Origin: Nitrospiraceae bacterium | GTDB lineage: Bacteria; Nitrospirota; Thermodesulfovibrionia; UBA6902 | Length of the DNA stretch: 64,000 bases | Direction: 5' to 3' | Assembly: GCA_003599275.1 (NCBI GenBank) | Contig: QZJG01000060.1 | Span: 24,854-88,853, forward strand | Shown here: positions 1 to 64,000 of the stretch, piece after piece | How the letters are laid out: each line of letters starts with the position of its first letter | Position numbering within the stretch: the first letter of the stretch is position 1 | Notes under the pieces: generated by a model | Database searches by the model: none | Told to the model about the DNA's origin: nothing | The model's input: the letters and a program-made list of their open reading frames with translations, nothing else | Translations under genes and position numbers: made by a program

Positions 1-582
1 GTTTCTTTCATTGAATTTAAAATCATCTTTCTGTGCAGTAATCAAGTGATCAAATACTCCGAAATAAGTATTTGCCGACTCACCTTCTATCCCGCGCAGG
101 ACTTCCAAATCTGACTCAATCTGCAAACTTCTCAATGCGCTGTTGCATTTATTGACCGCCCTTGTGATTTCTCCGGTATCAACCTTCTCAGGATGATCAC
201 GCAGCACACGTGAAAGCACGGTGCGGCAGTTGGCGATCTTGCCGGTCAATATTGCTTTTGCAATTTCTACTGATGATTTACAATCGTCTGCACGGCGGTA
301 CTGCTCACGTCTCAAAAGAACATTGCCGGATACAGGTCCCTGGACCTTTGCAAGGAATCTGCCGTTTTCCGTCATGAAGCTTATTGCTACACCGCTCTCA
401 GCACAAAAGCCCATCAGGAAAGGGCTGCACGATACTTGTCCAAAGCAGACAATCCCGCCGAGCGTATGAATTGGAACACGCAGACGGACGTCGTCCTCGA
501 CCTTGACGACAACCGTTTCACCTTCTTTGAAAAGATACGACCCCTGAGTTGTGATAAATAATGTGTTGAGATGTTTTTTCAT
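1..582 (-). CDS. cas1: CRISPR-associated endonuclease Cas1, type I-C (5' part; runs off the window edge)
   Basis: Not in the ORF track. Manual minus-strand translation from ATG at 582 gives MKKHLNTLFITTQGSYLFKEGE...FLAKVQGPVSGNVLLRREQY...LRGIEGESANTYFGVF, open to base 1. Typical I-C Cas1 N-terminus and LRGIEG motif. Confidence 0.95.
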   Translation of the reverse strand, partial: MKKHLNTLFITTQGSYLFKEGETVVVKVEDDVRLRVPIHTLGGIVCFGQVSCSPFLMGFCAESGVAISFMTENGRFLAKVQGPVSGNVLLRREQYRRADDCKSSVEIAKAILTGKIANCRTVLSRVLRDHPEKVDTGEITRAVNKCNSALRSLQIESDLEVLRGIEGESANTYFGVFDHLITAQKDDFKFNERN

Positions 583-583
583 A

Positions 584-1627
584 TTATTTGTGTCTCTGTT
601 TCTTCTTTTTTTCTATAGCCGCTTCTATCTTTTTCAACTCTTCATCATCAGCAAGAGCTTCCTCCTCCGCCTCTATTGCAAGCCGGTTACGGTTAAAGAC
701 CTCAAAGTGATCAAGAGCCAACTTACCCGCTACTTCTTTGGCGACCTTGCCGGCGTTAGTCAGAATGTCCCTTTCGTTAAACTGCAGGAAAGCATCCAGT
801 TTTTTCCGCCAGTCGCGCATGAAAATCTGCCTACGGCGTTTGGCCTGATCTTCGGCATAATTCAGGTACATTTCAACAATGCGGTTGAGATGCTCGATCT
901 CATTATGATTCAGATAATTTTTAGCAATGGTCACATCCCCCCTGCGGACTTTGGCCCCCTTCCATGAGGTCAATCCCATATTGGGCTTCGATGCATCCGC
1001 CCGATCAGAGATTATTTCCGCCGCAGTCTTGCCGGATACTGCAAAGTGCAGCTTGTTCTGAACAATGCTGAAAAATTCCAGGGTTTCCTCTGCAGTCGGA
1101 TCATAATCTGCCGCAAGTTTATAGATGTCGCGGATTTTCTGGTAGAAGCGCTTCTCGCTGGACCGGATGTCCCGTATCCGCTCAAGCATCTCATCAAAGT
1201 AATCGGAACCAATGTTATTTATTTCTTTCAGCCGCTCATCGTCCATGGTGAAACCCTTGATTATGTATTCCCTCAGGCGCTGGGTCGCCCAGATACGGAA
1301 CTGTGTGCCGTTGAGAGATTTCACCCGATAGCCTACGGAAATGATCACATCGAGGTTGTAGTGAGCTGTGTCGTAAGTTTTGCCGTCAATGGCAGTTATC
1401 CGGAATTTCCGGATAACTGATCCAGACACAAGCTCGCCCTCTTCAAAGATATTCTTAATATGTTCGTTAATTGTCCTGACATCTTTTTGAAACAGATCAG
1501 CCATAAGCTTCTGAGTTAACCAGACAGTCTCATCCTGCAATTTCACTTCAATACGAGTCTTGCCGTCTTCTGTCTGATACAGAATCAATTCGCTTTGAAT
1601 TGGAACTTGTTCTTTATTCTTTTTCAT
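584..1627 (-). CDS. RhuM-family (Virulence_RhuM) putative DNA-binding protein
   Basis: 347 aa; ILYQTEDGKTRIEV...VWLTQKLMADLF...YNLDVIISVGYRVKS..GTQFRIWAT..LREYIIKGF signature of the RhuM family. Start overlaps the cas4 stop (ATGA); stop lies 1 nt before the cas1 ATG. Confidence 0.85.
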   Translation of the reverse strand: MKKNKEQVPIQSELILYQTEDGKTRIEVKLQDETVWLTQKLMADLFQKDVRTINEHIKNIFEEGELVSGSVIRKFRITAIDGKTYDTAHYNLDVIISVGYRVKSLNGTQFRIWATQRLREYIIKGFTMDDERLKEINNIGSDYFDEMLERIRDIRSSEKRFYQKIRDIYKLAADYDPTAEETLEFFSIVQNKLHFAVSGKTAAEIISDRADASKPNMGLTSWKGAKVRRGDVTIAKNYLNHNEIEHLNRIVEMYLNYAEDQAKRRRQIFMRDWRKKLDAFLQFNERDILTNAGKVAKEVAGKLALDHFEVFNRNRLAIEAEEEALADDEELKKIEAAIEKKKKQRHK

Positions 1628-2241
1628 TCTTCCACCACCTTCAAAAGATAATTACTCGCCTTTTTACTCATCTTCGGCAGGCATAGCTCAATCAGCGAAC
1701 ATTTCTTGCACTTTGCCGAATACTCAGCCTTCGGAGTAATGCCCGATTTAATAAGCTCACGCAATCGCATCGCTGCATCCTCCGTCTCCTTCCGTAATGC
1801 ACTATCAAAGTTCACATCATACCTGTGACGTGTCTGCCCGTAAAATAGCGCGCCCTCCGATATCTCAATGTCCATCATCTCCTCAAGGCACATCGCCTGT
1901 GCGCAGAGTTGGACCTTATCACAGTCATCCAGCTTGGGCTTGCCCCTCTTGTATTCAACGGGAAAGGGAATCCATTGCTCACCCGTTTTATGGAACTCAA
2001 CCACATCCGCCTTGCCGATCAATCCAAGCCGGAGAGAACGCATCGGCACACCGTACTCAATCCGAATCTTACCCCGTGATTCCCTGTTTGCAGTATCAAC
2101 TTTCTCATGCATGATCTTCCCCTCGGCAGTTAGTATGTTTTCAGACCATAGTTGCTCAATATGGATTAACGCACACTGCCTCTCGCAGAATATTATATGC
2201 TGTAAAGCTGAAAGCTGAATGAGTTCGTCTTCGGAATACAT
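1624..2241 (-). CDS. cas4: CRISPR-associated protein Cas4
   Basis: LSALQH..FCERQCALIHIEQ.W.EN, RecB-like ADVVEF/PVEYKRG, C-terminal CKKCSLIELC Fe-S cysteines. Start moved from 2313 to ATG 2241 (MYSEDE). Confidence 0.95.
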   Translation of the reverse strand: MYSEDELIQLSALQHIIFCERQCALIHIEQLWSENILTAEGKIMHEKVDTANRESRGKIRIEYGVPMRSLRLGLIGKADVVEFHKTGEQWIPFPVEYKRGKPKLDDCDKVQLCAQAMCLEEMMDIEISEGALFYGQTRHRYDVNFDSALRKETEDAAMRLRELIKSGITPKAEYSAKCKKCSLIELCLPKMSKKASNYLLKVVEE

Positions 2242-2243
2242 AG

Positions 2244-2549
2244 TTATTTTTTCCCCTCTAAAAAGAGGGGAATGGATTGGATTATGCGGAATATGCCTTC
2301 GGTATTGGCGCAATCGGTTTCATAGCTCTTGCCATCAGGCGCTTCCAATTTCAGTTGTCGACAAAATGTCAACAACTCAGCGCCCTCTTCAGTTTTAACT
2401 CTGATTTTCATTTTGTACCAGTAATCCCGAGGATTCACGCTATCGGTTAACACTGAAACGACATCTACCACAGAAAACCACCATTCGTTGTTATGAATTA
2501 TTCTCCTGACTTCTTTTCCTCTAAAGACAGCGATATTTAATTCTGTCAT
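2244..2549 (-). pseudogene. Bro-N domain protein, C-terminally truncated
   Basis: VRRIIHNNEWWFSVVDVVSVLTDS.NPRDYW.KMK...QLKLEAPDGKSYETDCANTEGIFRIIQSIP is a Bro-N domain. It stops just after IQSIP, where family members normally continue (SPKAEPFK.WLA). AGGAGG RBS upstream. Confidence 0.7.
2251..2272. repeat. 9-bp perfect hairpin TTCCCCTCT-AAAA-AGAGGGGAA
   Basis: Read directly. It lies at the point where Bro-N is truncated, just upstream of cas4. Confidence 0.8.
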
Positions 2550-2641
2550 CTTACCTCCTTGCCCAATTTACGTGCCACTCTATTTGTCTCATTCTCGCTG
2601 TGAGACGGGATGAGTTGCGGGAAGTCTTTTTGGTTGGTCAT
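2546..2641 (-). CDS. Putative 31-aa small ORF (MTNQKDFPQLIPSHSENETNRVARKLGKEVR)
   Basis: GAGGGGG RBS-like sequence upstream; its TGA overlaps the Bro-N ATG (ATGA). No homology recognised. Confidence 0.3.
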   Translation of the reverse strand: MTNQKDFPQLIPSHSENETNRVARKLGKEVR

Positions 2642-2673
2642 TGTGTGTTGTCCCCCTCTGTGATTTCTTGAAA

Positions 2674-4881
2674 TTATATTATGCTGCCTACCTGTGAAAC
2701 TGATATTGTTTGTAGAATCCCTCTCATATACCCCAAGAAGTCATTGTAAAAGTCTGGATAGCAGAAGTACAAATCTTCGTATCTACCAATCCTCGGTAAA
2801 CGCAATGCATCAATCTGGTCTCTGCGCATTCTAACGGTCAAAGTCTGCATTTCCCTTCTTGTCGGCTTCTCCCTATTTTCAAGTCTTATTTTAAATCCCT
2901 CATCAACAATAACCGTAACCATCTCATTGTCTTCTATAACTTGAAACAAGTTAGCGACACTTGGATAATTGGCTCGGTTCTCAGCTTGTACTATCAAATC
3001 ATCAATAGCCATGCCGGTATTTTTTTCACGAATTTCCCTCAGCAATGCTTCTGTGCAGAAATCAGGGCCGATTTTCCCCTCGTCAAAAAGCTTTGCCAAA
3101 ACAGCAGCAGAGGTCTTGAAATGTTTGTGATCCCTGAGAACCTCATCTTTTTTAATATAAAAACACCATAACTCACAATCCGCACCATACTCACACTGCC
3201 TATTTACCCGTCCGCCAAGCTGTATTGTGCTCCCAAGGCTGCTCATCTCCCTTGCGCCAGAACGAAACGAGAAGTTTAGCCCTGCCTCAGCGCAGGTAGT
3301 AGCTACAAGTGTCCAATCCGTATCCTTCTTGTCTTTTAGTCTCAACTTGATTTTTTTAAGCGTATTTTCTCGGTCAATAGGGGTAAGTGCTGTTGAGAGA
3401 TGCTCAACCACATCTCGGCCTCTATTGTTCTCAATCTTATCAGCTAAGGCTGCCGCAGACTGAACCGTGTTCATAACAACGATTCGCGGACCTTGCAGGT
3501 CATGCACCCACTGATACAGCTCATCAAGACTCATAGGATTTTTCTTCAGACGATATGCAATTCTGGTCTGCTCATGTTGTGCAGCCTTCATGTAAAGAGT
3601 GTCCCCTGCAATTTCTGGAACAATAGTTTTTGTATCTGAGAATTCTTTCAGGTGCCAAAAATGAGAAAGCGAGCCGGAACCAAGAACAACATGGCACCCC
3701 CAGTTTTCTACCAAGGCTTGTAACCATTTCCATGCCTGAGGCCAAAGATGTGCTGGAAGAGCGGCATGTGCCTCATCAATAAAAATCGCAGCACCTGGGA
3801 GGTTGTGAAGTTTTCTGAGTGATGAGGGTCTATTACCTGCAAGTGTCTCAAAGAACTGAACAGCAGTTGTCACTGTGATTGGGGCACTCCAGCGAAACGA
3901 AGAAGCCATTAACAATTGATTCTTGTATTCAGCTTTGTGATGATGAGCAGCCACTATAGCTTCAGTGTCTTCACCGGGGAGAATCAGTGCTTTGCGGTAC
4001 GTTTCTACAGACTGATCAATAATATTGGTAAACGGCAGCACAACAAAGACTCGGCGAAGGCTGAATTGCTCTGCCACTCTCAAGAGATGAGCCATCACAG
4101 AGGTTGTCTTGCCGGTTCCAACAGGCATGCTGCAAGCATTAACCCCTCTATTCTTTGGTTCTGTACTTTTGCAAATATGATAAAACTCTTGCCTTACAGC
4201 AAGCCTTTCAGGGGTAACTTCTTCTGTTGGAAGTGAATGGATATGTGCATCAAGACATTCAAGCCTTTTTGCCGGATAAAGAGGAATGTCAGCTGCAAGG
4301 ACCTCCCCTCCGTAATGCCTTGCTGTATCAGAATGATCCGCATCAACAAGACAGGAAAGGGCCATCCGGTAGAAAAGAGTATCCTTCGGCTTCCCGCCCT
4401 CTGACAGTTCATTCACTGAATTCTTTATTTCTGATGCGTGTTTTGTGAGATAATCCCTCAGATTTTCATTGGTAATATCCATTAACGTTTTATTAGAAGA
4501 GATGACTCGATTAACGTTCCTAAATTTATGCTCCTTTGATAGCTCCTCCCATATCGAGGGAATACCTCCATGATGTGCGAACACAGAGAGAGCTGCGGGC
4601 AGATGGCTTTTTAAGAGAAGAGCCGTACCAGCATCCTCATGTTTTACAGGAAGTTTCTTCTGTGGCTTATCCGAAAGGACTTTTTGATTTGCCGCATCAA
4701 TCTTCCCTAAGTCGTGATACTCAGCAGATGTGCATACTGACGACATGAACAGTTCACCACATGCAATGTGCGGAAGTACGCCCGACGCAAAAACCTTAGC
4801 CATTCGCATTACCTCCGACACATGCTCCAGATATGACTGTTTCGGATAGCCATAGCGTGCACTGTGTGCTAAAAGCTCCAT
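2674..4881 (-). CDS. cas3: CRISPR-associated helicase/nuclease Cas3 (HD + SF2 helicase), compact I-C type
   Basis: HD motifs LAHS, EH, YHDLGK, KHE, AHHG, LVDAD; helicase motifs PVGTGKT, VLPFTNIIDQ, DEAH, EAG, QLGGRVNR; 735 aa. Confidence 0.95.
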   Translation of the reverse strand: MELLAHSARYGYPKQSYLEHVSEVMRMAKVFASGVLPHIACGELFMSSVCTSAEYHDLGKIDAANQKVLSDKPQKKLPVKHEDAGTALLLKSHLPAALSVFAHHGGIPSIWEELSKEHKFRNVNRVISSNKTLMDITNENLRDYLTKHASEIKNSVNELSEGGKPKDTLFYRMALSCLVDADHSDTARHYGGEVLAADIPLYPAKRLECLDAHIHSLPTEEVTPERLAVRQEFYHICKSTEPKNRGVNACSMPVGTGKTTSVMAHLLRVAEQFSLRRVFVVLPFTNIIDQSVETYRKALILPGEDTEAIVAAHHHKAEYKNQLLMASSFRWSAPITVTTAVQFFETLAGNRPSSLRKLHNLPGAAIFIDEAHAALPAHLWPQAWKWLQALVENWGCHVVLGSGSLSHFWHLKEFSDTKTIVPEIAGDTLYMKAAQHEQTRIAYRLKKNPMSLDELYQWVHDLQGPRIVVMNTVQSAAALADKIENNRGRDVVEHLSTALTPIDRENTLKKIKLRLKDKKDTDWTLVATTCAEAGLNFSFRSGAREMSSLGSTIQLGGRVNRQCEYGADCELWCFYIKKDEVLRDHKHFKTSAAVLAKLFDEGKIGPDFCTEALLREIREKNTGMAIDDLIVQAENRANYPSVANLFQVIEDNEMVTVIVDEGFKIRLENREKPTRREMQTLTVRMRRDQIDALRLPRIGRYEDLYFCYPDFYNDFLGYMRGILQTISVSQVGSII

Positions 4882-4887
4882 GTCTTT

Positions 4888-5883
4888 CTACCTCATCCGA
4901 TCCATAAGGTCTTCTATCGTGACCCTGCCATCGAACTGTTTGAAAATGTCTGGATGATCCTTCTTATTCGGGATAGTGTATTCACTTCGCACAGCAGACG
5001 GCTTATCTTTAGCCTCTCTTTTTTTAGGCATTAGCGCATCAATCAGATCAAAATCATTACAAGAGCCTCTCTGATTGTTATGCTCTGCGTACCAAGCGTG
5101 CAATACCTCAACCTGTGTCCGAATGGAAGATGGATTGTGCGAATATACATAAGGAATGAGTTCCAGAGCAACATCCACATCCTGCTTTGTACAGCCTGTT
5201 ACGCTGGCTGGTGTTGGGCTAACAAAAAAAGGAATGGCGTAAATTCCATGCTCAACGAATTTAAATGCACCCGGCGCCATGCCAGCAGTTTTTCCCGCTT
5301 CCACACCAGCCTTGTTCGTCATGGTAAAGTCAGTGCGAACACTAACCGGAGCGACCGAAAGTCCGAGCCCAAAGTGAACTACGCCTGTTTTAATATTTTT
5401 TTTGAGAGCAAGCGCTTCTTCTGCTTTTTTATTCTTACCGTTATCCGCCTTTGACGGTTTTTCTGCAGTTGAACTTTTTTTAGGTTCGTCCTCTGCTTCT
5501 TCCAAAAATGTGTTCCCAAAAACACGCCCGTCCCAATATGTCTTAACAAACCGTTTTTCTTCAAGAGGCTTAGAATCATCCTCTATAATCGTTTTTTTAA
5601 TTTCACCGCGTTTTCTATCACGTTCCTCAAGGATTTGAAAACGAGTCGCATCCAGGCTGAATTTATTTTGCAAGTAGAGCCAGATAGGTCCTTTTTTATT
5701 CCCAACAAGGTCTCTCATTTTACGCCTGACGGATACATGTGAGATTTCCCCAATATCTCCTCTACGCTTTCTGGGGGCTCCGTCACGTTCTGGGTCACCG
5801 TTAGGATTTGAGTTCCGCACTTCAACAATAATCAACCCTGTTGCTCTCTGAATGTCATTGCTTTTTGCCGTATCGCTTGTCAT
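4888..5883 (-). CDS. cas7: Cas7 (Csd2/Cas7c-like) Cascade backbone subunit
   Basis: VRNSNPNGDPERDGAPR, GEISHVSVRRKMRD and WDGRVFG motifs; lies between cas8 and cas3. Confidence 0.88.
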   Translation of the reverse strand: MTSDTAKSNDIQRATGLIIVEVRNSNPNGDPERDGAPRKRRGDIGEISHVSVRRKMRDLVGNKKGPIWLYLQNKFSLDATRFQILEERDRKRGEIKKTIIEDDSKPLEEKRFVKTYWDGRVFGNTFLEEAEDEPKKSSTAEKPSKADNGKNKKAEEALALKKNIKTGVVHFGLGLSVAPVSVRTDFTMTNKAGVEAGKTAGMAPGAFKFVEHGIYAIPFFVSPTPASVTGCTKQDVDVALELIPYVYSHNPSSIRTQVEVLHAWYAEHNNQRGSCNDFDLIDALMPKKREAKDKPSAVRSEYTIPNKKDHPDIFKQFDGRVTIEDLMDRMR

Positions 5884-5885
5884 AG

Positions 5886-6302
5886 CTATTCTCCTCCTTC
5901 ATTTTTTTGTTCATGGTTATAATCTGAACTATAATCTTTCTTTGATCCATAAGAAAGATACCCCAGCAACACCTTAGCCTTTTCTGAATCAGTAATCTCC
6001 GTGGGAAGCTGTGCCTTCGATAACTCGTCCGTTAATTCCGCAATTCTCCTGATACAATTCTTTGCTATTTGACCAGGTTTTTCATCCGTACTAACACGTT
6101 TTGCCCAAGAAAGATATGGATGTGCAAGCCTGCTGCTCAAAGTCAAGAATGCCTCCAATGGGTTCTGTAATGCCAGTTTCATGTTATCATTCCCCAAAAG
6201 ACTGATAGGAACATTCCCTGATCTTACATCCATATGATATTGGATGTAGAGGTCATCAACCACTGCAAAATATCTTCCGAGATAAAACAAATTTTCATTC
6301 AT
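5886..6302 (-). CDS. cas11: Putative Cas11 small subunit translated in frame from inside cas8c (138 aa, MNENLFYLGRY...)
   Basis: AAGGAAGGAGG-attac-ATG: perfect Shine-Dalgarno 5 nt before an in-frame ATG at 6302. Internal Cas11 translation is established for I-B/I-C/I-D. Confidence 0.65.
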   Translation of the reverse strand: MNENLFYLGRYFAVVDDLYIQYHMDVRSGNVPISLLGNDNMKLALQNPLEAFLTLSSRLAHPYLSWAKRVSTDEKPGQIAKNCIRRIAELTDELSKAQLPTEITDSEKAKVLLGYLSYGSKKDYSSDYNHEQKNEGGE

Positions 6303-8084
6303 GTAATCCTCCTTCCTTATTCCTTTCTTAAATAAAAGTAGTCCGTATAGAGATGGAAGCATGTGCAGATAAGATGTGTCCTTGAACTTAATCTTTGCTC
6401 CCGTTTTATGGTAATCATGGCAAGCCTTTAATGCTGCCGAAATAATAACATTAGAAGTTATTTCAACAATAAGAGTGAGCCCCGTTTCAATACGTTGACC
6501 AATAATCTCATCTCCTTCAAAAAGAAAATCCAGCGCCTCATCAGCCGCGAATCGCCGCGATTGAGTACGTAGTGTTCCGTCTTGATCCCAATCGCTGTTA
6601 AGAAGTTTGATGGCTTCTATGGGGTAAAGAGGGATGGCATCTCTCGTACTTCTCTTCTCACCCCCATCCTTCTTCTTATTAAGAGAGATCCACGGCAGGC
6701 TTACACTTGGGATGTTAGCATTACATGCTTGCCATCGGGACGCCCCCTCTGTGAGTTGGGGCAATGAATACTTGCGGCTGGCAAGAATTTTAGTATTGCC
6801 ACGGTCTACGGCAGCCAAAACATAAAATGATATTTTTGCATCCGGCTTTTGCTGAGCTACTCCATCAAAAGGTGTCAATGCAAGTTTTGTAGCCGCTTCG
6901 CTTCGATATATATCCTTGTCGGAATCATCTTCCTCCCTGTCAAAAAACTGCAAAGCATTTGCATCTTTCAATTCTGTGCAATAGGCAACGACAACAGTTT
7001 TGCGGCTATTCTTCTTGGGCTCATACCGCGTAAGGCTTCTCCATGTAGTTCCTTCCATTTTTTGATTCAGGATATAATCCATGCCTTTGGATGCCATCTT
7101 TCTAATTTCGGAACCTGCAGAAAATAAAGAAGGCCCTTCAAGACCATAACGGCTAAGACACGGAATTTGAGGGTTTGCCGAAAAAGGAACTATAGGACCG
7201 AGTCCACCTACACTAATGGGAGAAAAAATCTCGACAGCCCCAGCAGAGTCTCTCCCATATGCATCGGGCTGACCAGTCGGAACATAGTGCATTTCACTAT
7301 AAGACTCAAACCGCGTTCTCATCCAATTCTGAATTTTCGTAGAATATGGTGGATATTTCTCTATCTCAGGGTCAGGAGGATATTCATTCCAGTCCTCAAT
7401 AGTCAGAAGGTAAAGAAAATCTTTTCCATGCTCCTTACCTCTCCGTTTCTTCTTTCCCTTGTCCTTAACTGCAAAGAGAGCTTCGGCATAAACCTTTTCA
7501 CCTGTTTCTATTAATTTCTGCATTAGTATAGAGCAGACGCTTTTTTGTAGTTCCTCTGGTTCACATGCACGTGAGCGATTGATAAGCTCCTCCAGCACTT
7601 GGTAGGGTTTAGGAATTTCTCCGATCATTGTTTTTATGATATCGGGCGTATCCTTGAGACACTTGCCAAGCCAGTCCATATCATCACGCCAAAGGTTATT
7701 ACATTTGGTCATCAGTTCATTTAACACAAGGTCTTTGACCGGTTTTATTGCTCTTGTGCGTGAATTCGTCAAGTTTCCTATAAACGAATGGATGTCGTTT
7801 TTATTATCCGATGAGAAAGCAGGTAGAGGATCTGGTATTTCAAATAAAGCTCTGACATTGAACGCTGGAAAAGTAGGTGTATGATTATCCTCTTGCCATC
7901 TATAAACCTCCTCAATTTTAAAGTCTGTCAGTGCACTTATGTCGCTAATCTTGCCAGATTCGTCCAAAGACAAACTAAACGCAGCCTTCCCTTTGGGACA
8001 CTTTCTAAAATGAGGATACGGAGTGTTGAAATCGCATCCGAGTTTCTTGAGTGCGCCGTAAATATCCACCAATTCATTCAGCAT
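5886..8084 (-). CDS. cas8c: Cas8c-like large subunit (divergent, 732 aa)
   Basis: Lies between cas5 and cas7. The C-terminal helical segment (FYLGRYFAV.D.L...ALQNP...F..L...LLGYL) resembles the Cas11-like tail of Cas8c. The N-terminal part is divergent. Confidence 0.75.
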   Translation of the reverse strand: MLNELVDIYGALKKLGCDFNTPYPHFRKCPKGKAAFSLSLDESGKISDISALTDFKIEEVYRWQEDNHTPTFPAFNVRALFEIPDPLPAFSSDNKNDIHSFIGNLTNSRTRAIKPVKDLVLNELMTKCNNLWRDDMDWLGKCLKDTPDIIKTMIGEIPKPYQVLEELINRSRACEPEELQKSVCSILMQKLIETGEKVYAEALFAVKDKGKKKRRGKEHGKDFLYLLTIEDWNEYPPDPEIEKYPPYSTKIQNWMRTRFESYSEMHYVPTGQPDAYGRDSAGAVEIFSPISVGGLGPIVPFSANPQIPCLSRYGLEGPSLFSAGSEIRKMASKGMDYILNQKMEGTTWRSLTRYEPKKNSRKTVVVAYCTELKDANALQFFDREEDDSDKDIYRSEAATKLALTPFDGVAQQKPDAKISFYVLAAVDRGNTKILASRKYSLPQLTEGASRWQACNANIPSVSLPWISLNKKKDGGEKRSTRDAIPLYPIEAIKLLNSDWDQDGTLRTQSRRFAADEALDFLFEGDEIIGQRIETGLTLIVEITSNVIISAALKACHDYHKTGAKIKFKDTSYLHMLPSLYGLLLFKKGIRKEDYMNENLFYLGRYFAVVDDLYIQYHMDVRSGNVPISLLGNDNMKLALQNPLEAFLTLSSRLAHPYLSWAKRVSTDEKPGQIAKNCIRRIAELTDELSKAQLPTEITDSEKAKVLLGYLSYGSKKDYSSDYNHEQKNEGGE

Positions 8085-8721
8085 ATTCGAGCCTTCCTTT
8101 CACGATGTTGCGACCGCTCTCGTTCTGGACATATCTTGGAGAACGAACCCCAGTGACTTGGTCGTATACGGAGTACAGAAACGACGACAGGACTTCATTT
8201 GCCGAAGTCTGGACTTCCGTATTATTCCTGAATGGACCTATGTAATTGGGCACAAATTCACGCCATCCAAGACAAGGAGTGTCATGAAACTGACCTCTAA
8301 TCAACCGCCTTTTGAAACGTTCTTGCCCATAATGACATGAATTGACTTCGGCAAGTTGTCCCGCTTCTTTGAGAGTTTTTGGAACATACTTGAAATCCTC
8401 AATCCTCGCGTAAAGTCTATAACAAACATTAATGAGAACTGTTGCCTTATGCTGAAAAAGATTCCCTTTTCTTATAGACTCGTCCTTTCTCAGCGGGCCT
8501 CCATAGTTTGTAGTGTAGTCGTGATAGACGATTGGAGCGCAGAGTTCCACGGCTGTAGGGATGATGATCGCATTCTTCAAACGTGATATCGATTCAAATA
8601 GTCCTTTTGCGGCCGACCATGTCGGCACGGGATAGCTGATCGGTGTCGCTCCTGTGTCCGGTCTTGTCCACATAGCTGTTGGCCCCGCGATTTCAAATGA
8701 AACCTCGTATGATTTTTCCAT
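8074..8721 (-). CDS. cas5: Cas5 (Cas5c/Cas5d-like)
   Basis: EIAGPTAMWTRPD...SYPVPTWSAAKGLFESI and RRL.RGQF...PCLGWREF motifs of I-C Cas5. No cas6 in the locus, consistent with I-C. Confidence 0.88.
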   Translation of the reverse strand: MEKSYEVSFEIAGPTAMWTRPDTGATPISYPVPTWSAAKGLFESISRLKNAIIIPTAVELCAPIVYHDYTTNYGGPLRKDESIRKGNLFQHKATVLINVCYRLYARIEDFKYVPKTLKEAGQLAEVNSCHYGQERFKRRLIRGQFHDTPCLGWREFVPNYIGPFRNNTEVQTSANEVLSSFLYSVYDQVTGVRSPRYVQNESGRNIVKGRLEYAE

Positions 8722-8752
8722 TTACAAGCCCTCCCTTCTTTGTAGCTTTTTG

Positions 8753-8781
8753 ATTTTATGCTATCCTGTCAGCTTATACAA
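8753..8781 (-). promoter_or_regulatory. Putative sigma70 promoter for cas5 (TTGTAT-N17-TAAAAT)
   Basis: Read on the minus strand, 17-nt spacer, about 30 nt upstream of the cas5 ATG. Overlaps the stop of the cas3 remnant. Confidence 0.45.
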
Positions 8782-8957
8782 ACAAAAAAACACTTCCCCA
8801 CATCATGCAACACCCCCGCCAGATATCCCCATTCCCCCGATCCAAACGCATCCGCAAATGACCTCGCAAGTTCCGCCGACCCCTTCAAATGCTCCTCAAG
8901 TAAATGCCATTCACCAACCGGCTTTCCGTCAACACTGTGTGCGTAATATAGTTTCAC
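8769..8957 (-). pseudogene. cas3: Remnant of a second Cas3 HD nuclease N-terminus (62 aa)
   Basis: YYAHS...WHLLEEHL...AELARSFA..FG.GEWGYLAGVLHDVGK, the canonical I-C Cas3 start. It breaks immediately after HDVGK into T-rich unrelated sequence. Confidence 0.85.
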
Positions 8958-9020
8958 AAAATCTCCCCTGTCACCTGCTTAAGGCACCTACTGTTGGTCT
9001 TTGCCAAAGAGGTTTATATT

Positions 9021-9554
9021 TCAGACCTCTTTCTCCCTCTTAAACCCGATCTTTTTTTTCTTCGTCTCCGACGGAATCATCAACTGCCTTATGGCATCGA
9101 AAATCAATTTAATCTCTCCATCATGTTTCTCTATCTTCCGCTCAAGCTGCGTCAGATTGCGGGCAAGCTCCTTATGTGTTATCAGCATTTCTCGAAGTCT
9201 TGTGAATGTTCTCATTATCTGGATGTTTACTGTTATCGCCCGTTCACTATTAAGAACACTTGATAACATTGCAACGCCATTTTCAGTAAAAGCAAACGGC
9301 ATTTTTCTTAATCCCATCTTTTCTTTATTGGATATCACAATTTGTGATGTCCAATTTTTCATTTCTTCTTTTGTTAATTGAAACATAAAATCCGGAGGAA
9401 ATCTCTTGAGGTTTCTCTTGACAGCCTGATTTAATGCTCTTGTCTCAACTCCGTAAAGGATGGCGAGGTCTTTGTCCAACATTACCTTTTTCCCTCTGAA
9501 AAAAAGTATTTTGCTTTCTACAACTTCCGGTGGAATGATTGCCAATGTCCCCAT
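9021..9554 (-). CDS. ORF6N-domain (KilA-N-like) DNA-binding protein
   Basis: KILFFRGKKVMLDKDLAILYGVETRALNQAVKRN..RFP.DFMFQL...PFAFTENGVAMLSSVLNS, with a KKKIGF C-terminus. Confidence 0.9.
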   Translation of the reverse strand: MGTLAIIPPEVVESKILFFRGKKVMLDKDLAILYGVETRALNQAVKRNLKRFPPDFMFQLTKEEMKNWTSQIVISNKEKMGLRKMPFAFTENGVAMLSSVLNSERAITVNIQIMRTFTRLREMLITHKELARNLTQLERKIEKHDGEIKLIFDAIRQLMIPSETKKKKIGFKREKEV

Positions 9555-9584
9555 TTTTATCCCCTTTTATTACACGATGTCCCC

Positions 9585-9620
9585 TCATCTTGAAGTTCCG
9601 GGGATGGAACTTCAAGATGA
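9585..9620. repeat. 15-bp perfect inverted repeat TCATCTTGAAGTTCC-N6-GGAACTTCAAGATGA
   Basis: Read directly, between the larC stop and the ORF6N start. Confidence 0.85.
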
Positions 9621-9650
9621 TTCCCGGATTCCCACTTTCGTGGGAATGAC
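9621..9650. repeat. Half copy of the GTCATT...AATGAC palindromic element (ATTCCC-N8-GGGAATGAC)
   Basis: ATTCCCACTTTCGTGGGAATGAC, same arm as the copies at 11.7, 32.0 and 47.9 kb. Confidence 0.75.
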
Positions 9651-9663
9651 AGATTTAGAATCT

Positions 9664-10866
9664 TTACAGTTTGATGGCCTTCATAACTTCCAAAAGCGGC
9701 ATATTAAACTTTTTCGCTATCTTTTTGCAGTCCTCGTACTCAACGGATGACTTTTGCTTTTTATTTCCAATCCGCGCAAGCTTGACGTTAACATTGCCGA
9801 ACTTCGTCTTCACTGATTTAATCTCTCTCTGAAGCACTTTTCTTTCCGTGCTGTAGAATCTGACGCCGATGCTCGTGGTTTCACTCAGAATTATGTTTAT
9901 TAGCTTGTCTCTGTCACCTTCATCGCAGAGCACGCTCAGCTTGGTCCCCGGCCTTCCCTTCTTCATGACAAGCTGCGTTAAAAAGACATCGAGCGCCCCG
10001 GCATTGAAAAGTCTCTCCATGACGTATTCATAAACCTGCGGATTCATGTCGTCGATGTTGGTTTCGATGACCGTCACGGCATTTCCCTTTTTTTGTTTTT
10101 CTTCTTCTGACTTTTCTCCGACCATCACCATCAGCACATTCGGCTGTCCCTTGAAATCATGACCGCCTGCGCCTGCGCCTGTTTTAACAATATTCATGTT
10201 CGGGACGGGACCAAAGCCTTTTGCAAGCGACGAAACAAGCACAGCGCCGGTGGGAGTAGTGAGTTCGCATAAAATATCAGATGAGTAAACGGGGATGCCT
10301 TCCAGTAATTGAGCGGTCGCAGGGGCCGGGACAGGCAGTATCCCGTGCTCCGTTTTTATTGTCCCGCCGCCGAGATTTAAAGCTGATGAATAGATCGTAT
10401 CTATTCCAAGGATATCAAGTCCTGTCAATGTCCCAAAGATGTCAACGATACAATCAACTGCGCCTAATTCATGAAGGTGAACATCCTGCATTCTCTCGCC
10501 GTGGACCTTTGCCTCTGCCTCAAAGAGTCTCCTGAAAATGAGCAGACCTTTCTGTTTTATCTCTTTTGAGAGTGAAGACGTTTTAATTATCTTTTCTATG
10601 TCCTTCCATCTTCTGACTTTTGACTTCTGACCCCCCTTACGTCCCCCCTTGATAAGGGGGGATTTAGAGGGGTTTCTTATTTCAACATTCACCTTTGTCG
10701 CACGAATTCCCGCCCGCTTCACTTTCCTTGCCTTTAATTCATATCCGCGAATTGGAAGGAGGGACAGTCGTTTTTTTAATTCCTCAAGCGACACGCCTGC
10801 GTCAACCAGCGCCCCAAGGATCATGTCTCCGCTTATGCCTGAAAAACAATTGAAGTATGCGATCAT
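9664..10866 (-). CDS. larC: Nickel-pincer cofactor biosynthesis protein LarC
   Basis: MIAYFNCFSGISGDMILGALVDAG, HLHELGAVDCIVDI, PVPAPAT, TPTGA, ETNIDDMNPQ, MKKGRPG. Confidence 0.95.
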   Translation of the reverse strand: MIAYFNCFSGISGDMILGALVDAGVSLEELKKRLSLLPIRGYELKARKVKRAGIRATKVNVEIRNPSKSPLIKGGRKGGQKSKVRRWKDIEKIIKTSSLSKEIKQKGLLIFRRLFEAEAKVHGERMQDVHLHELGAVDCIVDIFGTLTGLDILGIDTIYSSALNLGGGTIKTEHGILPVPAPATAQLLEGIPVYSSDILCELTTPTGAVLVSSLAKGFGPVPNMNIVKTGAGAGGHDFKGQPNVLMVMVGEKSEEEKQKKGNAVTVIETNIDDMNPQVYEYVMERLFNAGALDVFLTQLVMKKGRPGTKLSVLCDEGDRDKLINIILSETTSIGVRFYSTERKVLQREIKSVKTKFGNVNVKLARIGNKKQKSSVEYEDCKKIAKKFNMPLLEVMKAIKL

Positions 10867-11597
10867 AACGTATTTATTTTATGCGCAAGCACTCCTGCGC
10901 CGAAGCCGTTGTCGATATTCATGACCGCGATGCCGGGAACGCAGGAATTGAGCATTGAGAAAAGCGCGGTGATTCCGCCGAAACTTGTTCCGTAACCGAC
11001 TGAGGTAGGGACCGCGATCACAGGCTTGTCCGTCATCCCGCCTACAACTGATGGAAGCGCCCCTTCCATTCCGGCCACGACAATAATAACGCGGGACTCT
11101 TTGATAAGGTCCTTATTGCCCATCAATCTGTGAAGACCTGCAACCCCGACGTCATACACGGTATTCACTTTACTGCCTAAAAACGATGCGGTCACCGCAG
11201 CCTCTTCAGCCACGGGGATATCCGATGTTCCTGCCGTGAGCACAAGTATATTGCCGCTCTTTTTCTTTTCTTCGCCTATCGAGATAATGCCGGATGCGGG
11301 ATGAAATACGGCATTTTTGATCTTCAGAGAAATGCAGATTTTCTTCGTTGCCCTCGTGATGAGAAAGCTCCTGCTCTTTTTAAACATCGCCCTTGCGATC
11401 TTTATGACCTGTTCATCCGTCTTGCCGGATGCAAAGATCACCTCAGGCACACCCTGTCTGAGATGCCTGTGGTGGTCAACCTTGGCAAATGAAATATCTT
11501 CGTAGGGAAGGTGCTTTAATTTTCTTACGGCTGTTTCAACGGAAACGCCGCCTGATTTTACTTCACTCAATATTTGTTGCAGTTTCCTGGTGTTCAT
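10863..11597 (-). CDS. larB: Nickel-pincer cofactor biosynthesis protein LarB (AIR carboxylase-like)
   Basis: DHHRHLRQGVPEVIF, AGTSDIPVAEEA, DVGVAGLHRL, AGMEGALPSVV, NIDNGFGA. Confidence 0.95.
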   Translation of the reverse strand: MNTRKLQQILSEVKSGGVSVETAVRKLKHLPYEDISFAKVDHHRHLRQGVPEVIFASGKTDEQVIKIARAMFKKSRSFLITRATKKICISLKIKNAVFHPASGIISIGEEKKKSGNILVLTAGTSDIPVAEEAAVTASFLGSKVNTVYDVGVAGLHRLMGNKDLIKESRVIIVVAGMEGALPSVVGGMTDKPVIAVPTSVGYGTSFGGITALFSMLNSCVPGIAVMNIDNGFGAGVLAHKINTL

Positions 11598-11618
11598 AAA
11601 ATATTTATTCTCATTGAC

Positions 11619-11717
11619 GTCATTCCGGCGGTTCCGTCCGTCCTACTGTTGGCCCGCCCGGAATCCTTCCTGTACAAACTTCATTCAAAAGATAGATTCC
11701 CGACAAGCGGGAATGAC
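11619..11717. repeat. Palindromic REP/RPE-like element GTCATTCCGGC...CCGGAATCC...GATTCCCGACAAGCGGGAATGAC
   Basis: Terminal inverted repeats GTCATT/AATGAC and two internal hairpins; intergenic (gpsA-larB). Confidence 0.8.
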
Positions 11718-11749
11718 GATTTTACTCAGAATAATTTGTGTTCCCGTTT

Positions 11750-12739
11750 TTAAAACTCCGACTTCAATGCCCTGTTCATCAGCAGTCTGACAGCCTCGGC
11801 AGGGTGCTTGTCTTTGTATACGACCTCATAAACCTGTTCGATTATCGGCATTTCCACACCGTATTTTCTGGAGAGCTCAAACGCGGAAAGGGCGGTCGCA
11901 ACTCCTTCCGCAACGCTCCTTGTCGATGAAAGTATATCTTTGAGCGTCATTCCCTTGCCGAGATTTACGCCCACTGTATAATTCCTCGAAAGCGGTCCTG
12001 TGCATGTAAGCACAAGGTCGCCAAGGCCGCTCAATCCCGAAAACGTCTCCGGATTGGCGCCCATCGCCTTCCCCAGGCGTACAATTTCGGCAAGCCCTCT
12101 TGTTATAAGGGCGGCCCTTGAGTTGTGCCCCAGTCCGAGACCGTCGGATATGCCGGAGGCTATCGCGATGACGTTTTTCAGTGCGCCGCCAAGCTCAACG
12201 CCAAGCACATCGGCGTGGGTGTAGACCCTGAAATGTCCGGTGTTGAAGATTTCCTGCAGATGAACGCCTGTGTCCGCATTTTCTGTTGCAAGTGTAACGG
12301 CGGTCGGAAGTTTTTTTATTACCTCCTTTGCGAAGCTCGGCCCTGAAAGCACTGCGGCCTGATGTCCGGTTACCTCTTTTAAAATTGAAGACACTGTGAG
12401 CAACGTCCCCTGTTCAATGCCTTTTGACGCGCTGATTATGACTGCTTCGTCCAGGACAACGTCCTTAGCTTCTTTGAATATTGAACGGGTAAATTGTGTC
12501 GGCACGACGTTCAGTATGTAGCGGGCATTTTTTACGGCGTCCCGGATGTTGCTCGTTGCTGTCATATTGGGCGACAGTTGAACGCCCGGCAGGTAAATGC
12601 TGTTCTCATGTGAATGGTTTATCTCCCCGGAAAGCTTTTCTTCAAGGGCCCAGAGAGTAACGTCGAACTCCTTTTCCGCAAGAAGATTCGCGAGTGTCGT
12701 TCCCCAACTGCCGGCGCCTATGACGGATATGTAACTCAT
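11750..12739 (-). CDS. gpsA: NAD(P)H-dependent glycerol-3-phosphate dehydrogenase
   Basis: VIGAGSWGTTLA, GGALKNVIAI, GLGDLVLTC..SRN. Start set at ATG 12739 (MSYISV). Confidence 0.95.
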   Translation of the reverse strand: MSYISVIGAGSWGTTLANLLAEKEFDVTLWALEEKLSGEINHSHENSIYLPGVQLSPNMTATSNIRDAVKNARYILNVVPTQFTRSIFKEAKDVVLDEAVIISASKGIEQGTLLTVSSILKEVTGHQAAVLSGPSFAKEVIKKLPTAVTLATENADTGVHLQEIFNTGHFRVYTHADVLGVELGGALKNVIAIASGISDGLGLGHNSRAALITRGLAEIVRLGKAMGANPETFSGLSGLGDLVLTCTGPLSRNYTVGVNLGKGMTLKDILSSTRSVAEGVATALSAFELSRKYGVEMPIIEQVYEVVYKDKHPAEAVRLLMNRALKSEF

Positions 12740-12750
12740 AATTTGACCCT

Positions 12751-14442
12751 CTATTTCCCCTTTTTCCGGACCTTCGCCCACGTATCCTTCAGGGTGACTG
12801 TGCGGTTGAAAACAGGTTTACCGCCTGACGAGTCAGGGTCCACGCAGAAATATCCCATCCGCTCGAACTGGAACCTGTCACCGGGTTTTGCGTCTGAAAG
12901 ACACGGTTCAGCCCGCGCCGCCAGGGTCTCCAGTGAATCCGGATTCATATTGGATCTAAAATCCTGTCCCTCTTCCACGTCGTCAGGGTCTGCTTTTAAA
13001 AACAGAGTATTATATAACCGCGCTTCGATTTCGATCGCATGCGCCGCGGAAACCCAGTGCAGGGTCGCCTTGACCTTCCGGCCATCCGGTGAATCCCCGC
13101 CTCTTGTGGCAGGGTCATAAGTGCAGTGGACTTCGACGACTTCACCGGTCTTTTCATCTTTCACAACTCCCACACAGGTTAAGTAATAGGCATACCGCAG
13201 TCTTACCTCGCGCCCTGGCGACAGACGGAAAAACTGTTTTTGCGGGACTTCCTGAAAATCATCCCGCTCGATATATATAATGCGGGAAAAAGGAACGGTC
13301 CGTGTCCCCATTCCGGGGTCTTCGGGGTTATTAACGGCAGTCAGCTCTTCTGATTTATTTTCAGGATAGTTGACGATAACGACCTTAAGCGGTCTCAGGA
13401 CTGCCATAACGCGCGGCGACCTTTTATTCAAGTCCTCGCGTATGCAAAACTCGAGGAGCGCCATGTCCACCATGCTGTCTCTTTTTGCGACCCCGATACG
13501 GTCACAAAAGTTCCTGATGGACTCCGGCGTATATCCGCGCCTTCGCAGACCGGATATTGCGGGCATACGTGGGTCGTCCCATCCTTTAACATGCCCGCCT
13601 TCGACCAACTGCAGGAGCTTTCGTTTGCTCATGATTGTATAGCTTAAATTAAGGCGGGCAAACTCTATCTGCTGCGGGTGGCATTCGACCTTAAGCTCAT
13701 CGAGAAACCAGTCGTACAAAGGACGGTGGTCTTCAAATTCGAGGGTGCAAATCGAGTGAGTGATCCCTTCGATTGAATCCGAGACGCAATGCGCATAATC
13801 ATACATCGGGTAAATGCACCACTTGTCGCCAGTCCTGTGATGTTCCGCATGAAGTATGCGATACATGACCGGGTCGCGCATATTTATATTTCCTGAGGTC
13901 ATATCTATTTTGGCCCGGAGAGTACGGGAACCGTCAGGAAATTCTCCAGCCTTCATGCGTTCAAACAGCTCCAGATTCTCCGCGGCTGAACGGTCCCGGT
14001 ACGGGCTGTTCCTGCCCGGCTGGGTCAAAGTGCCCCGGTGCTCCCTGATTTCCTCAGCGCTTAAATCGCACACATAGGCCTTTCCCATCCTGATCAACTC
14101 TACGGCATACGCATACATCTGATCAAAATAGTCGGACGCATAATACATCCGGTCTCCCCAGTCGTATCCGATCCAGAGGACGTCCTCTTTGATGGATTCC
14201 ACGTACTCGACTTCTTCTTTTGCGGGGTTTGTGTCGTCGAAGCGCAGATTGCAAAGCCCCCTGAACTCATCGGCAACACCGAAATTCAGGCATATGGACT
14301 TTGCGTGTCCGATATGGAGGTAGCCGTTAGGCTCAGGCGGAAAGCGCGTATGTACCCTTCCTCCGTATTTGCCGGTCTCCATATCTTCTTTTATGATGTC
14401 CCTGATAAAATCAGAGGGACGCGGCGTTTCAGGCCCGGTCAT
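12751..14442 (-). CDS. glnS: Glutamine--tRNA ligase
   Basis: [38 protein letters not shown]-terminal [11 protein letters not shown]. Confidence 0.97.
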
Positions 14443-14591
14443 TCACTTCTCCTGTAATCCATATTATATAACCACTGAGACACAGAGGCACTGAGACAAA
14501 AGTAACTTAAATCATTTATAAGATCTTTGATGATTAATAACATAGCGAACTCCGTTCCAATTACCCTTCTCAGGGAGTTATTTTACCACAT

Positions 14592-16004
14592 TCACATGCA
14601 GGCCTTTATCGCTTTTTCCAATCTCCTGATCGTCTTTTCTTTCCCGACAATCTCAAGCACCTCGAATATCCCCGGACTTTCCGTGCCGCCGGTCATGGCA
14701 ACGCGCACAGGCTGCGCGAGGTCTTTGAGTTTTACTCCATGCTTTTCAACGACAGACTTGAAGGCCTTTTCAAGTCCCTCATGTGAAAATCCGGGAAGGG
14801 AGTCCAGACCGTCTTTCAGTTCAGTCAGAAGGCCACGGCTCTTTTCATTCAGGAATTTCTCTTTCGCCTTTTCATTGTATTCCACTTCTTCAGCTATATA
14901 GTACCTGAGCGAATTTGCAAGCTCCACCAGCGTCTTGGAGCGTTCCTTCAATGTGCCGATTGCCTTCGAGAGCCATGCCATATCGATATCCTGTCCTTCG
15001 CCTGCAGTCTTTTCCCTGATGAGAAACGGCATGACCAGTTCTGCGAGTTTTTCAGACGGTGAATTGATAATATACTGGCCGTTCAGCCAGAGGAGTTTCT
15101 CGGGATTGAATACCGCCGCGGCCTTGCCGACATTTTCAAAGGAAAAATATTTTACGAGTTCTTCCCGCGAAAATACCTCCTGATCGCCGTAAGACCATCC
15201 CAGTCTCACAAGATAGTTCACAAGCGCATCAGGCAGGTATCCCATTTCGTAATACGCCATGACCGACGTGGCGCCGTGTCTTTTTGAGAGACGGGTCTTG
15301 TCGGAGCCTAATATCATGGGAAGGTGTGCAAACTTCGGGACCTCATAGCCCAACGCCTTATAAACGTGTATCTGTTTCGGGGTGTTGTTCAGGTGGTCGT
15401 CGCCCCTGATGACGTGAGTAATCTTCATGTCCACGTCGTCAACTACGACCGTAAGGTTATATGTCGGCGTCCCGTCAGACCTCAAAATTATCAGGTCGTC
15501 AAGCTGAGCATTGTCGAAAGTTACAGGGCCCCTTATCAGGTCGTCGACTATTGTCTGCCCTGACTGCGGCATCCTGAATCTTACCGCAGGCGTGACCCCG
15601 GGCACAGGCCCTTTGAGGTCCCTGCACCTGCCGTCATATTTAGGCGGTTTCCCCATCGCCATCGCAAGCTTGCGTCTTTCATCCAGTTCTTCAGCGGAAC
15701 AGTAGCAGTAATACGCCTTGCCTTCCTTAATGAACCTGTCAACGTAGCTTCTGTATACATCAAACCTGTCAGTCTGCCTGAAAGGGCCTTCATCCCAGCC
15801 GAGCCCAAGCCATTTCATACCCTCGATGATCGCTTCTATGTATTCGTCTGTAGAACGGGTCCTGTCGGTATCTTCAATCCTTAATATGAATGTGCCGTTA
15901 TTATGTCTCGCGTAAAGATAGTTGAAAAGCGCCGTCCTCGCTCCGCCTATGTGAAGATGCCCGGTAGGACTCGGCGCAAAACGTACTCTGATTTTTTCAG
16001 TCAA
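14592..16004 (-). CDS. gltX: Glutamate--tRNA ligase
   Basis: RVRFAPSPTGHLHIGGARTALFN, RLSKRHGA, RVAMTGGTESPGIF. Confidence 0.97.
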   Translation of the reverse strand: MTEKIRVRFAPSPTGHLHIGGARTALFNYLYARHNNGTFILRIEDTDRTRSTDEYIEAIIEGMKWLGLGWDEGPFRQTDRFDVYRSYVDRFIKEGKAYYCYCSAEELDERRKLAMAMGKPPKYDGRCRDLKGPVPGVTPAVRFRMPQSGQTIVDDLIRGPVTFDNAQLDDLIILRSDGTPTYNLTVVVDDVDMKITHVIRGDDHLNNTPKQIHVYKALGYEVPKFAHLPMILGSDKTRLSKRHGATSVMAYYEMGYLPDALVNYLVRLGWSYGDQEVFSREELVKYFSFENVGKAAAVFNPEKLLWLNGQYIINSPSEKLAELVMPFLIREKTAGEGQDIDMAWLSKAIGTLKERSKTLVELANSLRYYIAEEVEYNEKAKEKFLNEKSRGLLTELKDGLDSLPGFSHEGLEKAFKSVVEKHGVKLKDLAQPVRVAMTGGTESPGIFEVLEIVGKEKTIRRLEKAIKACM

Positions 16005-16016
16005 GACAACCTCCTT

Positions 16017-17408
16017 TTAGCCCGATATTATAAGCCTTAAAAAATTTTTCGTCTTGTCCGTTGCCTTAAATCTTTCATCAGCCCTGTACCCTGCTATCCA
16101 GACTATATCATTTCCCGACAGCACTATGGGGACACTGTCCCGCTCATCTCTGGGGACCTTCTCGTCCACAAAAAAGTCCTGGAGCTTCTTCCTCCTGCCG
16201 AACCCGGCAGGATAAAAGCAGTCGCCTTCTTGCCGCGACCTTATGGTAAGAGGACAGTGTATTTTATCTGCGTCAATAACAACATCGGATTTCCCGTCTC
16301 CATAATCCTCTGCATTGTCCGCCAAAGATGCCTTAATTACGATTCCCGCCTCTTTTAAAGCAACCTCTCCGGGGACATGGATGCTGTGAGCGCCTGTCTT
16401 TACGGGAGGGGCCGACGTCAGTTTTAAAGTAGAATACGACTTGACAACTCTTATGTCCTTCGGCAGGTAAATCCTGTCGCCCGAGGCGCCTGTCTTTATG
16501 AGATCGATGATGTCCTCAATATGAACGAAGCCTATGCCTCTCAGTCCTTCAGTTGCATTGAGAGCCCTCCTGAGAACGCGCCTCAGGAGCGGTTTCTCCA
16601 TGGTCACCAACGGGGAAAGGAAAAGCTCTATCGTGTCCATGCTCTTTCTGCTTATCAGCCTCATGAGGGTCTTTGTTACGATAATTTCGAGATACTCGTC
16701 TTCCTCCCTGAGGATGTCCATCGTGCGGCAGATGTTTTGAATCAGGGCCGGGTTTTTCTTACTTAGTTCAGGGATGACACTCAGCCTTATCCAGTTTCTG
16801 AAATAGTCTTTCTTAAGGTTGGATGAATCCATAACGTAAGGCAATTCGTAATTCTTGATTCGTAATTCGTGATGCGCAAGAAAATCTTCGATTTCTTTTC
16901 TCTCAACCTCAATAAGAGGTCTGATTATCCTGCCTCTCACAGGAGGAATTCCTGAAAGTCCCTTTCTGCCCGCGCCTCTTAAAAGCATCATTAGAAGGGT
17001 CTCTGCCTGATCGCTGGCGGTATGGCCGAGGGCGATCTTCGCTGCGTTTATCTTTTTTGCGACCTCATCAAACACCCCGTATCTTAATTCTCTCGCGGCC
17101 TCCTGCCGGTTCAATCTTCTGTCCTTTGCGTGTCCTCGGACATCCACCTGTTCATAGAGGAAATTGATCCCGAGCGCATCGCAAAATTCTTTGCAGAAGG
17201 CCTTCTCTCCCTCGACCTCTTCGGGCCTTAATCCGTGATCGACATATACGGCGTGAAGCGAAAGATTGAAATCCTTTTTGAGTTTGTCTAAAATAACCGC
17301 AAGACAAACTGAGTCAGGGCCTCCGGAAAGCCCGACAAGAACACAGTCACCTTCAGAAAGCATAGTGTATCTGTTGATTGTTTCTTTGACCTTTTTCAGG
17401 AGTTCCAT
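16017..17408 (-). CDS. tilS: tRNA(Ile)-lysidine synthetase
   Basis: VGLSGGPDS, ALGHTASDQAET, DSSN, C-terminal KKLQDFFVDEKVP. Confidence 0.95.
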   Translation of the reverse strand: MELLKKVKETINRYTMLSEGDCVLVGLSGGPDSVCLAVILDKLKKDFNLSLHAVYVDHGLRPEEVEGEKAFCKEFCDALGINFLYEQVDVRGHAKDRRLNRQEAARELRYGVFDEVAKKINAAKIALGHTASDQAETLLMMLLRGAGRKGLSGIPPVRGRIIRPLIEVERKEIEDFLAHHELRIKNYELPYVMDSSNLKKDYFRNWIRLSVIPELSKKNPALIQNICRTMDILREEDEYLEIIVTKTLMRLISRKSMDTIELFLSPLVTMEKPLLRRVLRRALNATEGLRGIGFVHIEDIIDLIKTGASGDRIYLPKDIRVVKSYSTLKLTSAPPVKTGAHSIHVPGEVALKEAGIVIKASLADNAEDYGDGKSDVVIDADKIHCPLTIRSRQEGDCFYPAGFGRRKKLQDFFVDEKVPRDERDSVPIVLSGNDIVWIAGYRADERFKATDKTKNFLRLIISG

Positions 17409-17524
17409 AGCGGATTTAATTATAACTTAAAAAACTGGATTAACCACAGAGGTCACAGAGGATGAGCCAACATCCGGACTTCTTGTCCTCTTAACTTCTT
17501 TTTATTCTCTGTGGTAAAAAAATC

Positions 17525-18784
17525 ATGCACGATTTCATTTACAGAAAATCAGAACTTTACGCAGAGGATGTGCCTGTCAGGAAGATAGTGGAAAAAGCGG
17601 GCACGCCCCTGTACATTTACAGTTACAATACACTTGTCAGACATTACAGCGCTTACAAAGAGGCGTTTGACGGCTATCCCAATATTATCTGTTTTGCGCT
17701 TAAGGCGAATTCGAATCCGGCCCTGTTGAAAATCCTTGCCAAAGAAGGCAGCGGCGCGGATGTTGTCTCCGGCGGCGAGCTTTTCTTTGCATTGAAGGCC
17801 GGCATCCCCGCCAAAAATATTGTATATGCAGGAGTAGGAAAAACAGAGCAGGAAATCGAATATGCGCTGAAGTCCCGTATCCTCATGTTCAATATTGAGT
17901 CCTCCGATGAATTAGCGGCAATCGATAAAGTAGCGGGGAGACTGAAGGTAAAAGCGCCGATAGCCCTGAGAGTGAACCCGGACATAAGCGCATCGACCCA
18001 TCCATACATATCAACCGGACTGAAGAAACACAAATTCGGCATTCCGATTAATAAGGCGCTTGAATATTACAGCCTTGCAAACAGCCTTCGCAACGTCGAG
18101 GTCGTGGGTATCCACAAACACATTGGTTCTCAGATAACGAGGACCACCCCCTTTGTCGACGCCTTAAAAAAGGTTCTTGTGCTTGCGGACAGTCTCAAAT
18201 CGAGGGGCATAGAGATAAGATACCTTGACATGGGCGGCGGCCTCGGCATCCCATATAATAATGAAGAAGATCTGCCTAAGCCCGGGGACCTGGCAAAGGC
18301 GATCATGCCGCTCATAAAGCTCCATAACTTCACCCTGATCATCGAGCCCGGCAGGTCGATTGTCGGTAATGCAGGCATACTCGTTACCAAAGTTCTTTAT
18401 CTCAAAAAACATCTCAGGAAGGAGTTCGTCATCGTGGACGCGGGGATGAACGACCTCATAAGGCCGAGCCTGTACGATGCCTATCACCATATACAGCCAG
18501 TAAAAAAGAATGCCCGCCGGATTGTCTATGCCGATGTAGTCGGTCCGATATGCGAGTCGGGTGACTTCTTCGCCAAAGGCAGAAAGATGAACAGCCCCCG
18601 GCATGAGGATTTATTGGCCGTCATGAGCGCCGGCGCATACGGGTTCTCCATGAGCTCCAATTATAACGGAAGGAAGAAGGCAGCGGAGGTGCTGGTGAAG
18701 GGGAAGGAATTTTTTGTGGTCCGTGAAAGGGAAGAATATAAGGACCTGATAAAGGGAACAAGTATACCCGGGTTTTTGAAATGA
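17525..18784 (+). CDS. lysA: Diaminopimelate decarboxylase
   Basis: CFALKANSN, DVVSGGE, HIGSQI, EPGRSIV, VVGPICESGD, GAYG..MSSNYN. Confidence 0.97.
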   Translation: MHDFIYRKSELYAEDVPVRKIVEKAGTPLYIYSYNTLVRHYSAYKEAFDGYPNIICFALKANSNPALLKILAKEGSGADVVSGGELFFALKAGIPAKNIVYAGVGKTEQEIEYALKSRILMFNIESSDELAAIDKVAGRLKVKAPIALRVNPDISASTHPYISTGLKKHKFGIPINKALEYYSLANSLRNVEVVGIHKHIGSQITRTTPFVDALKKVLVLADSLKSRGIEIRYLDMGGGLGIPYNNEEDLPKPGDLAKAIMPLIKLHNFTLIIEPGRSIVGNAGILVTKVLYLKKHLRKEFVIVDAGMNDLIRPSLYDAYHHIQPVKKNARRIVYADVVGPICESGDFFAKGRKMNSPRHEDLLAVMSAGAYGFSMSSNYNGRKKAAEVLVKGKEFFVVREREEYKDLIKGTSIPGFLK

Positions 18785-19671
18785 AACTTCAATTCACAAA
18801 AATGCATTCCCTCGGCAATGATTTTGTGCTTATTGACGACAGGAGCGAAAAATTAGAGCAGCTCCCCCAGCTTGCAATAAAACTCTGTGACCGGAGATTC
18901 GGCATCGGCGCCGACCAGTTGCTGCTGATGCGGCATTCCCTGATAGCGGACTTTAACATGCGGATTTTCAATGCTGACGGCTCCGAGGTCGAGATGTGCG
19001 GCAACGGGATAAGGTGTCTGGGACAGTACATATGGCATGAAATACTGCGGAGCAGGACGACACAAAAAAACAAACTGTTCATTGACACCATTGCGATAGA
19101 GACCCTCGCCGGCATCAAGCACCTGAAAAAAACGGGCAGCCTCATAGAAGTTGACATGGGAGAGCCTGTGCTGGAGGCGGAGAAGATATCGGTTGAAACA
19201 GGGCAAAGGGCAAAGGGTGAAGGGCGAAGGGTAAAGAATGCAGAGCAGGGTGTCATCAATTATCCTTTAAAAATAAATGGCAAGATTTTTAAAATCACCT
19301 GCGTCTCGATGGGCAATCCTCACGCGGTGATCGTTGTCAAGGATGTCATGAAAGTCCCTTTGGAGAATTACGGGCCTGTTATTGAAAACAATAAAATCTT
19401 TCCAAAGAGGACCAATGTCGAATTCATACAGATATTGGACCGTCGCAATATTAAAATGCGGGTATGGGAGAGAGGGGCGGGGGAGACAATGGCCTGCGGC
19501 ACGGGCGCTTCTGCTTCCGCAGTTGCATCCGCCCTGCTCGGTTTGACCGGCAGAAAGGTCACAGTCCATCTTCCGGGCGGCAAACTGCAAATCGACTGGC
19601 CGGCAAAAGACAATCATGTTTTTATGACAGGTGATGCCGTGAAGGTCTTTGACGGAATTATTGAATTGTAA
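18781..19671 (+). CDS. dapF: Diaminopimelate epimerase
   Basis: FTKMHSLGNDF, EMCGNGIRC, SMGNPH, ERGAGETMACGTGA. Confidence 0.96.
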   Translation: MKLQFTKMHSLGNDFVLIDDRSEKLEQLPQLAIKLCDRRFGIGADQLLLMRHSLIADFNMRIFNADGSEVEMCGNGIRCLGQYIWHEILRSRTTQKNKLFIDTIAIETLAGIKHLKKTGSLIEVDMGEPVLEAEKISVETGQRAKGEGRRVKNAEQGVINYPLKINGKIFKITCVSMGNPHAVIVVKDVMKVPLENYGPVIENNKIFPKRTNVEFIQILDRRNIKMRVWERGAGETMACGTGASASAVASALLGLTGRKVTVHLPGGKLQIDWPAKDNHVFMTGDAVKVFDGIIEL

Positions 19672-19689
19672 ATTTCAAATTTAAAATTT

Positions 19690-19869
19690 ATGAAGATTAA
19701 ATGCCCGACCTGTAAAAAATGGACTGAATGGAAGGACAACCCCTTCAGGCCGTTCTGCTCCGAGAGGTGCAAACTTATAGACCTCGGGGCATGGGCATCG
19801 GATGAATATAAGATTGAAGGCAGGCCTGAAGATGAGGCTGGTCCGATGCCTTCGGAAAAGGAGAACTGA
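19690..19869 (+). CDS. yacG: DNA gyrase inhibitor YacG (59 aa zinc-binding protein)
   Basis: Not in the ORF track. Manual translation: [10 protein letters not shown]...[24 protein letters not shown]. Confidence 0.92.
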
Positions 19870-19870
19870 A

Positions 19871-20674
19871 ATGCTTAACATGATCGTATCAGGCGCAACG
19901 GGGAGAATGGGAAGCCGTATTATCGCGCTTTCGAGGGAAGTCGAAAAAATAAAATTGTCCGGCGCATTGGAGAGCAAAAACCACAAAGACCTGGGAAAAG
20001 ACATCGGGGAAGTAATCGGCATAGGGACGACCGGCGTCAGGATTGCCGGCGACATCAACAATATCACTGAAAAGTCGGACGTGCTCATTGATTTTTCATC
20101 ACCATCCGCAACGATAGAATGTCTTAAGTCTCTTTCCGGCAAACCCATGCCCGTAGTCATAGGCACAACGGGTTTCAGCAGGGATGAACTGGATTTTGTA
20201 AGCTTGTACGCCCAGAAAGTCCCATGTGTCCTTGCCCCGAACATGAGCGTCGGGGTCAACCTCCTCCTGAAAGTATTAGCGGATATAGCAAAGGTCACAG
20301 GCGACGACTACGACGTTGAGATAGTCGAGGCACATCACAGGATGAAGAAGGACGCCCCATCCGGCACGGCCATGAAAATGGCCCAGGTCATCGCTGCCGC
20401 GCTTGACCGTAATCTGGAAGAGACCGCCGTATATGCAAGGCACGGCCTCATAGGAGAAAGGGGCCGCAAAGAGATAGGCATCCAGACCATCCGGGCAGGC
20501 GATATCGTAGGAGAACACACCGTAATCTTCGGCACACCGGGTGAGAGGATCGAGATAACACACAAGGCCTCCAGCAGGGACACGTTTGCACGAGGCGCGT
20601 TAAAGGCCGCCCAGTGGGTATACAAACAGACCCCGGGACTTTATGACATGCAGGATGTGCTCGGACTGAAGTAA
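19871..20674 (+). CDS. dapB: 4-hydroxy-tetrahydrodipicolinate reductase
   Basis: GATGRMG, VIGTTG, EAHHRMKKDAPSGTA, RAGDIVGEH. Start set at ATG 19871. Confidence 0.96.
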   Translation: MLNMIVSGATGRMGSRIIALSREVEKIKLSGALESKNHKDLGKDIGEVIGIGTTGVRIAGDINNITEKSDVLIDFSSPSATIECLKSLSGKPMPVVIGTTGFSRDELDFVSLYAQKVPCVLAPNMSVGVNLLLKVLADIAKVTGDDYDVEIVEAHHRMKKDAPSGTAMKMAQVIAAALDRNLEETAVYARHGLIGERGRKEIGIQTIRAGDIVGEHTVIFGTPGERIEITHKASSRDTFARGALKAAQWVYKQTPGLYDMQDVLGLK

Positions 20675-20751
20675 AGTCCGGAAAATCTCTCCCGGTCCAT
20701 TCCGGACATTTGACGGCTGCTCATCTCCATTTCGATGCTATAATTTTTATT

Positions 20752-22479
20752 ATGCGCAATCAGGAAGTCGCCAGGATCTTCAACGACATCGCCGACATTC
20801 TCGAAATCAAAGGTGACAATCCCTTCAGGATACGAGCGTACAGGCGTGCTGCGCAAAATGTCGATGGGCTTGCAAAGGACGTCGCGGAAATATCCCCGGA
20901 AGAATTGCAGAAAATCCCCGGCATCGGCGCTGATCTCGCAGGAAAGGTCCATGAGTATGTCGAGACAGGCGGCATGAAATTCTACGATGAATTGAAGAAA
21001 GAAGTGCCTTCAGGCCTTGTTAATATCCTCTCCGTGCCGGGGCTTGGTCCGAAGACTGCCAGGCTTCTCTATGACAAACTTCACATCAAGGATGTGGACG
21101 ACCTTGAAAAATACGCGAAGGAAGGAAAGCTGAAAGGCCTTCCCGGCATTCAGGCAAAGACGGAAGAGAACATCCTCAAGGGGATTGCGATGATCAGGCG
21201 GCACACGGGACGTTTCCCCCTGGGACGCGTACTGCCTGTTGCCGAAGGGATTTTAGAAAAGCTGAAAGAAAAAGCCCCGGTCATCAAACTGAGCATCGCC
21301 GGAAGCCTCAGGCGGTGGAAGGAAACGATACAGGACATCGACATACTTGCAACTTCAAAAGACCCTCATAAAGTGATGGATGTGTTCGTCCATCTGCCAC
21401 AGGTGAAAGATGTGATCATGAAGGGGCCGACGAAATCAAGCATTATCACCACTGAAGGGACACAGGTGGACTTGAGGGTTGTGGAGGAGGCATCGTTCGG
21501 CGCGGCGCTGGCTTATTTCACAGGGAGCAAAGAGCATAACATTCGGCTCCGTGAAATGGCTGTAAAAAAAGGACTGAAGATAAATGAGTACGGCATCTTC
21601 GACGTCAAGACGGACAGGAAGCTTGGCGGAGAGCATGAGGAGGATGTTTATCAAATACTTGGTATGCCGTACATCCCTCCTGAAATCCGTGAGGACACCG
21701 GAGAAATTGAGGCGGCCCTTGAAGGCAATCTGCCGAAGCTTATCGGGATGAAAGACATAAAAGGCGACCTCCATGTGCACACAAAATCCAGTGACGGAAG
21801 CCATGACATACAGGAGCTCATTGAAGCCGCGAAGGCGAGGGGCTACGAATATATTGCGATCACCGACCATTCAAAGGGGCTCGGCGTGGCCGGGGGCTTA
21901 AGCGTCGAGCAGGTCCTTGAGCAGAACAGGAAGATACAGGCGCTGAATAAAAAATTAAGAGGCTTCAAACTCCTTTCCGGCACCGAGATGGATATTAAAA
22001 GTGACGGCTCACCGGACTTTCCCGACGATGTCTTAAAACGGCTCGATATAGTCATCGCCTCCATACATTCCGGTTTCAGGCAGTCGAAAGAACAGATAAC
22101 AAAGAGGATTGTGTCTGCTATGAAAAACCCGTATGTCTCCATTATCGCCCATCCGACCGGAAGGCTTATCGGGGAGCGCGACGCTTATGAAGTTGACCTC
22201 GAAGAGGTCCTGAAGGCGGCAAAAGAGACCGGCACTGCGATAGAGATAAACGCCTATCCGCTGAGACTTGACTTGAGTGACATGTATGTCAGGAAGGCAA
22301 AAGAAATGGGGGTCGCGCTTGCAATCAATACCGATACCCATGTGATTTATCAATTTGATTTTATGACCTACGGCATCGGCACCGCACGAAGGGGCTGGGC
22401 CGGGAAGAAGGATGTCCTGAATACGCTGGGCTATAATGCGTTGATGAAGAGGCTGAAAGGCAAAGCCGGCTTCCCATAA
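20752..22479 (+). CDS. polX: DNA polymerase X family / PHP 3'-5' exonuclease
   Basis: MRNQEVARIF.DIADILE, GSLRRWKET..DIDIL, VDLRVV, YFTGSKEHN, PHP motifs DLHVHT and TDHS. Start set at ATG 20752. Confidence 0.93.
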   Translation: MRNQEVARIFNDIADILEIKGDNPFRIRAYRRAAQNVDGLAKDVAEISPEELQKIPGIGADLAGKVHEYVETGGMKFYDELKKEVPSGLVNILSVPGLGPKTARLLYDKLHIKDVDDLEKYAKEGKLKGLPGIQAKTEENILKGIAMIRRHTGRFPLGRVLPVAEGILEKLKEKAPVIKLSIAGSLRRWKETIQDIDILATSKDPHKVMDVFVHLPQVKDVIMKGPTKSSIITTEGTQVDLRVVEEASFGAALAYFTGSKEHNIRLREMAVKKGLKINEYGIFDVKTDRKLGGEHEEDVYQILGMPYIPPEIREDTGEIEAALEGNLPKLIGMKDIKGDLHVHTKSSDGSHDIQELIEAAKARGYEYIAITDHSKGLGVAGGLSVEQVLEQNRKIQALNKKLRGFKLLSGTEMDIKSDGSPDFPDDVLKRLDIVIASIHSGFRQSKEQITKRIVSAMKNPYVSIIAHPTGRLIGERDAYEVDLEEVLKAAKETGTAIEINAYPLRLDLSDMYVRKAKEMGVALAINTDTHVIYQFDFMTYGIGTARRGWAGKKDVLNTLGYNALMKRLKGKAGFP

Positions 22480-22506
22480 TTTCCCCTAAGAGTTAAAATA
22501 GCCGAT

Positions 22507-23454
22507 ATGTTTCCGGCGATGAATGTGAAAGCTCTCAGACCGTTCCTGATACTCGTCTGTCTCTTCTTCCTGATATCTTTGGGATGCGTAAAGGAAGAGA
22601 AGCCCAAAAAGGTGACCCTCAGACAGAAGACAGTCGGGACCGGAACGGAGATTGAGTACCCCCGGAAAGACACCCTCTGGTTCGGGTTTGACCTCAGGCT
22701 CGGGCCCAAAGAGGACGTCATGATTTATATTCCCTTTTTGAAATACCTTGAGAAGGCCACCGGCATGCGCTTCCGCATAAAGTTTACCGAAAGGTATGAA
22801 GACACCGTCCAGAATCTCGGCAGCGGCGTCACACAGTTTGCGGCCATCGGCGCTCTCAGCTATGCTGCCGGCGAGGCTGAATATGGAATAAGCTACCTGG
22901 TGAGCGGTGTTAATAAAGACGGCAGTCCCACCTATCATTCCGTAATCTTCACAAGGCCTGAGAGCGGCATACGTGATCTGAAAGACCTGAAAGGAAGATG
23001 TTTCGCGTTTGGATCGAGGATGTCGACACAGGGGCACATTATACCAAGGAAGATGCTGGAGGATGAGGGGGTCACACTGAGAGACATGGGGAAGCATATC
23101 TATACCGGATCTCATCTTGATACGTTAAAAGAGGTCCTCAACGGGGAATGCGACGCAGGCGGGATACAGGACACGCTTGCGGAAAGAATGGCTTCAGAAG
23201 GAAAGATAAGGATATTGAAGACGTCGGGCCCTTACCCCGGCAGTCTTATAGCGTACAGCAGCGCAGTGGACGTTAAAACAGTCGAGGCAGTGAAGGCCGC
23301 GCTCCTTGCCCTTGAGCCGATGGGCAAGCACAAGGGAATACTTTTTGACTGGGACAAAACAGAGATGCCCCTGGGTTTTATGGAAGTTGATCAACCTGAG
23401 CTGGACAAGGTGAAAACATTGGCAAGGAACTATGGATTGCTGAAAGGGAATTGA
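22507..23454 (+). CDS. PhnD/SsuA-like periplasmic substrate-binding lipoprotein
   Basis: Signal/lipobox (ISLGC), YHSVIF, DLKGRCFAFG...STQGH..P, GECDAG. No ABC permease follows; a kinase does. Confidence 0.75.
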   Translation: MFPAMNVKALRPFLILVCLFFLISLGCVKEEKPKKVTLRQKTVGTGTEIEYPRKDTLWFGFDLRLGPKEDVMIYIPFLKYLEKATGMRFRIKFTERYEDTVQNLGSGVTQFAAIGALSYAAGEAEYGISYLVSGVNKDGSPTYHSVIFTRPESGIRDLKDLKGRCFAFGSRMSTQGHIIPRKMLEDEGVTLRDMGKHIYTGSHLDTLKEVLNGECDAGGIQDTLAERMASEGKIRILKTSGPYPGSLIAYSSAVDVKTVEAVKAALLALEPMGKHKGILFDWDKTEMPLGFMEVDQPELDKVKTLARNYGLLKGN

Positions 23455-23477
23455 CCTCTGTGGTTTAAATTATTTAT

Positions 23478-24872
23478 ATGAAATTACGGACCAAGATAAC
23501 CCTTCTCACAACTGCAATCGCCGTCAGCGTTGTATTCTTCACCCTCCTTTCCGTCAGGGGGACAATCATCAATGCCTTCAGGGGAGAGCTCGAAAAGAGG
23601 GCGTTCTCGATCGCGGGCAACCTCTCCGACAGGATCGCCAATCATGTTTTGCTGAAAGACTATTTTCAGACAACGAGGGCCGTCAATGAGGTCCTTGCCC
23701 AGGAAAACGATCTGGAATACATTTATGTCACCAACGAGGAAGGCGCAATGGCCGCCCACACTTTTAATGACGGGGTCCCTTCCGGCATTTTGTCCTGGAA
23801 CCCGCTTGCTGACAGGACGATGGGGGTCCAGCTTCTTGATACGGAAAAGGGTCACATCAGGGACGTGGGCGTAAAAATTTTCAACGGCACAAAGTCGGAG
23901 CTCCATCTGGGGATCAGAGAGGACGATCTGAAACAGACCCTTTCAACAATGAGGACCATAACTTTTCCGCTCATAATCGCCGTAACGCTTTTAGGCGTTG
24001 TGGCCTCATTTGTTTTCAGCCGGCTTATTACGGGGCCGCTCGATAAATTCGTGGAGTTTACGAAAGTCCTCGGCAGGGGAGAGTTCGGCAGTCGGGTCGA
24101 TGTCCCTTACGACGGTGAAACGGGTTACCTCGCCCGGAGCTTCAACAGGCTTTCCATGGAGCTCAAGACAGTCAGGGACAAAATGGAGGAGGCGTATACT
24201 TACACTCATCTGCTCCAGGCTGAAAAACTCTCGACCATCGGACAGATTTCAGCCGGTCTCGCACATGAGCTGAAAAACCCCCTGACAACTCTCAAGATGC
24301 TCTTCCAGGCATTCAGGGAGCAGCCCGATATGACGAAGGAAGACGCTGAAATCATCGGCAGAGAGATAGAGAAAATAGACGGCATCATTACGAAGTTTTC
24401 GGGCTTCGTTAAAGAGAAGGAATTCCACGTCTCGGAGATAAATTTAAATGCGATGATGGACAGAGTCATTTCCCTTGCGGCCTTCGATATACGCAATCAC
24501 GGCATAGAAGTCCATATGGACAATATTGAGACCCTTCCGTCAATAAAGGGGGACCGTCCTCTCCTCGAACACGTATTTCTCAATCTTGTCCTTAATGCGG
24601 TCCAGGCGACGCCCGGGGGAGGAGACATCAGGATATCGGGTAAAAAGGATGACAGGTCGGTTGAGGTAATTATAAAGGACAGGGGAACGGGCATTTCGCC
24701 CGACATACGCTCGAAAGTTTTTGAACCGTTTTTTACGACAAAGGAAAACGGGACGGGGCTTGGGCTTTCAATCGCGTATAATATCGTCAAATCCCACGGC
24801 GGCTCAATGTTCTTTCACAGCAACAAAGGAGACGGGACGGTGTTTACCGTGAGATTGCCGAGAGGGGAGTGA
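23478..24872 (+). CDS. Membrane sensor histidine kinase (HAMP-HisKA-HATPase)
   Basis: Two TM segments, HAMP, SAGLAHELKNP, FEPFFTTK..GTGLGL. Confidence 0.92.
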   Translation: MKLRTKITLLTTAIAVSVVFFTLLSVRGTIINAFRGELEKRAFSIAGNLSDRIANHVLLKDYFQTTRAVNEVLAQENDLEYIYVTNEEGAMAAHTFNDGVPSGILSWNPLADRTMGVQLLDTEKGHIRDVGVKIFNGTKSELHLGIREDDLKQTLSTMRTITFPLIIAVTLLGVVASFVFSRLITGPLDKFVEFTKVLGRGEFGSRVDVPYDGETGYLARSFNRLSMELKTVRDKMEEAYTYTHLLQAEKLSTIGQISAGLAHELKNPLTTLKMLFQAFREQPDMTKEDAEIIGREIEKIDGIITKFSGFVKEKEFHVSEINLNAMMDRVISLAAFDIRNHGIEVHMDNIETLPSIKGDRPLLEHVFLNLVLNAVQATPGGGDIRISGKKDDRSVEVIIKDRGTGISPDIRSKVFEPFFTTKENGTGLGLSIAYNIVKSHGGSMFFHSNKGDGTVFTVRLPRGE

Positions 24873-24882
24873 GAGAATTTAA

Positions 24883-26277
24883 ATGGACACTATCCTTGTA
24901 GTCGACGACGAAGCAGGCATACTTCATTCATTTAAAAAAATCCTGGGCAGGTACGATTACGCCGTCATCACGGCCTCAAGCGGTGAGGAGGCTGTGGAAG
25001 CGGTTAAGAAGGAGCGTCCTCAACTCGTCATCATGGACGTTAACATGCCCGGTATGGACGGGCTTGAGACGCTCAGGAAACTGAGGTCTGTCTGTCCTTC
25101 TCTCACTGTGATAATAATGACCGCGTTCAGCACGTCCGAAAAGGCCATCACTGCCATGAAGTCCGGCGCGTATGATTACATAACAAAGCCGGTAGACAAC
25201 GCGCAATTAATTTCACTTGTCGAAAAAGCTATTGCAGCAGGGAAAATGAATATGCCGGTCAGCTTTGAAGGAGAAGCGGAAGAAGGCGACATGATTATCG
25301 GCAGAAGCGCGGTCATGATCGAGATATTCAAGAAGATCGGGCAGATTGCGGAAAGCGATGTCACAGTGCTTTTAAGGGGAGAAACAGGAACTGGAAAAGA
25401 GCTGGTAGCGCGGGCGGTTTACCAGCACAGCAAAAGACTGAACAGCCCCTTTCTGCCGGTCAATTGCGCCGCCATTCCGGAAGACCTTCTTGAGAGTGAG
25501 CTCTTCGGACATGAACGAGGCGCGTTTACAGGTGCCGATACAAGAAAGATGGGCAAATTTGAACAGTGCGACGGCGGCACAATGTTCCTCGATGAGATCG
25601 GTGATATGCCGCTTTCTCTTCAGGCAAAGATGCTCAGGGTGCTTCAGGACGGGTTTGTCCGGCGGCTTGGCGGAAGCGAATTGATAAAGACCGATGTCAG
25701 GACCATCGCCGCCACCAACAGAGACATCGAGGCATTGATGAAAGCCGGCAAGTTCAGGGAGGACCTTTACTGGCGTTTGAATGTGGTAAACATTAACGTC
25801 CCCCCGCTGAGGGAAAGGAAAGCCGATCTTGAAGATCTGGTCCTGTATTTTATCAGGAAGTTCAACAGGGAATTCGGCAAAGGAGTTACGGGTATCTCAC
25901 CTGAAATACTTGACGTATTCAATAAATATGACTGGCCCGGGAACGTGAGAGAGATGAAAAACGTCATTCAGAGGGGGATGGTCTTATGTCCTGGAAATTA
26001 CCTTTCAGCAAAAGACTGCGAATGGCTGCCACAGGCAAAATTCTCCGGTCAGGCTGCCGATATTGAAAGGGCGCTTTCCGGCGCGGCGGATGAAATCATG
26101 CGAAGAGGCGGAGCGGATGTGTACAGAGAAGCGGTCTCCGGGTTCGAGCGTATCCTGGTCAGGAAGGCCCTTGAGCTTTCAAACAACAATCAGGTCCTTG
26201 CAGCAAGGCTTCTGGGCATATCAAGAAATACCCTTCGGGAAAAAAATGGCCCGGATAAAAAGGACCGGGAAACCTGA
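24883..26277 (+). CDS. Sigma54-dependent response regulator (REC-AAA+-HTH)
   Basis: REC domain, [33 protein letters not shown]. Confidence 0.93.
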
Positions 26278-26295
26278 AAGAAGACGATCGGCCCT

Positions 26296-27714
26296 TCATT
26301 CCTGCGCGTCCTCTTTGCGTTTTATGCGTTTGTTCAGTGCCTGACGAGTGATGCCGAGGAGGGACGCAGCTATTCCCTGGTTGCCTTGCGCGCGTTTCAG
26401 CGCCTCGGATATTAAAATATCTTCAGCCTCTCCGAGGGTAGGCAGCCGTCCGTTGTTTTTGAAGAGGGAAAGATTCCCGTCAGCCTGCGCTGTAACGACG
26501 GTCCTTACGGTCAGGTTCTTATGCTTCATGAACTGCCTGAAACCGTTCAGCGAAAGCATTCCGGATTCATGCTGCGCAACAGCGTCAAAGACCATTGCCT
26601 GCAATTCACGCACGTTCCCCGGGAAGGAATAGCTTGTGAGCATGGTCAGCAGCTCTTTGGGACAAGAGGGTCTTTTCTTTCCCAGAGAATTTGAGGCAAG
26701 CTCAAGAAAGTGCTCAAGCAGCAGCGGGACGTCCTCCGGACGCTCGCGCAGCGGCGGTATATATATCGAATGGGCGCAGAGGCGATAATAAAGGTCCCTG
26801 CGGAAATTCCCGGCTGCGATCTGATTTTCGATGTCTCTGTTGGTGGCGGCAATAATGCGGACGTCGCTCCTTTCCGCTGTATCGGAACCCAGCGGATAAT
26901 ACTTCTGTTCCTCGATAAGACGCAGGAGCTTAAGCTGGGAAGACTCGTTGAGGTCGCCGAATTCATCGAGGAGCAGGACCCCTCCCGCTGCCTTTGCGAC
27001 CAGACCTTTCCTGGACTGGTCGGCCCCGGTAAACGCGCCTTTTTTATGCCCGAACAGCGTGTCGGAAAACATTGTGTCGTCAAGTCCCGCGACGTTTACA
27101 GCCACAAAGTCACCTTTGAGCCCGCTGACCGTATGTATGATCCCGGCAAGCAGCTCCTTGCCCACTCCTGTCTCGCCGCAAATACACACGGGTCTTTTCA
27201 ATTCAGCAATTGCCTCGACATACCGGAAGACAGCGTGTATTTTTTTACTGTTGGAAATATAAGGGGAAAAGGCTTCCCTGTTTTTCAGGGAATCGCTGAG
27301 CAGGTGTTTTTTTAAAGAAGTTATCTCGTCCCGCAGCGCCCTGACCTCCAGCGCCTTCTGGACACTCGATACAAATCTGCTCTTCTCGACCGGTTTGACA
27401 AGATAATCGAACGCCCCCCCCTTCATGCAGTCTATGGCCATTTCAAGCTCATTCGTCGCAGTCATTACAATTACGGGGATTTGCGGATAGTCGTGGGTGA
27501 TCTTAACAAGCAGTTCGGTCCCGGAAACATACGGCATTACCAGGTCCAGTACAACTGCCGAGATATCCTGTTTGTCCAAATGATTAAACACCTGACGGCT
27601 GTCGTTGACGGTCAGAACGTCATCGATCCCCGAAGTCCTCAGTATGAGACTGTAGCTCAGCAGGATTTGGTCTTCATCGTCTACTAAAAGAACGGGGCGT
27701 TTGCTGTTGCTCAT
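26296..27714 (-). CDS. Sigma54-dependent response regulator (REC-AAA+-HTH)
   Basis: GETGVGKE, HKKGAFTGA, FPGNVREL, LGITRQALNKR. Confidence 0.93.
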   Translation of the reverse strand: MSNSKRPVLLVDDEDQILLSYSLILRTSGIDDVLTVNDSRQVFNHLDKQDISAVVLDLVMPYVSGTELLVKITHDYPQIPVIVMTATNELEMAIDCMKGGAFDYLVKPVEKSRFVSSVQKALEVRALRDEITSLKKHLLSDSLKNREAFSPYISNSKKIHAVFRYVEAIAELKRPVCICGETGVGKELLAGIIHTVSGLKGDFVAVNVAGLDDTMFSDTLFGHKKGAFTGADQSRKGLVAKAAGGVLLLDEFGDLNESSQLKLLRLIEEQKYYPLGSDTAERSDVRIIAATNRDIENQIAAGNFRRDLYYRLCAHSIYIPPLRERPEDVPLLLEHFLELASNSLGKKRPSCPKELLTMLTSYSFPGNVRELQAMVFDAVAQHESGMLSLNGFRQFMKHKNLTVRTVVTAQADGNLSLFKNNGRLPTLGEAEDILISEALKRAQGNQGIAASLLGITRQALNKRIKRKEDAQE

Positions 27715-27726
27715 TTAAGACCCCTC

Positions 27727-29196
27727 TTAATTCCCATACGACGGCAGCTTCATAAAGACACTGGTGCCTTTGCCGGGTTTTGATTTGAATTCAAGCGAGC
27801 CTTTAAGCTCTTTTACGATCCCGTAAGAGATGGAAAGACCGAGACCTGTGCCGCCGCTGTCAAGCCTTGTGGTAAAGAACGGCTCGGTTATCCTCTCAAG
27901 GATGTCTTCGGGTATTCCGGAGCCTTCGTCATTCACCTCAACGGTGACATGTCCTGATTTCCTGTCATAGCAGGTAGAAACATCTATGCCTTTAGTTTTG
28001 TTCGGCAGGGCCTGCAGTGAGTTCATGATCAGGTTGACGAGCACCTGCTCCAGTTGCTGGGAGCTTCCTTTCACAACAGGCATGCCCTCGGAACAAAGCA
28101 TTTTGAAATGGTCGGTGCATTTTTTTATTTGCGGCTCAAGGATCGTGGCGGCATTCCTTACGATCTTATTGACGTCCACTCTTTCGTCCTGTTTAACGCT
28201 CTCAGGTTTTGCAAAGTTCCTTAAGTTGTCGACGATATTCTTTATCCTCGTTGCGCCTTCGTTTATGCCGTCCAGCAATTTAGGCGCTATATCGTTTAAT
28301 TCGGAAAAAGGGACCCCGCCCAGCATGAAGTCTCCGTCTTTCCCGTATTTTTCGGACAAAAGACGGAAGGCGTCTTCCCATATCCCGCTGAAGAGGCCGG
28401 CATTGGACATGATATAACTGTTAGGGTTGTTGATCTCATGGGCCACCCCGGATACGAGCGTGCCGAGGGACGTCATTTTATTGGTATGAACGAGCTTTGC
28501 CCGGATGAGCCCGGCCTCCTGCTCCAACTGCTTCTTCTCGGTAATGTCGATAATGGAAAACAATATCTTCTTATAACTGCCCTCGTATTGTTTGGGTATC
28601 TGCCACCTGACCATAATATTATTGGGCTCGCCGTCGAACTTTAAAGTCACGGCCTCGCCTTCGCGCTTGCCTTGACCCTCGGCGACATAAATGCATTCCT
28701 GCATAAAACAGTCCCAGGTCTCTTCGCAGAAGATTTTATAAATATTGTTCATGAAATCCGGCTTGTCTTTTGCGCGGTAATTCCTGACAGTGGTCTCATT
28801 GACGTCCGTCACTTTTATCAAAGAGGCGCAGTGTTCGAGGGCCGCGCGGTTTTCGCTGAAATATTTTTTGAAGTCCGTTATCCCTTTCTCCTTTTTCAAC
28901 TGCTCGGTGTATTCCCTTATCCCCGAATAATCCTTGTCCCAGAGGGAGATCGGCGACTCCTCAAACCTGATCCGGTACAGCTCCTCGCTTTCCCTTAACG
29001 CCTGCTCTGCTTTTTTCCTTTCCGCAATCTCGTTCTTCAGCTCAAAATTCGTCTTCTCAAGCTCCAGCATATACTCTCTTACCTTTTTTTCGAGCAGGTC
29101 ATGAGACCTCTTCAGATCTTTTTCAGCGATCTTGCGCTCCGTAATGTCGTGGGCGACGCCGTGTGTCGGCCTCTTTTTCACTTTGTCATGGTCCAT
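27727..29196 (-). CDS. Cytoplasmic PAS sensor histidine kinase
   Basis: DITE PAS C-terminal motifs, [25 protein letters not shown]. Confidence 0.9.
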
Positions 29197-29403
29197 ATAG
29201 TTTCTCCTCTAATGAAAAGACAGGATTTTGAGGCATCCGGAACTTTCTTATTTTACTATTTTCCCCTGCCGTCTTTGGGAAATATTTTACCTCCTGTTCC
29301 CGATTTTAAAACTTCAGCCGTGCCCCTCTTTCCTCCGCCTATGGCGGCCCTGACAAGTTTCACTGTTTTGCCTTCATTAAAATAACCGTCTCACTCATGG
29401 TCG

Positions 29404-31860
29404 TTAGTCCGGAATCAAAACGCCGGTGTAGGTCAGAATACAGGGCCGGTAATACAATGGATTGCCGTTTTCAGGGCAAAGGACGTCGTAAGACCGGCTG
29501 CCGTATTGATGCAATTCATCGATGCCTGTGCCGCTGATACTTATAATGGCCTGTGACCTGTTGTCCGCTTCAAGAATCAGGTCATAAAGGCCGTTGCCGC
29601 TTATGACGTCGCCGTTGAAATTAAAGTCCGACGTCTGCGCCATGTCCGGATCGATATTAATGCTCACCCCCCCGCCGTTTGATACATTTGCATATGCGCT
29701 GCAGGCGGAAGGCACTTCGTTGCCGGTGATCGTATTGTTTGAAGAATTCAGGGTGGTCCTTGCATCACACGGACCCGTGCAGCCGCTCCAGTGTTGTACG
29801 CCCAGGAACAACCCCGCGCCGGTCACGGCCTGATTGCCAGAGATCATATTGCCTTCAAGGATGATATCTGCGGTATTCTCCCGTCTCGTTATTACCGACA
29901 ATCCTCCTCCATATGCAGGACCGCCGAAGTCGGCATTGGCGAAGCAGTCTTCGGCATAATTGTTTGAGATGATATTGTTCACAATATTTGCGTTTACATG
30001 GGCAGGGTTGGACTGACGTCCGTCACTGAACAGCATAACTCCCGCCCCGAAGCTGGAAGTATTGTCATGTATGTTGTTGCCGTCCATTGTAACGTCGAAA
30101 ACTTTTCCGTCAGTATAGTTGATAAGCAGAACACCTCCTGAGTCCGCGTCTGCATGGTTATTATGTATCTCGTTACCTCTCAGCACCGCCGTGATATTCT
30201 CCTGCTTCGCCATTATTGCAACGGCCGCGTCTGCGTAATAACCCGTTGTCAGGTTGTTTTTTATTACATTGTCGAGGAGTGTCAGAGTTATTCTGTATGG
30301 ATTATTATTGATTGCCAGAAGGCCGCTGCCGATATTATAGGCTGGCTGGCCGTCCCCATACGCTTTGCTGCCGTTTTGTATGGTCAGGCCCTTTATGGTC
30401 AGGTCAAGGTCTGCATCTGCAGGATCGATGTAAAAGACCCTCTCTGTCCCGCTTCCGTCTATAATGGTAAGCGCCGGATCGTCGCTCCGGTCGCCGGTTG
30501 TAAAATCCCATCCTCCTTCCAGTGTGATTGCTCCGCCCTTCGCAATGTTTATACTTTCGTAATATGTCCCCTGAGCTATCCGGACAGCATCGCCGTCAAG
30601 TGCGGCATCGACGGCAGACTGAATCGTTGAATGTTCTGCAGGCACGCAAAGGACGTCACTGCTGCTGCAACCGGCGTCGGAAGGCAGTGTTCCAAAGCTG
30701 AAGTTGTCAAAATGCGCATGGCTCCAGCGAACACCGAGCCCTATCTGCCCGGTCCCCATTGAGCTGAAATCCGCCCCGGCCTTGAATACAAATCCACTTC
30801 CATCCCGGTCGTCGTCTACGTACAGATTTACCGTATTGCCGCTTATCTCCACCCTCATCCTGTACCATCGGGAAGTGTCTATGTTCTCACTGAATGACGC
30901 TATGTCATGCCATGAGCCGTCTCCGTTGCTGTAACCTATCACCCACAGATTGGCCCCGTCTTTGGCTGCCGCGTATTTGAAATCATTGGGGCCGTTGTAA
31001 TCGAATATGATCAGTCCATTGAGATATGTGCCGTCAGGCCGGCTGAAAAGATCCGATTCAATCATCATGGAGCCCGAAGTCTGTGCATTATTAAGAAGCG
31101 AGATGCCGAACGGCCCTGCTGTGTCCGTGCCGCTGTATTCGTCATTCTCCATTGCCCATGTGCCGGAGACAGGGGTCCAGATTATATTCGTTGCGTATTT
31201 GAGGTCGCCATTTGACCAGTCATAATAACTGATATGTATATTGTTAGTTGAATTTACAACTATAGATGCATAAAAACCTACATTCCCTGCTGAATCTAAT
31301 GTTGATGTGACCCAGTCGCCTGAGGCATTAGTAGCATAGTTGAGATCATAATCCGGATACTCCGCATAATAACTAATATGGACATTATTGTTTGAATCTA
31401 TGGCTATTGAAGAAGAATCTCCCGAGCTCCGGCCATCTATCACGGACGTGATCCATTCTCCTGAGGCATTAGTGGCATACTTGAGGTCATAATTGGGATA
31501 ACCATCATAATAACTGATATGCGCCTTGTTGTTTGAATCTATAGCTATCGAGGTAAATGTCCCTACGTTTCCTGACGAATCTATCGTGGATGCAGTCCAT
31601 GAGCCGGATGCATTTGTCGCATACTTGAGATCATTGTTGTCTTCATCAAGATAACCGATATGCGTCTTGCCGTTTGAATCTTCGGCTATTGAAGTAAATG
31701 AACCCACGTTTCCTGTCGAATCAATTGTTGATGTATTCCATTCGGCAAAAGAGACCGCAGGTAATGCCGCTGCCAAACTCAGAAGCGAAAGGATAAACGT
31801 TAACCATGCAAAACTTTTCCCTGAAAATCTTTTACTCTTCATCATGTCTTTCATGCCCAT
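29404..31860 (-). CDS. Secreted mosaic protein: signal peptide, four ~48-aa repeats, lectin/LamG-like segment, right-handed beta-helix
   Basis: Signal peptide; repeats W.TSTIDS.GNVG...SIA.DSN...HISYY....DLKYATNASG; VPAEHSTIQSAVDAA..GD.V.IAQGTY start and N/G-rich parallel beta-helix repeats. Confidence 0.75.
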   Translation of the reverse strand: MGMKDMMKSKRFSGKSFAWLTFILSLLSLAAALPAVSFAEWNTSTIDSTGNVGSFTSIAEDSNGKTHIGYLDEDNNDLKYATNASGSWTASTIDSSGNVGTFTSIAIDSNNKAHISYYDGYPNYDLKYATNASGEWITSVIDGRSSGDSSSIAIDSNNNVHISYYAEYPDYDLNYATNASGDWVTSTLDSAGNVGFYASIVVNSTNNIHISYYDWSNGDLKYATNIIWTPVSGTWAMENDEYSGTDTAGPFGISLLNNAQTSGSMMIESDLFSRPDGTYLNGLIIFDYNGPNDFKYAAAKDGANLWVIGYSNGDGSWHDIASFSENIDTSRWYRMRVEISGNTVNLYVDDDRDGSGFVFKAGADFSSMGTGQIGLGVRWSHAHFDNFSFGTLPSDAGCSSSDVLCVPAEHSTIQSAVDAALDGDAVRIAQGTYYESINIAKGGAITLEGGWDFTTGDRSDDPALTIIDGSGTERVFYIDPADADLDLTIKGLTIQNGSKAYGDGQPAYNIGSGLLAINNNPYRITLTLLDNVIKNNLTTGYYADAAVAIMAKQENITAVLRGNEIHNNHADADSGGVLLINYTDGKVFDVTMDGNNIHDNTSSFGAGVMLFSDGRQSNPAHVNANIVNNIISNNYAEDCFANADFGGPAYGGGLSVITRRENTADIILEGNMISGNQAVTGAGLFLGVQHWSGCTGPCDARTTLNSSNNTITGNEVPSACSAYANVSNGGGVSINIDPDMAQTSDFNFNGDVISGNGLYDLILEADNRSQAIISISGTGIDELHQYGSRSYDVLCPENGNPLYYRPCILTYTGVLIPD

Positions 31861-31992
31861 CCTCCTTCTTGAATGATTGATGATGTTTTTGTTTGAAATT
31901 GATTTTCCTTATCCATTTGTTTTTGGACTGATATTTTTTAACCGTCGGCTACGTTCTTATACTAAGAACTAACATGATAAAACCTCATTGTC

Positions 31993-32063
31993 GTCATTCC
32001 GGGCTTGACCCGGAATCCAATATTTTCCTGATGCTTATAGATTCCCGCCTTCGCGGGAATGAC
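31993..32063. repeat. Palindromic element GTCATTCCGGGCTTGACCCGGAATCC...ATTCCCGCCTTCGCGGGAATGAC
   Basis: Terminal GTCATT/AATGAC inverted repeats and two hairpins. Confidence 0.85.
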
Positions 32064-32102
32064 GTAAATTAAGGTGTTTTTCAATATATAGTCATTTCCA
32101 AA

Positions 32103-32118
32103 TGCAAGTCATATGCCA
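32103..32118 (-). promoter_or_regulatory. Sigma54 (-24/-12) promoter TGGCAT-ATGAC-TTGCA
   Basis: GG-N10-GC spacing is exact; oriented toward the 31860 gene; two sigma54 activators are encoded nearby. Confidence 0.7.
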
Positions 32119-32335
32119 CAATTAAACGAAACGTTTTTATGCTTTATGATTAAGGAGTTGTAAGGCTTTGAAGTCTGTTTGAAGATTTGATAGGGTTGCA
32201 ACCTTAGTTGACTGGAAATTAAGATGATTGAATTTAACCGGCTGGAATTAAATAATTATATCGGCGATGCAACTTTTGTCCAAATGCAAAAATCGTCGCA
32301 TCCCTTTTTTGATGCTGAAGAAGTCGGTTTTCAGT

Positions 32336-32478
32336 GTCATTGCGAGGAACGTTAGTGACGAAGCAATCTCAAATATATTGATTAATACAGAAGCGGATTG
32401 CTTCATGGAGTTTACCCAGAGCTTAAAGACGAGATTCTTCGCTTCGCTCAGAATGACCCGCGAAGGGTCCGCAATGAC
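32336..32478. repeat. Composite palindromic element GTCATTGCGAG...GCAATGAC with a nested GATTCTTCGCTTCGCTCAGAATGAC arm
   Basis: Read directly; related to the 57245-57319 copy. Confidence 0.8.
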
Positions 32479-32549
32479 AGCCAAAATACTTTTTCTGCAG
32501 CCTGTTAGCAGGTGATGGTTTCTGCAGGGAAAAAAAGCAGGTTTTCCGG

Positions 32550-33668
32550 TTACCTTGCCTGCTCTTTGTGATTGAAGATGTCTTTTATCTTGTCCACGAA
32601 ATTTTTGGAAGGCTCTTCGCCGCTTAATTCGGCGAATTCCATAAGCAGCTCTTTTTGTCTCGGTGTGAGTTTTTTGGGCACGTCTATAAAGACTGTTATA
32701 AACTGGTCCCCCTTTCCATAACCGCCCAGTCTCGGGGCGCCTTTGCCTTTCAAATGGAAGACCTTGCCCGAAGGAGTGCCTGCAGGGACCTTGATGGCTG
32801 CCGGTCCTTCGAGAGTGGGCACTTCAATTTCGGCGCCCAGCGCAGCCTGCACAAAAGATATCGGGACCTCACAGAGGATGTCGTTGCCTTTGCGTTTAAA
32901 AAACGGGTGCGGCGCGACATTCATTACAACATACAGGTCCCCATGCGGGCCTCCATAAGTTCCCGGCTCCCCTTCGCCCGTGACTTTCAGTCTTATTCCC
33001 GTATCGACCCCGGCGGGTATTTTCAGCGACAGGGTGCGGTCCTTTCTGACCTTGCCCTGGCCCCTGCATTCAGCGCACGGGTCCGTGATAATCTTGCCGT
33101 GGCCACCGCACTTTCCACAGGTTTTCGAGATCGTGAAGAAACCCTGCTGTATCCTGACTTGCCCGGTGCCCCTGCAGTGCTGGCAGGCAACGGGTCCTTT
33201 ACCGGGCTGAGAACCGGTCCCGCCGCAGCCGGAGCAATTTTCCCATTTCGGGATGGTTATTTCTTTTTCCGTTCCTGATACGGCCTCATGCAGTGATATA
33301 TCGAGGTCGTAACGGAGGTCCTCTCCCTTTGTCGGCCGCGTTCTTCTCCTGCCGGAGAACTCGCCGAATATGTCTCCGAAGACGTCTCCGAATATATCTC
33401 CGAAATTCGTGGAAGAGAAGCCGCCTGCGCCAAAATCAAAGCCCGCGCCTGCGCCTTCAGCAGTACCGAACCTGTCATAGTTGGAGCGTTTCCCGGCATC
33501 ACTCAGACATGCATATGCTTCATTTATTTCTTTGAACGTTTCTTCACTGGCTTTGTCCCCGGGATTCCTGTCGGGGTGGTGTTTTAAGGCGAGCTTACGG
33601 TAGGCCTTTTTTAAGTCGTCCTCTGAAGCATTTCTGTCAACGCCGAGTATCTGGTAGTAGTCTTTCAT
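32550..33668 (-). CDS. dnaJ: Chaperone DnaJ
   Basis: J domain with HPD, four CxxCxGxG repeats. Confidence 0.97.
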
Positions 33669-33671
33669 ATA

Positions 33672-33769
33672 AGTAGTCAGTAGTCAGTAGTCAGTAGTTA
33701 GTAGTAAAAAGGAACGAAAAGGTGGAATCCTGCTATCCTTAACTACCAACTACTTGCTACTTACTACCT
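33672..33769. repeat. Inverted pair of heptamer tandem arrays: (AGTAGTC)x3-AGTAGTT-AGTAGTA ... ACTACCA-ACTACTT-GCTACTT-ACTACCT
   Basis: Fills most of the dnaK-dnaJ intergenic space. Confidence 0.85.
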
Positions 33770-35690
33770 ATTCTTTCTTGTCCGTTTCTTCGAATTCAGC
33801 TTCGACAACGTCCTCTTTTTCTTTCTGGCCGCCGTCTGATGCTGCTGCGCCTGCTCCGGCTTCTGCCTGCTGCGCTCCGGCGCCTTGTGACTTGTACATC
33901 TCTTCGGCGATCTTGTGCGACGCTGTTGTCAGCGCCTCGGTTGCCTTCTTAAGCTCATCCGGCTCGGTTGCAGAGTCCTTTGCCTTTTTGCATTTTTCAA
34001 GCGCCTCTTCTATCTTTTGCCTGTCCTCAAGCGACACCTTGTCTCCATAATCCTTTAAGGATTTTTCAACCGTGTATATAAGCGTGTCCGCCTCATTTCT
34101 CGCCTCTGCAAGCTGGCGCTTCCTGTGGTCTTCAGTCGCGTGGGCTTCAGCTTCGCCAGTTGTCCTCTTTATTTCTTCTTCGGTCAGGCCGCTTGATGCG
34201 GTTATCCTGATGGACTGCTCTTTTCCGGTGCCCTTGTCTTTTGCGGACACATGAAGTATCCCGTTTGCGTCAATGTCAAAGGTGACTTCAACCTGCGGGA
34301 CCCCTCTTGGCGCCGGTGGGATGCCGACGAGCTCGAAATTTCCAAGGAGCTTGTTGTCCGCCGCCATTTCCCTCTCGCCCTGGCATATTCTGATTGTCAC
34401 AGCCGGTTGATTATCTGATGCTGTGGAAAATACCTGGCTCTTTTTTGTCGGGATCGTTGTGTTGCGCTCGATGAGCTTGGTAAATATCCCACCGAGGGTT
34501 TCAATGCCCAGAGAAAGAGGCGTGACGTCAAGAAGGAGCACGTCTTTGACCTCTCCTTTTAAAACGCCTGCCTGGATCGCTGCGCCTGCGGCAACTACTT
34601 CATCGGGGTTGACTTCCTTTGAAGGCTCTTTGCCGAAAAATTCCTTTACCGCCTGCACGACCTTCGGGGTCCTGGTCTGCCCGCCGACGAGGATTACTTC
34701 GTCAATGTCCTTTGCGCTCAATCCCGCATCGGCAAGCGCGCGTTTGCAAGGCCCAACCGTCCTTTGAATCAGGTCGTCAACAAGCTGTTCAAACTGTGCA
34801 CGGGACAGTTTCTTGACCAGATGCTTGGGACCCGTTGCATCAGCAGTGATGAAGGGCAGATTGATCTCCGTCTCCATTGCGGAGGACAATTCGATCTTCG
34901 CCTTCTCTGCGCTTTCCTTTAATCTCTGAAGCGCCATTTTATCGTTGCGGAGGTCAATGAAAGATTCTTTTTTAAATTCTGTAACAAGCCAGTCCATTAT
35001 CTTGATGTCGAAATCGTCTCCGCCGAGGTAGGTGTCGCCGTTTGTTGATTTCACCTCGACAACGCCTTCACCGATTTCAAGTATCGATATATCGAATGTT
35101 CCGCCGCCGAGATCGTAAACGGCGATTTTTTCTTCCTTCTTTTTGTCCATTCCGTACGCGAGAGACGCGGCGGTCGGCTCGTTGATGATTCTCAATACGT
35201 TCAGGCCCGCGATCCTGCCCGCGTCCTTTGTCGCCTGACGCTGGCTGTCGTCAAAATACGCCGGCACGGTTATGACCGCGTCCGTGACGGGCTCACCTAA
35301 ATAATCTTCCGCAGCCTGTTTTAATTTCTGCAGGATCATTGCCGAGACTTCAGGGGGCGAATAAGTCTTCCCGTGCGCCTCGACATGGGCGTCTCCGTTT
35401 GGCGCGCCCACTAATTTGTAGGGAAGTTTTTTCTTTGCCTCTTCAGCTTCTCTTGAATTGGACTTTCTCCCCATCAATCTCTTTATGGAGAAGATGGTAT
35501 TTTCAGGATTTGTGATTGCCTGTCTTTTTGCGACCTGCCCGACAAGTCTCTCGCCTTTATCAGTGAAAGCCACAACAGAGGGCGTTGTTCTTGTGCCCTC
35601 CTGATTGGCGATGATGGTCGGTTCTCCTCCCTGCATTACGGCTACTACCGAGTTGGTAGTCCCAAGATCAATTCCAACTACCTTTCCCAT
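33768..35690 (-). CDS. dnaK: Chaperone DnaK
   Basis: [33 protein letters not shown]. Confidence 0.98.
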
Positions 35691-35732
35691 AAATATATTC
35701 CTCCTGTTTAAATCTGTTTTATGTGTTTGATA

Positions 35733-36290
35733 TCAGCTTTCTTCTGTTGTAACGGCCTGGTCTTGTGAGACTCCCGCTTTGGTGGCGGACGGCTTCTTTG
35801 CAACGCCGACGAGCGACGCCCTTAAAACCCTGTCCTTAAACATGTACCCTTTTCTGAATTCCCTGACCACGGTGTTATCTTCGGCATCTTCCGATTCTAT
35901 CTGCGACATTGCATGATGAACGGAGGGATCAAAGGGTTTATTCAAAGCGTCAATGCCGGTAAGCCCGTATTTTTCAAGCGTGGTTTTTATTTCCTTCAAG
36001 GTCAACTGTACTCCCTCGGCGAGCGGGCCTGATGTTTCGTTGTCGGAAGAATGCTGAAGGGCCAGCTCCAGATGGTCGATAACGGTAAGGAGGTCTTTAA
36101 GAAGACTTTCGTTTGCGTATTTCAGCTGGTCTTCTTTTTGCCTTGACGCAAACCTTTTGTAGTTTTCAAATTCAGCGTAAAGCCTGACATATTTATCGTT
36201 GGCCTCGGACAGAGATTTATTTAATGCCTCGATCTCCTCGCCGGTATTTTGTTCCGGCCCTTTTGGCCCTGTATCCTGATTTTCAGTCAT
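35733..36290 (-). CDS. grpE: Nucleotide exchange factor GrpE
   Basis: RLYAEFENYKR, FDPSVHHAM, KGYMFKDRVLR; operon position. Confidence 0.96.
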   Translation of the reverse strand: MTENQDTGPKGPEQNTGEEIEALNKSLSEANDKYVRLYAEFENYKRFASRQKEDQLKYANESLLKDLLTVIDHLELALQHSSDNETSGPLAEGVQLTLKEIKTTLEKYGLTGIDALNKPFDPSVHHAMSQIESEDAEDNTVVREFRKGYMFKDRVLRASLVGVAKKPSATKAGVSQDQAVTTEES

Positions 36291-36305
36291 TAATGCAATG
36301 CTCCC

Positions 36306-37340
36306 TCAGATTTCGGTCAATATCCGCGTTAAAGTCTTTGCCGTATAATCAACTACGGGAATTAATTTCTTGTAATTCATCCTCGTCGGCCCGATTATCC
36401 CGATGGCCCCGTTAGCGGATTTTTTATCATTGTACGTTGAAATGACCATACTGAGCTCATTTAACGCCGGGACAATATTGTTCATACCTACAAATACCTG
36501 GATCCCGTTTGACCCGCTGATTTGATTAAGCAATTTTAGCATAAATTGCCTGTCTTCAATAGCCCTCAAAATTTCCTTTATCTGTTTCATCGTTGCGAAG
36601 TCCGGCAGGTTCGATGCGCCGGAAAGCTCGTCGAAAGCGAAATTGCATGCTTCCTGGGCAATCATTTCCCTGCAAAATGCCAGCAGGCTGGCTATTAATT
36701 GATCGCAAACAATTCTGTCCGAACGCAACTGGTGCGTTATATACTCCTGCACTTTTTTTATCGTTAATCCGCGAAATTGACTGTTCAGGCAGACGGCTGC
36801 CTTGTCCAGTTGTTTCTGGGTATATATTTTGTCCAGTGTAATTATTTTATTGCTTATCGTCCCTTCATCTGAAATCAGGACGACTAAAACCTTTTTCCCT
36901 TCATATCTGACAAACTTGATGCGCCTGAGTGTTATATCTTCCGTTTTGGGCGGAATGGCGATCGCAAGGTAATGTGAATATAATGAGAGTGTCTGGGCGG
37001 CAGCCTTGACTATTTTGCCGTTATCTTTTCCGGGGACCTGCAGTTTGTCGGACAATTCCAGCGGCAGTGAGATATTTACGGACAAGGCCTGCTCTTCCAG
37101 AAGGGTGTCCACATAAAATCTGTATCCCTTTTCGGTAGGCACCCTCCCGGCGGACGTATGCGGCTGCATGATATAACCGAGATCTTCCAGATTTGCCATT
37201 GTATTGCGTATGGTGGCCGGCGATACGCCGATAGAAAAGTTTTGTGTAATAAAGAATGACCCTATCGGGACATTCAGCTCAATATGACTTTGTATTATCG
37301 AGCAGAGTATTTTTTTACGTCTTTCGTCAAGGTGTTCCAT
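36306..37340 (-). CDS. hrcA: Heat-inducible transcription repressor HrcA
   Basis: SPATIRN.MA.LE..GYI.QPHTSAGRVPT.KGYR.YVD, GIIGPTRMNY. Start set at ATG 37340. Confidence 0.95.
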   Translation of the reverse strand: MEHLDERRKKILCSIIQSHIELNVPIGSFFITQNFSIGVSPATIRNTMANLEDLGYIMQPHTSAGRVPTEKGYRFYVDTLLEEQALSVNISLPLELSDKLQVPGKDNGKIVKAAAQTLSLYSHYLAIAIPPKTEDITLRRIKFVRYEGKKVLVVLISDEGTISNKIITLDKIYTQKQLDKAAVCLNSQFRGLTIKKVQEYITHQLRSDRIVCDQLIASLLAFCREMIAQEACNFAFDELSGASNLPDFATMKQIKEILRAIEDRQFMLKLLNQISGSNGIQVFVGMNNIVPALNELSMVISTYNDKKSANGAIGIIGPTRMNYKKLIPVVDYTAKTLTRILTEI

Positions 37341-37345
37341 CTTGG

Positions 37346-37372
37346 TTAGCACTCAAAAGTGAAGAGTGCTAT
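37346..37372. promoter_or_regulatory. CIRCE element TTAGCACTC-N9-GAGTGCTAT
   Basis: One mismatch to the TTAGCACTC-N9-GAGTGCTAA consensus; directly upstream of the hrcA ATG. Confidence 0.92.
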
Positions 37373-37373
37373 T

Positions 37374-37403
37374 AATATAGCAACAAATATTATTCTGTGT
37401 CAA
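37374..37403 (-). promoter_or_regulatory. Sigma70 promoter of the hrcA operon (TTGACA-N18-TATATT with extended -10 TG)
   Basis: Read on the minus strand immediately upstream of CIRCE. Confidence 0.6.
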
Positions 37404-37501
37404 TGTTGAATGCCCGGTTCGTTTCTATTGATTTTTGACAATGCTTAATTTAAATTAAACGGAGTTGATGCTGAATTTTAATTGACCTCTGTATTGATCC
37501 T

Positions 37502-38383
37502 TTGAACACTGCTATGACACTTATTAAGAAAATTCCTGACTATCTGAGGCTTATAAAATTCTCGCACTCCGTATTTGCGCTTCCCTTTGCGTTTACGTCG
37601 GCGCTTATAGCGGCCGGGGGCGTCCCTTCCCCATATCAGATTTTCTGGATTGCCGTCGCCATGGTCAGCGGAAGATCAGGCGCAATGGGGATGAACAGAA
37701 TAGTCGACAGGGACATCGACGCTCTCAATCCCAGAACAAAGGGCAGGGAAATACCGAAGGGCGTTATCAGTACGTGGGAGGCATTTGTCTTTACCGGTGT
37801 CTCTTTTACCTTTTTGATATTCGCGGCTTACAAACTCAATCCGCTCTGCTTAAAGATATCGCCTCTGTTTATACTGGTCCTTCTCACTTATTCCTATACG
37901 AAAAGATTTACATGGCTTTGCCACATATTCCTCGGGTTCGCCCTTTCATTAGCGCCCCTCGGCGCATGGATAGCGGTGAAAGGGACGGTTGATCCTGAAA
38001 TCCTGCCGCTCTGTTTTGCCGTAATGTTCTGGGTAGCGGGGTTCGACGCGCTCTACGGCCTGCAGGACCTGGATTTTGACAGGAAGCACGGGATATATTC
38101 CATACCGAGCATCTTCGGCGTAAGGACGTCGCTCTGGGCCGCGAGGATATTTCATATCATGACCATTGCGCTTCTTTTCAGCCTTACTCTCATATTCAGG
38201 CTGGGCGGGCTATATCTTTCGGGCATCATAATAGCATCGGGGCTTCTGCTTTACGAGCATGCCCTTGTAAAACCTGCCGATCTCAGCAGGCTGAACATCG
38301 CCTTTTTCAACATGAACGGATACATAAGCATAACGGTCTTTGTGTTTACCCTGTTTAATTATCTTGTGCCGTTGAATTTCTGA
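37502..38383 (+). CDS. UbiA-family prenyltransferase (MqnP-like, quinone biosynthesis)
   Basis: IKFSHSVFALPFA, NRIVDRDIDALNPRT..REIP.G, WVAGFD..YGLQD.DFD. Confidence 0.85.
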   Translation: MNTAMTLIKKIPDYLRLIKFSHSVFALPFAFTSALIAAGGVPSPYQIFWIAVAMVSGRSGAMGMNRIVDRDIDALNPRTKGREIPKGVISTWEAFVFTGVSFTFLIFAAYKLNPLCLKISPLFILVLLTYSYTKRFTWLCHIFLGFALSLAPLGAWIAVKGTVDPEILPLCFAVMFWVAGFDALYGLQDLDFDRKHGIYSIPSIFGVRTSLWAARIFHIMTIALLFSLTLIFRLGGLYLSGIIIASGLLLYEHALVKPADLSRLNIAFFNMNGYISITVFVFTLFNYLVPLNF

Positions 38384-38430
38384 GATGCCGGAGTGACCTG
38401 CTTTCCTGTTGTAAAAAAGAGGCGAAGGTC

Positions 38431-39501
38431 TCAGTCCCTTATTTTTAAATACATGAAGCTACCTGCAAGAGTAAACAACGCAGGCGTTATCCATGTGGCA
38501 AGCCACGGAGACAGGACCCCCGTATTGCCCAGGGATATGTTTATCGAATAAAGCAGCCAGTACACCACGCTTACAAGCACCCCGAGGCCCGCAGCCTTGA
38601 TGCCGCCGCCCCATCTCGAATTCAGCGCGAGGGAAATACCGAACAGCATCATGATGAAATTTATTGCGGGATAGGAAAGTTTTTCATAAAGACGCACGAC
38701 GTATTTAAGGTTTTTAAACCCGGCCTTTTCAAGCCTCGAATAATATTCGTAGAGCTCGATGAAATTCATCTCCGCCGGTTTCTGCATCTCTTCATTGAAT
38801 ATCCGGGGGTCCTCAAGAGCGACGGACGTCAACGAGTCGTATCTTTTCGTCGTATTGTTGACGAAATCAAAAACGGTCACGTTTTTCAGGCTCCATACGC
38901 CGTTGGCCCACGTGGCCTCATCCGCCTCAGTCCTTTTTTCGAGGCCGAAGGCAGGATTGAAACTGAAAATGCTTGTCTTCACGACCCTGTTTTCACCCTC
39001 CACGAAACCGCCGATGCGTATGAGGCTCTTATCAAGCCCTTTAAGCCACAAGGCGCCTTCCCTGTAAGCGATCTTCGGGGACTCATTCAGTATTTTTACT
39101 TTCCTTACCCACGCTGCTTTTCTTACGGCAGCGGGGACAAGCGTTTCACCGAGAAGCAGGGCGGAAAGGGACAGTATCAGACCTACCGTAAGGAAATTGG
39201 AAAACAGTCTTTTTGTGCTGCTTCCCGAGGCCTTGATGACTATTATCTCCCGCCATTTTGAGGCTATTCCGATAGTGATGAGGACCGAAAAAAGCGAGGC
39301 AAAGGGCAGGGCGTACAGCATAACGCCGGGGGTCTGCAGCAGCAGGTATTGGGCAATTACGAAAAATGGCGGCTTGTGGGCGTAAAATTCATTCATCTTG
39401 TCGAAGAATTCCGCAATAACGGCAATGGACGTAAAGCCTGCAAGGAGAAAGAGGAAATACTTGATAAATTCCCTGAGAAAATATTGTCTGATAATTTTCA
39501 T
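38431..39501 (-). CDS. lptG: LPS export ABC permease LptG
   Basis: LptF/G permease pattern (EIIVIKASG.S; six TMs); second gene of the pair. Confidence 0.85.
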   Translation of the reverse strand: MKIIRQYFLREFIKYFLFLLAGFTSIAVIAEFFDKMNEFYAHKPPFFVIAQYLLLQTPGVMLYALPFASLFSVLITIGIASKWREIIVIKASGSSTKRLFSNFLTVGLILSLSALLLGETLVPAAVRKAAWVRKVKILNESPKIAYREGALWLKGLDKSLIRIGGFVEGENRVVKTSIFSFNPAFGLEKRTEADEATWANGVWSLKNVTVFDFVNNTTKRYDSLTSVALEDPRIFNEEMQKPAEMNFIELYEYYSRLEKAGFKNLKYVVRLYEKLSYPAINFIMMLFGISLALNSRWGGGIKAAGLGVLVSVVYWLLYSINISLGNTGVLSPWLATWITPALFTLAGSFMYLKIRD

Positions 39502-39528
39502 CGTCTTATAATTAACGGGCTGCTCCGG

Positions 39529-40611
39529 CTAAAATTTTTTTATGGGTTTGTCCCTGTAAGCCCTGTAGAAAAAAAGTATCGCCAGGGCGCCAAAAAATAC
39601 GTTTGGCATCCAGCCTCCGATTAAGGCGGGAATTTTCCCCGTCTTTGTAACGGACTCCCCTGTGATCAGGAGCAGATAATAAAGCACAAGGAGTGACAGG
39701 CTGAGAGAGAACCCTCCAAGCCGTCCTATCCTGCCGACCCTGTTGGAAAGGGCGGGGCCGAGAACGCCGAATATTATGCACGCAAAGGGAAGGGCTATCC
39801 TCCGGTGCAATTCAATCCCCCATGCCGTCAAATTACTGCTTCCCTTCCAGAGCTCGGAAGTCCTGATCTCATCGGGTTTGGTCTTGTCTATTGCGCCGAG
39901 CCCGGATGTAAGCACCAGATCATATTTGTTGAAGGTTATTTCCGACGAGCTCTTTCCGCTGTAGGAATGGATAAGGCCGTTGTTCATGGTAAGTTTTATC
40001 AGGCCTTCCTCTGCGCTGGAAGTGATGGTCCCGCTTTCCGAGACAATCGTCAGGGGCGCTTTTACAGAGTTGTCCGCATCCCTGTAAACAAATATCCCCC
40101 TGAACTCGCCGCTGGACGGAATATCTTTTACATAGATGACCGTGCCTTTGAATACATCGGAAAAGCTCTCCTCCTCAAAGGTCATGGAGGCCTTCCTGAC
40201 TATCGTTTCATACAGCGTCTTCTTGAAGGCATGCATGCCCCGGGGCAGCAGATAGAGGCTGATAAACAGGAGGACAATGCAGAGCGCCGCCGAAAGCACT
40301 ATGGCGGGCCCGGATATCCCGAAGAAGCTCATGCCGCTTGCCTTCAGTACGACTGTCTCGCTGTCGGTCCCCATCCTGCCGTAGGTAAGGAAAATTGCTA
40401 TGAGTATCGACATGGGAATGGACAGCAGCAGGATAGACGGCTGCAGGTATACAAATATCCTGACGATGTCCGCCAGGTCAGCCCCCTTTCCCATGAAAAG
40501 CCTTGTCAGCCTGACAAACTTTTCCATAAAAAGAATGACGGAAAGGGAAACTATAATAACGACCGTGTTGGCAAGCAATTCTCTGAATATTGTTTTATGG
40601 ATTATCATCAC
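39529..40611 (-). CDS. lptF: LPS export ABC permease LptF
   Basis: YGRMGTDSETVVLKASG.S; ELHRRIALPFAC; first gene of the pair. Confidence 0.85.
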   Translation of the reverse strand: MMIIHKTIFRELLANTVVIIVSLSVILFMEKFVRLTRLFMGKGADLADIVRIFVYLQPSILLLSIPMSILIAIFLTYGRMGTDSETVVLKASGMSFFGISGPAIVLSAALCIVLLFISLYLLPRGMHAFKKTLYETIVRKASMTFEEESFSDVFKGTVIYVKDIPSSGEFRGIFVYRDADNSVKAPLTIVSESGTITSSAEEGLIKLTMNNGLIHSYSGKSSSEITFNKYDLVLTSGLGAIDKTKPDEIRTSELWKGSSNLTAWGIELHRRIALPFACIIFGVLGPALSNRVGRIGRLGGFSLSLSLLVLYYLLLITGESVTKTGKIPALIGGWMPNVFFGALAILFFYRAYRDKPIKKF

Positions 40612-40848
40612 TTGATGTCTTGTAATTTAGTTGTCATCAGGGACCGGTCAGTTAAAAAAAAGGGTGTACCCGACACTGATTATAACAACTAATGAAGGCA
40701 AAAGGTAGGCACAGCACGGCACTGAAACCTGCCTGGAATTATGCTGAAACGGCCCCCGGTTGCCGTCATAAATCGGAATCAAGTATAATAATCAAACCAA
40801 ATTTTATTCCATTCCCGTATCTCATAACAGTATTCAGGAGGTGCCTGT

Positions 40849-41451
40849 ATGAACGTCTCGTCAGAAAAAAGAAAATCAGGAATAGCCTTGATCGGCGATG
40901 TGCCGTGGGGCACGCATTTCTGCCAGTTCTATAAAACGAAACAGGACCTTCTCGACATGCTTGTCCCTTACTTCAAGGCAGGACTGGAACATAACGAATT
41001 CTGCATGTGGGTCACTTCAGAGCCTTTAAGCGTTGAGGATGCCAGGCGGGCCATGAAAAAGGCAGTGCCCCATTTTGAAGAGCATTTAAGGAAGGGGCAG
41101 ATAGAAATCATTCCCTATGATCAATGGTACACAAAGGGCGGGAAATTCAAGGAAAAAAGAGTGCTGAATGGATGGGTAAGCAGGCTTAACAGCGCTCTCA
41201 AAAAAGGCTTTGACGGCTTGAGGCTGACAGGCAACACCTTCTGGATTGAAAAGAAAGACTGGCAGGCATTTACAGACTACGAAGCTACTGTAAACAACGT
41301 GCTTGGCAATTATAAGATGCTTGCAATCTGCACCTACTCACTCAGGAAGTGCGGCGTGATGGAGATCGTGGACGTGGTCAAGAACCACGAGTTCGCGCTT
41401 GCCATGAACCAGGGCGAGTGGCAAATCGTCAGCAATCCGGCGAGCTCATAA
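40849..41451 (+). CDS. Stand-alone MEDS-domain protein
   Basis: [63 protein letters not shown]. Confidence 0.85.
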   Translation: MNVSSEKRKSGIALIGDVPWGTHFCQFYKTKQDLLDMLVPYFKAGLEHNEFCMWVTSEPLSVEDARRAMKKAVPHFEEHLRKGQIEIIPYDQWYTKGGKFKEKRVLNGWVSRLNSALKKGFDGLRLTGNTFWIEKKDWQAFTDYEATVNNVLGNYKMLAICTYSLRKCGVMEIVDVVKNHEFALAMNQGEWQIVSNPASS

Positions 41452-41485
41452 GTCTTATAAGGCATATCTGACCTATAAGACTTAT
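41448..41485. terminator. 12-bp perfect inverted repeat ATAAGTCTTATA-N14-TATAAGACTTAT
   Basis: Overlaps the MEDS stop codon. Terminator versus mRNA-stabilising hairpin is uncertain. Confidence 0.45.
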
Positions 41486-41495
41486 AAAAATCATT

Positions 41496-43604
41496 ATGTA
41501 CACTGTACACTCTGATAAACGCAAATCGGGCATTTCGCTGATCGGCGATCTGCCGTGGGGCACCCACTTCTGTCAGTTCTATCAGACGAAGCAGGACCTG
41601 TTGGATATACTTGTCCCTTATTTCAGGGCGGGACTGGAGAACAACGAGTTTTGCGTATGGGTCACTTCAGAGCCTCTAAGCGTTGAGGATGCGAAAAGGG
41701 CCTTAAAGAAAGCCGTGCCTCATTTTGAGAAATACGCAAAGAAAGGGCAGATGCAGTTGGTCCCTTCCACCCGCTGTCATAACACAAAGGGGCAAGGGCC
41801 AAGTGGCAAGTCGATACGATCGGAGATTCGTGCCGAACTCGATTCCGAGGGTCAAAGGAACAGTGCAATACTCACAATGCTTGACAAGGCTGTATTGGGC
41901 GGCTTTGAAGGTCTCAGGCTTGCATGCAGCGCCTTCCCTGCAAAAGAGGGCGGCAAGGTCTTCGCATGTGGGGCCGATGCAATAGTCGGACATAATGCCC
42001 TTGCGGTCTTTGCGTATCCCCGCGACAGGTTCGATGCTATATCCTTAATGGAAGTGGTGAAGGACCACCGGTTTGCGCTCGTTCGGAATGCCGGCAGGTG
42101 GGAGGTCATCGAGAGCTCCGAGGCGCGGACAGTTAAAGACGCCTTAAAAAGGAGCGAGGAAAAGCTTCGTTCCCTTTTCAGCAACATGTCTGAAGGGTTC
42201 GCCTATCACAGGATAGTGCTGGATGAAAAAGGCAAGCCCTGCGATTATGTCTTTCTCGAAGTCAACGAATCATTCGGGAGACTGACCGGCTTTGAAGGGA
42301 AAGACATCATCGGCAAAAAGGTAACGGAAGCCCTTCCGGGAATAGAGAAAGACCCCGCTGACTTGATAGGGAAATACGGGAAGGTCGCTATGACCGGAGA
42401 GCCGATACAGTTTGAGAGTTATTCGGGACCTCTGAATAAATGGTTTTCGATCTCGGCCTTCAGCCCGCACAAGGGTTATTTCGCCGTGACGTTCAGCGAC
42501 ATCACGGAGCGCAAGTGTGCGGAGCAGGAGCTTGTCCGTGCCAAAGAGGAATGGGAGCGCACCTTCGACAGCGTGCCTGATTTGATCGCCATCCTTGATA
42601 ATCAGCACCGGATAGTCCGGGTCAACAAGGCGATGGCAGAACGGCTGGGACATGACGCTGAAGAATGCGTTGGCATGCCCTGTTACAGGTACGTGCATGG
42701 ATTGTCGTCTCCGCCGGGATGTTGTCCCCATTCAGTCACAATGAAGGACGGGTGTCAGCATATCGCCGAGCTGCACGAGGACCGGCTTGGGGGAGACTTT
42801 CTTGTGAGCACGACCCCTCTTTTTGATGAGCGTGGACAACTGATCGGCTCCGTGCACGTGGCGAGGGACATCACGGAGCGCAAAAAGGCTGAAGAGCAGT
42901 TGAAAATGACCATGACCGACCTGGAGCGCTCAAACAAAGAGCTGGAGCAGTTTGCGTATATCTCTTCCCATGACCTGCAGGAGCCCCTGCGCACAATCTC
43001 AAATTATGTGCAGCTTATCGGGAGGCGGTATAAGAACAGGCTTGACAGCGACGCGGATGAATTCATTGATTATATAGTGGGCGGGGCCGTCCATATGCAG
43101 ACCCTCCTGAATGACCTTTTGACTTATTCCCGCGTGGGCTCGGGGCAAAAGTCTTTCAGTCTGACGGATCTCAATTCCGTTCTCGAAAGGGCCGTGGCCA
43201 ATCTCAAAGATGCAATCGACCGGAACAATGCTGAAATAAACTGGACGGGCTTACCTTCGGTGCATGCCGATGGAACCCGGATGGCGCAGTTGTTCCAGAA
43301 TCTGGTAAGCAATGCCGTCAAGTTCCGGGGCAGTGATCTGCCCCGCGTACAAATAACCGCGGAGCATAAAGATAAAGAATGGGTGGTCCGGGTCAGCGAT
43401 AACGGCATCGGGATAGACCCGAAATATTTCGACAGGATTTTCCTGATATTCAAGCGCCTTCATTCAAGGGGGGAATACGAGGGCTCCGGGATAGGACTCG
43501 CTATCTGCAAAAAGATAGTTGAGACACACGGAGGGCGCATATGGGTCGAATCAGGGCCGGGCAAAGGAACGACGTTTTATTTCACGATACCGGAGAAAAG
43601 ATAA
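41496..43604 (+). CDS. MEDS-PAS-PAS histidine kinase (phytochrome-like HisKA)
   Basis: Degenerate MEDS, two PAS domains, [41 protein letters not shown]. Confidence 0.9.
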
Positions 43605-43618
43605 AGGAGAGAACAAAT

Positions 43619-44077
43619 ATGAACAATGTACCAGGAGACCCGATTGAAGTCCTTCTTGTGGAGGACAACCCCGCAGACGTGCGCCTGATGAAGGAGTCTC
43701 TCAGGGACTCAAAGGTGCGCAATAACCTCCATGTGGTGAATGACGGAGAAGCGGCAATGTCCTTTCTGCGGCGTGAAGGAAAATACTCCGGCGTTCCCCA
43801 GCCGGACCTCATTATGTTGGACCTGAACCTCCCGAAAAAAGACGGCCGCGAGGTGCTTCAGGAGATCAAGACGGACCCTGCTCTGAAGCATATTCCGGTC
43901 GTTGTCGTCACCACGTCTTCGGCTGACGAAGACATCATCAAAAGCTATTGCCTCCATGCAAACTGCTTTGTTACAAAGCCGGTCGATCTCGACCAGTTCA
44001 TAAAGGTTGTGCAGGCGATCGAAGACTTCTGGTTTACAATAGTAAAACTGCCGAGGGAAGGGTGTGACAGAAAATAA
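43619..44077 (+). CDS. Single-domain response regulator (Rcp1-like)
   Basis: [34 protein letters not shown]. Start set at ATG 43619. Confidence 0.9.
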
Positions 44078-45623
44078 ACTCCATATCCTTCTGATCGAAG
44101 ACAATCCGGGAGACGCCCGATTGATAAAAGAGATGCTCTCCGAGTCAACCCTGCAATACTCAGTCGGGCATTCACAGACACTTTCAGACGGGCTTGAGAA
44201 ATTGAACAGCACCCATTTTGACGCGATCTTTCTCGATTTCAACCTCCCGGACTGCGAAGGCCTCGACTCTATTCCGAGGATCAAAAAAGCGGCCCCGAAG
44301 ACGCCCATCGTGATGCTCACAGGGCTTGACGATGAAAATACGGCTGTTTGCGCGCTGAGGACCGGCGCTCAGGACTACCTTGTCAAGGGGAAGATAGACA
44401 TTGACGCCCTTGCCCGGTCGCTGCGGTATTCAATAGAGCGCAAGCGGGCGGAGGGAGAGATCGAAACGTATAATAAGCGCCTTGAGATACTGGTCCATGA
44501 ACGTACAAAAGAGCTTGTGTCCGCAAACGAGGAGATACAGACTGCCAATGAGCTGCTGGAAAATATTTTTTCCAACGTACACGTCCTGCTTGCGTATATG
44601 GACACGGACTTCAACTTCATCAGGGTGAACAACAGGTATGCCGAGGCCGACGGTCATGTGCCGGAATTTTTCATCGGCAAAAACCATTTTGCCCTGTATC
44701 CGAATGAGGAGAATGAGGCTATTTTCCGGAAGGTGGCCGAGACCGGCGAAACTTTTTTTGTAAGGGCAAAACCCTTCAGGTATGCGGAGCATCCCGAGCG
44801 CGGCACGACCTTCCGGGACTGGAGCCTGAGAGCCGTTAAGGATGAATACGGTAAAGTCAGCGGACTGGTGCTCAGTCTTATCGACGTGACGCAGAACATA
44901 ATGCTTTACGAGGAACTTCTGCGGACCGACCACCTGGCGTCCATCGGAAAGCTTGCTGCGGGCGTGGCGCATGAGATCAACAACCCGATAAACGGGGTCA
45001 TAAATTATGCGCAGATATTGCTGAACAGGTGCGATACAGAGAGTAAAGAGCACGAGATTGCAGGCCGGATCATAAAGGAGAGCGACCGGATAGCGGGTAT
45101 TGTCAGCAATCTCCTTACCTTCGCAAGAGACAAAAAAGAGGCAAAGCGGCCCACTGATCTCAAGGCAGTGCTGTCAGACTCCCTCGCGCTTATGGAGACA
45201 CAATTAAGAAAGAACGGGGCGAGACTGAACGTGCATCTGCCCGATGATCTGCGGGAGGTCGTTGCCAATCACCAGCAGATACAGCAGGTATTTCTCAATG
45301 TCATCTCCAATGCGAGCTATGCCCTCAACCGGAAATATCCCTCGGCGCATGAGGACAAGGTGCTTGAGATAACGGGCATGAGGACGGAGCTTGAGGACAA
45401 GCCATACGTGCGGATGATATTCCATGACCACGGCTCAGGCATACCGGCCGGGATATTGGACAGGATAATGGCCCCGTTCTTTACGACAAAGAGCGGAGAT
45501 GATGGCACCGGCCTGGGGCTCAGCATCTGCCACGGCATAATAAACGACCACGAAGGAAAAATAAGGGTGGAGAGTGTCGAGGGTGCATTTACCAGGATCA
45601 TTATAGACCTTCCGGCCCTCTGA
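44064..45623 (+). CDS. REC-PAS histidine kinase
   Basis: REC ([16 protein letters not shown]), [25 protein letters not shown]. Confidence 0.9.
44545..45621 (+). repeat. Direct repeat copy 1 (~1.08 kb PAS-HisKA-HATPase module)
   Basis: Begins CCAATGAGCTGCTGGAAAATATTTTTTCC and ends GACCTTCCGGCCCTCT; collinear with 49331-50407. Confidence 0.9.
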
Positions 45624-45758
45624 ATTAGCGCCTCCATAAATTTCCCCTTTTCTCTGCCCCCACAATTTCACAGGTGACAAAAAAGCATATTTTAGGTTAT
45701 AAATATACCCTCGATAACTTAAGAGGCGTCGGGGAAGGCGTCGCAGTAAAGGGACAAA

Positions 45759-47789
45759 ATGAAAATGGGCCTGATATTCTTTTTGCTGTTTTGCAATCTT
45801 TTTTTATCAATAACCAAAGCTGATGCAGGTGATACTCTGCCCGGCCCTCCTTCAGACCTCACTAAGCTCAGTCTTGAAGAGCTTATGGAGATGCGGGTAG
45901 AAACAGTATACGGCGCTTCGAAATATGAACAGAAGCTGACGGAGGCGCCGTCATCCGTAAGCATTGTTACCTCCGATGAGATAAAAAAATACGGCTACCG
46001 CAGCTTTGCGGAGGTCCTGCGGAGTATAAGGGGATTTCAGACCACAAATGACAGGAATTACAGTTACCTCAATGTAAGGGGGTTCGGGCTGCCCGGTGAT
46101 TACAACTCACGGATACTTCTTTTAATAGACGGACACCGTATAAACGACAACATATACAACGCGGCGGCGCTCGGCAGGGAGTTCCCTCTCGAGATCGACC
46201 TTATCGACAGGATAGAAGTTGTGCGCGGGCCGGGTTCTTCATTGTACGGAAGCAATGCCTTCTTTGCGGTAATCAATGTCATCACAAGGCGCGGCAGGGA
46301 CCTCAAGGGCGTTGAGGTGTCCGGTGAGGCCGGCAGCTTCAGCTCGTATAAAGGGCGCCTGAGTTACGGCAATACGTTCGACAACGGCCCGGAGATGCTG
46401 TTTTCCGGCTCCTATTATGACAGTAAAGGTAACAGACGTCTGTTCTACAGTGAATTTGACGACCCTTCGACAAACAACGGCATTGCAGAGGACCTGGATT
46501 ACGAGCGATACGGAAACCTCTTCGGAGAGATGACCTTTCAGGATTTCACCCTGCAGGGCAATTATAATTACAGGAAGAAAGGCGTGCCCACCGCGTCCTA
46601 CGAAACATTGTTCAACAACAGCAGGTTCTTTACGGTCGATGAGCAGTTCTGGGCGGACTTGAAGTATGCGCATACTTATCCGGAGCATTTAAATGTCCTG
46701 GCGCGTGTTAACTATAACTACTACAAATATTACGGCGACTATCCACTTGAAGGCGACCCGGCTGCAGGAGAGCCTGAGGTCCTTATAAACAAGGATTATA
46801 CAAGAGGCGAATGGTTTGACAGCGAGCTTCAATTCGTCAAATCCTTTGCGGACAGGAACAAGGTCATTCTTGGAGCATATCTCCAGTACGACCCGAAGCA
46901 GGTGCAGAGAAATTTCTATATCAATTCCGGCAGGGACGGGTTCAGGGACAAACGCAATTCACACAACTGGGCGCTTTACACCCAGGGTGAAATAGAAATG
47001 GCGCACAATCTGGTCCTGAACGCCGGGCTCCGCTATGATCACTACAAGACCTTCGGAGGTACAATCAATCCCCGCGCTGCGCTGATTTATTCACCTTTTG
47101 ACATGACGGCTTTCAAGCTGGTCTATGGACGCGCCTTCCGCGCCCCCAATGTCTATGAGCTTTATTACCATGACGGGTCCAATACGCAGAAGCCGGGGCT
47201 TGATCTGGAGCCGGAGGTCATCAATACTTATGAGGCGATTTACGAACAGTATCTTGGGGAAAATTATCGCGCAACAGTGACGGGGTTTTTCTACAGGATA
47301 GATGACCTGATAGCCCTGCAGACTGATTCTTCCGACGGCCTCCTTGTCTTCAGGAACGTCGATGAGGTCGAGGCAAAGGGCATGGAGTTCGAGCTTGGCG
47401 GCGAATGGAAGTGCGGGACTGAAGGCCGCGTCAGTTACACATTCCAGGAAACCGAAAACAGGCAGACAGGCGACGTCCTGCCCAATTCCGCAAAACACCT
47501 TGCAAAGCTCAATGTGGTCCTGCCACTGATAAAAGATAAATTGTTTCTGGGACTTGAAGAGCAGTATACGAGCAGGAGGAGAAATGTGTCCGGTGATTTT
47601 ACCGGCGGGTTTTTCATTACGAATCTGACTTTTTTCAGCAGGGACCTGACAGAGGGGCTGGAGCTCTCGGCGAGCGTGTACAACGTCTTTGATAAAAAGT
47701 ACGTCGACCCTGCTTCGGAAACGCACAGACAGGGGAACATAGAGCAGGACGGCGCGACCGGACGTGTGAAAGCGACATATAAGTTTTGA
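45759..47789 (+). CDS. TonB-dependent receptor (plug + barrel)
   Basis: Signal peptide, LSLEELM, ASKYEQ...APSSV, LLLIDG.RIND, RIEVVRGPGSSLYG.NAF, C-terminal YKF. Confidence 0.9.
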   Translation: MKMGLIFFLLFCNLFLSITKADAGDTLPGPPSDLTKLSLEELMEMRVETVYGASKYEQKLTEAPSSVSIVTSDEIKKYGYRSFAEVLRSIRGFQTTNDRNYSYLNVRGFGLPGDYNSRILLLIDGHRINDNIYNAAALGREFPLEIDLIDRIEVVRGPGSSLYGSNAFFAVINVITRRGRDLKGVEVSGEAGSFSSYKGRLSYGNTFDNGPEMLFSGSYYDSKGNRRLFYSEFDDPSTNNGIAEDLDYERYGNLFGEMTFQDFTLQGNYNYRKKGVPTASYETLFNNSRFFTVDEQFWADLKYAHTYPEHLNVLARVNYNYYKYYGDYPLEGDPAAGEPEVLINKDYTRGEWFDSELQFVKSFADRNKVILGAYLQYDPKQVQRNFYINSGRDGFRDKRNSHNWALYTQGEIEMAHNLVLNAGLRYDHYKTFGGTINPRAALIYSPFDMTAFKLVYGRAFRAPNVYELYYHDGSNTQKPGLDLEPEVINTYEAIYEQYLGENYRATVTGFFYRIDDLIALQTDSSDGLLVFRNVDEVEAKGMEFELGGEWKCGTEGRVSYTFQETENRQTGDVLPNSAKHLAKLNVVLPLIKDKLFLGLEEQYTSRRRNVSGDFTGGFFITNLTFFSRDLTEGLELSASVYNVFDKKYVDPASETHRQGNIEQDGATGRVKATYKF

Positions 47790-47817
47790 TAACCCGGCAA
47801 GCTAATATTCTGACTTT

Positions 47818-47893
47818 GTCATTCCGGCTCGTCCGGAATCTTTCTTTATTCTCAGTCAGATAAGCCGGTAGATTCCCGACAAGCGGGAATGAC
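47818..47893. repeat. Palindromic element GTCATTCCGGCTCGTCCGGAATC...GATTCCCGACAAGCGGGAATGAC
   Basis: Right arm identical to the 11.7 kb copy. Confidence 0.85.
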
Positions 47894-47936
47894 GGATTGC
47901 AGAATTTGTTTGCCGGTTTAATAGGCGGCCCATGAG

Positions 47937-48512
47937 ATGAAAAAAATAATTTTATTCATCCTGTTTTTCATATCACCATTTTACATTATCTTTGCGCCGG
48001 ACAATGCCCGGTCGGAAGAGCTGAAACCGGGTGAATATCAGGTCAAGGCCGCGTTCCTGTATAATTTCCTGAAGTTCATCGAATGGCCTGAAGGACCGGT
48101 CAAGACTGCCGATGCCGTTACTCTGTGCATACTCGGTGAGGACCCCTTTGGCCGGGACATCGATATAATCCGGGGGAAGGCCGTCAGGGACAGGGTATTG
48201 TCGGTCAGAAATATCGGGTCTGTCCAGGAGGCCGGGGAGTGCCGGATACTTTTTATAAGCCCTTCGGAGAGAAAAAATATAGCCCATATACTGGAAAAGG
48301 CCCGGGGCAGCGGCGTTGTTACAATCGGAGATACTGAAGGCTTTGCGCAGCAGGGAGTAATTATTAATTTTTTTCTGGAAAATGACAGGGTGCGTTTTGA
48401 GATAAACATCGAGGCCGCAAAAAAGGCGGACCTCCAGATAAGCTCGAAACTGCTCAAACTTGCAAGGATTGTCGAAAACACGGGACCGACGATAACAGGT
48501 ACTGGAAGATAA
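47937..48512 (+). CDS. YfiR/HmsC-family periplasmic protein (DUF4154)
   Basis: EYQVKAAFLYNFLKFIEWP, CRILFIS, INF.....RVRFEIN..AA..A.L.ISSKLLKLA. Confidence 0.9.
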   Translation: MKKIILFILFFISPFYIIFAPDNARSEELKPGEYQVKAAFLYNFLKFIEWPEGPVKTADAVTLCILGEDPFGRDIDIIRGKAVRDRVLSVRNIGSVQEAGECRILFISPSERKNIAHILEKARGSGVVTIGDTEGFAQQGVIINFFLENDRVRFEINIEAAKKADLQISSKLLKLARIVENTGPTITGTGR

Positions 48513-48516
48513 GTCC

Positions 48517-50427
48517 ATGAAAGCAGTCATACAAAATTCCGTCAGGCATAATCTGATACGCATTGTCGCAATTGCTGCAGGCGCTGCTTTGCTCATTCTG
48601 GTCCTTTCCGAAAGCATATACAACTTCCTGAGTTATCGTAATACAATGGCCGATAATCTCCTGACCCAGGCAAAGATCATGGGCTTAAACAGCACTGCCG
48701 CCATACTCTTTGAAGACCGGATGGACGCCGAAGAAACGCTTTCGGCGCTCGATGCAGTACCCGGTGTAGTCTATGCGGCGATCTACACAGCAAACGGTAA
48801 AACATTTGCGACATACCAAAAGAAGCGCTCTGAAGGCGTCCCTGTCCAACCGTCGCCTCAAGCGGAGGGCCACTTTTTTGAAGTCAATTATTTATCGGTG
48901 ATCCAGCCCATTATTGTCAAAAATGAGAGCATCGGCCGGATATATATACGCTCTATTCTGAAAGAGTTATATATGGATATGGCAATGCATGTGCTTATTA
49001 TAGTTGCAATCGGAATTGTGTCCCTGTCGATAGGAATACTGCTTCTGACAAGGCTGCATAAAATCATCACCGGTCCCCTCCTGCATCTGGTAAGTGTAAT
49101 GAAGACCGTTTCAGAAGGGAAAGATTATTCTCTCCGTGCCCGGGTGCAGGGACCTTCGGAGATGCGATACCTGTCTGAAGGATTCAACGAGATGCTTGGT
49201 CAAATCAGGGAAAGGGATTCAGAGCTTGAGTGGAACCGCCGCCATCTCGAAGAAACCGTCCGTATCCGGACACTGGAGCTGACGGAGACAAACGAAGAGC
49301 TGGGGAAAGAAGTTGCCCTGCGCCGGGAGACCAATGAGCTGCTGGAAAATATTTTTTCCAACGTACACGTCCTGCTCGCGTATATGGACACGGACTTCAA
49401 CTTAATCAGGGTGAACAACAGGTATGCCGAGGCCGACGGCCGTGGGCCGGAATTTTTCATCGGCAAAAACCATTTTGCCCTGTATCCGAATGAGGAGAAT
49501 GAGGCTATTTTCCGGAAGGTGGTCGAGACCGGCGAAACTTTTTTTGTAAGGGCAAAACCCTTCAGGTATGCGGAGCATCCCGAGCGCGGCACGACCTTCT
49601 GGGACTGGAGTCTGAGGCCTGTTAAGGATGAATATGGCAAAGTCACCGGACTGGTGCTCAGCCTTATCGACGTGACGCAGAATATAATGCTTTATGCGGA
49701 GCTTATGCGTGCCGACCACCTGGCGTCCATCGGAAAGCTTGCTGCGGGCGTGGCGCATGAGATCAACAACCCGATAAACGGCGTCATAAATTATGCGCAG
49801 ATATTGCTGAACAGGAGCGATACAGAGAGTAAGGAGCACGAGATCGCAGGCCGGATCATAAAGGAGAGCGACCGCATAGCGGGCATCGTCAGGAACCTCC
49901 TTTCCTTTGCCTGCGATAAGAAGGAGGAAAAGCGGCCCACGGACCTCAGGGCCGTATTGGCGGATTCACTTGCGCTTACGGAAACACAACTGATAAATGA
50001 CGGGACGAGACTGAATGTGCATATGCCCGATGATCTGCCGGAGGTCGTTGCCAATCACCAGCAGATACAGCAGGTATTTCTCAACGTCATCTCCAATGCG
50101 AGTTACGCCCTCAACCTGAAATACCCACCGGCGCATGAGGAAAAGGTGCTTGAGATAACGGGCACGAGGACGGAGCTTGAGGACAAACCATATGTGCGGA
50201 TGATATTTCATGACCACGGCACCGGCATTCCCGCCGGTATATTAGTCAGGATAATGGACCCCTTCTTTACGACCAAATACGGAGATAAAGGCTCAGGCCT
50301 GGGACTGAGCATATGCCACGGTATAATAAGCGACCACGGCGGAAGGATAAGGGTGGAGAGTACGGAAGGAGAGTATACGAAGGTCATTATCGACCTTCCG
50401 GCCCTCTTAGGGGAAGGAATATGCTGA
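48517..50427 (+). CDS. Membrane sensor histidine kinase (periplasmic sensor-HAMP-PAS-HisKA-HATPase)
   Basis: N-terminal AAILFED..AEETL.AL sensor typical of genes after yfiR; HAMP; C-terminal module duplicated from 44545-45621. Confidence 0.9.
   Translation: MKAVIQNSVRHNLIRIVAIAAGAALLILVLSESIYNFLSYRNTMADNLLTQAKIMGLNSTAAILFEDRMDAEETLSALDAVPGVVYAAIYTANGKTFATYQKKRSEGVPVQPSPQAEGHFFEVNYLSVIQPIIVKNESIGRIYIRSILKELYMDMAMHVLIIVAIGIVSLSIGILLLTRLHKIITGPLLHLVSVMKTVSEGKDYSLRARVQGPSEMRYLSEGFNEMLGQIRERDSELEWNRRHLEETVRIRTLELTETNEELGKEVALRRETNELLENIFSNVHVLLAYMDTDFNLIRVNNRYAEADGRGPEFFIGKNHFALYPNEENEAIFRKVVETGETFFVRAKPFRYAEHPERGTTFWDWSLRPVKDEYGKVTGLVLSLIDVTQNIMLYAELMRADHLASIGKLAAGVAHEINNPINGVINYAQILLNRSDTESKEHEIAGRIIKESDRIAGIVRNLLSFACDKKEEKRPTDLRAVLADSLALTETQLINDGTRLNVHMPDDLPEVVANHQQIQQVFLNVISNASYALNLKYPPAHEEKVLEITGTRTELEDKPYVRMIFHDHGTGIPAGILVRIMDPFFTTKYGDKGSGLGLSICHGIISDHGGRIRVESTEGEYTKVIIDLPALLGEGIC
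49331..50407 (+). repeat. Direct repeat copy 2 (~1.08 kb PAS-HisKA-HATPase module)
   Basis: Same length and ends as copy 1; high identity by eye (not computed). Confidence 0.9.
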
Positions 50428-51961
50428 ACGTAGTCCCCTGCCCCGGGCCGCTGTCTGCAAGCAGATAACCTTTGTGCTCCTTGATGATCCCAAATACGAT
50501 GGATAATCCGAGCCCTGTCCCTAATCCGGCCTTTTTTGTAGTAAAGAACGGGTCGAACATCTTGTCTTTTGTGTCCTGGTCCATGCCGGTCCCGGTGTCG
50601 GTGATGCTGATTTCCGCGTAATCGGCGGCAGCCGGTCTTTCATTACTCTCAACTCTTAACTCATGACTCCGGATTTTTCTTGTCCGTATGGTCAAGGTCC
50701 CGCCATCCGGCATTGCGTCCCTTGCATTTGTTGCAAGGTTCATCAGGACCTGCTCTATTTGTCCGGGGTCTGCCGTCACAATTAAATCCTCTCCCGCGGT
50801 CTCGACTGTAAATTCCATGTCTTCTTTCAGGAGCCTCCGCAATATCTCTTCCATATTGCGGATGAGGTCGTTGAGGTTTACGGCCTCGGGAAAGCTCATC
50901 CGTTTTCTTGTGTATGTGAGAAGGCCCTTTGTGAGGGCTTCTCCCTTGTCCGCAACAGACAATATCTGTCGCACGCAGTGTCCCGCAAATTCCTCGTCAT
51001 TATTTTTTTTCTGCAGGAGCTCTGCATAACCTATTATCGCGCCAAGTATGTTGTTGAAGTCGTGGGCAATGCCTCCCGCGAAGATGCCCATCGCCTCCAC
51101 TTTCCGGGTGTGCCTGAGCTGTTCTTCAATTATCTGTTTTTCCTCCTCCCTCTTTTTCAGGGATTCGGCCATGCCGTTAAATGCCTGCGCGAGCCTGCCT
51201 ATTTCATCGTCTCTTCCAGCGTATATCTTTTTGACCGAAGACCCGGCCCCCAGCGCCTTTACCTCCCCGGTCAGCCTTTTCAGCGGCCTTGTGGCCCCTT
51301 TTACCATGAAATAAGTGATGAGCCACGCGGGTATTATGAAGAACCCGAGCACTGTGAGGCTTTTGAACAATAGCTCTCTCAGATTCCTGTTCAGTATTTC
51401 CGTGGTGAGTACGGTCCGCACAAACCCTGTTACAATTTCTTTCTGAGGCGTTGGTCCCCTGTTTAAAAGCAGGTCCTCTTCGCCGGCATTATTCACGCGG
51501 GAAGTCACGGGAGCCCAGAATTCTATCCAGCCCTCTGTTTCTGAATAAAATGCCGGGCCGGACGCGCTGAGCATGTCCATCGTCTCCTTACTCATGTGCC
51601 GCAGGCCCACGGGACGCTTTTTACTGGCCGAGATCGCGGGGCTTTCTTCCGTCTTCAATTCCCTGCCGTCAACTGTAAATACCTGGACCAGTATCACTTC
51701 GTCATTTTGCAGGATCCCTCCGACGGGATATTTGAGCAGATCTTCGTTTTCCGCAAAGACGCCGAGCCTCGAATTATAGGCAAGCAGCCCCGACAGTTGT
51801 TCTCCTTCATCTATAAGGTGCTGTCTTAACAGTTGCCCCTGATTGTAGACCAGGAGTGCGGTGAAAGAGATATGGATGACTACGATGAGGCAGGTGAACA
51901 GGAGAAATATCTTTGCGCCGAAGCTTTCGCGGATGTATTTTATGAGTTTTAAATATGGCAT
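50387..51961 (-). CDS. Membrane sensor histidine kinase (HAMP-HisKA-HATPase)
   Basis: Two TMs, HAMP, AGGIAHDFNNIL, DTGTGM, FDPFFTTK..G.GTGLGL. Confidence 0.9.
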   Translation of the reverse strand: MPYLKLIKYIRESFGAKIFLLFTCLIVVIHISFTALLVYNQGQLLRQHLIDEGEQLSGLLAYNSRLGVFAENEDLLKYPVGGILQNDEVILVQVFTVDGRELKTEESPAISASKKRPVGLRHMSKETMDMLSASGPAFYSETEGWIEFWAPVTSRVNNAGEEDLLLNRGPTPQKEIVTGFVRTVLTTEILNRNLRELLFKSLTVLGFFIIPAWLITYFMVKGATRPLKRLTGEVKALGAGSSVKKIYAGRDDEIGRLAQAFNGMAESLKKREEEKQIIEEQLRHTRKVEAMGIFAGGIAHDFNNILGAIIGYAELLQKKNNDEEFAGHCVRQILSVADKGEALTKGLLTYTRKRMSFPEAVNLNDLIRNMEEILRRLLKEDMEFTVETAGEDLIVTADPGQIEQVLMNLATNARDAMPDGGTLTIRTRKIRSHELRVESNERPAAADYAEISITDTGTGMDQDTKDKMFDPFFTTKKAGLGTGLGLSIVFGIIKEHKGYLLADSGPGQGTTFSIFLPLRGPEGR

Positions 51962-51964
51962 GTT

Positions 51965-52963
51965 CTATTCCTCTCTGATTGTCTTTGTCCTCTCCGGGAC
52001 CTCTTTACCCATATTGACGCCCAGTTTTTTTGCCGTCTTCCCGTTGACCGTGACAATGGCGTCTTCTGTGTAAGTCTCTTCGATCTCTTCTGCCTCAACG
52101 CCGGACAGGACCTTCCTTGTCACGTCCCATGCATGTCTTCCCATGTCGCGGGCATCCGCCTCAAGCGATATCAGGGCCCCCATTGCGAGATATTTTTCTG
52201 AAAACGTTATCACCGGCATTCCCTGTTCAAGCGAGTAAAGCAACAGGAATTCGGTTGTCTCCGGGGTAACTACTGTAACGTCCGGCAGCATCCACAGGGC
52301 GTTTATTTTCCCGTTCATGCTGTTCAAAATTGCGGGGACGTCCTTTGAGCTCCGGACTTCCCGCGCAATCAATTCCAGGCCTGACCGGGCCGAGGCCTGC
52401 TGCGCCCTTTTTACAAAGCCGCCCGTATTGCGCGGATCAAAAAGCAGGCCGATGCTCTTTACGCCGGGCAGCGCCCTCCGTATGACGGCCAACTGTCTTT
52501 CAGGCGACGGCTGCATGCTTACTCCCGCGATATTGTCATGGCCCCGTGTCAATGTTCCGGGGTTCAGGACCATGGCATAGACGATGGGGATGTTTTTAAT
52601 GCTTCTGATTGTATTGAGCGCATCGAAGCCTATTGCAAGAATGACCCGGGGTTTGGCTTCAAGGACTTCTTTTGCGACGTCCCGGTCTTTCATCTCAGAG
52701 AGAATAAACCGCTCCACCTCGCAGTTGCAGGAGGCCGAATAGCCTTCGAGCGCGTCGTTATAGGGTTTAATATTGATGCTCTGGACAGAGACGATATTGA
52801 AGGCGGACGCGGATGACGGGAAGCTCAAAAAAAGCAGCAGAAAAGCCGCATGGAAATTCTTCCACAGCCTTTTATGTTTGCAGAATTGTAACAGATAAGA
52901 ATTATTCATGACCTGATTTAATAATAGACAAAAGGCGATACTTTCTTTAATATATTTCACCAT
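51965..52963 (-). CDS. ABC_sub_bind-type periplasmic substrate-binding protein (true start probably downstream of 52963)
   Basis: YNDALEG, LAIGFDAL, PIVYAMVLNP, IGLLFDP, ALWMLPD.TV, GALISL, VNGKTAKKLG. Followed by a kinase rather than a permease. Confidence 0.8.
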   Translation of the reverse strand: MVKYIKESIAFCLLLNQVMNNSYLLQFCKHKRLWKNFHAAFLLLFLSFPSSASAFNIVSVQSINIKPYNDALEGYSASCNCEVERFILSEMKDRDVAKEVLEAKPRVILAIGFDALNTIRSIKNIPIVYAMVLNPGTLTRGHDNIAGVSMQPSPERQLAVIRRALPGVKSIGLLFDPRNTGGFVKRAQQASARSGLELIAREVRSSKDVPAILNSMNGKINALWMLPDVTVVTPETTEFLLLYSLEQGMPVITFSEKYLAMGALISLEADARDMGRHAWDVTRKVLSGVEAEEIEETYTEDAIVTVNGKTAKKLGVNMGKEVPERTKTIREE

Positions 52964-53080
52964 GGATTGAGTTACTCTCCAAAATGAAAAAGAGCTTACT
53001 CATACTGTAAAAGACAGACTCAATAAAAAGATAGCTGTCAAAATTGACAGGTACCCCGCTGAAAGGAGAGAGAAGCAGAT

Positions 53081-55066
53081 ATGGATGTGAAAAGGACCTG
53101 CCGCGCTGATTCAGTCTGTTCCCGTCTTCTGAAATTCTTTTTTTTGTTATCTGTGATAACTCTGCCCGCCGTTGTCTTTGCCCAGTCTGAAGAGGAGAGC
53201 AGGATGCTTCAGATGTACTTCAAAGAAGATGAACTTGTCGAAGCTCCCACAAGGACCCCGAAGCCGCTCTCGAAGGTCGCCGAAAATATCAGTATAATCA
53301 CCTCGGAGGAGATAGAGGCGATGAACGCGCATACCGTCACTGAGATACTGGAAAGGGTGACAGGCTTGTTTGTCGAATTCTTCGGGCATGACTTTGGAAG
53401 CGGTTCAAATCTTTATATCGAGGGGTCCAATGAAACTCACGTCCTTGTGCTGGTGGACGGGACCCCGTGGAATTTCCTCAGCGGAGGGAATGCTGCGGTC
53501 AATTCGGTCCCTGTAAGGACAATCAAGCGCATCGAGGTCATAAAAGGCCCTGCTTCATCGGCATGGGGATCATCATTGGGAGGCGTGATAAATATAGTGA
53601 CAAAGGACACCGGGGACGATACGGTCCCGTCAGGCTCGCTGGGCGCATCCATAGGGGAAAGAGATACACATGATTACACTGCTGAAGTCACGGGCAGAGC
53701 GGGAATTGCCGGATACTATTTATACGCAGGCAGGCAGGGCTCGAACGGCTTGAGAGACGAGAGGTTTTTTGAAAACGACAGTTTTTACGGAAAGATCGAT
53801 GTCCCCTTTTCCTCAGATATAAAGCTCCTGCTGACTTCCGGATATAGCGGGCCTCGTTTAAATACCGGTGATCTCATAAGCTCTGATTTGACGTCAATCG
53901 ATATCACCCGCGCATTTTTTACGACAGCGTCTGTTGCTGCCGGTATCACCGATGAGCTCAGGTTCGAGGCGTCCGTTTACAGGTTTGAACAGAAATTTGT
54001 GCAGGACAATGTCGTCCTCGGAACAGGGCTATTGGACCCTGCCGAATCTGCCGGAGACAGGTTTTCAAAAATTATATACGATGAAAAGACCGATGGTGGA
54101 AGCGCAAAGCTGGTCTGGACCGATGCCGTTCACACTGCCGTCATCGGCGCAGATGTCAGCCACGGCAAGCTGGACCAGACCATCAGGGCCGGGACTGTCC
54201 TGCAGTCCATGGGTGTGCCGGAGGTGGACAGAACGCATCCCGGCATCAGTAAATGGGCGGTCTTCTTTAATGACACAATGTCATTCGGAGATTTTTCAGT
54301 TACCCCCGGCATCAGGTACGATGAAAACAATGTCAGCGGAGAGTTTACGAGCCCGAGCCTCGGGGCCACATATAAAGCCGGCAAACGCACGGTACTCAGG
54401 GCCTCTGTTGCAAAGGGCTTTACCTCGCCGCCCCTTTCTTTTACTTCGGGAGGCGGGGTGTTTCTTGACCCTAATCCAAATTTAAAACCGGAGAAGGTCT
54501 GGTCTTATCAGGCCGGGGCCGAGTCACAGGTGACGGATTTTTTACGCGCAAGGGTCACAGTCTTTCATCACGACATGAAGAATGCGCAGGTGAAAGTATT
54601 ATACGCTGCGGGCGCCCCTACATATAACGACCTGTACTTTAATCTGGGTGAGATTAAACGGAACGGCGTGGAACTCGATGCGGAGACAGCTCAATTTTAT
54701 AACGTGTCCATGAAGGCTGGGTTTGCGTATGTCCGCAAAGAATCTTATCTTGAAACTGACACCTCCGAAGAAAGTACGATATATAACTATATGTATAATC
54801 TTTCTGCAAGATACGATGACAGGAAAACCTTTTCAGCGCAGCTTGACGGACACTATGTTTGGTGGGACTATAGCTCCTCATACATGGCAAAATATGATAC
54901 GTTTATCTGGGACCTAAACCTCAGGAAGAAAATTTATTCCGGAGGCAGTATGAATACGGACATATTCATGACAGCCCATAATCTCTTCAACGGCTCCCAT
55001 TATACACTCGGTGAGAGGCAGAACCCGCGCAGATGGATCGAGGCGGGATTGAGTTTGAAGTTTTAA
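53081..55066 (+). CDS. TonB-dependent receptor (plug + barrel)
   Basis: Signal peptide, ENISIIT.EEIEAMNAHT, VLVLVDG, RIEVIKGPASSAWGSSLGGVINI, C-terminal LKF. Confidence 0.9.
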   Translation: MDVKRTCRADSVCSRLLKFFFLLSVITLPAVVFAQSEEESRMLQMYFKEDELVEAPTRTPKPLSKVAENISIITSEEIEAMNAHTVTEILERVTGLFVEFFGHDFGSGSNLYIEGSNETHVLVLVDGTPWNFLSGGNAAVNSVPVRTIKRIEVIKGPASSAWGSSLGGVINIVTKDTGDDTVPSGSLGASIGERDTHDYTAEVTGRAGIAGYYLYAGRQGSNGLRDERFFENDSFYGKIDVPFSSDIKLLLTSGYSGPRLNTGDLISSDLTSIDITRAFFTTASVAAGITDELRFEASVYRFEQKFVQDNVVLGTGLLDPAESAGDRFSKIIYDEKTDGGSAKLVWTDAVHTAVIGADVSHGKLDQTIRAGTVLQSMGVPEVDRTHPGISKWAVFFNDTMSFGDFSVTPGIRYDENNVSGEFTSPSLGATYKAGKRTVLRASVAKGFTSPPLSFTSGGGVFLDPNPNLKPEKVWSYQAGAESQVTDFLRARVTVFHHDMKNAQVKVLYAAGAPTYNDLYFNLGEIKRNGVELDAETAQFYNVSMKAGFAYVRKESYLETDTSEESTIYNYMYNLSARYDDRKTFSAQLDGHYVWWDYSSSYMAKYDTFIWDLNLRKKIYSGGSMNTDIFMTAHNLFNGSHYTLGERQNPRRWIEAGLSLKF

Positions 55067-55078
55067 CCGTCTGTTTTC

Positions 55079-55681
55079 TTGTTAAGGTCAAATATGACTC
55101 CGACGAGCAGAAAAAATCTCCGGACCTTTGCTGCTGCCAATTCGATCTGGGCAATCGTTGGAGGTATTATGGGGCCCTTTTACATCCTGCAGGTAAACAA
55201 CCTTAGCGATGGGATGGAAAAGATGGGCTTTGCATTCAGCATAATGATACTCTTCAGGTCTGCGTCCTCATATGTCACGGGCCGGGTATCGGACAGGTGC
55301 GGACGAAAGGTTTTTCTGTTCCTTGCGGCTTATATCCAGGCGATTGTCATTTTCCTGTATACCGTTATTACAACAACCTCTCACCTGTTTATCCTCCAGG
55401 CGCTGATGGGTGTGACCGATGGGTCTCTTACTACCATTAAAACCTGTCTTCTGGGCGATATTACCAGGAAAGAAAAACGGGGGACCGTTGTCGGCGGGTT
55501 TGATGCAGTTGTCAGTTTGTCGTCCGCAATAGGGTTGGCACTGGGGGGGTATATTGTGAAATTTTACGGATTGAAATCGGTCTTTTACATAACATCGGTA
55601 GTCATTGTGCTCTCAACGGCAGTATTGTTTTTTATTAAAGAAGACGCTGAGGCAGCAGTTCCCCCTGAAAAAACTTCTTGA
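55079..55681 (+). CDS. Half-size (about 6 TM) MFS transporter
   Basis: MFS motif A-like GRVSDRCGRK, six hydrophobic segments, 200 aa. Confidence 0.7.
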   Translation: MLRSNMTPTSRKNLRTFAAANSIWAIVGGIMGPFYILQVNNLSDGMEKMGFAFSIMILFRSASSYVTGRVSDRCGRKVFLFLAAYIQAIVIFLYTVITTTSHLFILQALMGVTDGSLTTIKTCLLGDITRKEKRGTVVGGFDAVVSLSSAIGLALGGYIVKFYGLKSVFYITSVVIVLSTAVLFFIKEDAEAAVPPEKTS

Positions 55682-55706
55682 CATCCAATTACTACCTTAT
55701 TAATAT
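55678..55706 (+). promoter_or_regulatory. Putative sigma70 promoter of the precursor peptide (TTGACA-N17-TAATAT)
   Basis: Perfect -35 overlapping the MFS stop codon, 17-nt spacer. Confidence 0.55.
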
Positions 55707-55756
55707 AAGTAACCTGCCTTAGCAGGGGATCGGTATTTCCATAAAAGGAGGGAGCC

Positions 55757-55858
55757 ATGGAAAGAGAAGAGATCATAATTCTGGATGAAGGTATTGACTT
55801 GCGGGAGGTAGGGCCTGACGGCCCGTGTTGTTCTACTACAACCGCACCTATAAGATAG
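55757..55858 (+). CDS. RiPP precursor peptide, geopeptide-like (MEREEIIILDEGIDLREVGPDGPCCSTTTAPIR)
   Basis: Not in the ORF track. Strong RBS AGGAGGGAG; acidic leader I-I-L-D-E-G-I; CC core; directly upstream of a radical SAM/SPASM gene. Confidence 0.85.
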   Translation: MEREEIIILDEGIDLREVGPDGPCCSTTTAPIR

Positions 55859-55862
55859 TACG

Positions 55863-55894
55863 AAAGTGGGAGGGAGGAAGCTCTCTCCCACTTT
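55863..55894 (+). terminator. 14-bp hairpin (AAAGTGGGAGGGAG-GAAG-CTCTCTCCCACTTT) between precursor and maturase
   Basis: Read directly; one G-U pair, short U tract. Confidence 0.65.
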
Positions 55895-55915
55895 TAGCAG
55901 GTTTCTCCAAAAAAG

Positions 55916-57229
55916 ATGAAACTCTCCCGATACCTTAAAATCTACCCCTTCGACGAAAGACCCGGCTATCTCCTGCTTTACTCCACAAAAAAGTCATCAA
56001 AGATACTTCTCAGGGAGGAGACTTACGATTCAATAATCAACGGCACGCTGTCTCCTGAAAACGAGGCAACACTGTCGAGACTCGGGATGATCGTTTCAGA
56101 CCTTGAACTCGAAAGAAGGGAAGTCCTCGGCCTGATCGATGAGATCAATGCAAAGAATGCCAGGCTGAACCTGAGCGTTATCATGAACCTCGACTGCAAC
56201 TTCAACTGCGTGTACTGTTACGAAGGCGGCATGAAGGGCAAGTTCTATATGACCGATGAGACGGCGGGGCTCCTTCTTGATTTTGTTAAGGACCGGTTCA
56301 CTCCCGGCAAGAAAACCATACATATGGATTTTTACGGCGGAGAGCCGTTGCTGAGCGCAAACCTCATCAAATCCATCTCGATGGAGATGAAGTCTTTTGC
56401 AGAAAGCAGAGGCGCAAGATACACTTTCACTCTTGTTACCAACGGCTCTCTTTTAAAAAGGCGCATCGCGGAAGAGCTGACCTCGCTGGGACTTAAGGGA
56501 GTAAAGATGACCCTTGACGGCCCGCCTGAAATTCACAACTCCTGCCGTCCCTTTAAATCAGGCGCGGGCAGCTTTGACGCCATTGTCGAAAACATTAAAG
56601 AGACACATGATCTCCTGAAAATCGGCATAGGCGGCAATTACCGCAAAGATAACTTTGAAAAATTTCCGCTGCTGTTCGATTATCTCGAAAGGGAAGGGCT
56701 CACTCCCGGCAGGATACACGAATTGAAATTCGAGCCTGTAATGAACAGGCCCGTGGATGAAAACTCGCCTGATTATATGGACGGCCTCATGTCCGTAAAT
56801 GAGCCGTGGGTGATAAGCGCAGGCGCGTTTTTGAGGGGAGAAGTTTTGCGAAGGGGCTACGGTACTCCGAAGATCAACCCCTCGCCCTGTCAGGTTGAGA
56901 TTAATGACTCTTATGTAGTGAATTTCGACGGCGTCATCTATAAGTGTCCTGTCTTTATCGGAAAGAAGGGTTTTGAGACAGGAGACCTCCGGAACGGCGT
57001 TACGGATTACAGCGATTCGCACAGGCCCGGCATTTACAAAAATGATGAATGCGCTGAATGCGGGTATCTGCCGCTCTGCTTCGGCGGCTGCCGTTATATG
57101 TCGTATGTCAGAAACGGGAATGTAGAGAGCGTTGACTGCAAGAGACCTTACTTCGACGCCGTCCTTGAGACGATGATAAAACAGGACATAAAGTTTCTCT
57201 CCTCCCGGTCAACCAAATCCAGCGATTAA
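55916..57229 (+). CDS. Radical SAM/SPASM peptide maturase (geopeptide-maturase-like)
   Basis: MKLSRYLKIYP...GYLLLYST N-terminal extension (possible RRE), CNFNCVYC, FYGGEPLL, SPASM cysteines PC...YKC...CAECGYLPLCFGGC...DC. Confidence 0.9.
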   Translation: MKLSRYLKIYPFDERPGYLLLYSTKKSSKILLREETYDSIINGTLSPENEATLSRLGMIVSDLELERREVLGLIDEINAKNARLNLSVIMNLDCNFNCVYCYEGGMKGKFYMTDETAGLLLDFVKDRFTPGKKTIHMDFYGGEPLLSANLIKSISMEMKSFAESRGARYTFTLVTNGSLLKRRIAEELTSLGLKGVKMTLDGPPEIHNSCRPFKSGAGSFDAIVENIKETHDLLKIGIGGNYRKDNFEKFPLLFDYLEREGLTPGRIHELKFEPVMNRPVDENSPDYMDGLMSVNEPWVISAGAFLRGEVLRRGYGTPKINPSPCQVEINDSYVVNFDGVIYKCPVFIGKKGFETGDLRNGVTDYSDSHRPGIYKNDECAECGYLPLCFGGCRYMSYVRNGNVESVDCKRPYFDAVLETMIKQDIKFLSSRSTKSSD

Positions 57230-57244
57230 TTGCACCCCTCCATT

Positions 57245-57319
57245 GTCATTGCGAGGTCGATACGACCGTGGCAATCTACATATAAAAAGGCAGGATTGCT
57301 TCGCTTCACCCGCAATGAC
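57245..57319. repeat. Palindromic element GTCATTGCGAG...GGCAATCT...GATTGCTTCGC...GCAATGAC
   Basis: Same family as 32336-32478. Confidence 0.8.
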
Positions 57320-57347
57320 AATCTTTATCTCTAAATTTGAGATCAGC

Positions 57348-57375
57348 TTGATTTAATACGACAGTTACTTATAAT
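57348..57375 (+). promoter_or_regulatory. Putative sigma70 promoter (TTGATT-N16-TATAAT)
   Basis: Perfect -10; 26 nt upstream of ATG 57402. Confidence 0.5.
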
Positions 57376-57401
57376 AAACGTATTGATCTTTCTTGCTGCA
57401 T

Positions 57402-57977
57402 ATGGAAAAAATCCTCATCATTGACGACGACAGTGAGATGCAGTCAGTCCTTTCGGACATCCTGAAATCGGAAGGATACGAACCTCTCGTTTCAGGCGAC
57501 GGAAGGAAGGCCCTCAGGTATATCACGGACCTTTCCCCTGCCCTTGTTCTGCTGGATATAAGACTTCCCGGCATGGACGGTATGAAGGTGTTAGAGAAAA
57601 TCAGGCAGACGGACAAGAGACTTATCGTAATCATGCTCACCGGATACGGGGACATCAAGGACGCGGTCCAGGCGATAAAGATGGGCGCGTTCGACTATAT
57701 CACAAAGCCCTTCAGGAACCAGGAGATAGTATCGACCGTAAGAGACGCCCTTCTGGCCCGGCTCAGTTGTGACGCCCACGCGGTTACGCCACGGGAGAAA
57801 GAGGTGCTTGCATGGCTCAAGGAGGGGAAAAGCTCACGGGACATTTCTTTGATCCTTGGTATCAGCGACAGGACAGTAAATTTTCATATCAATAATGTCA
57901 TGCATAAACTTAACGCGGTAAGCAGGATGCATGCTGTAGCCATAGCGGTCGAAAAGGCAATAATAGATACGAGATAA
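57402..57977 (+). CDS. Response regulator, REC + LuxR-type HTH
   Basis: IIDDD, LLDIRLPGMDG, GAFDYITKPF; TPREKEVLAWLKEGKSS.DIS.ILGISDRTVNFH. Confidence 0.9.
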   Translation: MEKILIIDDDSEMQSVLSDILKSEGYEPLVSGDGRKALRYITDLSPALVLLDIRLPGMDGMKVLEKIRQTDKRLIVIMLTGYGDIKDAVQAIKMGAFDYITKPFRNQEIVSTVRDALLARLSCDAHAVTPREKEVLAWLKEGKSSRDISLILGISDRTVNFHINNVMHKLNAVSRMHAVAIAVEKAIIDTR

Positions 57978-57985
57978 AACAGGGG

Positions 57986-59236
57986 TCAAACAAGCAGGAC
58001 CTGAAGCACCTGATCGATCCTCTTCAAATTTCCCAGGACCTTTTCGCAAGCATCGCGCCCGACTTTGTGCGCCCTCGTCAGGGCAACAAATCCTGCAAGT
58101 CTGCTTTCGATTTCATCAACGGCCCCTTTTACATCGAGATCGTCGTTCATTTTCCGCTCAAATGCATTTGTAAGCTTATCGGGCGTCGCGGTTGTATCTG
58201 CTCCGCCTTTGGTCTTCCGGCAATTGCGGATCTCCTGCGTCATACTTCTGATCGAATCGATCCGTCCGGCGGCTTCCCTCAACCTGTCTCCGGTAAGGTC
58301 CAGTTTTTTCCTGTAGTGCTCCCGGACAAGGAAAAAGCGGACATGTTCAGCGCTAAACCCCTGCTTCAAAAGCTCCTGGAGATAGACTATATTGCCCTTG
58401 CTTTTGGACATCTTCGCGCCGTTGACGATCACATGCTCGCCGTGGAGCCAGTAGTGGGCAAACTCCCTTCCAAGGAGCGAGTCCATAATCGCCAGGGTAT
58501 AGTCATGGTGCCGGTAAAGATTGTCCACGCCCCCGCAGCAGATATCGATTTCGCAGCCGAGGTGTTTGGTGATCATGGCCGCGTCCTGGATGTTCCATGC
58601 TGGCCTGCCCCGACCAATGGCCGTGTCCCATGAAAAGCCTTCATTTCCCCTGCTCTTATCGTCGTGCCACAGAATGAAATCTCCCAGGTTCCAGCGCATG
58701 CCGGTGTAGGTGTCTCTCCGAAAGCGTCTTTTCTCTTTGGGCCAGCGGCCCATATCGAGGCCGAAGAGCCTGCCGAAGCCCTTGAATTTCAGGGGATCAA
58801 AGAATACATCGCCTTTATGCCTGTAAGCGTAACCCTTCTCTATCAGGCGTTCGATGAGATGGACCGCCTGGTCTACGCTTGTGGAAGATCTGGCGATATG
58901 CGGCGGAAGTTTTATTTTTAATGCTGCGGCATCAGTCATAAATTGTTCGGCATTGGGGGTGATAAGTTTTTCACGGGTCAGATTCTTTTCCCGTGCTTTG
59001 ACGATGGCCTTGTCCTCGACGTCGGTAAAATTGATAAGGCGCTGGACGTTGTATCCCAGATATTCCAGGTAACGCTGCAGGACGTCTTCGTAAAGGAAAG
59101 AACGGTAGTTTCCCACGTGGGGTCTTGCATAGATGGAAGGGCCGCATGTAAACATCTTTACCTCTTTGTCCCTGCGCGGCTTAAAGAGCTCTTTTTTTCC
59201 GGTAAGAGTGTTATAAAGATAAAGACTGTTTCTCAA
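57986..59236 (-). CDS. Cysteinyl-tRNA synthetase-like protein with altered active site and no anticodon-binding domain
   Basis: YNTLT..KE.F, CGPSIY, PHVGN, TDVEDK, DFILW and KMSKSKGN are present. GRPGWHIECSAM is replaced by GRPAWNIQDAAM and PHHENE by RHHDYT. The protein ends after the DALR helices (416 aa). Confidence 0.8.
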   Translation of the reverse strand: MRNSLYLYNTLTGKKELFKPRRDKEVKMFTCGPSIYARPHVGNYRSFLYEDVLQRYLEYLGYNVQRLINFTDVEDKAIVKAREKNLTREKLITPNAEQFMTDAAALKIKLPPHIARSSTSVDQAVHLIERLIEKGYAYRHKGDVFFDPLKFKGFGRLFGLDMGRWPKEKRRFRRDTYTGMRWNLGDFILWHDDKSRGNEGFSWDTAIGRGRPAWNIQDAAMITKHLGCEIDICCGGVDNLYRHHDYTLAIMDSLLGREFAHYWLHGEHVIVNGAKMSKSKGNIVYLQELLKQGFSAEHVRFFLVREHYRKKLDLTGDRLREAAGRIDSIRSMTQEIRNCRKTKGGADTTATPDKLTNAFERKMNDDLDVKGAVDEIESRLAGFVALTRAHKVGRDACEKVLGNLKRIDQVLQVLLV

Positions 59237-60048
59237 GCGCGCCTCCTGTTCATATAAATAAGATATTCCACATTCCCTTTGGGTCCTTTGATCGGGGACG
59301 GGGTCAGCCCCCTGACTTCAAGCCCCATTTCCTCCGATCCGCTCTTTATTGCTTCAACGACCTCAAGACGTTTGTCTTCGTCTCTGACCACTCCTTTGCC
59401 CACGTCTTTTTTCCCGACTTCAAACTGTGGCTTGATGAGGGCGATTATTTCGCCCTGCGGCGCGAGGAATTCCAGGACCTTAGGGAGGACCTTCAGGAGC
59501 GAAATGAATGATACGTCAATTGTTGCAAAATCAATGTTGCGATTGAGTAAGTCTTTTAATTTTTCAACTCTTGACTCCTGACTCTTGACTCCTGACTTTT
59601 CTTCTGCCCTCTGCCCCCCAATAATTTCCTCAAGATAACGTATATTCGTTTTCTCTAACAAAATAACGCGCGGGTCGTTTCTCAGACGCCAGTCCAATTG
59701 ACCGTAGCCGACGTCGATTGCGTAAACTTTTTTCGCACCGCGCTGCAGGAGGCAGTCAGTGAAGCCGCCCGTTGAAGCTCCGACGTCCATAGCGATTTTG
59801 TCTTTAACATCTATATCGAAAGTATTCAGCGCATGTTCAAGCTTGAGTCCGCCCCGGCTGACAAAGGGCATTTTGTTTTCTATTGCCAATGTATTGTCGG
59901 GGGCCATCAGCGCGCCTGCCTTGTCGGCAACAATCCCGTTTACAAGGACATTGCCTTCCATTATCAGGGCCTTTGCCTTTTCCCTGCTTTCGACAAGACC
60001 TTTGTCGAAGAGCAGTTTGTCGAGACGGATTTTTTTCACGGAAGACAT
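59233..60048 (-). CDS. tlyA: TlyA-family rRNA methyltransferase
   Basis: S4 domain RLDKLL..KGL.ESREKA, FVSRGGLKL, DVGASTGGFTDCLLQ, DVSFISL, LIKPQFE, GPKGNVEY. Confidence 0.93.
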   Translation of the reverse strand: MSSVKKIRLDKLLFDKGLVESREKAKALIMEGNVLVNGIVADKAGALMAPDNTLAIENKMPFVSRGGLKLEHALNTFDIDVKDKIAMDVGASTGGFTDCLLQRGAKKVYAIDVGYGQLDWRLRNDPRVILLEKTNIRYLEEIIGGQRAEEKSGVKSQESRVEKLKDLLNRNIDFATIDVSFISLLKVLPKVLEFLAPQGEIIALIKPQFEVGKKDVGKGVVRDEDKRLEVVEAIKSGSEEMGLEVRGLTPSPIKGPKGNVEYLIYMNRRRA

Positions 60049-60105
60049 AGAGACATTATAATTGCATAAAACGCGAATATAAAGGGGGACGTCCGGAGCT
60101 CCTGT

Positions 60106-62034
60106 TTATCTGCGGAAATCTGCGTAATCCGTGGATTTCTTCATCAGCGCCGTCGCTTCTCTTGCGATACCTTCTGCGTCGATCCCGAGTTTTTTTCTCA
60201 GCAGATTTTGCGGCCCCTGTTCTATGAACCTGTCGGGAAGACCCAGGAGTTTTATTTTCAATCCTTCAATGCCTGATTGAGCAAGCTCTTCCAGCACTGC
60301 GCTCCCGAAGCCGCCTGAGACGGTATTTTCTTCAACAGTAAGAACGCATTTGGTATTTCCTGCGAGGCGGAAAATCAATTCCGTATCCAACGGTTTTACA
60401 AAACGCGCATTGACCACGCAGGCGTTGAGGCCCGCATCTGCAAGAAGCTGAGCGGCATTGACAGCGGGGGCGACCGTATTCCCGATCGCGATGATGAGTA
60501 TGTCGTCGCCTTCTCTCATGACCTCAGCCTTTCCTGCGGGGATGTTTTCCAATTCAACGTTCTCCGGACTTTCAATTGCCGTTCCCCTCGGATATCTTAT
60601 CGCGGAGGCGCCGTCAAGGGACAGCGCTGTTTTCAGCATACACTTGAGCTCATGACCGTCTTTCGGGGCCATGACGGTCAGATTCGGAATGTGTCTGAGG
60701 TAAGACAGGTCGAAGGTCCCGTTGTGCGTAGGACCGTCGTCGCCGACTATTCCGCTCCTGTCGATTGCGAACACAACCGGTAAATTTTGCAGGCATACGT
60801 CATGGATGATTTCATCATAAGACCTCTGCAGAAAGGTGGAATAAATGGCCACGACGGGTCTCAGTCCACGGGCGGCGAGTCCCGCCGCGAAGGTGACCGC
60901 ATGAGGCTCGGCTATGCCTACGTCATAAAATCTCTTCGGGAAATTATTTACAAATTCCGTAAGCCCGGTGCCCTCGGTCATTGCAGCGGTTATGGCGACA
61001 ATACGCCTGTCCTCTCTTGCAAGCTTCGCAAGACAGTTCCCGAAAATTTCGCTGTATGATTTTTTGCCTGAGGAATGCTGCTCGCCTGTTTCTATATCGA
61101 AAGGCCCGACGCCGTGAAATATCCCCGGGCTTTTCTCTGCCGGTGCATATCCTTTCCCTTTTCTGGTAATGGTATGTATCAAAACCGGTCCGGGGAACTC
61201 CCTGAAAGTTTTAAGGGTCTCTATAAGTGAATCTATCCTGTGGCCGTCTACGGGACCGACATATTCAAACCCGAGCTCTTCAAATAAAAGCCCCGGGACA
61301 ATGAGGCCCTTTACCGTGTCTTCCGCCTTTTGCGCGATCTTGAGGACCGGCTCGCCGAAAGTCGGTATACGCCCAAGCAGGGATTTTGTTTCTTTTTTAA
61401 ATTTCGTATACAGGTCGCCCATCATTATCCTGCGGAGGTACGCGGAGAGCGCCCCTACATTGGGAGAGATCGACATCTCGTTATCATTGAGTATCACGAT
61501 CAGGTCTTTCTTTAAATGTCCTGCGTGGTTTAATCCCTCAAACGCAAGCCCTGCGGTCATGGCGCCGTCGCCGATTACGGCTATTACCTTATTAGCGGGC
61601 AGGTGTGGGGTGTCAGGGGTTTGCGGTTTGAGATTTCTGATAATATCTCTTGCTTCGAGTATCCCGAGCGCGGCAGATATTGAAGTGGAACTGTGGCCGG
61701 TGCCGAAGGCGTCATGCGGGCTCTCCGTTATTTTGGGAAAGCCTGAAATACCGCCATACTGCCTGATGGTCGGGAATGCTTTTAATCTTCCGGTCAAAAG
61801 TTTGTGCGCGTAAGACTGGTGCCCCACATCCCAGATTATTTTGTCATCGGGGGAATTGAAGACATAATGCAGCGCGACAGTGAGGTCCACGGTCCCGAGG
61901 TTCGATGCGAGATGTCCGCCGTTGGTCGCAACCGTCCCGATTATTAAATCCCTCAATTCCTCTGCAAGGTCTTTCAGTTCAGCAATTGAAAGACCTTTGA
62001 GGTCCTGGGGTGAATTTATTTTTTCTATAAACAT
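60106..62034 (-). CDS. dxs: 1-deoxy-D-xylulose-5-phosphate synthase
   Basis: GGHLASNLG, WDVGHQSY.HK, GHSSTSIS, GDGAMTAG, NDNEMSIS, DVGIAEPHA, DGPTH. Confidence 0.97.
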   Translation of the reverse strand: MFIEKINSPQDLKGLSIAELKDLAEELRDLIIGTVATNGGHLASNLGTVDLTVALHYVFNSPDDKIIWDVGHQSYAHKLLTGRLKAFPTIRQYGGISGFPKITESPHDAFGTGHSSTSISAALGILEARDIIRNLKPQTPDTPHLPANKVIAVIGDGAMTAGLAFEGLNHAGHLKKDLIVILNDNEMSISPNVGALSAYLRRIMMGDLYTKFKKETKSLLGRIPTFGEPVLKIAQKAEDTVKGLIVPGLLFEELGFEYVGPVDGHRIDSLIETLKTFREFPGPVLIHTITRKGKGYAPAEKSPGIFHGVGPFDIETGEQHSSGKKSYSEIFGNCLAKLAREDRRIVAITAAMTEGTGLTEFVNNFPKRFYDVGIAEPHAVTFAAGLAARGLRPVVAIYSTFLQRSYDEIIHDVCLQNLPVVFAIDRSGIVGDDGPTHNGTFDLSYLRHIPNLTVMAPKDGHELKCMLKTALSLDGASAIRYPRGTAIESPENVELENIPAGKAEVMREGDDILIIAIGNTVAPAVNAAQLLADAGLNACVVNARFVKPLDTELIFRLAGNTKCVLTVEENTVSGGFGSAVLEELAQSGIEGLKIKLLGLPDRFIEQGPQNLLRKKLGIDAEGIAREATALMKKSTDYADFRR

Positions 62035-62043
62035 GGGTAACCT

Positions 62044-62931
62044 CTAATTCCGTCTCAATAGAATATATTTAGCGATCTCCCTTAATGGATCGGCCTTTGC
62101 GCTGAATTCTTTCAGGGCATTCAGCGACTCATGTATAAGCTGTTCCGCTATTTTCTCTGATTTTTTCAGTCCTAATGCTGAAGGGTATGTATTTTTCCCT
62201 CTTGCGGTGTCCGCGCCTGTTGATTTCCCCATCTCTTCTTTTGTGCCTGTTATATCAAGAATATCATCAATAATCTGGAATGCAAGACCGGTTTTCTCGC
62301 CGTATTCCGTCAGCGAACCGAGCTTGTCGGGGGCAGGGCCTGCCATGATCGCGCCGGTCCGGACAGCTCCCCGTATGAGTGCACCTGTCTTGTGTGTATG
62401 GATATAAACAATGTCCTTCTTTTTCGCCTTTTTCCCCTCAAGTATGATATCTGCCGTCTGGCCTCCAACCATGCCTTCAGGACCGCCTGCGTGTGCGAGT
62501 TCACGGATTACCTGCAGGAGTCTTGCCGGGTTTGCGTTCGTATTGGAAATTAAATTAAAGGCATCGGTGAGCAGGGCATCGCCGGCAAGTATCGCGAGGG
62601 CCTCTCCGAAGACTTTGTGGTTTGTCGGTTTATTTCTCCTGAAATCATCATTGTCCATTGCAGGAAGATCATCATGTATTAATGAATAGGTATGGACCAG
62701 TTCAAGAGATGCGGCAACAGGCAGAATGCCGTCTGATTTGCCTCCTGCCGCCTCATAGGCTGCAATGCACAGGACAGGTCTGACCCTCTTCCCGCCGGCC
62801 ATTAATGAATACCCCATTGCTTCACTTAACTGTCGGGGGCAGTCCTTCTGTTTTTTCTTGCCTGCAATATAGTCTTTAAGAAAACTGTCTATCGTTTTTC
62901 TTTTATCTTCGAGATAATCGCTTAGATTCAT
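62044..62931 (-). CDS. ispA: Polyprenyl (farnesyl) diphosphate synthase
   Basis: GGKRVRP, SLIHDDLPAMDNDDFRR, HKTGAL, GLAFQIIDDILD. Start set at ATG 62931. Confidence 0.93.
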   Translation of the reverse strand: MNLSDYLEDKRKTIDSFLKDYIAGKKKQKDCPRQLSEAMGYSLMAGGKRVRPVLCIAAYEAAGGKSDGILPVAASLELVHTYSLIHDDLPAMDNDDFRRNKPTNHKVFGEALAILAGDALLTDAFNLISNTNANPARLLQVIRELAHAGGPEGMVGGQTADIILEGKKAKKKDIVYIHTHKTGALIRGAVRTGAIMAGPAPDKLGSLTEYGEKTGLAFQIIDDILDITGTKEEMGKSTGADTARGKNTYPSALGLKKSEKIAEQLIHESLNALKEFSAKADPLREIAKYILLRRN

Positions 62932-63026
62932 AGTGGATTTTATTTGTTCCGGTCCCAAAATTGCAAATTACATTCAACAGGCTTTGCGAGGATATAGTAT
63001 ACAAAATAATTCCTGTTTTGAGACAA

Positions 63027-63803
63027 TCAGGGAATCGGGGGATTTTTCCGGGGACCGAGGAGCCCGTCAAAGAGGGCGGTAAGCCTGGTTACTTCATCCG
63101 ATATGATATTTATAAACTCTTTCCGCTCTTCTGCGGAGACTTCTTCTCCCCTGAGGTAATAAGCGGCCCCGGTGATCGAGTTCAGAGGGGTCCTGAGCTC
63201 GTGAGACATTGCAGCAACAAATTCGCTCTTTGCCCTGTCGCTTTCAATGATTGCCCTGTTTTTTTCATCCAGTTCACAGGTCTTTGAAAGCAATTCGGCG
63301 GTCAGGCGTGCATATTCCAGAGACAAAGCCGTCTGGCTTGAGAGGATCTCGAGCAATTCGAAGTCGTCTTCCGAGAAGGGGCCGCCGTCTGTTTTATCGG
63401 ATACGTTTATAACGCCAAGCAGTCTCTCCTTCATCAGGACAGGACAGCTTATGAATGAACCGGTTTTATATCTGTTATTTTTTCTGCTTTTGATCTCCTC
63501 GTCACGGGCTATGTCTTTTACCAGCATGGGGAGTCTCTCTTTTGCGACCCTTCCGCATATTTTCTCTCCCATCCGTATCCTGATGGAAGGAATTATCCCG
63601 TAATCTATCCCTCTGGCGGCTTTTATGACGAGATGTCCTTTCTGATCCAGCAACATGACCGAGCCACGCCGGGCCTTCGTATAAACGAGGGAGAGATCGA
63701 GGACGAGGTTTGTCAGTGAGTCTGCGTTATCAGCAGAGGTAATGGAGCCGGCTATCTCTTTTATAATAGCGGCCTTTGATCCGGGTGAATATTTTTTTTT
63801 CAT
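63027..63803 (-). CDS. GAF + HisKA protein lacking the HATPase domain (possibly truncated kinase)
   Basis: GAF (GSVMLL, SFISCPV, GVINVSDK, PFSEDD.ELL), then MSHELRTPLNSI; stop soon after the HisKA helices. Confidence 0.7.
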   Translation of the reverse strand: MKKKYSPGSKAAIIKEIAGSITSADNADSLTNLVLDLSLVYTKARRGSVMLLDQKGHLVIKAARGIDYGIIPSIRIRMGEKICGRVAKERLPMLVKDIARDEEIKSRKNNRYKTGSFISCPVLMKERLLGVINVSDKTDGGPFSEDDFELLEILSSQTALSLEYARLTAELLSKTCELDEKNRAIIESDRAKSEFVAAMSHELRTPLNSITGAAYYLRGEEVSAEERKEFINIISDEVTRLTALFDGLLGPRKNPPIP

Positions 63804-63831
63804 ATTAACACGTCAATAAAGCCTCATAGCC

Positions 63832-63940
63832 GTCATTCCGGGCCTGTCGGAACGACTCGTGCCGAGACCCCGAATCCAGTGTTTCCTTGAAGGTTTCTTG
63901 ATTCCTGCCCTCGAATGTTGTAGTCGGGGGCGGGGATGAC
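63832..63940. repeat. Palindromic element GTCATTCCGGGC...CCCGAATCC...GATTCCTGC...GCGGGGATGAC
   Basis: Degenerate member of the GTCATT/AATGAC family with inserted internal hairpins. Confidence 0.7.
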
Positions 63941-64000
63941 GAACAAGGTGTCTTTCAAAATGTAGTTCGTAATATATTGGTTGTTTTGTAATACCTGAAA

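Follow-up and report, generated by a model that had tools for sequence, protein, structure and literature searches.

Canonical type I-C (Dvulg/Csd) CRISPR-Cas systems, such as those of Desulfovibrio vulgaris and Neisseria lactamica (Cascade structures PDB 7KHA, 8DEX and 8G9T), are the closest described relatives of the locus studied here (locus A, contig C1), which was analysed within a 64,000-nt stretch of DNA (the window). Like them, locus A lacks cas6 and encodes a Cas5c-type Cas5, a Cas8c-fold large subunit, a Cas11 predicted to arise from an internal cas8 start, a Csd2/PF05107-type Cas7, an HD-helicase Cas3, Cas4, Cas1c and Cas2, along with repeats of 32 nt. It departs from them in that cas3 follows cas7 instead of standing first, Cas5 and Cas7 score under the curated cut-offs, and Cas8, which is ~130 residues longer, has no Csd1 match (TIGR01863, PF09709). 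Identity of the effectors is 24–27%, and 11–13% for Cas8 in structural alignment. The placement of cas3 after the Cascade genes and before cas4 resembles subtype I-B (cas6-cas8b-cas7-cas5-cas3-cas4-cas1-cas2), as do secondary HMM matches to Cas3b and Cas7b and an I-B CAST Cas8 as the eighth fold match; unlike I-B, however, locus A has no cas6 and places cas5 before cas8, and its repeats, like all of its best profile and fold matches, are I-C.

Exchange of effector genes in situ, with the adaptation module and array left in place, has already been described, with an arms race with anti-CRISPRs as its rationale (Koonin and Makarova 2019, PMC6452270). As in that exchange, adaptation genes and repeats are conserved here among related genomes whereas effector genes differ, and the swap is between variants of one subtype. 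Unlike the published cases, both breakpoints are resolved to a few nucleotides and a gene fragment remains as a scar at the left boundary. This scar recurs before at least four kinds of cassette with clustered breakpoints, a pattern not found in the literature searched.

Locus organization and adaptation module

The I-C locus is complete, and its named genes all lie on the minus strand. Upstream stands an ORF6N-domain gene (9021–9554; PF10543, E 1.4e-34; PADLOC PDC-S05), which matches the ORF6N gene ahead of cas3 on contig C51 at 72% of nucleotides and belongs to a flank that the two contigs share. C51 carries this genome's canonical I-C locus (locus B), which passes the curated I-C cut-offs (Csd1 517 bits, Cas5c 165, Csd2 374) that Cas5 and Cas7 of locus A fail and where its Cas8 has no match. 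At the head of locus A is a 62-codon open reading frame with a GTG start (8769–8957), hereafter the stub, with hits to Pfam HD and to positions 1–45 of 178 of TIGR01596 (cas3_HD; 33 bits, under the 43.45-bit cut-off; E 4.5e-8). The junction and the cassette 5' UTR, including the cas5 Shine-Dalgarno sequence GGGAGGG, occupy 8722–8768, followed by cas5, cas8, cas7 and a full-length cas3.

Downstream of cas3, 60 nt remain of a four-helix-bundle gene (2596–2655; PF05635/TIGR04258), comprising the ribosome-binding site and the first 17 codons. This gene follows cas7 in the canonical locus and has been preserved whole in B, L005, L008 and L012; its remainder was displaced in locus A by a Bro-N-type gene stub of 101 aa (2244–2549; PADLOC PDC-S13 positions 2–96 of 286, E 4.7e-39), full-length relatives of which flank other I-C loci. 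Next are cas4 (1624–2241; TIGR00372, 145 bits; PADLOC Cas4c) and a complete RhuM-family gene (584–1627; PF13310, 375 bits; PADLOC PDC-S05), found at the equal position between cas4 and cas1 in L005–7, L012, L013, L016, L017, L019 and L028. The first 194 codons of cas1 (1–582) are inside the window, and the full protein matches TIGR03640 (Cas1c) with 527 bits against a cut-off of 385.

The array was recovered beyond base 1 of the window: cas2 and 38 I-C repeats follow cas1 at C1:21386–24350, contiguous with locus A, with 37 unique spacers. The repeats, 32 nt long and ending in ATTGAAAC, match the D. vulgaris pDV array. This is the only array assembled in the genome; C51 ends 212 nt past cas1, so that locus B most likely has an array that is missing from the assembly. 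A protospacer search with the array spacers found none, and no PAM was derived. Because variant and canonical effectors are paired with identical repeats and with Cas1 and Cas4 proteins that are nearly identical, the different PAM suggested in the earlier note is unlikely. That note had correctly read the order cas5, 732-aa cas8, cas7 and full cas3 and the charged insertion in cas7, and it had inferred that the resident adaptation genes and array were kept. It also had cas4 and cas1 follow, which both do, but it omitted the four-helix remnant, the Bro-N stub and the RhuM-family gene. Its candidate promoter after the stub was not borne out: a consensus scan of the minus strand at 8722–8768 returned none, and promoter-like sites were no commoner in the region than in shuffled sequence (9 found, 13.1 expected). 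By eye, a weak TTGTAT-17-TAAAAT can be seen at 8722–8768, under the scan threshold.

The variant effector cassette

Cas5 (8074–8721; PF09704, 42 bits) has Cas5c TIGR01876 as its best profile match (32 bits, under the 85-bit cut-off) and I-C Cas5 chains as its best PDB sequence matches (E 7e-9), and is presumed to be the pre-crRNA endonuclease. Where some Cas5c proteins have a conserved His, this Cas5 has Tyr, at a position that varies in D. vulgaris Cas5c too. Cas7 (4888–5883; PF05107, 128 bits; TIGR02589, 91 bits, under the 182-bit cut-off) carries its charged low-complexity stretch at approximately residues 128–165. The 735-aa Cas3 (2674–4881) exceeds the TIGR01596 cut-off (48.5 versus 43.45 bits), contains Cas3-like_C_2, ResIII and DEAD domains, matches PADLOC Cas3c (E 2e-98), and retains the HD motifs, Walker A and the DEAH box. 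All open reading frames of the cassette are full length with intact motifs, and their GC3 of 38–44% compares with 50–55% in the frame genes.

Cas8 (5886–8084) has no Pfam or NCBIfam match in profile searches. Contrary to the low Cas8c score anticipated in the earlier note, it matches one existing PADLOC Cas8c profile over its full length (PDLC01562, E 1.8e-99). In its AlphaFold model (pLDDT 83), for which the top seven Foldseek PDB matches are all I-C Cas8c (best E 1.5e-10), the predicted fold is Cas8c-like, that of the large subunit. Met595 is nearly invariant (≥90%) in an alignment of 26 Cas8 sequences, and all 13 variant loci have both this residue and an AAGGAGG-like Shine-Dalgarno sequence 6–8 nt upstream of it. 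The C-terminal domain of the model resembles Cas11c chains 7kha_K and 9jhc_A (TM 0.67–0.68) and is the only stretch of Cas8 that could be aligned with canonical Cas8c. Translation from Met595, a conserved start within cas8, is thus predicted to yield a Cas11 of 138 aa (5886–6302).

Breakpoints and incongruent trees

Both flanks of locus A are homologous to locus B, on the left in the ORF6N gene and the stub and on the right in the four-helix-gene ribosome-binding site, cas4 and cas1, whereas the 6 kb between them has no homology to the canonical locus. Accordingly partitioned, identity between the loci is 77% for the stub, 76% for Cas4 and 94% for Cas1 (74–86% for the cas4 and cas1 genes), versus 27% for Cas5, 24% for Cas7 and 25% for Cas3; Cas8 is unalignable except for a weak C-terminal match. 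The 77% of the stub extends over 52 residues of the N-terminus of the C51 Cas3 (80% in nucleotides), and no similarity was found to the N-terminus of the full Cas3 of locus A itself. Nucleotide homology to C51 ends at ~8787, directly after the HDVGK codons where the earlier note had placed the break, and the right breakpoint lies at ~2655, the four-helix remnant having 87% nucleotide identity to C51 2516–2575. The first ~55 codons of the stub derive from a canonical (B-type) I-C cas3 and constitute the scar and left replacement boundary.

Comparison with other loci revealed similar discontinuities. Locus A and L005 share 86.7% of nucleotides across the whole cassette and 69% in the adaptation genes; their 47-nt UTRs are identical (L012 matches at 43 of 47 positions), though their stubs differ at 21 of 86 positions. 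In G010, from the same genus as A, Cas1 is 96% identical but Cas8 only 22%, and nucleotide homology is limited to the stub and the opening 130 nt of cas5, to the four-helix remnant, and to the stretch from cas4 to cas1. As judged from these alignments, crossovers occurred within the stub (A versus L005) and within cas5 (A versus G010). Elsewhere, cas3 stubs similar to that of A stand before four or more distinct cassettes. The stubs end at codons 46–57 and the breakpoints lie within 33 nt of one another, with four or more unrelated sequences following them, and simple homologous exchange does not account for this clustering after the HD codons. Genomes with stubs are often without any intact B-type cas3.

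Trees were built from 32–33 I-C loci. In the trees of Cas7 and Cas3, loci with the variant order group in a single deep clade (branch of 1.8–1.9 substitutions per site, support 100). On the Cas1 tree, the order label needs 11 changes, at least seven of them forced, against a mean of 10 after shuffling, and is therefore scattered as if at random. One clade in the effectors together with scatter in Cas1 supports a module swap, as the earlier note had proposed. The frame of locus A falls within a tight clade made up of adaptation modules from canonical I-C, and its cassette on a deeply separate I-C effector branch where cas3 always follows cas7. The order cas5-cas8-cas7-cas3 holds in all relatives inspected, including those whose Cas8 is only 23% identical, and is the norm of its clade, an outcome that the earlier note had listed as counting against its reading. 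Nor is the event peculiar to this genome, since other MAGs, those of Nitrospirota and Brocadia among them, share the architecture down to the stub. The Cas8 family comprises 702 clusters at 50% identity (E≤1e-30), and the cassette is a very divergent, widespread and little-described I-C effector cassette.

Origin of the locus

Locus A is a mosaic, in which a foreign variant cassette very probably entered a canonical I-C frame by recombination. The frame consists of the stub, the four-helix-gene start, cas4, rhuM, cas1, cas2 and the array, and the cassette of the 5' UTR, cas5, cas8 with its internal cas11, cas7 and cas3, which took the place of the canonical segment beginning at cas3 codon ~56 and ending with the cas7 stop. 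The stub would then be a scar, which may also serve as the left homology arm for later cassette exchange. This role is suggested by one clear crossover, between A and L005, plus the pattern of recurrence.

It is unlikely that the stub is kept as a small gene in its own right or as a dedicated docking site. Selection on the ~55-residue peptide or on its DNA would explain why every junction keeps exactly that piece, before differing downstream sequences and in genomes devoid of intact B-type cas3. Consistent with this, pairs of stubs, and stubs paired with the 5' ends of intact cas3 genes, give a dN/dS of 0.10–0.26 (dS 0.7–1.8), the stub of A has a ribosome-binding site and GTG start, and in L006 and the Brocadia loci the stub frame overlaps the cas5 start. 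Nevertheless, the start is lost and the frame shifted in L012, a frameshift also affects L047, the stub of L028 contains an in-frame stop and HG for HD, L014 and L029 lack HD, and the stubs of L007 and L008 have decayed. Moreover, 2–6 of the 16–27 columns invariant in intact Cas3 are altered, including W50 in A and L005; 55 residues are too few for the HD active site; and differences between same-junction stubs are only weakly skewed over codon positions (6/4/10 and 5/5/11).

More doubtful still is that locus A is a decaying or silent relic and that the canonical locus on C51 performs interference with the shared array. The debris among the frame genes (four-helix-gene and Bro-N stubs), the lack of a called promoter and the attachment of the sole assembled array to locus A can be read in this way. 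The intact cassette speaks against it, being 86–87% identical in nucleotides to intact relatives (85–92% in protein for Cas5, Cas8 and Cas3; 71–82% for Cas7), as do the contiguity of the array with its unique spacers and the truncation of C51, which probably removed the array of B from the assembly.

Relocation of the locus's own cas3 from first to last, with later divergence of the proteins and no foreign cassette, would fit a gene content that differs from canonical I-C in order alone, but is already contradicted by the origin of the stub, by all four effector proteins lying across a branch of 1.8–1.9 substitutions per site from their canonical counterparts next to a 94% identical Cas1, and by a cassette GC3 10–15 points under that of the frame. 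Equally improbable is an artefactual join of two I-C loci sharing cas4 and cas1 in a 74-contig draft MAG, since independent assemblies spanning several phyla (L005, L006, L007, L009/L010, L012, L028, L029 and L032) show the same succession of stub, cassette, cas4, rhuM and cas1, and the junction sequence is common to A, L005 and L012.

Under the preferred reading, a foreign cassette in a canonical frame, the system would work like I-C. Transcription would run through the stub from the old cas3 promoter, which is putative, and start; Cas5 would cut the I-C repeats, and it would assemble with Cas8, Cas11 and Cas7 into Cascade on the crRNA. The PAM read by Cas8 would be the one selected by Cas4-Cas1-Cas2, and the target would be degraded by the cassette's own Cas3. 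Effector exchange is a known kind of event, and locus A displays it in unusual detail; by analogy with the published rationale, its selective driver is plausibly, and likely, escape from anti-CRISPRs.

Gene content of the locus

In subtype I-C, the operon runs cas3-cas5-cas8c-cas7-cas4-cas1-cas2, the large subunit is Cas8c (Csd1), Cas11c is produced by internal translation, Cas5 cuts the pre-crRNA, and the PAM is 5'-TTC. The window covers C1:24854–88853 of a draft genome of 74 contigs whose close relatives are Nitrospirota MAGs, and all genes of the I-C locus in the window (locus A) are encoded on the minus strand. Following LarC (9664–10866) and an ORF6N gene (9021–9554), a 62-codon open reading frame (8769–8957) encodes the beginning of a Cas3 HD domain and is referred to as the stub. 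It precedes cas5 (8074–8721), a cas8 encoding 732 aa (5886–8084) with a predicted internal Cas11 of 138 residues (5886–6302), cas7 (4888–5883), and a complete HD-helicase cas3 (2674–4881). Thereafter come 60 nt surviving from a four-helix-bundle gene (2596–2655), a Bro-N gene stub (2244–2549), cas4 (1624–2241), a RhuM-family gene (584–1627), and cas1, which extends from 582 to beyond base 1. The remainder of cas1, then cas2, and then the array follow beyond the window; the array, whose recovery had been proposed from the sequence, is of type I-C and comprises 38 identical repeats of 32 nt (GTCGCGCCCCGTACGGGCGCGTGGATTGAAAC) and 37 spacers.

The resulting order, (cas3 stub)-cas5-cas8-cas7-cas3-cas4-rhuM-cas1-cas2, differs from that of the canonical I-C operon, while the gene set is intact and all Cas3 motifs are kept. 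From the stub to cas4, the effector operon consists of cas5, cas8, cas7, and cas3 only; it lacks cas6, and Cas5 is its sole non-Cas7 RAMP protein. The same holds for 13 of 13 loci with cas3 placed after cas7 (variant loci). The genes named in the earlier note are in place, although it had overlooked three elements between cas3 and cas1, and the candidate promoter that it placed 3' of the stub gave no match in a consensus scan.

Identity of the effector proteins

The adaptation module of locus A scores as I-C (Cas1c 527 bits, cut-off 385; Cas4 145 bits), and its repeat matches D. vulgaris I-C arrays. Among subtype models, those for I-C also score best for Cas5 (32 bits on Cas5c, cut-off 85) and Cas7 (91 bits on Csd2, cut-off 182), though below the cut-offs. 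Cas8 found no match among Pfam or NCBIfam models, which include Csd1 (TIGR01863/PF09709), and the Csd1 model in PADLOC gave it 14 bits. PADLOC holds several Cas8c profiles, of which PDLC01562 alone is matched end to end (E 1.8e-99), and Cas3 matches the PADLOC Cas3c profile (E 2e-98), so the variant branch has already been sampled by curators of Cas profiles. The low Cas8c score predicted from the sequence was thus obtained with Csd1 but not with PDLC01562. Among 1.84 billion representatives searched by profile, 702 clusters of the variant Cas8 family scored at E<=1e-30, nearly all of full length.

An AlphaFold model of Cas8 was computed from a 26-sequence alignment (pLDDT 83, pTM 0.74). Its top seven fold matches in the PDB were all I-C Cas8c chains, including N. 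lactamica 8g9t_K (E 1.5e-10) and D. vulgaris 8dex, 8dfa, 8dej, 8dfo, and 7kha, with sequence identities of 11–13% and TM-scores on the target of 0.39–0.55 (0.54–0.55 in four). Fold comparison alone was informative here, as the Cas8 sequence search against the PDB returned chance matches only. Profile–profile comparison with the Cas8c of the genome's canonical I-C locus (locus B) aligned the C-terminal part only, and weakly (probability 37%, E 3.5e-4). For Cas5, the alignments with PDB chains were too divergent for catalytic residues to be placed safely.

The C-terminal domain of the Cas8 model superposes on Cas11c chains. Met595 is nearly invariant in the 26-sequence alignment, and an AAGGAGG-like sequence lies 6–8 nt upstream of it, in frame, in 13 of 13 variant loci. 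An internal start of this kind in cas8, with an embedded Shine–Dalgarno sequence, has been published for Cas11c (bioRxiv 10.1101/2020.04.18.045682). At the sequence level, variant cas8 is predicted to supply Cas11 from an internal start, as in I-C. Locus A is type I-C in its gene content, fold, repeats, and adaptation module; it departs from canonical I-C in gene order and in failing the curated sequence models.

Extent of the replacement

Locus B, on contig C51, has the order cas3-cas5-cas8c-cas7-(four-helix gene)-cas4-cas1 and clears the NCBI curated I-C cut-offs (Csd1 517 bits, Cas5c 165, Csd2 374). Between the two loci, protein identity is 94% for Cas1, 76% for Cas4, and 77% for the stub against residues 4–55 of B's Cas3, compared with 27% for Cas5, 24% for Cas7, and 25% for Cas3; Cas8 gives no alignment. 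In the protein comparison, the stub did not resemble the N-terminus of the full-length Cas3 of locus A.

At the nucleotide level, the shared blocks are ORF6N (72%), cas3 from the start codon to ~8787, just past the HDVGK codons (80%), the segment at 2655–2596 (87%), cas4 (74%), and cas1 (86%). The third of these contains the ribosome-binding site and 17 first codons of the four-helix-bundle gene, which comes after cas7 in locus B. As homology is limited to these flanking blocks, the segment equivalent to that from codon ~56 of B's cas3 to its cas7 stop has been replaced in A by a cassette consisting of a UTR and cas5-cas8-cas7-cas3. Composition, which the earlier note had proposed to compare with the flanks, bears this out: GC3 is 38–44% in the cassette versus 50–55% in cas4, rhuM, cas1, and cas2, with LarC at 52%.

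Contig C51 stops 212 nt past cas1 (C51 1–212), so that B's cas2 and array are absent from the assembly, and all 38 repeats detected in the genome adjoin locus A. Upstream of its intact ORF6N-cas3, locus B carries nested scars (C51 9250–9610), namely a piece of an ORF6N gene and another, older and incomplete cas3 stub (C51 9344–9436), which is 85% identical to A's stub across 60 nt of nucleotide sequence. These scars suggest an earlier round of replacement at locus B.

Effector and adaptation histories

The order cas5-cas8-cas7-cas3-cas4-cas1-cas2 occurs in every relative that could be placed in context (Nitrospirota, Brocadia, and other MAGs), with Cas8 identities to A from 88% down to 23%. 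Hence the order is constant throughout the effector clade, and locus A is ordinary for it; a gene order common in the lineage was one of the points that the earlier note had set against its own reading.

A Cas1 search gathered 41 I-C loci of the phylum, which were annotated against the A and B proteins. The trees of Cas7 and of Cas3 both unite the 13 variant-order loci in one clade, which a branch of 1.8–1.9 substitutions per site with support 100 sets apart from the 20 canonical-order loci. Mapped onto the tree of Cas1, gene order has to change 11 times, with at least seven of these changes forced by well-supported branches; shuffled labels average 10, so the fit is no better than random. The incongruence of effector and adaptation trees was accordingly found, which argues strongly that the two modules differ in history.

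Individual loci give the same picture. A's Cas1 clusters with that of canonical locus B and with that of G010, a variant-order genome of A's own genus. Cas1 identities of 94% to B and 96% to G010, against a Cas8 that is unalignable with the former and only 22% identical to the latter, point to exchange of the effector module in situ. Between A and G010, nucleotide homology is confined to three blocks: the stub continuing into cas5 for 130 nt (82%), the truncated four-helix gene, and the stretch from cas4 to cas1. Conversely, the entire cassette is 86.7% identical across 6.3 kb between A and the variant locus L005, versus only 69% for the adaptation genes. A's Cas3 is nearest to that of L005 (88%), and its Cas7 to that of another variant locus, L008 (87%), the L005 Cas7 being only 71% identical; shuffling has therefore occurred within the cassette too.

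Repeats, spacers, and PAM

Identical repeats adjoin variant and canonical cassettes in three sets of loci (L005, L016, and L026; L028 and L033; L029 and L031). As Cas1 and Cas4 are near-identical as well, the two Cascades probably take the same crRNA handles and recognise the same PAM, which disfavours the PAM change raised in the earlier note. The 37 spacers found no match in the remainder of the genome, searches of the array against phage and plasmid collections returned repeat-to-repeat matches only, and exact 24-mers of spacers 1–3 were not found in IMG/VR.

The cas3 stub and the breakpoint

Fragments of the 5' end of canonical ('B-type') cas3 lie directly 5' of the cassette in A, L005, L006, L008, L009/L010, L012, L028, L029, and L032, and the same stub type precedes two other cas3-first cassette kinds (L016/G070, and L046 on G443 contig C45). 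Further copies occur in the effector-less L014, in L017, L020, and L047 (on a second contig of G038), and in locus B upstream of ORF6N. All stubs end within codons ~46–57, followed by at least four different sequences. These downstream cassettes, at least four in number, comprise two variant-order junction types and the two other cas3-first kinds.

Stub pairs, and stubs paired with intact genes, gave dN/dS of 0.10–0.26 at dS of 0.7–1.8, so most stub divergence built up under protein-level constraint. Many copies are nonetheless damaged: the L012 stub has a frameshift and has lost its start, that of L028 has a stop and HD changed to HG, HD is lost in L014 and L029, and the L047 stub is frameshifted. 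Residues invariant in intact Cas3 have also changed, e.g. W50 in the stubs of A and L005. The latter two differ at 21 of 86 stub positions versus 0 of 47 in the adjoining UTR, which puts a crossover within the final ~35 nt of stub sequence.

We read the stub as a scar with a second role: it would supply the left homology arm in the transfer of cassettes from one I-C frame to another, and would thereby be refreshed from intact genes and keep a constant endpoint. Refresh requiring a co-resident intact cas3 was rejected, since nine other stub-bearing genomes lack an intact B-type cas3 (best 41–44%). These nine genomes also weaken the homology-arm reading itself, as does the fact that homology cannot create junctions with unrelated cassettes.

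Alternatively, the first ~165 nt of canonical I-C cas3 might be a dedicated boundary element for interference-cassette exchange, either as a hot spot or homology arm that would make I-C loci cassette acceptors or as a selected 55-residue peptide. The at least four unrelated cassettes, the ends at codons 46–57 beside a Chi-like motif, the dN/dS of 0.1–0.26, and the crossover within one stub argue for such an element, which we nevertheless consider unlikely.

The G-rich, Chi-like motif lies directly 5' of the clustered stub ends (8790–8830, minus strand) and at the same site in other loci (CTGGCGGGG; ATCTGGCGGGG..TG..GCATGAT.TGGGGAAG); to call it a recombination hot spot is pure speculation. In a search for a conserved operator or leader, MAFFT alignment of the 150 nt upstream of 13 stubs or cas3 starts revealed no common motif. 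The L006 stub carries a palindromic insert of ~75 nt (9190–9265, GGGGACTGTCCC...GGGACTGTCCCC) that keeps the frame and looks like a miniature repeat element, and related sequence occurs in the L017 and L020 stubs. L014 (G422 contig C106, 2500–6100) comprises a cas3 stub, cas4, cas1, cas2, and one repeat, with zero effector genes, and looks like a frame after cassette loss.

Accessory genes

The RhuM-family gene between cas4 and cas1 (PF13310; PADLOC PDC-S05) is complete. A homologue of 56–81% identity takes this position in at least nine further I-C loci, with effectors of either kind (L005–L007, L012, L013, L016, L017, L019, and L028), and locus B has none there. The four-helix-bundle gene (PF05635/TIGR04258), whose usual place is before cas4, is intact in B, L005, L008, and L012. 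In locus A (2244–2655, minus strand), it is cut to the ribosome-binding site and 17 codons, and its remainder has been displaced by a Bro-N/PDC-S13 gene of which only the N-terminal third is present. Bro-N genes of full length adjoin several other I-C loci. At least four paralogues of the ORF6N gene, with 68–74% nucleotide identity, lie on contigs C48, C18, C69, and C24.

Proposed working and significance

In the proposed scheme, transcription would enter from 5' of the stub, Cas5 would cut the repeats, and Cas5, Cas8, Cas11, and Cas7 would form Cascade. Cas8 would then read a TTC-like PAM, and the cassette's own Cas3 would be recruited, leading to target degradation. That effector modules may be exchanged in situ, with adaptation module and array left unchanged, is already an established idea, and anti-CRISPR escape has been proposed as the reason (PMC6452270). 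Escape from anti-CRISPRs binding Cascade or Cas3 would most likely have driven the replacement. Neither this branch of I-C nor the stub was found described in the 2025 classification paper or by full-text searches of the searchable library.

Locus A is a cleanly resolved natural case in which the interference machinery changed while the CRISPR memory was kept: array, adaptation genes, and repeats stay, and Cascade and Cas3 are swapped for a set 24–27% identical, with an unalignable Cas8. The variant branch encompasses ~700 Cas8 clusters at 50% identity, and we know of no structures or biochemistry for it. As Pfam and NCBIfam models are lacking, standard annotation calls the variant Cas8 'hypothetical' and may take the stub for a broken system. 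Because subtype I-C is employed to delete long stretches of genomes, a second, compact lineage of it could be of practical interest. The two distant effector lineages share their repeats and, by inference, their PAM, and so constitute a natural comparison pair, which could separate the Cascade surfaces constrained by the crRNA from those that can vary to escape anti-CRISPRs.

Follow-up and report, generated by a model that had tools for sequence, protein, structure and literature searches.

Among the long simple repeats of many bacteria, those with heptanucleotide units are the most common, and we know of no accepted mechanism for either the preference for seven nucleotides or the preference for about four units. 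They reportedly include the STRR arrays of cyanobacteria, which are ascribed to Mazel et al. 1990. The Rickettsia palindromic elements (RPEs) reportedly described by Ogata et al. 2000 are said to be selfish DNA that lies in frame in housekeeping genes and is translated as surface segments. To our knowledge, the function of another group, the S23p/IVS elements, has remained unknown for 30 years. In Nostoc, SDRs of 21-27 nt are reported to be nested in heptamer arrays (Elhai et al. 2008, Genome Res 18:1484).

Heptanucleotide long simple-sequence repeats (SSRs) have been recorded in bacteria (Mrazek et al. 2007, as summarised in PMC4679880), and direct repeats of the unit TAACTGA occur in marine Beggiatoaceae, Cyanobacteria and Bacteroidetes (MacGregor 2015, PMC4679880). 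Elements of the type GGACCGG x4 have been found within and between genes of Geobacter metallireducens (PMC2700814), and GGGNATC x4 elements, under-represented in coding DNA, are present in Xanthomonas and Nostoc (PMC4692102). The IVS of Coxiella burnetii carries an S23p ORF in the loop above a terminal-inverted-repeat stem of 28 bp, with GACAGAT heptamer repeats in its 5' region, whose number varies among strains (PMC4990558).

The Nitrospirota bacterium studied here and many of its relatives carry hundreds of modules of about 30 bases, each comprising four 7-base repeats. Six arrays found in genes of the window (the whole stretch of DNA that was analysed, 64,000 nt) probably belong to a genome-wide population of STRR-like heptanucleotide modules, which would be filtered by selection into tolerant loops, turned over by slippage or template switching, and copied. 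Their repeat class is known, but its location, in the interiors of core enzymes, is unusual.

Heptamer arrays in genes of the window

The first-pass annotation had placed arrays with a periodicity of 7 in tilS, dapF, a histidine kinase gene, tlyA, dxs and larC, and had held that each of them keeps the frame of its host gene. All six were recovered at their coordinates by direct reading and TRF, the gene identities of the hosts were confirmed by NCBIfam, and the array-bearing ORFs are intact in 6/6 cases. TRF called period 7 in larC, tilS, dapF and tlyA; the kinase and dxs arrays were uncalled by TRF and visible on direct reading as degenerate, decayed copies.

In larC (10610-10631, minus strand) the coding strand reads GTCAGAA GTCAAAA GTCAGAA, translated as QKSKVRR, and essentially every relative has an array of about four units at this site, with a different unit. 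It is adjoined by a G-rich mini-hairpin module (CCCCCCTT..AAGGGGGG; 10631-10668, minus strand), translated in frame as PLIKGGRKGG, and similar modules are also found in the dapF loops of relatives. The tilS array (16844-16873, minus strand; annotated before as 16842-16876) comprises CACGAAT/TACGAAT x4, encoding HELRIKNYEL, and is missing from about eight relatives and spelled otherwise elsewhere. In dapF (19200-19236, plus strand) AGGGCAA x5 encodes GQRAKGEGRRVK. The degenerate array of the CckA-like histidine kinase (50644-50671, minus strand; GAGTCAT GAGTTAA GAGTTGA GAGT, 3.5 units, encoding SHELRVES) occupies the length-variable ATP-lid loop, which is entirely rewritten between two close species and for which some relatives have clean GAGTTCA/GAGTTAA x4 at the same place. 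The composite tlyA array (59565-59616, minus strand) has GGGCAGA x2 followed by AGTCAGG/AGTCAAG x4 on the coding strand, encoding GQRAEEKSGVKSQESRVE; the TRF call covers 59567-59597, and on direct reading TCTGCCC x2 adjoins it. Most relatives lack this array, among them some members of the same genus. Finally, the decayed dxs array (61602-61636, minus strand; AAATCTC AAACCGC AAACCCC ..., encoding LKPQTPDTPH) immediately precedes the GDG thiamine-diphosphate motif, and relatives of the same genus have either clean AAATCTC x4-6 or no insert.

Compared with orthologues in alignments the arrays are insertions or length-variable loops, and compared with solved structures they fall in gaps; in the AF2 model of DapF the array (residues 143-154) is the sole segment with pLDDT below 50. 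As judged from these comparisons, the arrays are supported as true insertions in tolerated loops, which provide core enzymes with additional stretches of peptide, and the earlier claim of insertion has withstood alignment with orthologues.

Two further heptamer structures of the window lie outside the earlier list. Between dnaK and dnaJ there is an intergenic hairpin (33672-33767) with arms of AGTAGTC x4.9 and ACTACTT x2.7 around a 43-nt loop, which folds with -14.5 kcal/mol (z -2.6); the genome has 29 such inverted array pairs in all. The gene of a MEDS-PAS histidine kinase contains an AAGGGGC-type array (41787-41809, plus strand) with a nested 40-nt dispersed element, GTCGATACGATCGGAGATTCGTGCCGAACTCGATTCCGAG (41810-41849, plus strand), throughout which the ORF stays open. 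This element has eight copies in the genome, 8/8 of them embedded in GGG[GT]CAA arrays, and it is predicted to form no significant hairpin (-6.5 kcal/mol, z -0.42); the predicted hairpin of a 55-nt element in the tlyA of relatives was likewise no better than those of shuffled sequences.

Genome-wide excess, form and placement of the modules

Against a third-order Markov shuffle of the whole genome, TRF found 364 arrays with period 7 (63 in the shuffle), 93 with period 14 (10) and 27 with period 21 (1). A strict detector, at a threshold of at least three net copies, found 101 tracts with period 7 and 5, 2, 3 and 0 with periods 5, 6, 8 and 9, respectively, in line with the earlier expectation that period 7 exceeds chance. 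The total of heptamer arrays in the genome is about 170 by the strict detector and about 400 by TRF. The typical module has about 30-31 nt and the form (AGNNNNN)4AG, with one strand rich in purines; the modal length of arrays within ORFs is 31 nt, and 71/170 tracts start with AG (30 expected). The register is constant within a unit family even though the flanks are unrelated, identical imperfect 31-mers are shared by unlinked loci, and 52 pairs of adjacent arrays lie at most 500 nt apart (4.6 expected). The genome contains 72 unit spellings in dozens of families, the majority of which lack the capacity to form G4, and a small set of units is reused at many loci. Single-linkage clustering of the units gave one giant cluster, from which nothing was drawn because random heptamers at this density would percolate as well. 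Across the phylum the spread is patchy, and entire families are without any arrays.

As many as 119 of the 170 strict tracts and 251 of the 398 TRF arrays lie within ORFs, a share of about 63-70% that is approximate because the gene model is crude. There is an excess of arrays near N-termini, part of which may be upstream DNA. Other array-bearing ORFs sampled across the genome encode core enzymes in 10/10 cases (HisC, CbiB, QueC, LolA, CbiC, glycerate kinase, PrmC, HemC, CobB, HisH). Stops on both strands are found in the units of 17/32 intergenic arrays vs 11/119 arrays in ORFs, and therefore selection explains why the in-gene arrays keep the frame and stand in a stop-free orientation. The length of in-ORF tracts modulo 3 showed no clear pattern, since the tract ends are blurred by chance matches. 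The first-pass annotation had envisaged a templated or enzymatic process writing into loops: the insertions in tolerated loops and the new peptides were borne out, but a process that aims at loops or keeps the frame was not, since selection accounts for the frame. A templated or enzymatic writer of the arrays is possible.

Origin and spread of the modules

In the explanation that we favour, the arrays would arise, and their units become uniform, through strands that slip or templates that are switched in a register of 7 nt while DNA is replicated or repaired. In addition, ready-made modules would be copied to other sites, the arms of IVS-like S23p elements being a possible source. The intergenic arrays are often arranged as inverted, hairpin-forming pairs, and in some of these a gene for an S23p/IVS protein is bracketed. 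In genes, the survivors would be those copies that keep the frame, are free of stops on the coding strand and lie in tolerant surface loops, where they would be translated as disordered segments of 7-24 residues, assumed to be most likely neutral for the enzyme.

Ordinary slippage by three units is directly seen in tlyA of two genomes (G005 and G008), which is 89.4% identical and differs in the array by a single 21-nt indel, AGTCAGAAGCCAGAAGTCAGA; the tilS arrays of the same pair have been inherited with one point change. This frame-preserving 21 nt (three units) is the only between-species difference in copy number that was seen. Elsewhere, the same loop of relatives has heptamers spelled differently, and an array is kept at one loop across a whole order while its units are re-spelled in concert, which is hard to produce in an essential ORF because intermediates differing by a single unit would shift the frame. 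Slippage alone does not account for the preference for four units, the AG register, the reuse of a small set of units at many loci or the patchy spread. Copy-and-paste spread has a few identical imperfect copies in its support, and no mobility enzyme has been identified; that primase (pppAG) could be the source of the AG register is speculation.

The suggestion to look for four-helix-bundle/IVS genes near the arrays proved relevant, since inverted heptamer arrays bracket S23p genes, and the arrays appear to be tied to small selfish hairpin elements carrying such a gene. An alternative reading, which we hold only tentatively and regard as rather unlikely, goes further: the four-unit modules would be the terminal repeats of widespread, unrecognised selfish S23p elements, of which the IVS of 23S rRNA would be one special case, a linked dedicated activity would write or copy the arms into genes and elsewhere, and solo arrays would be half-elements or footprints. 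Three of the four full S23p (PF05635) genes in this genome lie between stem-capable inverted heptamer arrays, within about 60 nt, and among 12 S23p loci of other genomes arrays bracket both sides in 4 and one side in 3 more, against a background of roughly one array in 8 kb. The copies of S23p observed here stand among protein genes, and two of the densest array clusters (C5 and C42) hold S23p genes. The units of the S23p arms match abundant dispersed families, including that of the tilS array in the window, which is a rotation of the arm unit GAATTAC. The constant register and the identical imperfect copies are consistent with copying, and the Coxiella IVS points the same way with its 28-bp stem and the heptamer repeats in its 5' region (PMC4990558).

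S23p is present in 35/37 array-rich vs 20/43 array-free genomes, with a median copy number of 6 vs 0 (genus-level p = 2.5e-7), and over 80 genomes the copy number tracks the array load, with exceptions in both directions: three genomes rich in S23p (G307, G195, G271) have no arrays in 100 kb, and two rich in arrays (G318, G174) have no S23p. Because of these exceptions S23p was rejected as a necessary and sufficient factor; the association stands. Contrasts within genera are mixed, with g46 and g144 against and g109 in agreement. The association is partly common to the general load of mobile elements, as reverse transcriptases (RTs) also differ (24/37 vs 12/43), no catalytic activity is known for S23p, and no target-site duplications were demonstrated. 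Inverted array pairs with long gaps enclose ordinary genes (such as cbiQ and cbiM) and no further S23p copies.

It is quite improbable that the arrays are selected cis-elements, i.e. multimer sites for a protein that binds single-stranded nucleic acid, sites of RNase III or translational control, or phase-variation switches. This reading would fit the loops whose position and length are constant across an order despite changed spelling (as in larC), the intergenic hairpins formed by inverted pairs (as between dnaK and dnaJ), the four-unit preference of other bacteria (PMC4692102, PMC2700814) and the translational role proposed by MacGregor for the TAACTGA repeats (PMC4679880). However, a single binding protein is unlikely because 72 unit spellings coexist in one genome, tlyA and dxs are intact without the insert in relatives of the same genus, and decay is seen in the arrays of dxs and the kinase gene. 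As in phase-variable SSR loci, a unit whose length is not a multiple of 3 lies inside ORFs, but the hosts are housekeeping genes (tilS, dapF, dxs, tlyA, larC, hisC, hemC, prmC and similar) rather than surface, antigenic, restriction or contingency genes, and the only difference seen in copy number keeps the frame.

A retron-, DGR- or telomerase-like RT that reiteratively copies a short template, adding 7-nt repeats, is a most improbable source, although the repeats are short and reiterated in a fixed register and RTs are somewhat commoner in the array-rich genomes. S23p has an Avd-like four-helix bundle and is related to Avd, the accessory protein of DGRs. Such an RT, one of the gene families earlier suggested for a check, was rejected as a required writer, because no RT was matched at E <= 1e-8 in 13/37 array-rich genomes, among them G170 (98% complete, 7 contigs, 48 GTCAGNN arrays); the genome of the window has one weak match, on another contig. 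An artefact of assembly or binning is scarcely credible even for a metagenome-assembled genome in 74 contigs that is 88.6% complete, as orthologous positions carry arrays in dozens of assemblies made independently in different studies, all host ORFs are open, and close species have arrays in common that are distinguished by single point changes.

As a natural experiment this lineage is unusually clean: it has hundreds of arrays in essential genes where only frame-preserving events survive, re-spelled orthologous loops in dozens of genomes, and sister genomes with and without arrays that can be compared; the physical and statistical tie to S23p/IVS elements adds to its value. Core enzymes with species-variable, repeat-encoded loops of 7-24 residues are relevant to protein evolution and to annotation, as such loops can lead alignments, gene callers and frameshift detectors astray. 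If the modules were indeed the arms of S23p elements, this would give S23p proteins their first function and bacteria a reason for the 7-nt repeat preference; in Nitrospirota and other phyla such arms would then be strewn over intergenic DNA and, once selection has acted, over loops of essential enzymes.

Comparison with described repeat systems

The arrays resemble bacterial heptanucleotide SSRs and STRRs in having head-to-tail 7-nt units in at least three copies throughout the genome, with period 7 favoured over its neighbours and several families per genome. The likeness to STRRs, which the first-pass annotation had mentioned as known repeats, holds for the repeat class and its excess but not for location, since SSRs and STRRs are described as mainly intergenic, whereas about two thirds of the present arrays (119/170) are in ORFs, in the interiors of core enzymes. 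The host phylum also differs, being Nitrospirota (Thermodesulfovibrionia). The published units STRR1 (CCCCAGT), STRR2 (TTGGTCA), STRR3 (CAACAGT), TAACTGA, GGGAATC and GGACCGG gave no exact x3 array in this genome (unit spellings in part after PMC4679880), which rules out identity with these unit families.

The TAACTGA repeats share the arrays of 2-6 units, the patchy phylogeny, the ORF orientation dictated by stops and the occasional translated copies in ORFs. In that system a single unit predominates, which in most cases immediately precedes a start codon, and its in-ORF copies are mostly at protein ends (PMC4679880), in contrast to the many units, interior loops and re-spelled orthologous sites found here. 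The elements of Geobacter, Xanthomonas and Nostoc show the same preference for about four units, and those of Geobacter are also found in genes; however, they are single G-rich families, read as regulatory RNA or G-quadruplexes, whereas dozens of families are present here. The 40-nt element, with its eight copies always inside heptamer arrays, is reminiscent of the Nostoc SDRs, but these are reported to have 21-27 nt and a conserved hairpin and come from another phylum, while the present element has a z of -0.4. RPEs are palindromes of 100-150 nt, and the present modules are direct heptamer repeats of about 30 nt. The Coxiella stem of 28 bp has the length of 4 x 7. Unlike the IVS of 23S rRNA, which sits in helix 25 or 45 and is excised by RNase III, the S23p modules described here lie outside rRNA, beside ordinary genes, and unlike in the Coxiella IVS, the same repeat families also form solo arrays inside protein genes.

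Heptamer arrays in the window and in the loops of their host enzymes

The window (C1:24854-88853, in a genome of 3.05 Mb, 74 contigs and 47.6% GC) carries period-7 arrays that Tandem Repeats Finder (TRF) places in larC (10610-10631), tilS (16844-16873), dapF (19200-19236), tlyA (59567-59597) and a MEDS-PAS kinase gene (41787-41810), as well as in the dnaK-dnaJ hairpin, which comprises two arrays (33672-33705 and 33749-33767). Two degenerate arrays, in a CckA-like histidine kinase gene (50644-50671) and in dxs (61602-61636), lie under the TRF threshold and were recognized by reading the sequence. The first-pass annotation had claimed six heptamer arrays in unrelated genes with the reading frame kept; the repeat units were confirmed by sequence reading, the hosts are TilS, DapF, CckA-like histidine kinase, TlyA, DXS and LarC according to NCBIfam, and all six ORFs are intact. 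Among public sequences, the dapF loci nearest to that of the window come from groundwater Nitrospirae/Thermodesulfovibrionia MAGs. A Cas4-family (PF01930) ORF at 1624-2313 also contains a weak GCTGAAA x2.9 array (2199-2219), and the start of the MEDS-PAS kinase ORF falls within a short palindromic repeat, TGTACAC x2 (41496-41511).

Alignment of orthologues, drawn for each gene from 30-40 relatives, bears out the earlier reading of these arrays as true insertions into tolerant loops. In TlyA, residues 142-165 are missing from most relatives, including six congeners, and the remaining ones carry inserts of 4-70 residues at the identical point, built of other heptamers (AGTCAGA, GGGGCAA) and sometimes containing nested small elements. 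The DapF loop between IPV and INYPLK spans from 3 to about 30 residues and is encoded in different genomes by AGGGCAA, AGTCAGA, AGTCAAA with TCACCCG, AACTCAA, GAGTTCA with CGCATCA, and other units. The tilS insert is absent in about eight relatives, and all others have four units of CCGTCAC, CTCTTCA, ACTCGTC, ACTCATC or further types. The dxs insert is confined to a part of the genus, being absent from two congeners and from every relative outside the genus; at the position of the decayed copy of the window, one relative has a clean AAATCTC x4-5. In larC nearly every relative possesses an array of four to five units, at the matching position and of roughly equal length, with a differing unit (GCGGTCA, AGTCAGA, GTCAGGG, AGTTCAA, GGGGCCA, CAGTTCA and others). 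The loop of the histidine kinase is likewise variable in length. The repeat-encoded residues correspond to alignment gaps against the solved structures of TlyA, DapF, TilS and DXS, and in an AlphaFold2 model of DapF (34 sequences, mean pLDDT 89) the array-encoded residues 143-154 are the only segment of at least three residues with pLDDT below 50. A second low-confidence segment of this model (residues 91-100, window 19042-19085, block pLDDT 56) is also gapped against the solved DapF structures; it is A-rich and has no heptamer periodicity. Elsewhere in the genome, a random sample of ORFs with interior arrays yielded core enzymes in ten of ten cases (HisC, CbiB, QueC, LolA, CbiC/X, glycerate kinase, PrmC, HemC, CobB and HisH).

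Other small elements are found in and beside the arrays. A 40-nt element, GTCGATACGATCGGAGATTCGTGCCGAACTCGATTCCGAG, has eight copies, all within GGG[GT]CAA arrays, and the copy at 41810-41849 in the MEDS-PAS kinase gene leaves the ORF open throughout. The larC array is adjoined by a G-rich mini-hairpin, CCCCCCTTACGTCCCCCCTTGATAAGGGGGG (10631-10668), an in-frame part of the translated sequence; modules of a similar kind, CCCCCC..GGGGGG, were seen in the dapF loops of relatives (L031, L055), and REP-like hairpins, GGGCGATTCGCAAATCGCCCC and GGGCGGGTCTCAAACCCGCCCCTAC, in frame in tlyA and tilS loops of others (L005, L115, L119, L122). The loops with REP-like hairpins carry heptamer arrays in other genomes and seem to take up small inserts of any kind. 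In tlyA of genomes G033 and G029 (L007, L020), AGTCAG units enclose an in-frame element of about 63 nt, TCGGAGCGACCCTCAGTCGCAGACTCGACTCTACGAGCGGAGAC..., which is single in one genome and a tandem double in the other; fold prediction gave no significant hairpin for it.

Period, module form and distribution

The 7-nt periodicity suspected from the window is far above chance in the whole genome. TRF reports 364 repeats of period 7 versus 63 in a 3rd-order Markov shuffle, along with 93 versus 10 for period 14, 27 versus 1 for period 21, 56 versus 15 for period 6 and 116 versus 79 for period 8, and a stricter detector (at least three net copies) finds 101 tracts at period 7 versus 5, 2, 3 and 0 at periods 5, 6, 8 and 9. 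The arrays are real and form a population distinct from ordinary microsatellite noise.

Under a crude ORF model, in which 90.8% of the genome is coding, the 170 strict tracts fall inside ORFs in 119 cases, across an ORF end in 19 and in intergenic DNA in 32, so that intergenic DNA is enriched about 2-3-fold, although most arrays are genic. The length of in-ORF tracts peaks at 30, 31 and 32 nt (14, 26 and 12 tracts, respectively), i.e. about 4.4 units. The arrays are asymmetric, with on average 72% purine on one strand; read on that strand, 71 of the 170 start with AG, versus 30 expected under random phase, 25 more start with AAG, and the tracts end most often in AGA, AGT and AAG, so that the module has the form (AGNNNNN)4AG(N). 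Within a family (e.g. AGAACAC, AGTGACA, AGGGTCA) the register is fixed, with the same start and stop between unrelated flanks, and even imperfect modules are sometimes identical at unlinked loci, as with the two copies of AGAACAA-AGAACAA-AGAGCAA-AGAACAC-AGA at C8:35188 and C19:16475. The tracts comprise 72 canonical units and are clustered, with 52 adjacent pairs less than 500 nt apart versus 4.6 expected; the densest cluster, 22 arrays in 10 kb, lies outside the window among cobalamin and cobalt-transport genes (cbiQ, cbiM, cbiB, cbiC, cobB; C5:69297-79297). The genome has 29 inverted array pairs, many with loops of 4-45 nt, including the dnaK-dnaJ hairpin.

When 301 genomes of the phylum were searched for a fourfold GTCAGNN repeat with at most one mismatch, 106 genomes, from 61 of the 121 genera, had it, and whole families were free of it; a reversed-pattern control was close to zero in most genomes. 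As checked in 45-100 kb from each of 12 genomes, this proxy follows the general period-7 density well: ten genomes free of the pattern have 0-1 period-7 tract, versus 5.6 per 100 kb in the genome of the window, with G063, which has other units, as the exception. One genome of the same class (G079; contigs C1-C5, L223-L227) shows no period-7 and nine period-8 tracts in 55 kb, together with four S23p genes, and may favour a different repeat period.

Selection, turnover and origin

The first-pass annotation had proposed a process that adds DNA in frame into loops. Of the 32 intergenic arrays, 17 have units with stops on both strands, versus 11 of the 119 in-ORF arrays (the class accounts for 8.7% of random genomic heptamers), which argues that stop-rich units are freely produced and that only compatible ones are retained in genes. 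A process that itself respects the frame is not required by the data; selection acting on a frame-blind one explains the frame better, and the orientation as well.

Two congeneric species (G005 and G008), whose genes are 88-90% identical at the nucleotide level, illustrate the turnover. Their tilS arrays differ by one point change, their tlyA genes by exactly one internal indel, the 21-nt AGTCAGAAGCCAGAAGTCAGA, equal to three units, and their kinase loops are wholly different between alignable flanks. It follows that arrays are inherited, that copy number shifts by frame-preserving steps of three units, and that rewriting can outpace gene divergence. In the larC and tilS series all four units are re-spelled in concert at constant length, for which one-unit slippage is insufficient, because in an essential ORF the intermediate would be frameshifted. 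Re-spelling could instead proceed by steps of 21 nt in a 4-to-1-to-4 cycle, by a double template switch, or by another module taking the place of the array. Altogether, we consider it probable that the arrays originate by slippage or template switching, combined with module copying and selection.

A dedicated system tied to IVS/S23p elements is, in our opinion, an unlikely source. The first-pass annotation had named four-helix-bundle/IVS proteins among the families possibly flanked by arrays, and a search with PF05635 supports this: in the genome of the window, inverted heptamer arrays no more than about 60 nt away bracket three of the four full-length S23p genes, with arms of the AGAACAA type at C5 (within the cobalamin cluster), of the AGGGTGT type at C42, and of GAATTAC x12.7 facing GTAATTC x4.9 at C43. 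The C5 and C42 arm units are members of two dispersed families that rank among the most abundant, and rotating the C43 arm unit yields TACGAAT, the tilS unit of the window. Of 12 S23p loci in other genomes, four have arrays on both sides and three on one side only. Among 80 genomes selected solely by array count, 35 of the 37 that are rich in arrays have S23p, versus 20 of the 43 that are free of them (Fisher p = 2e-6), with a median copy number of 6 versus 0 (genus-level Mann-Whitney p = 2.5e-7). However, three genomes (G307, G195, G271) have 5-10 S23p genes and zero arrays in 100 kb, two others (G318, G174) have arrays and lack S23p, contrasts inside genera are mixed, and the reverse transcriptase (RT), a control mobile gene, is somewhat enriched too (24/37 versus 12/43). 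RT, the other family named, is rejected as a requirement, no match to it at E <= 1e-8 being found in 13 of the 37 array-rich genomes, including the near-complete G170.

Comparison with known repeats

The arrays of the window belong to a known class, that of heptanucleotide repeats. In the summary of Mrazek (2007) given in PMC4679880, these are the most frequent class of long SSRs with units of 5-11 nt in many bacteria, and polymerase slippage with a 7-nt footprint has been suggested as the reason. MacGregor found that stop codons set the orientation of TAACTGA arrays in ORFs, where the copies sit mostly at protein ends (PMC4679880); Geobacter metallireducens has genic and intergenic elements of GGACCGG x4 (PMC2700814), and in Xanthomonas and Nostoc GGGNATC forms preferentially arrays of four (PMC4692102). 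The genome of the window has no threefold array of TAACTGA, GGACCGG or GGGAATC, and in the literature we found no description of core enzymes of Nitrospirota as the main site of heptamer arrays, of orthologous loops re-spelled across an order, or of heptamer-armed S23p genes outside rRNA. Elhai and colleagues are said to have reported in 2008 that the SDR elements of Nostoc sit inside heptamer arrays, an architecture like that of the 40-nt element in its GGG[GT]CAA arrays. A published parallel to the S23p loci described here is the 23S rRNA IVS of Coxiella burnetii, which combines an S23p ORF in the loop, inverted arms forming a 28-bp stem and, in the 5' region, GACAGAT heptamer repeats whose number is strain-dependent (PMC4990558).

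Follow-up and report, generated by a model that had tools for sequence, protein, structure and literature searches.

The window (the whole 64,000-nucleotide stretch of Nitrospiraceae DNA that was analyzed) encodes what we interpret, with moderate confidence, as a geopeptide RiPP cassette coupled to a TonB-gated two-component sensor, in which a cross-linked peptide would be exported, re-imported, bound in the periplasm and sensed by a kinase that signals to a LuxR-type regulator. The sequence-only reading had listed seven genes here (precursor, maturase, half-size MFS protein, TonB-dependent receptor, binding protein, kinase and regulator), and ORF listing together with Pfam and NCBIfam scans of the window recovered all seven at their coordinates. 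These genes and the accompanying sequence elements are as follows.

50387-51961, minus strand: sensor histidine kinase HK2, with HAMP, HisKA and HATPase_c domains (Pfam) and two transmembrane helices around a ~160-aa periplasmic PDC/Cache-like domain.
51965-52963, minus strand: transporter-less periplasmic binding protein, PF04392 (ABC_sub_bind, 101 bits), with a type I PBP fold and a signal peptide ending in FLSFPSSASA.
53035-53050, no strand assigned: perfect 16-bp palindrome, CTGTCAAAATTGACAG, ending 30 nt ahead of the receptor start codon.
53081-55066, plus strand: TonB-dependent receptor TBDR2, with Plug (78 bits) and 22-strand-type TonB_dep_Rec_b-barrel (116 bits) domains (Pfam).
55079-55681, plus strand: half-size MFS-like protein of 200 aa with about six transmembrane helices, matching MFS_1 positions 11-183 of 347.
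55678-55706, plus strand: sigma-70-like promoter TTGACA-N17-TAATAT ahead of the precursor gene, agreeing with 10 of 12 consensus positions and a consensus match only.
55757-55858, plus strand: geopeptide-type precursor, a 33-aa ORF, MEREEIIILDEGIDLREVGPDGPCCSTTTAPIR, with IIILDEG as its leader strand motif and a Cys-Cys pair followed by an 8-residue tail.
55862-55895, plus strand: 15-bp GC-rich hairpin followed by UUUU, between precursor and maturase (-26.3 kcal/mol, z = -4.45).
55916-57229, plus strand: geopeptide radical SAM/SPASM maturase (TIGR04280), with an N-terminal region of ~85 aa presumed to bind the leader.
57393-57977, plus strand: FixJ-like response regulator, with REC and GerE/LuxR-type HTH domains (Pfam).

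The grouping of these genes is far beyond chance, because the whole assembly encodes only two Plug-domain proteins, TBDR2 and its neighbor TBDR1, both inside the window, and because 36 of the 37 informative loci, which span ~30 Nitrospirota genera, have a receptor ortholog 109-1045 bp upstream of the maturase. In ~30 of the 37, the PF04392 binding protein and the kinase adjoin the maturase. Their genes are either upstream and divergently transcribed, the type A arrangement seen in the window, or immediately downstream (type B), and a regulator usually accompanies them. In ~22 loci, the peptide and maturase sit between the receptor and sensor genes as one co-oriented unit. The same layout was recovered from independent gene calls with Pfam labels, and it recurs in Geobacteraceae metagenome-assembled genomes, which adds a second phylum. 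The outcome that would have refuted the sequence-only reading, neighbors that are not conserved around homologous maturases, did not occur: the maturase is accompanied by receptor, binding protein, kinase and in most cases a regulator in both Nitrospirota and Geobacteraceae. Among nine relatives from the same family, an ortholog of the binding protein was present in only two, the same two that carry the maturase. Matches of at least 330 bits in a phylum-wide profile search adjoined a complete or partial TIGR04280 match wherever coordinates were checked, barring G197 (a binding-protein/kinase pair alone), G081 and G107:C49 (contig ends) and G346:C143. Triads of receptor, binding protein and kinase from the same subfamilies also occur with neither maturase nor peptide (L092-L094); these triads and the lone pair in G197 indicate that the sensor can exist without a self-made peptide. 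Overall, the gene content suggests that these anaerobes may re-import and sense their own peptide.

The maturase matched the NCBIfam model TIGR04280, “geopeptide radical SAM maturase”, with 567.3 bits (cut-off 400) over positions 1-427 of 428, and its earlier assignment to the geopeptide family was therefore correct. It is matched by Pfam Radical_SAM and contains a complete CX3CX2C motif and a 7-Cys SPASM domain; C94/C98/C101 as well as C325, C344, C379, C382, C388, C392 and C408 are invariant in 39 homologs. The nearest named families, CefB, TIGR04463, PapB and the SCIFF maturase, all act on Cys peptides, the CefB, PapB and SCIFF models scoring far under their own cut-offs, and the closest solved structure is CteB (5WGG, E = 4e-19). 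We found no MbnB (DUF692) or MbnC domains among the cassette proteins, whose sole modifying enzyme is the rSAM/SPASM protein. This enzyme most likely cross-links the two-cysteine peptide, and similarity to CteB, PapB and SCIFF maturases suggests that the cross-links are most likely thioethers from Cys sulfur to carbon.

The proposed geopeptide pairing held at the level of the TIGRFAM models for the maturase, but not for the precursor, which scored 11.2 bits against TIGR04229 (E = 0.26; cut-off 30) because its core reads CCSTTTAPIR and lacks the common G-A of CC-x-G-A. Homologous CC peptides were nevertheless found at the matching position in ~36 of 40 loci and in Geobacteraceae, and the leader motif, spacing, CC pair and tail length of the window’s precursor are common to 28 other cassette peptides and two from Geobacteraceae. 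Across 29 aligned precursors, the only invariant core feature is the Cys-Cys pair, placed at a conserved spacing of 10-11 residues behind the leader strand [IV]x[IV][LI][DK]xG; the tails, 7-12 residues long, are hypervariable, and no other metal-binding residues are conserved. A single genome can hold up to three cassettes with differing peptides, and paralogous cassettes within one genome carry different tails (G242, G308, G322 and G370). The precursor ORF ends 57 nt before the maturase start. A hairpin comparable to the one in this interval, which is probably an attenuating terminator, follows the precursor stop in all 26 loci tested (median z -4.85).

TBDR2 consists in Pfam of Plug and barrel only and lacks an N-terminal signaling (STN) extension; the genome also encodes two TonB_C proteins at other loci. 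The cassette contains no sigma or anti-sigma genes (gene listing and Pfam) and no Fur-type box, the best match agreeing at 14 of 19 positions. The sequence-only reading held that all parts needed to make, export, re-import, sense and respond to a modified peptide are here. The genes are indeed present, but the proposed exporter, the half-size MFS protein, is not a core part, since it was found in only ~8 of ~45 loci, and the comparison of neighbors in 40 related loci revealed no conserved exporter in the cassette. Homologs of this protein adjoin the maturase in L043, L063, L064 and L072 (185-190 aa, 48-56% identity) and in L078-L080 (146-186 aa), and because their short length is conserved, the gene is, on sequence grounds, not a pseudogene; we regard it as an accessory part and a possible exporter. 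The remark that no protease is seen was also borne out, as the gene scan found no peptidase in the cassette and none is conserved among the 40 related loci.

The window contains no perfect match besides the palindrome before the receptor gene. The cassettes of L012 and L048 carry CTGTCA-N4-TGACAG too, the latter twice, amounting to 4 sites in 715 kb against an estimated ~0.04 by chance; most cassettes lack the motif. We consider the palindrome a candidate operator and a lead only; it may belong to another regulator, since TGTCA-N4-TGACA is enriched genome-wide (13 sites versus ~2.9 expected).

The binding protein, which probably starts at a codon beyond the first ATG, yielded an AF2 model with a pLDDT of 89.7, and its best PDB matches were 3LKV, 3LFT (L-Trp bound) and CD0873. 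The ligands of its closest solved relatives, at ~20% identity, are free L-Trp, L-Tyr or L-Phe rather than peptides. Neither an ABC permease nor an ATPase is encoded in 44-64 kb of the window, and the unlabeled neighbors in 40 loci include no recurrent permease-like family. The genome’s other PF04392 gene also precedes a kinase gene and is accompanied by neither an ABC permease nor an ATPase. The transmembrane topology of HK2 is conserved across 19 cassette kinases, and the best Foldseek matches of its AF2 model (pLDDT 80.5) are the sensor domains of WalK and CitA. As in CitA, a PDC domain of the kind found in HK2 can itself bind small ligands, which counts against the preferred reading. HK2 lacks the C-terminal receiver domain of its closest orthologs, its residues 1-521 aligning to positions 1-526 of proteins of 664-682 aa. 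The gene directly behind the maturase is an ortholog of the regulator (56-66% identity) in six loci (L010-L013, L044 and L058), and a 194-aa REC and GerE gene occupies the equivalent place in L081/L082. The best NCBIfam match of the regulator is FixJ, at 124 bits and below the cut-off of 255; in predicted domains, the pair is FixL/FixJ-like, with a HisKA and HATPase_c kinase and a REC and GerE regulator.

We propose that transcription of the precursor starts at a promoter of its own and that the hairpin would let only part of the transcripts reach the maturase gene. The rSAM/SPASM enzyme would receive the leader strand at its N-terminal region and then cross-link the short tail with the Cys-Cys region, most likely by thioethers as in CteB and PapB. 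The product would exit the cell, possibly via the half-size MFS protein in cassettes that have one and by an unlinked route in the others, and an unlinked protease might remove the leader. Because the product would be too large for porins, the dedicated TonB-dependent receptor would pump it back into the periplasm, where the PF04392 protein would capture it and modulate the PDC-type periplasmic domain of the kinase. The kinase would phosphorylate the FixJ/LuxR-type regulator, which in turn would feed back on the cassette, possibly through the palindrome before the receptor gene, and on other genes. The peptide could serve in cell-to-cell signaling, carry metal or act as an autoinduced antimicrobial. 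We favor the signal role, since the tails are hypervariable and a single genome can house several orthogonal cassettes.

Alternatively, the peptide could be the regulated output: receptor, binding protein and kinase would detect an unrelated external ligand, such as an aromatic amino-acid-like compound, and the regulator would switch on production of the modified peptide, an effector such as an antimicrobial, an intracellular cofactor-like molecule or a redox peptide. Such an arrangement would fit the single aromatic amino acids that are the PF04392 ligands known so far, the missing conserved exporter, and the pairing of the genome’s second PF04392 protein with nothing more than a kinase. TBDR1, next door, likewise sits with a sensor kinase in a TBDR1/YfiR-like/CHASE8-kinase module, which shows sensing by receptor plus kinase to be a general theme here. 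The triads without maturase or peptide and the lone binding-protein/kinase pair at L085 point the same way, but the triads can equally be read as listeners to a neighbor’s peptide. The gene order argues against an unrelated ligand: peptide and maturase are inserted between receptor and sensor genes with nearly invariant adjacency, and type B loci have the peptide gene within the sensor operon itself, not downstream of a regulator. Close relatives that lack the maturase also lack the binding protein. We consider this reading unlikely.

Methanobactin operons comprise a precursor, a maturase, a TonB-dependent transporter, a periplasmic binding protein and regulators, and the resemblance of the present gene set to them raises a further alternative, in which the modified peptide acts as a metallophore. 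Once secreted, it would load metal via sulfur-containing groups that originate from the Cys-Cys pair and re-enter through the TonB receptor; the binding protein and kinase would report the loaded peptide and tune its production. Metal chelates do normally enter by receptor-dependent uptake, and the Cys-Cys pair is the sole invariant core feature; yet thioether formation would consume the thiols, further metal-binding residues are not conserved, and the tails are hypervariable. Neither an inner-membrane importer nor a Fur-type box accompanies the genes, the maturase is not of the MbnB/MbnC type, and up to three cassettes with different peptides per genome would be unusual for a metal carrier. 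We judge this function improbable. A chance neighborhood, or a small ORF that is not a gene, could appeal to the sub-threshold TIGR04229 score and to a promoter and palindrome that are consensus or pattern matches only, but is effectively refuted by the adjacency across genera and a second phylum, by the conserved peptide family and hairpin, and by the presence of only two receptors in the genome.

The preferred reading, a peptide cassette coupled to its own sensor, builds on a system already named in databases. The cassette agrees with the geopeptide system (TIGR04229 and TIGR04280) in its maturase score, in the short Cys-Cys peptide directly upstream and in the Geobacteraceae layout. That family is a “hypothetical equivalog” in TIGRFAMs/NCBIfam, defined by comparative genomics only, and the window’s peptide falls under its cut-off. 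The sequence-only reading had named no product structure or function for geopeptides, and our literature search likewise found no publication on the system or on its linkage to a receptor, binding protein, kinase or regulator. CteB, acting on SCIFF peptides, and PapB, acting on ranthipeptides, resemble the maturase in having the CX3CX2C motif, a full 7-Cys SPASM domain and an N-terminal extension ahead of the rSAM core, and in acting on substrates that contain Cys. The geopeptide substrate differs in its lone vicinal Cys-Cys pair and in lacking a conserved acceptor residue.

Methanobactin (MbnA, MbnBC, MbnT and MbnE) similarly combines a RiPP precursor and maturase with a TonB-dependent transporter and a periplasmic binding protein, and the logic of secretion followed by re-import may be shared by analogy; the cassette differs in its rSAM/SPASM maturase, in two-component rather than sigma/anti-sigma regulation and in its binding-protein family. 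A TonB receptor also takes part in FecA-type signaling, but those systems rely on an N-terminal signaling domain and anti-sigma factors, in contrast to the Plug and barrel of TBDR2. In the autoinducing lantibiotic systems nisin/NisK-NisR and subtilin/SpaK-SpaR, the modified ribosomal peptide acts via a kinase and a regulator to switch on its own operon, in monoderm hosts where, unlike here, outer-membrane import is not needed. LuxP/LuxQ (AI-2), TorT/TorS and ChvE/VirA likewise place a transporter-less periplasmic binding protein beside a membrane kinase with a periplasmic sensor domain; to this plan, the cassette adds a TonB-dependent receptor and a RiPP gene pair, with a binding protein of the PF04392 family and a putative coupling between them.

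All seven genes of the geopeptide cassette that the sequence-only reading had placed at 50387-57977 were found exactly as described, by open reading frame listing and domain scans:

50387-51961, minus strand: kinase HK2, with HAMP, HisKA and HATPase_c domains
51965-52963, minus strand: binding protein of the ABC_sub_bind family (PF04392, 101 bits)
53081-55066, plus strand: TonB-dependent receptor TBDR2, plug and barrel
55079-55681, plus strand: half-size MFS protein, 200 aa, aligning to MFS_1 positions 11-183 of 347
55757-55858, plus strand: precursor peptide, MEREEIIILDEGIDLREVGPDGPCCSTTTAPIR
55916-57229, plus strand: maturase, a radical SAM (rSAM)/SPASM protein
57393-57977, plus strand: regulator with REC and GerE domains

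As that reading had also noted, no peptidase is present in the cassette, nor did we find an ABC permease or ATPase within it. Across the neighbourhoods of related loci, no dedicated protease recurred and, the half-size MFS protein apart, no dedicated exporter. Naturally occurring half-length MFS proteins are unusual. This one is a conserved gene, present at 185-200 aa and 48-56% identity in five loci (the window, L043, L063, L064 and L072; L-numbers denote the compared loci), with homologues of 146-186 aa in L078-L080. It carries an MFS motif-A-like D-R-x-G-R-K, and to build a 12-TM transporter it would have to dimerise. Convergent to the regulator lies a CysRS-like paralogue of 416 aa (57986-59236, minus strand). 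We rejected this gene as a part of the cassette, since a close orthologue was absent in the nine family relatives searched: its best matches there, including the two relatives with the cassette, were ordinary CysRS genes (33-34% identity), and a weak match (33%) was seen in one other locus only, several genes off (L077). It is also 33-34% identical to a second CysRS-like gene of its own genome (contig C71).

The window belongs to an assembly of 3.05 Mb in 74 contigs that is 88.6% complete, and its relatives are MAGs labelled Nitrospirae or Nitrospirota. To survey the phylum, we applied the cut-off of TIGR04280, the geopeptide radical SAM maturase model, to an even sample of 401 genomes, and 44 of them contained an above-cut-off match, some in two or three copies; more than 2,000 homologues of the maturase exist in public data. 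The cassette is patchy and accessory, as the maturase is missing from both same-genus genomes (2/2) and from five of the seven same-family genomes.

We compared neighbourhoods of ~19 kb around 35 maturases, plus five loci from named MAGs, mapping the window proteins onto them by blastp and tblastn. Of the 37 loci having upstream sequence, 36, all except L072, have a TBDR2 homologue 109-1045 bp ahead of the maturase. There are two layouts. In type A, which is also that of the window, the genes for binding protein and kinase diverge from the receptor gene (L010, L012, L043, L045, L058, L064, L074 and L076); in type B, seen in about 22 loci, they lie directly downstream of the maturase and are followed by a regulator. 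Further contigs with independent gene calls and precomputed Pfam labels showed identical gene order, with called genes of 42-43 aa preceding the maturase. Two Geobacteraceae-type records (L097/L098 and L099) share the type A layout, so that the cassette spans two phyla; their peptides are MEKNDIILVLDAGNDGPTIGPEVFCCALTFTFFRGI and MKQKEEIIVLDAGSNEPGIIGPDAFCCALTYTFFRG. The binding protein seemed absent from four loci, which tblastn showed to be an artefact of opposite-strand shadow ORFs. Among the neighbours of the cassette in 40 loci, no further recurring protein family was found. The grouping supposed by the sequence-only reading was thus borne out across genomes: receptor, binding protein and kinase are conserved beside the maturase, usually with a regulator. 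We conclude that the six core parts are very probably one inherited unit.

The assignment of the peptide and its enzyme to the geopeptide type held fully for the enzyme and partly for the peptide. The maturase matched TIGR04280 at 567 bits (cut-off 400) and, by sequence, is a member of this database-defined family. The peptide has the family motif but scored just 11.2 bits with the precursor model TIGR04229, whose cut-off is 30; context and motif, rather than HMM score, identify it as a putative divergent geopeptide. In an alignment of 29 curated precursors, the CC pair is invariant (29/29), a strand-like motif [IV]x[IV][LI][DK]xG lies 10-11 residues before it (IIILDEG in the window, IVVLKKG in many type B loci), and the tail is 7-12 residues long. 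The common tail pattern is CC-x-G-A-hydrophobic-hydrophobic-P-x-[R/L/W]; the window tail, STTTAPIR, retains the proline and lacks the G-A, which accounts for its low score. Paralogous cassettes of one genome encode different tails (sampled genomes G242, G308, G322 and G370), and one cassette has a single-Cys peptide in place of the Cys-Cys pair (L057, genome G398; ...MAHCFNWPAGPLK). Long Lys/Ala-rich leaders were seen in six loci (L049, L054, L066, L068, L069 and L073); resembling histone H1 (e.g. AAKKKPAAKK repeats), they replace the short acidic or basic leader.

The maturase contains CX3CX2C (C94/C98/C101) and, in a complete SPASM domain, seven more cysteines; none of the ten varies across 39 homologues. 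Its closest named families (CefB, TIGR04463, Clo7bot, PapB, nif11-type and SCIFF) are all maturases of Cys-containing peptides, and its closest solved structure is the thioether-forming CteB. Given these families and this structure, the enzyme would most likely join the Cys-Cys pair to the tail by thioether cross-links.

A promoter-like TTGACA-N17-TAATAT, matching 10 of 12 consensus positions, lies upstream of the precursor gene, and a 15-bp hairpin followed by UUUU stands just 3' of its stop codon (-26.3 kcal/mol, z = -4.45). A comparable GC-rich hairpin occupies this position in all 26 loci tested. Placing such a hairpin between precursor and enzyme genes is the usual way of making the precursor transcript the more abundant one. 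Ahead of the receptor gene lies a perfect palindrome, CTGTCAAAATTGACAG, ending 30 nt short of the start codon. Its 12-base form, CTGTCA-N4-TGACAG, is also present once in L012, and L048 has two copies, one 322 nt before the receptor and one just past the regulator, giving four sites in 715 kb against ~0.04 estimated by chance. The palindrome is common to these three cassettes and missing from most, and a shorter form of the motif is enriched across the window's own genome (13 sites versus ~2.9 expected, some inside genes); for these reasons we keep it as a lead only, a candidate operator of the regulator. Extended palindromes, (A)CCTGTCA-N4-TGACAG(GT), resembling that before TBDR2, occur between genes elsewhere: in the same genome at C16:53449 and C29:26495, and in the compared loci at L012:15412 and L048:6560 and 13519. 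The C16 site precedes by ~335 nt the gene of a secreted trypsin-like protease of 888 aa that has TPR repeats (motifs identified by eye). These sites may define a regulon or belong to an unrelated repeat. Iron regulation by a Fur box was unsupported, the best matches in the cassette reaching 13-14 of 19 positions.

What might these genes do together? In the reading that we mildly favour, the modified peptide would leave the cell, the receptor would re-import it across the outer membrane, the binding protein would capture it, and the kinase would report the captured peptide to the regulator. TonB is encoded in the genome. The cassette kinases have in common two TM helices flanking a ~160-aa periplasmic domain, which in HK2 was modelled as a single PDC/Cache-like fold (pLDDT 80.5), closest to the sensor domains of WalK and CitA. 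The regulator is FixJ-like, with REC and GerE domains, and FixL-type HisKA kinases pair with FixJ-like regulators. The full length of HK2 corresponds to residues 1 to ~526 of its 664-682-aa orthologues; the ~140-aa C-terminal receiver of the closest ones is missing, and the HK2 gene shares the last 41 nt of its 3' end with the convergent HK1 gene (50387-50427). The missing receiver and this overlap suggest that HK2 was truncated upon arrival of the neighbouring module.

That module, a second receptor-plus-kinase set directly upstream of the cassette (45759-50427), comprises:

45759-47789: receptor TBDR1, TOL_0244-like, below cut-off
47937-48512: YfiR-like periplasmic protein (NF053591, 147 bits, cut-off 125)
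48517-50427: CHASE8 kinase HK1 (NF053592, 191.8 bits, cut-off 194)

A REC-PAS-kinase at 44064-45623 is 83% identical to HK1 over 397 residues (PAS, HisKA and HATPase), which suggests that the transmitter half has recently been duplicated or swapped as a domain.

Alternatively, the sensor could detect some other ligand and regulate the peptide as its output, which we consider unlikely. The model of the binding protein, of high confidence (pLDDT 89.7), shows the two lobes of a type I binding protein, and its best structural matches, at ~20% identity, are the PF04392 members 3LFT, 3LKV and CD0873. These members bind L-Trp or other aromatic amino acids (PMC10443332). Going by these models, such ligands would weigh somewhat against a large peptide ligand, and they would be compatible with a binding protein that recognises a small cross-linked peptide by one of its ends. 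Decayed and receiver-only variants bear on both readings. In L089 (G226), a broken maturase accompanies an intact receptor, binding protein, kinase and regulator; L092-L094 have the type A triad of receptor, binding protein and kinase with neither maturase nor peptide behind the receptor, which in L092 is 55% identical to a cassette receptor; and G197 (L085) has the binding-protein/kinase pair alone, its binding protein sharing 62% identity with the counterpart in a congeneric cassette. Sensing genes may thus stay intact where production genes are lost. Elsewhere, receptor and maturase (L090, G242:C2) or every cassette part (L091, G200:C6) are in fragments. In the window's own genome, a second PF04392 protein (C64) is followed by a kinase, with no receptor and no transporter. 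The variants of the other genomes can be read as listeners to the peptide of others or as a sensor not needing the peptide.

A methanobactin-like metallophore is, in our judgement, improbable. Our preference is for a signal, given hypervariable tails and the presence of paralogous cassettes, a combination typical of pheromone systems. That the genes are neighbours by chance is scarcely credible: TBDR1 and TBDR2, both in the window and each adjoining a periplasmic protein and a kinase, are the only Plug-domain receptors that the assembly encodes, and a close homologue of the binding protein occurs in two of nine family relatives, the only ones with the maturase. A profile built from 26 cassette binding proteins and searched phylum-wide gave a similar picture. 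Matches of at least 330 bits adjoin a complete or partial TIGR04280 match wherever coordinates were compared with the maturase list, the exceptions being G197, two contig-end matches (G081 and G107:C49) and G346:C143; below ~320 bits there is a continuum of related PF04392 proteins in maturase-less genomes. Since the genome's only two TonB receptors both lie in sensor modules, TonB-dependent import, we suggest, can serve sensing rather than nutrition.

The signalling reading has a more speculative extension, which we hold only tentatively: geopeptides may be autoinducers of double-membraned anaerobes in the Nitrospirota and Geobacteraceae with a new reception route, a "TonB-gated quorum sensing" with listeners and orthogonal channels. 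Cells would release a peptide cross-linked by the rSAM enzyme, its tail specific to the lineage, and a TonB-dependent receptor devoted to it would carry it actively across the outer membrane into the periplasm, where an orphan binding protein and PDC-type kinase would read it; maturase-less triads would be eavesdroppers, and several cassettes per genome would provide the orthogonal channels. Gram-positive bacteria are well known for peptide signalling, but it is rare where there is an outer membrane, a barrier that peptides of ~1 kDa or more cannot cross passively. If true, coupling a RiPP and its maturase to a TonB importer and a periplasmic two-component sensor would be one concrete way around this problem. 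The bacteria in question, anaerobic Nitrospirota and relatives of Geobacter, matter for the cycling of sulfur and iron and for subsurface cycles, and their cell-cell communication has, to our knowledge, been little studied. The cassette would also provide the first functional handle on an rSAM/SPASM family known so far by database name only. In the literature searched, we found no publications on geopeptide or TIGR04280, no description of this combination of elements, and nothing on the cassette in work on radical SAM/TonB/RiPP/histidine kinase, ranthipeptides, or Geobacter or Nitrospirota SPASM proteins. In its overall logic, the cassette resembles methanobactin operons, the binding-protein-dependent kinases of the LuxP/LuxQ type, and autoinducing lantibiotics.

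Follow-up and report, generated by a model that had tools for sequence, protein, structure and literature searches.

A predicted geopeptide-type RiPP precursor gene, with an inferred expression layout, upstream of a radical SAM/SPASM maturase in a Nitrospiraceae bacterium

The geopeptide system is catalogued in TIGRFAMs/NCBIfam by two models, TIGR04229 ('geopeptide') and TIGR04280 (maturase), and was defined by comparative genomics in Geobacter. A literature search on geopeptide, TIGR04280/TIGR04229 and related RiPP and metallophore topics returned nothing on the geopeptide system, for either the Geobacter branch or the one described here. Among other peptide systems, read-through terminators follow lantibiotic and sactipeptide structural genes, and methanobactin operons combine a precursor and modifying enzymes with the TonB-dependent receptor MbnT, the periplasmic binding protein MbnE, an exporter and regulators.

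In the window, that is, the whole 64-kb stretch of DNA analysed (features lie on the + strand unless indicated), we identified a peptide and maturase pair that, by its sequence, belongs to this catalogued system (TIGR04280/TIGR04229), a link that the original prediction had missed. The source genome is a MAG of an uncultured bacterium. The maturase (55916–57229, ATG at 55916, 437 aa, without Shine-Dalgarno sequence) matches the TIGR04280 "geopeptide radical SAM maturase" model over positions 1–427 of 428 with 567.3 bits (E 2.1e-170; cut-off 400) and is the only TIGR04280 gene in its genome. The gene directly upstream codes for a peptide whose leader is (I/L/V)-rich and contains L-D-x-G, and which has Cys-Cys near its C-terminus. 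This kind of peptide is thus already named in the databases, and the gene in the window adds an unannotated member.

The precursor gene (55757–55858) codes for 33 amino acid residues plus stop (MEREEIIILDEGIDLREVGPDGPCCSTTTAPIR), exactly the peptide quoted in the original prediction, and is preceded by the strong ribosome-binding site also noted there, a Shine-Dalgarno sequence AAGGAGG (55745–55751) located 5 nt before the ATG. Its leader comprises approximately residues 1–23 (55757–55825), with the conserved IIILDEG stretch at 55772–55792, and is followed by the core CCSTTTAPIR (55826–55855), which opens with Cys24-Cys25 (55826–55831). The exact peptide is missing among ~15 billion predicted proteins, where the adjoining maturase was found, and for this reason we regard the ORF as unannotated, in agreement with the earlier claim. 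Against TIGR04229 the peptide reaches 11.2 bits (E 0.26, model positions 3–22 of 22), below the cut-off of 30, and a search of its own genome with this model did not recover it; it is therefore a relative outside the scope of the model and not a member of the family as the model is drawn. A family profile built from its own branch finds a single precursor copy in the genome (55 bits, E 2.7e-14).

All 89 comparison loci with sufficient DNA on the 5' side of the maturase gene encode a homologous peptide immediately before it (14 of 14 loci of relatives, and 75 of 75 that were drawn from 185,579 species genomes), and this conservation spans several phyla. The original prediction had proposed that the absence of similar small ORFs upstream of homologous maturases would speak against it; since such ORFs were looked for and found at each of these loci, this objection falls away and the assignment as precursor is strengthened. 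Between relatives, nucleotide differences accumulate at third codon positions (275, versus 116 and 67 at the other two), with 173 synonymous codon differences, and this third-position bias is a coding signature of the ORF. When homologous peptides were looked up, half were uncalled and the rest were labelled 'hypothetical protein'. One representative (P0069, 581 aa, 8 matched stretches) was considered as a possible multi-core precursor and rejected as repetitive, unrelated sequence.

The leader block reads E-I-I-v-L-D-x-G-i across the family (IIvLDxGi), and conservation within the leader is highest in the IILDEG stretch (Ile6 and Leu9 in at least 90% of the peptides, Gly12 invariant). A spacer of 8–15 residues, mostly 10–12, separates this block from the Cys-Cys pair, which all 76 distinct peptides share. 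The tail after this pair has 8–10 residues, commonly in the form x-G-A-F-x-P-hydrophobic-R (STTTAPIR in the window); G+3, P+7 and R+9 are common core positions besides Cys-Cys, the others are variable, and no conserved acceptor residue was found in the core across the family peptides. The original prediction had taken the serine/threonine-rich core as a clue to the crosslink. However, only Cys-Cys is invariant family-wide, and the S/T-rich core is limited to the window genome and a few close relatives; because it is peculiar to so few genomes, serine and threonine are not the conserved crosslink acceptor of the family.

The maturase contains the radical SAM motif CX3CX2C (Cys94, Cys98 and Cys101, invariant in 39 sequences; PF04055 match with E 8.8e-15) and the SPASM seven-cysteine motif, including CX2CX5CX3C (Cys325, Cys344, Cys379, Cys382, Cys388, Cys392 and Cys408, all invariant), a motif that holds two auxiliary [4Fe-4S] clusters. 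In its AlphaFold model (pLDDT 87.9), an RRE-like N-terminal domain is predicted with pLDDT >90 (strands 7–11, 18–23 and 28–33; helices 34–42, 47–55 and 63–80), whose three-stranded sheet and helices correspond to a PqqD-like recognition element. Together with the conservation of IILDEG, this modelled domain fits the earlier proposal that the leader is recognised through IILDEGI. The best folds retrieved with Foldseek were CteB, anSME, TigE and SuiB; CteB is the best PDB match both by sequence (E 6.5e-35) and by fold (E 7e-20), with 450 columns aligned to its 421-residue chain, near the full length of both proteins. The next-best maturase families are of the thioether type (CefB, TIGR04463, Clo7bot, PapB and SCIFF).

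From the homology to CteB we infer a thioether chemistry for this maturase. The leader would dock as a beta-strand (IIILDEG) on the N-terminal RRE-like domain. The enzyme, with its single radical SAM cluster and a pair of auxiliary SPASM clusters, would abstract a hydrogen from a tail residue, and the tail carbon would then be joined to the sulfur of Cys24 and/or Cys25. Since the tail is hypervariable, a link independent of the side chain (C-alpha, sactionine-like) fits better than a side-chain-specific one.

Downstream of the precursor, a terminator-like hairpin (55862–55899; −26.3 kcal/mol, z −4.45) is formed by a stem of 15 pairs, 13 Watson-Crick and 2 G-U (55862–55876/55881–55895), with a GAAG loop, and 0 of 200 dinucleotide-preserving shuffles fold as well. 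Its stem ends at 55895, 20 nt before the maturase gene, within a precursor-maturase gap of 57 nt. A hairpin before the maturase had been predicted and is indeed present, conserved and terminator-like, but its stem counts 15 pairs and not 14 bp. The G+C-rich core stem of 11 bp, with 7 G-C pairs, is followed by TTTTAGCA, which contains only 4 T: TTTT corresponds to the last bases of the 3' arm (55892–55895) and is followed by AGCA (55896–55899). A stricter terminator rule, requiring at least 5 T, did not call this hairpin.

For the equivalent position in 66 loci, the median z is −3.85, with 83% below −2; at least 5 G-C pairs are present in 56 of 69 loci, 41 of these also have at least 4 T in the next 8 nt, and 26 of those 41 have at least 6 T after the hairpin. 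The precursor-hairpin-enzyme layout of the original prediction is therefore kept, and terminator-like, across related loci. Of 71 precursor genes, 50 match the anti-SD complement over at least 6 nt, and the maturases start without a Shine-Dalgarno sequence in 52 of 71. The distance from stem end to maturase ATG has a median of 25 nt across related loci, which leaves no room for a separate maturase promoter. We read the hairpin at 55862–55899 as a putative leaky intrinsic terminator (attenuator).

A sigma-70-like promoter is predicted upstream of the precursor at 55678–55706 (−35 TTGACA at 55678–55683, 17-nt spacer, −10 TAATAT at 55701–55706; 10 of 12 matches). This is the TTGACA-N17-TAATAT element of the original prediction, and its −35 hexamer overlaps the TGA stop codon of the preceding half-MFS gene. 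Transcription is predicted to start near 55712–55713, at the edge of a stem-loop, CCTGC-CTTA-GCAGG (55713–55726), that begins ~7 nt after the −10 element and probably forms the 5' end of the precursor mRNA, where it may have a stabilising role. Since these hairpins were out of register in a MAFFT alignment of the 5' UTRs, a position-restricted shuffle test was used. A similarly placed hairpin (at least 5 pairs, at least 3 G-C pairs, loop of 3–5 nt, inner 3' base 27–41 nt before the ATG) is present at 30 of the 75 loci versus 1.8 expected from shuffles, with stems that vary in sequence (CCTGY/RCAGG, CCCGG/CCGGG and CCTCC/GGAGG). A search of Rfam around the ORF gave no family at threshold.

We propose that the predicted promoter fires ~45 nt upstream of the precursor ATG and that the transcript opens with the short G+C-rich stem-loop and carries the strong Shine-Dalgarno sequence. 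The leaky terminator, 4 nt past the precursor stop codon, would end most transcripts, so that the maturase, which has neither a Shine-Dalgarno sequence nor space for its own promoter, would be produced only via read-through, and a high substrate-to-enzyme ratio would result.

The precursor and maturase genes are part of a conserved cassette, whose first gene codes for a TonB-dependent outer-membrane receptor with plug and beta-barrel domains (53081–55066). This receptor clusters with the pair in 74 of 81 compared loci, the window included, mostly directly upstream of the precursor. Between receptor and precursor, the window has a 200-aa, half-size MFS transporter with six TMH (55079–55681; MFS_1 positions 11–183 of 347), a candidate exporter; this placement is unusual, its orthologues of ~188 aa (~24 of 81 loci, ~30%) being usually located just downstream of the maturase. 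Downstream of the maturase, a REC and LuxR/FixJ-type response regulator is encoded (57393–57977), and in the nearest Nitrospirota loci such a regulator occupies the same position. Divergent from the receptor, on the − strand, a periplasmic binding protein (PF04392, 51965–52963) and a HAMP histidine kinase (50387–51961) form a pair (50387–52963). The binding protein is present in 57 of 81 loci, as is a two-component protein (kinase or regulator), mostly in the same divergent arrangement, and the binding protein comes without an ABC permease or ATPase. No protease or dedicated exporter common to all compared loci was found. A neighbouring CysRS paralogue was considered as part of the cassette and rejected, as it occurs in 0 of the other 80 loci.

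The receptor, the binding protein with its kinase and the half-MFS transporter suggest a re-imported signal or metal carrier. The product would be exported, perhaps by the half-MFS transporter, and would re-enter via the co-encoded TonB-dependent receptor; the binding protein and kinase would meet it in the periplasm and signal to the LuxR-type regulator. Tentatively, an invariant Cys-Cys pair and a hypervariable tail of 8–10 residues, beside a dedicated receptor and usually an orphan binding protein with its kinase, could define an extracellular RiPP class of two-membrane bacteria, working either as a 'TonB-gated' autoinducer, with the tail determining peptide-receptor specificity, or as a thiol metallophore for anaerobes of sulfidic habitats. 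In either role, the precursor promoter, the 5' hairpin and the leaky terminator would form the circuit's amplifying output stage.

Other explanations were considered for each part of this reading. One could argue that the small ORF arose by chance or is a regulatory leader without coding function, and that the true maturase substrate lies elsewhere, since the ORF is absent from the calls of gene finders and scores below the TIGR04229 cut-off. Nevertheless, we rejected this possibility as highly improbable because the peptide is conserved at all comparison loci examined, from several phyla, substitutions are biased towards third positions and the Shine-Dalgarno sequence is strong; in addition, the genome holds no other copy and no Rfam family reached threshold. 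Judged in this way, the 33-codon ORF is a genuine gene, coding for the substrate peptide of a radical SAM enzyme from the database-named geopeptide family. The promoter is open to more doubt, since the genes from receptor to regulator are all co-oriented with short gaps, and the peptide could be transcribed from the promoter of the receptor/half-MFS operon, the 5' hairpin being an RNase processing or stabilising site and the product an abundant small processed mRNA between two hairpins. A simple count shows no enrichment of promoter-like hexamers in the family (18 of 75 loci versus 13 expected), and the closest relatives have only weak −35 elements in the same interval, so that read-through from the receptor gene is possible. 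On the other side, an equally good site in the 86 nt before the ORF arose in 1.8% of shuffles (p ~0.018), only ~11 comparable sites are found on the + strand of the whole window, 10 of the 18 homologous loci with a promoter-like site have the end of their −10 element 46–55 nt upstream of the peptide ATG, and at loci with a recognisable promoter the hairpin starts 7–16 nt after the −10. The case for the promoter draws on this positional clustering and on the window's own site, and we consider a fortuitous promoter, together with the processed mRNA it implies, possible but rather unlikely.

A somewhat less probable alternative is that the maturase forms no thioether rings and instead remodels Cys-Cys or another residue (C-beta oxidation, epimerisation or a C-C link), giving a thiol metallophore that is re-imported when metal-loaded. 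C-beta oxidation is the chemistry of anaerobic sulfatase maturases, and anSME ranks second among the structural and sequence relatives of the enzyme; furthermore, the core is invariant only at Cys-Cys, with no acceptor residue conserved, the hosts are, according to record titles, anaerobes of sulfidic or metal-rich habitats, and the receptor, binding protein, two-component protein and exporter-like half-MFS transporter recur at the frequencies given above. However, the closest named families and the nearest solved structure are thioether-forming (CteB, PapB and SCIFF maturases), the binding protein has no ABC permease or ATPase, so that cytoplasmic metal delivery is not evident, and hypervariability such as that of the tail is seen more typically where a signal must match its receptor than in a metal ligand. 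We favour ORF 55757–55858 as a geopeptide-type RiPP precursor with the expression logic, chemistry and role inferred above, with a probability of roughly 0.8.

These observations have consequences for annotation. TIGR04229 misses every member tried outside Geobacteraceae, and a broader profile built from the alignment of the branch would annotate several hundred precursors: species-representative genomes contain 547 maturase loci, and called peptides form 242 clusters (1.84 billion representatives). Among RiPPs it is unusual for the genes to be constantly accompanied by those of an outer-membrane importer and a periplasmic sensor, and the leader block, the invariant Cys-Cys, the tail length and the inferred peptide-over-enzyme expression logic offer design rules for heterologous reconstitution.

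In common with the Geobacter geopeptide system, the window has a maturase above the curated cut-off and a peptide gene directly upstream of it. The Geobacteraceae peptides, which exceed the TIGR04229 cut-off (31–43 bits), share the same design (acidic N-terminus, (I/L/V)3-L-D-E-G, ~10–13 residues, Cys-Cys and a tail of 8–13 residues), whereas the window peptide has 11 bits for a cut-off of 30, and ten homologues of its branch, the Nitrospirota and Desulfobacterota peptides tried, likewise score 0–17 bits. The Geobacter branch also lacks the tail consensus x-G-A-F-x-P-hydrophobic-R. With CteB/thermocellin, other SCIFF or ranthipeptide maturases (PapB and Tte1186) and sactipeptide synthases, the enzyme has in common the combination of RRE, radical SAM and full SPASM domains, and the peptide a leader followed by a short C-terminal core with Cys. 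However, identity is only ~20%, SCIFF peptides have six Cys instead of two adjacent ones, the family has no conserved Asp, Thr or Asn acceptor, and the 129–169 bits of the enzyme lie far below the cut-offs set for those families (340–600), the crosslink being deduced here from homology.

In its gene content, the locus follows the logic of methanobactin operons: a precursor with Cys residues is encoded together with its modifying enzyme, a TonB-dependent receptor and a periplasmic binding protein, and an efflux-type transporter and a regulator complete the set. The modifying enzyme is, however, a radical SAM/SPASM protein and not MbnBC, the binding protein comes from another family (PF04392), its partner being a histidine kinase instead of a transport system, no homology was seen between the precursors, and metal binding by the window product is only hypothesised. 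In its expression layout, the locus resembles RiPP operons with a precursor-terminator-enzyme order, where a small structural gene with a strong Shine-Dalgarno sequence is followed, right behind its stop codon, by a terminator-like hairpin, and the enzyme is reached only by read-through; to this layout the window adds a conserved hairpin at the predicted 5' end and a TonB-dependent receptor gene at the head of the operon.

The short open reading frame at positions 55757–55858 of the forward strand (33 codons, encoding MEREEIIILDEGIDLREVGPDGPCCSTTTAPIR) carries a ribosome-binding site, AAGGAGG, 5 nt upstream of its ATG, and we consider it to be a real gene (probability about 0.98). The exact peptide was not found among approximately 15 billion predicted proteins, a collection in which the adjoining maturase is present; the precursor gene is therefore unannotated, as the original prediction had proposed, and the promoter hexamers, ribosome-binding site, peptide and hairpin described there were all found within 55678–55915. 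Comparison of the leader and Cys-Cys codons of nine close relatives shows most differences at the third position (275 vs 116 and 67), with 173 synonymous and 152 non-synonymous codon differences.

The maturase gene is present above cut-off in 17 of 61 genomes (that of the window, a 3.05-Mb MAG, and 60 relatives), its nearest loci being from Nitrospirota/Thermodesulfovibrionia, and a homologous small ORF lies upstream of it in all 14 relatives' loci whose upstream DNA is long enough. When 185,579 species genomes were scanned, 547 maturase loci were retrieved; a profile built from 13 peptides and run on the best 80 of these identified a matching, co-oriented ORF immediately upstream of the maturase in 74 of the 75 loci holding upstream DNA, and the 75th, in a Geobacteraceae MAG, has an upstream peptide as well. 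A profile from a broader alignment of the peptide family (A4) scored the window ORF, the sole copy in its genome, at 55 bits and, in a set of 1.84 billion representatives, matched 242 clusters of called peptides. These findings therefore speak decisively against the possibility, raised with the original prediction, that homologous maturases lack a similar upstream ORF. When ten homologous peptides were looked up, five had not been called, two were called without a name and three were named only as ‘hypothetical’, ‘unknown’ or ‘uncharacterized’ protein.

Occurrence of the cassette is patchy: among ten other genomes of the same genus only three hold the maturase above cut-off which, together with the 17 of 61 genomes, suggests an accessory module, possibly horizontally moved. 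Variations in its arrangement were also observed. In the Desulfobacterota-type locus L053 (4888–5616) the precursor is present as four tandem copies whose leaders and tails (CCAGPYFAFRG) are nearly identical; copy one is joined by read-through to another, degenerate copy, and the receptor gene is broken into three ORFs. In the class-level relative L025 (reverse-complement 574–792) an unrelated 95-aa ORF separates the maturase from its precursor, which is placed ~700 nt upstream.

Alignment of 76 distinct peptides, anchored at Cys-Cys, showed that this pair is invariant and that a leader block, (E/K)-I-I/V-V/I-L-D-x-G-I/V, is placed 8–15 residues (mostly 10–12) ahead of it; in alignment A4, Gly12 is invariant and Ile6 and Leu9 are at least 90% conserved. 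The tail has 8–10 residues in 70 of the 76 peptides, its common form being x-G(44)-A/S/P-F/L/Y-x-P(49)/A(19)-hydrophobic-R(52), where each bracketed figure is the number of peptides, of 76, with that residue. The window tail, STTTAPIR, retains only Pro+7, Ile+8 and Arg+9, and similar tails (CCNTTSAPVR, CCSGSQAPVR) occur in a few close relatives only, so that the Ser/Thr-rich core, to which the original prediction had attached importance, is not a family trait.

The promoter-like site TTGACA-17-TAATAT (55678–55683 and 55701–55706, forward strand; 10/12 matches) has only ~11 comparable sites on the forward strand of the 64-kb window, and shuffling the 86 nt ahead of the ORF yields an equally good one in 1.8% of cases. 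By count, such hexamers are not enriched across loci (18 of 75 vs 13 expected); in 10 of these 18 loci the –10 element ends 46–55 nt before the precursor ATG. We regard the site as somewhat more probably functional than not. It overlaps the stop codon of a half-size MFS protein gene, since in the window this gene sits between receptor and peptide. A stem-loop absent from the original prediction, CCTGC-CTTA-GCAGG (55713–55726), is an additional element that starts ~7 nt past the –10, at the predicted transcript 5′ end. A hairpin similarly placed, at a matching distance from the ATG, is conserved in 30 loci of 75, against an expectation of 1.8 by shuffling, and is largely restricted to Nitrospirota-type loci. 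The stems covary (CCTGY/RCAGG, CCCGG/CCGGG, CCTCC/GGAGG), and such differing sequences favour a role as RNA structure rather than as a site for a binding protein; an Rfam search around the ORF returned no family matches.

The second hairpin (55862–55895, forward strand; 15 pairs, loop GAAG, –26.3 kcal/mol, z –4.45) follows the precursor stop, and none of 200 shuffles folds as well. Just four T follow its core stem and a stricter terminator rule gave no call. This hairpin is conserved: across 66 loci, the peptide–maturase spacer has a median fold z of –3.85, with 83% below –2, and a post-stop hairpin with at least five G-C pairs occurs in 56 of 69 loci, 41 of the 56 having at least four T, and 26 at least six, in the next 8 nt; hairpins with such T-rich flanks look like intrinsic terminators. 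The stem ends a median of 25 nt before the maturase ATG (in the window, ~20 nt from the 15-pair stem and 24 nt from its G+C-rich core), a distance that cannot accommodate a promoter; transcription of the maturase would therefore depend on read-through alone, making the hairpin an attenuator by logic, a function we consider likely. Of 71 loci, 50 have a Shine-Dalgarno match of at least 6 nt before the peptide gene and 52 lack a Shine-Dalgarno sequence before the maturase. The precursor–hairpin–enzyme layout is ordinary among RiPP operons. The scan also retrieved a terminator-like hairpin within the coding sequence, GGGCC-TGAC-GGCCC (55811–55824; 5 bp, all G+C), which coincides with the codons for GPDGP and probably arises incidentally from the two Gly-Pro codon pairs.

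Upstream of the precursor are genes for a TonB-dependent receptor (53081–55066), the half-size MFS protein (55079–55681, 200 aa) and, divergently, a PF04392 periplasmic binding protein and a HAMP histidine kinase; a REC-LuxR regulator (57393–57977) lies downstream of the maturase. We also observed a promoter-like site, TTGATT-16-TATAAT (57348–57375, 10/12 matches), 18 nt before this regulator gene, in the 163-nt gap 3′ of the maturase. In 81 loci (the window and 80 others) the simplified common order begins with the kinase and binding-protein genes, transcribed in the opposite direction, and continues with receptor, peptide, maturase, and half-MFS or regulator. Of these loci, 74 have the receptor, 57 a binding protein and 57 a two-component protein (kinase or regulator). 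Half-MFS orthologues of ~188 aa, with six TM segments, occur in ~24 loci, where they usually follow the maturase directly, and this family rules out a truncated gene or pseudogene. The CysRS-like paralogue beside the cassette (57986–59236, reverse strand; 416 aa, tRNA-synt_1e domain, under the cysS cut-off) is absent from the other 80 loci. The conserved receptor, binding protein and two-component context suggests a product that may be secreted and then taken back up and sensed, and that could serve as a signal or as a metallophore; it is this import and sensing context that deserves experiment.

The radical SAM/SPASM maturase (55916–57229, forward strand) has as its best family TIGR04280, ‘geopeptide radical SAM maturase’ (567 bits, cut-off 400), followed by CefB, TIGR04463, Clo7bot, PapB and SCIFF, all thioether-type peptide maturases. 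Cys94, Cys98 and Cys101 (CX3CX2C) and seven SPASM cysteines (Cys325, Cys344, Cys379, Cys382, Cys388, Cys392 and Cys408) are invariant in 39 sequences. In the AlphaFold model (pLDDT 87.9), three strands followed by several helices form the N-terminus, a domain that appears RRE-like. By both sequence and fold the best PDB match is CteB, which forms thioethers as the maturase of thermocellin/SCIFF; anSME, TigE and SuiB come next. These family, fold and sequence matches make the following the mechanism best supported by homology: the leader would dock on the maturase RRE and a Cys thioether would form. We give thioether chemistry itself even odds; because the tail is hypervariable, a side-chain-independent link fits better than the Ser/Thr-based one originally proposed.

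Maturase and peptide design make it very probable that the precursor belongs to the geopeptide system, a known, uncharacterised family for which a literature search found no experimental work. Against the 22-position ‘geopeptide’ model TIGR04229 the window peptide scores 11.2 bits, under the cut-off of 30, and ten peptides from the same branch score 0–17 bits. Canonical Geobacteraceae geopeptides (31–43 bits) share the design of the window branch but have quite different tails, and the window peptide is thus a true relative, beyond the reach of this narrow curated model.
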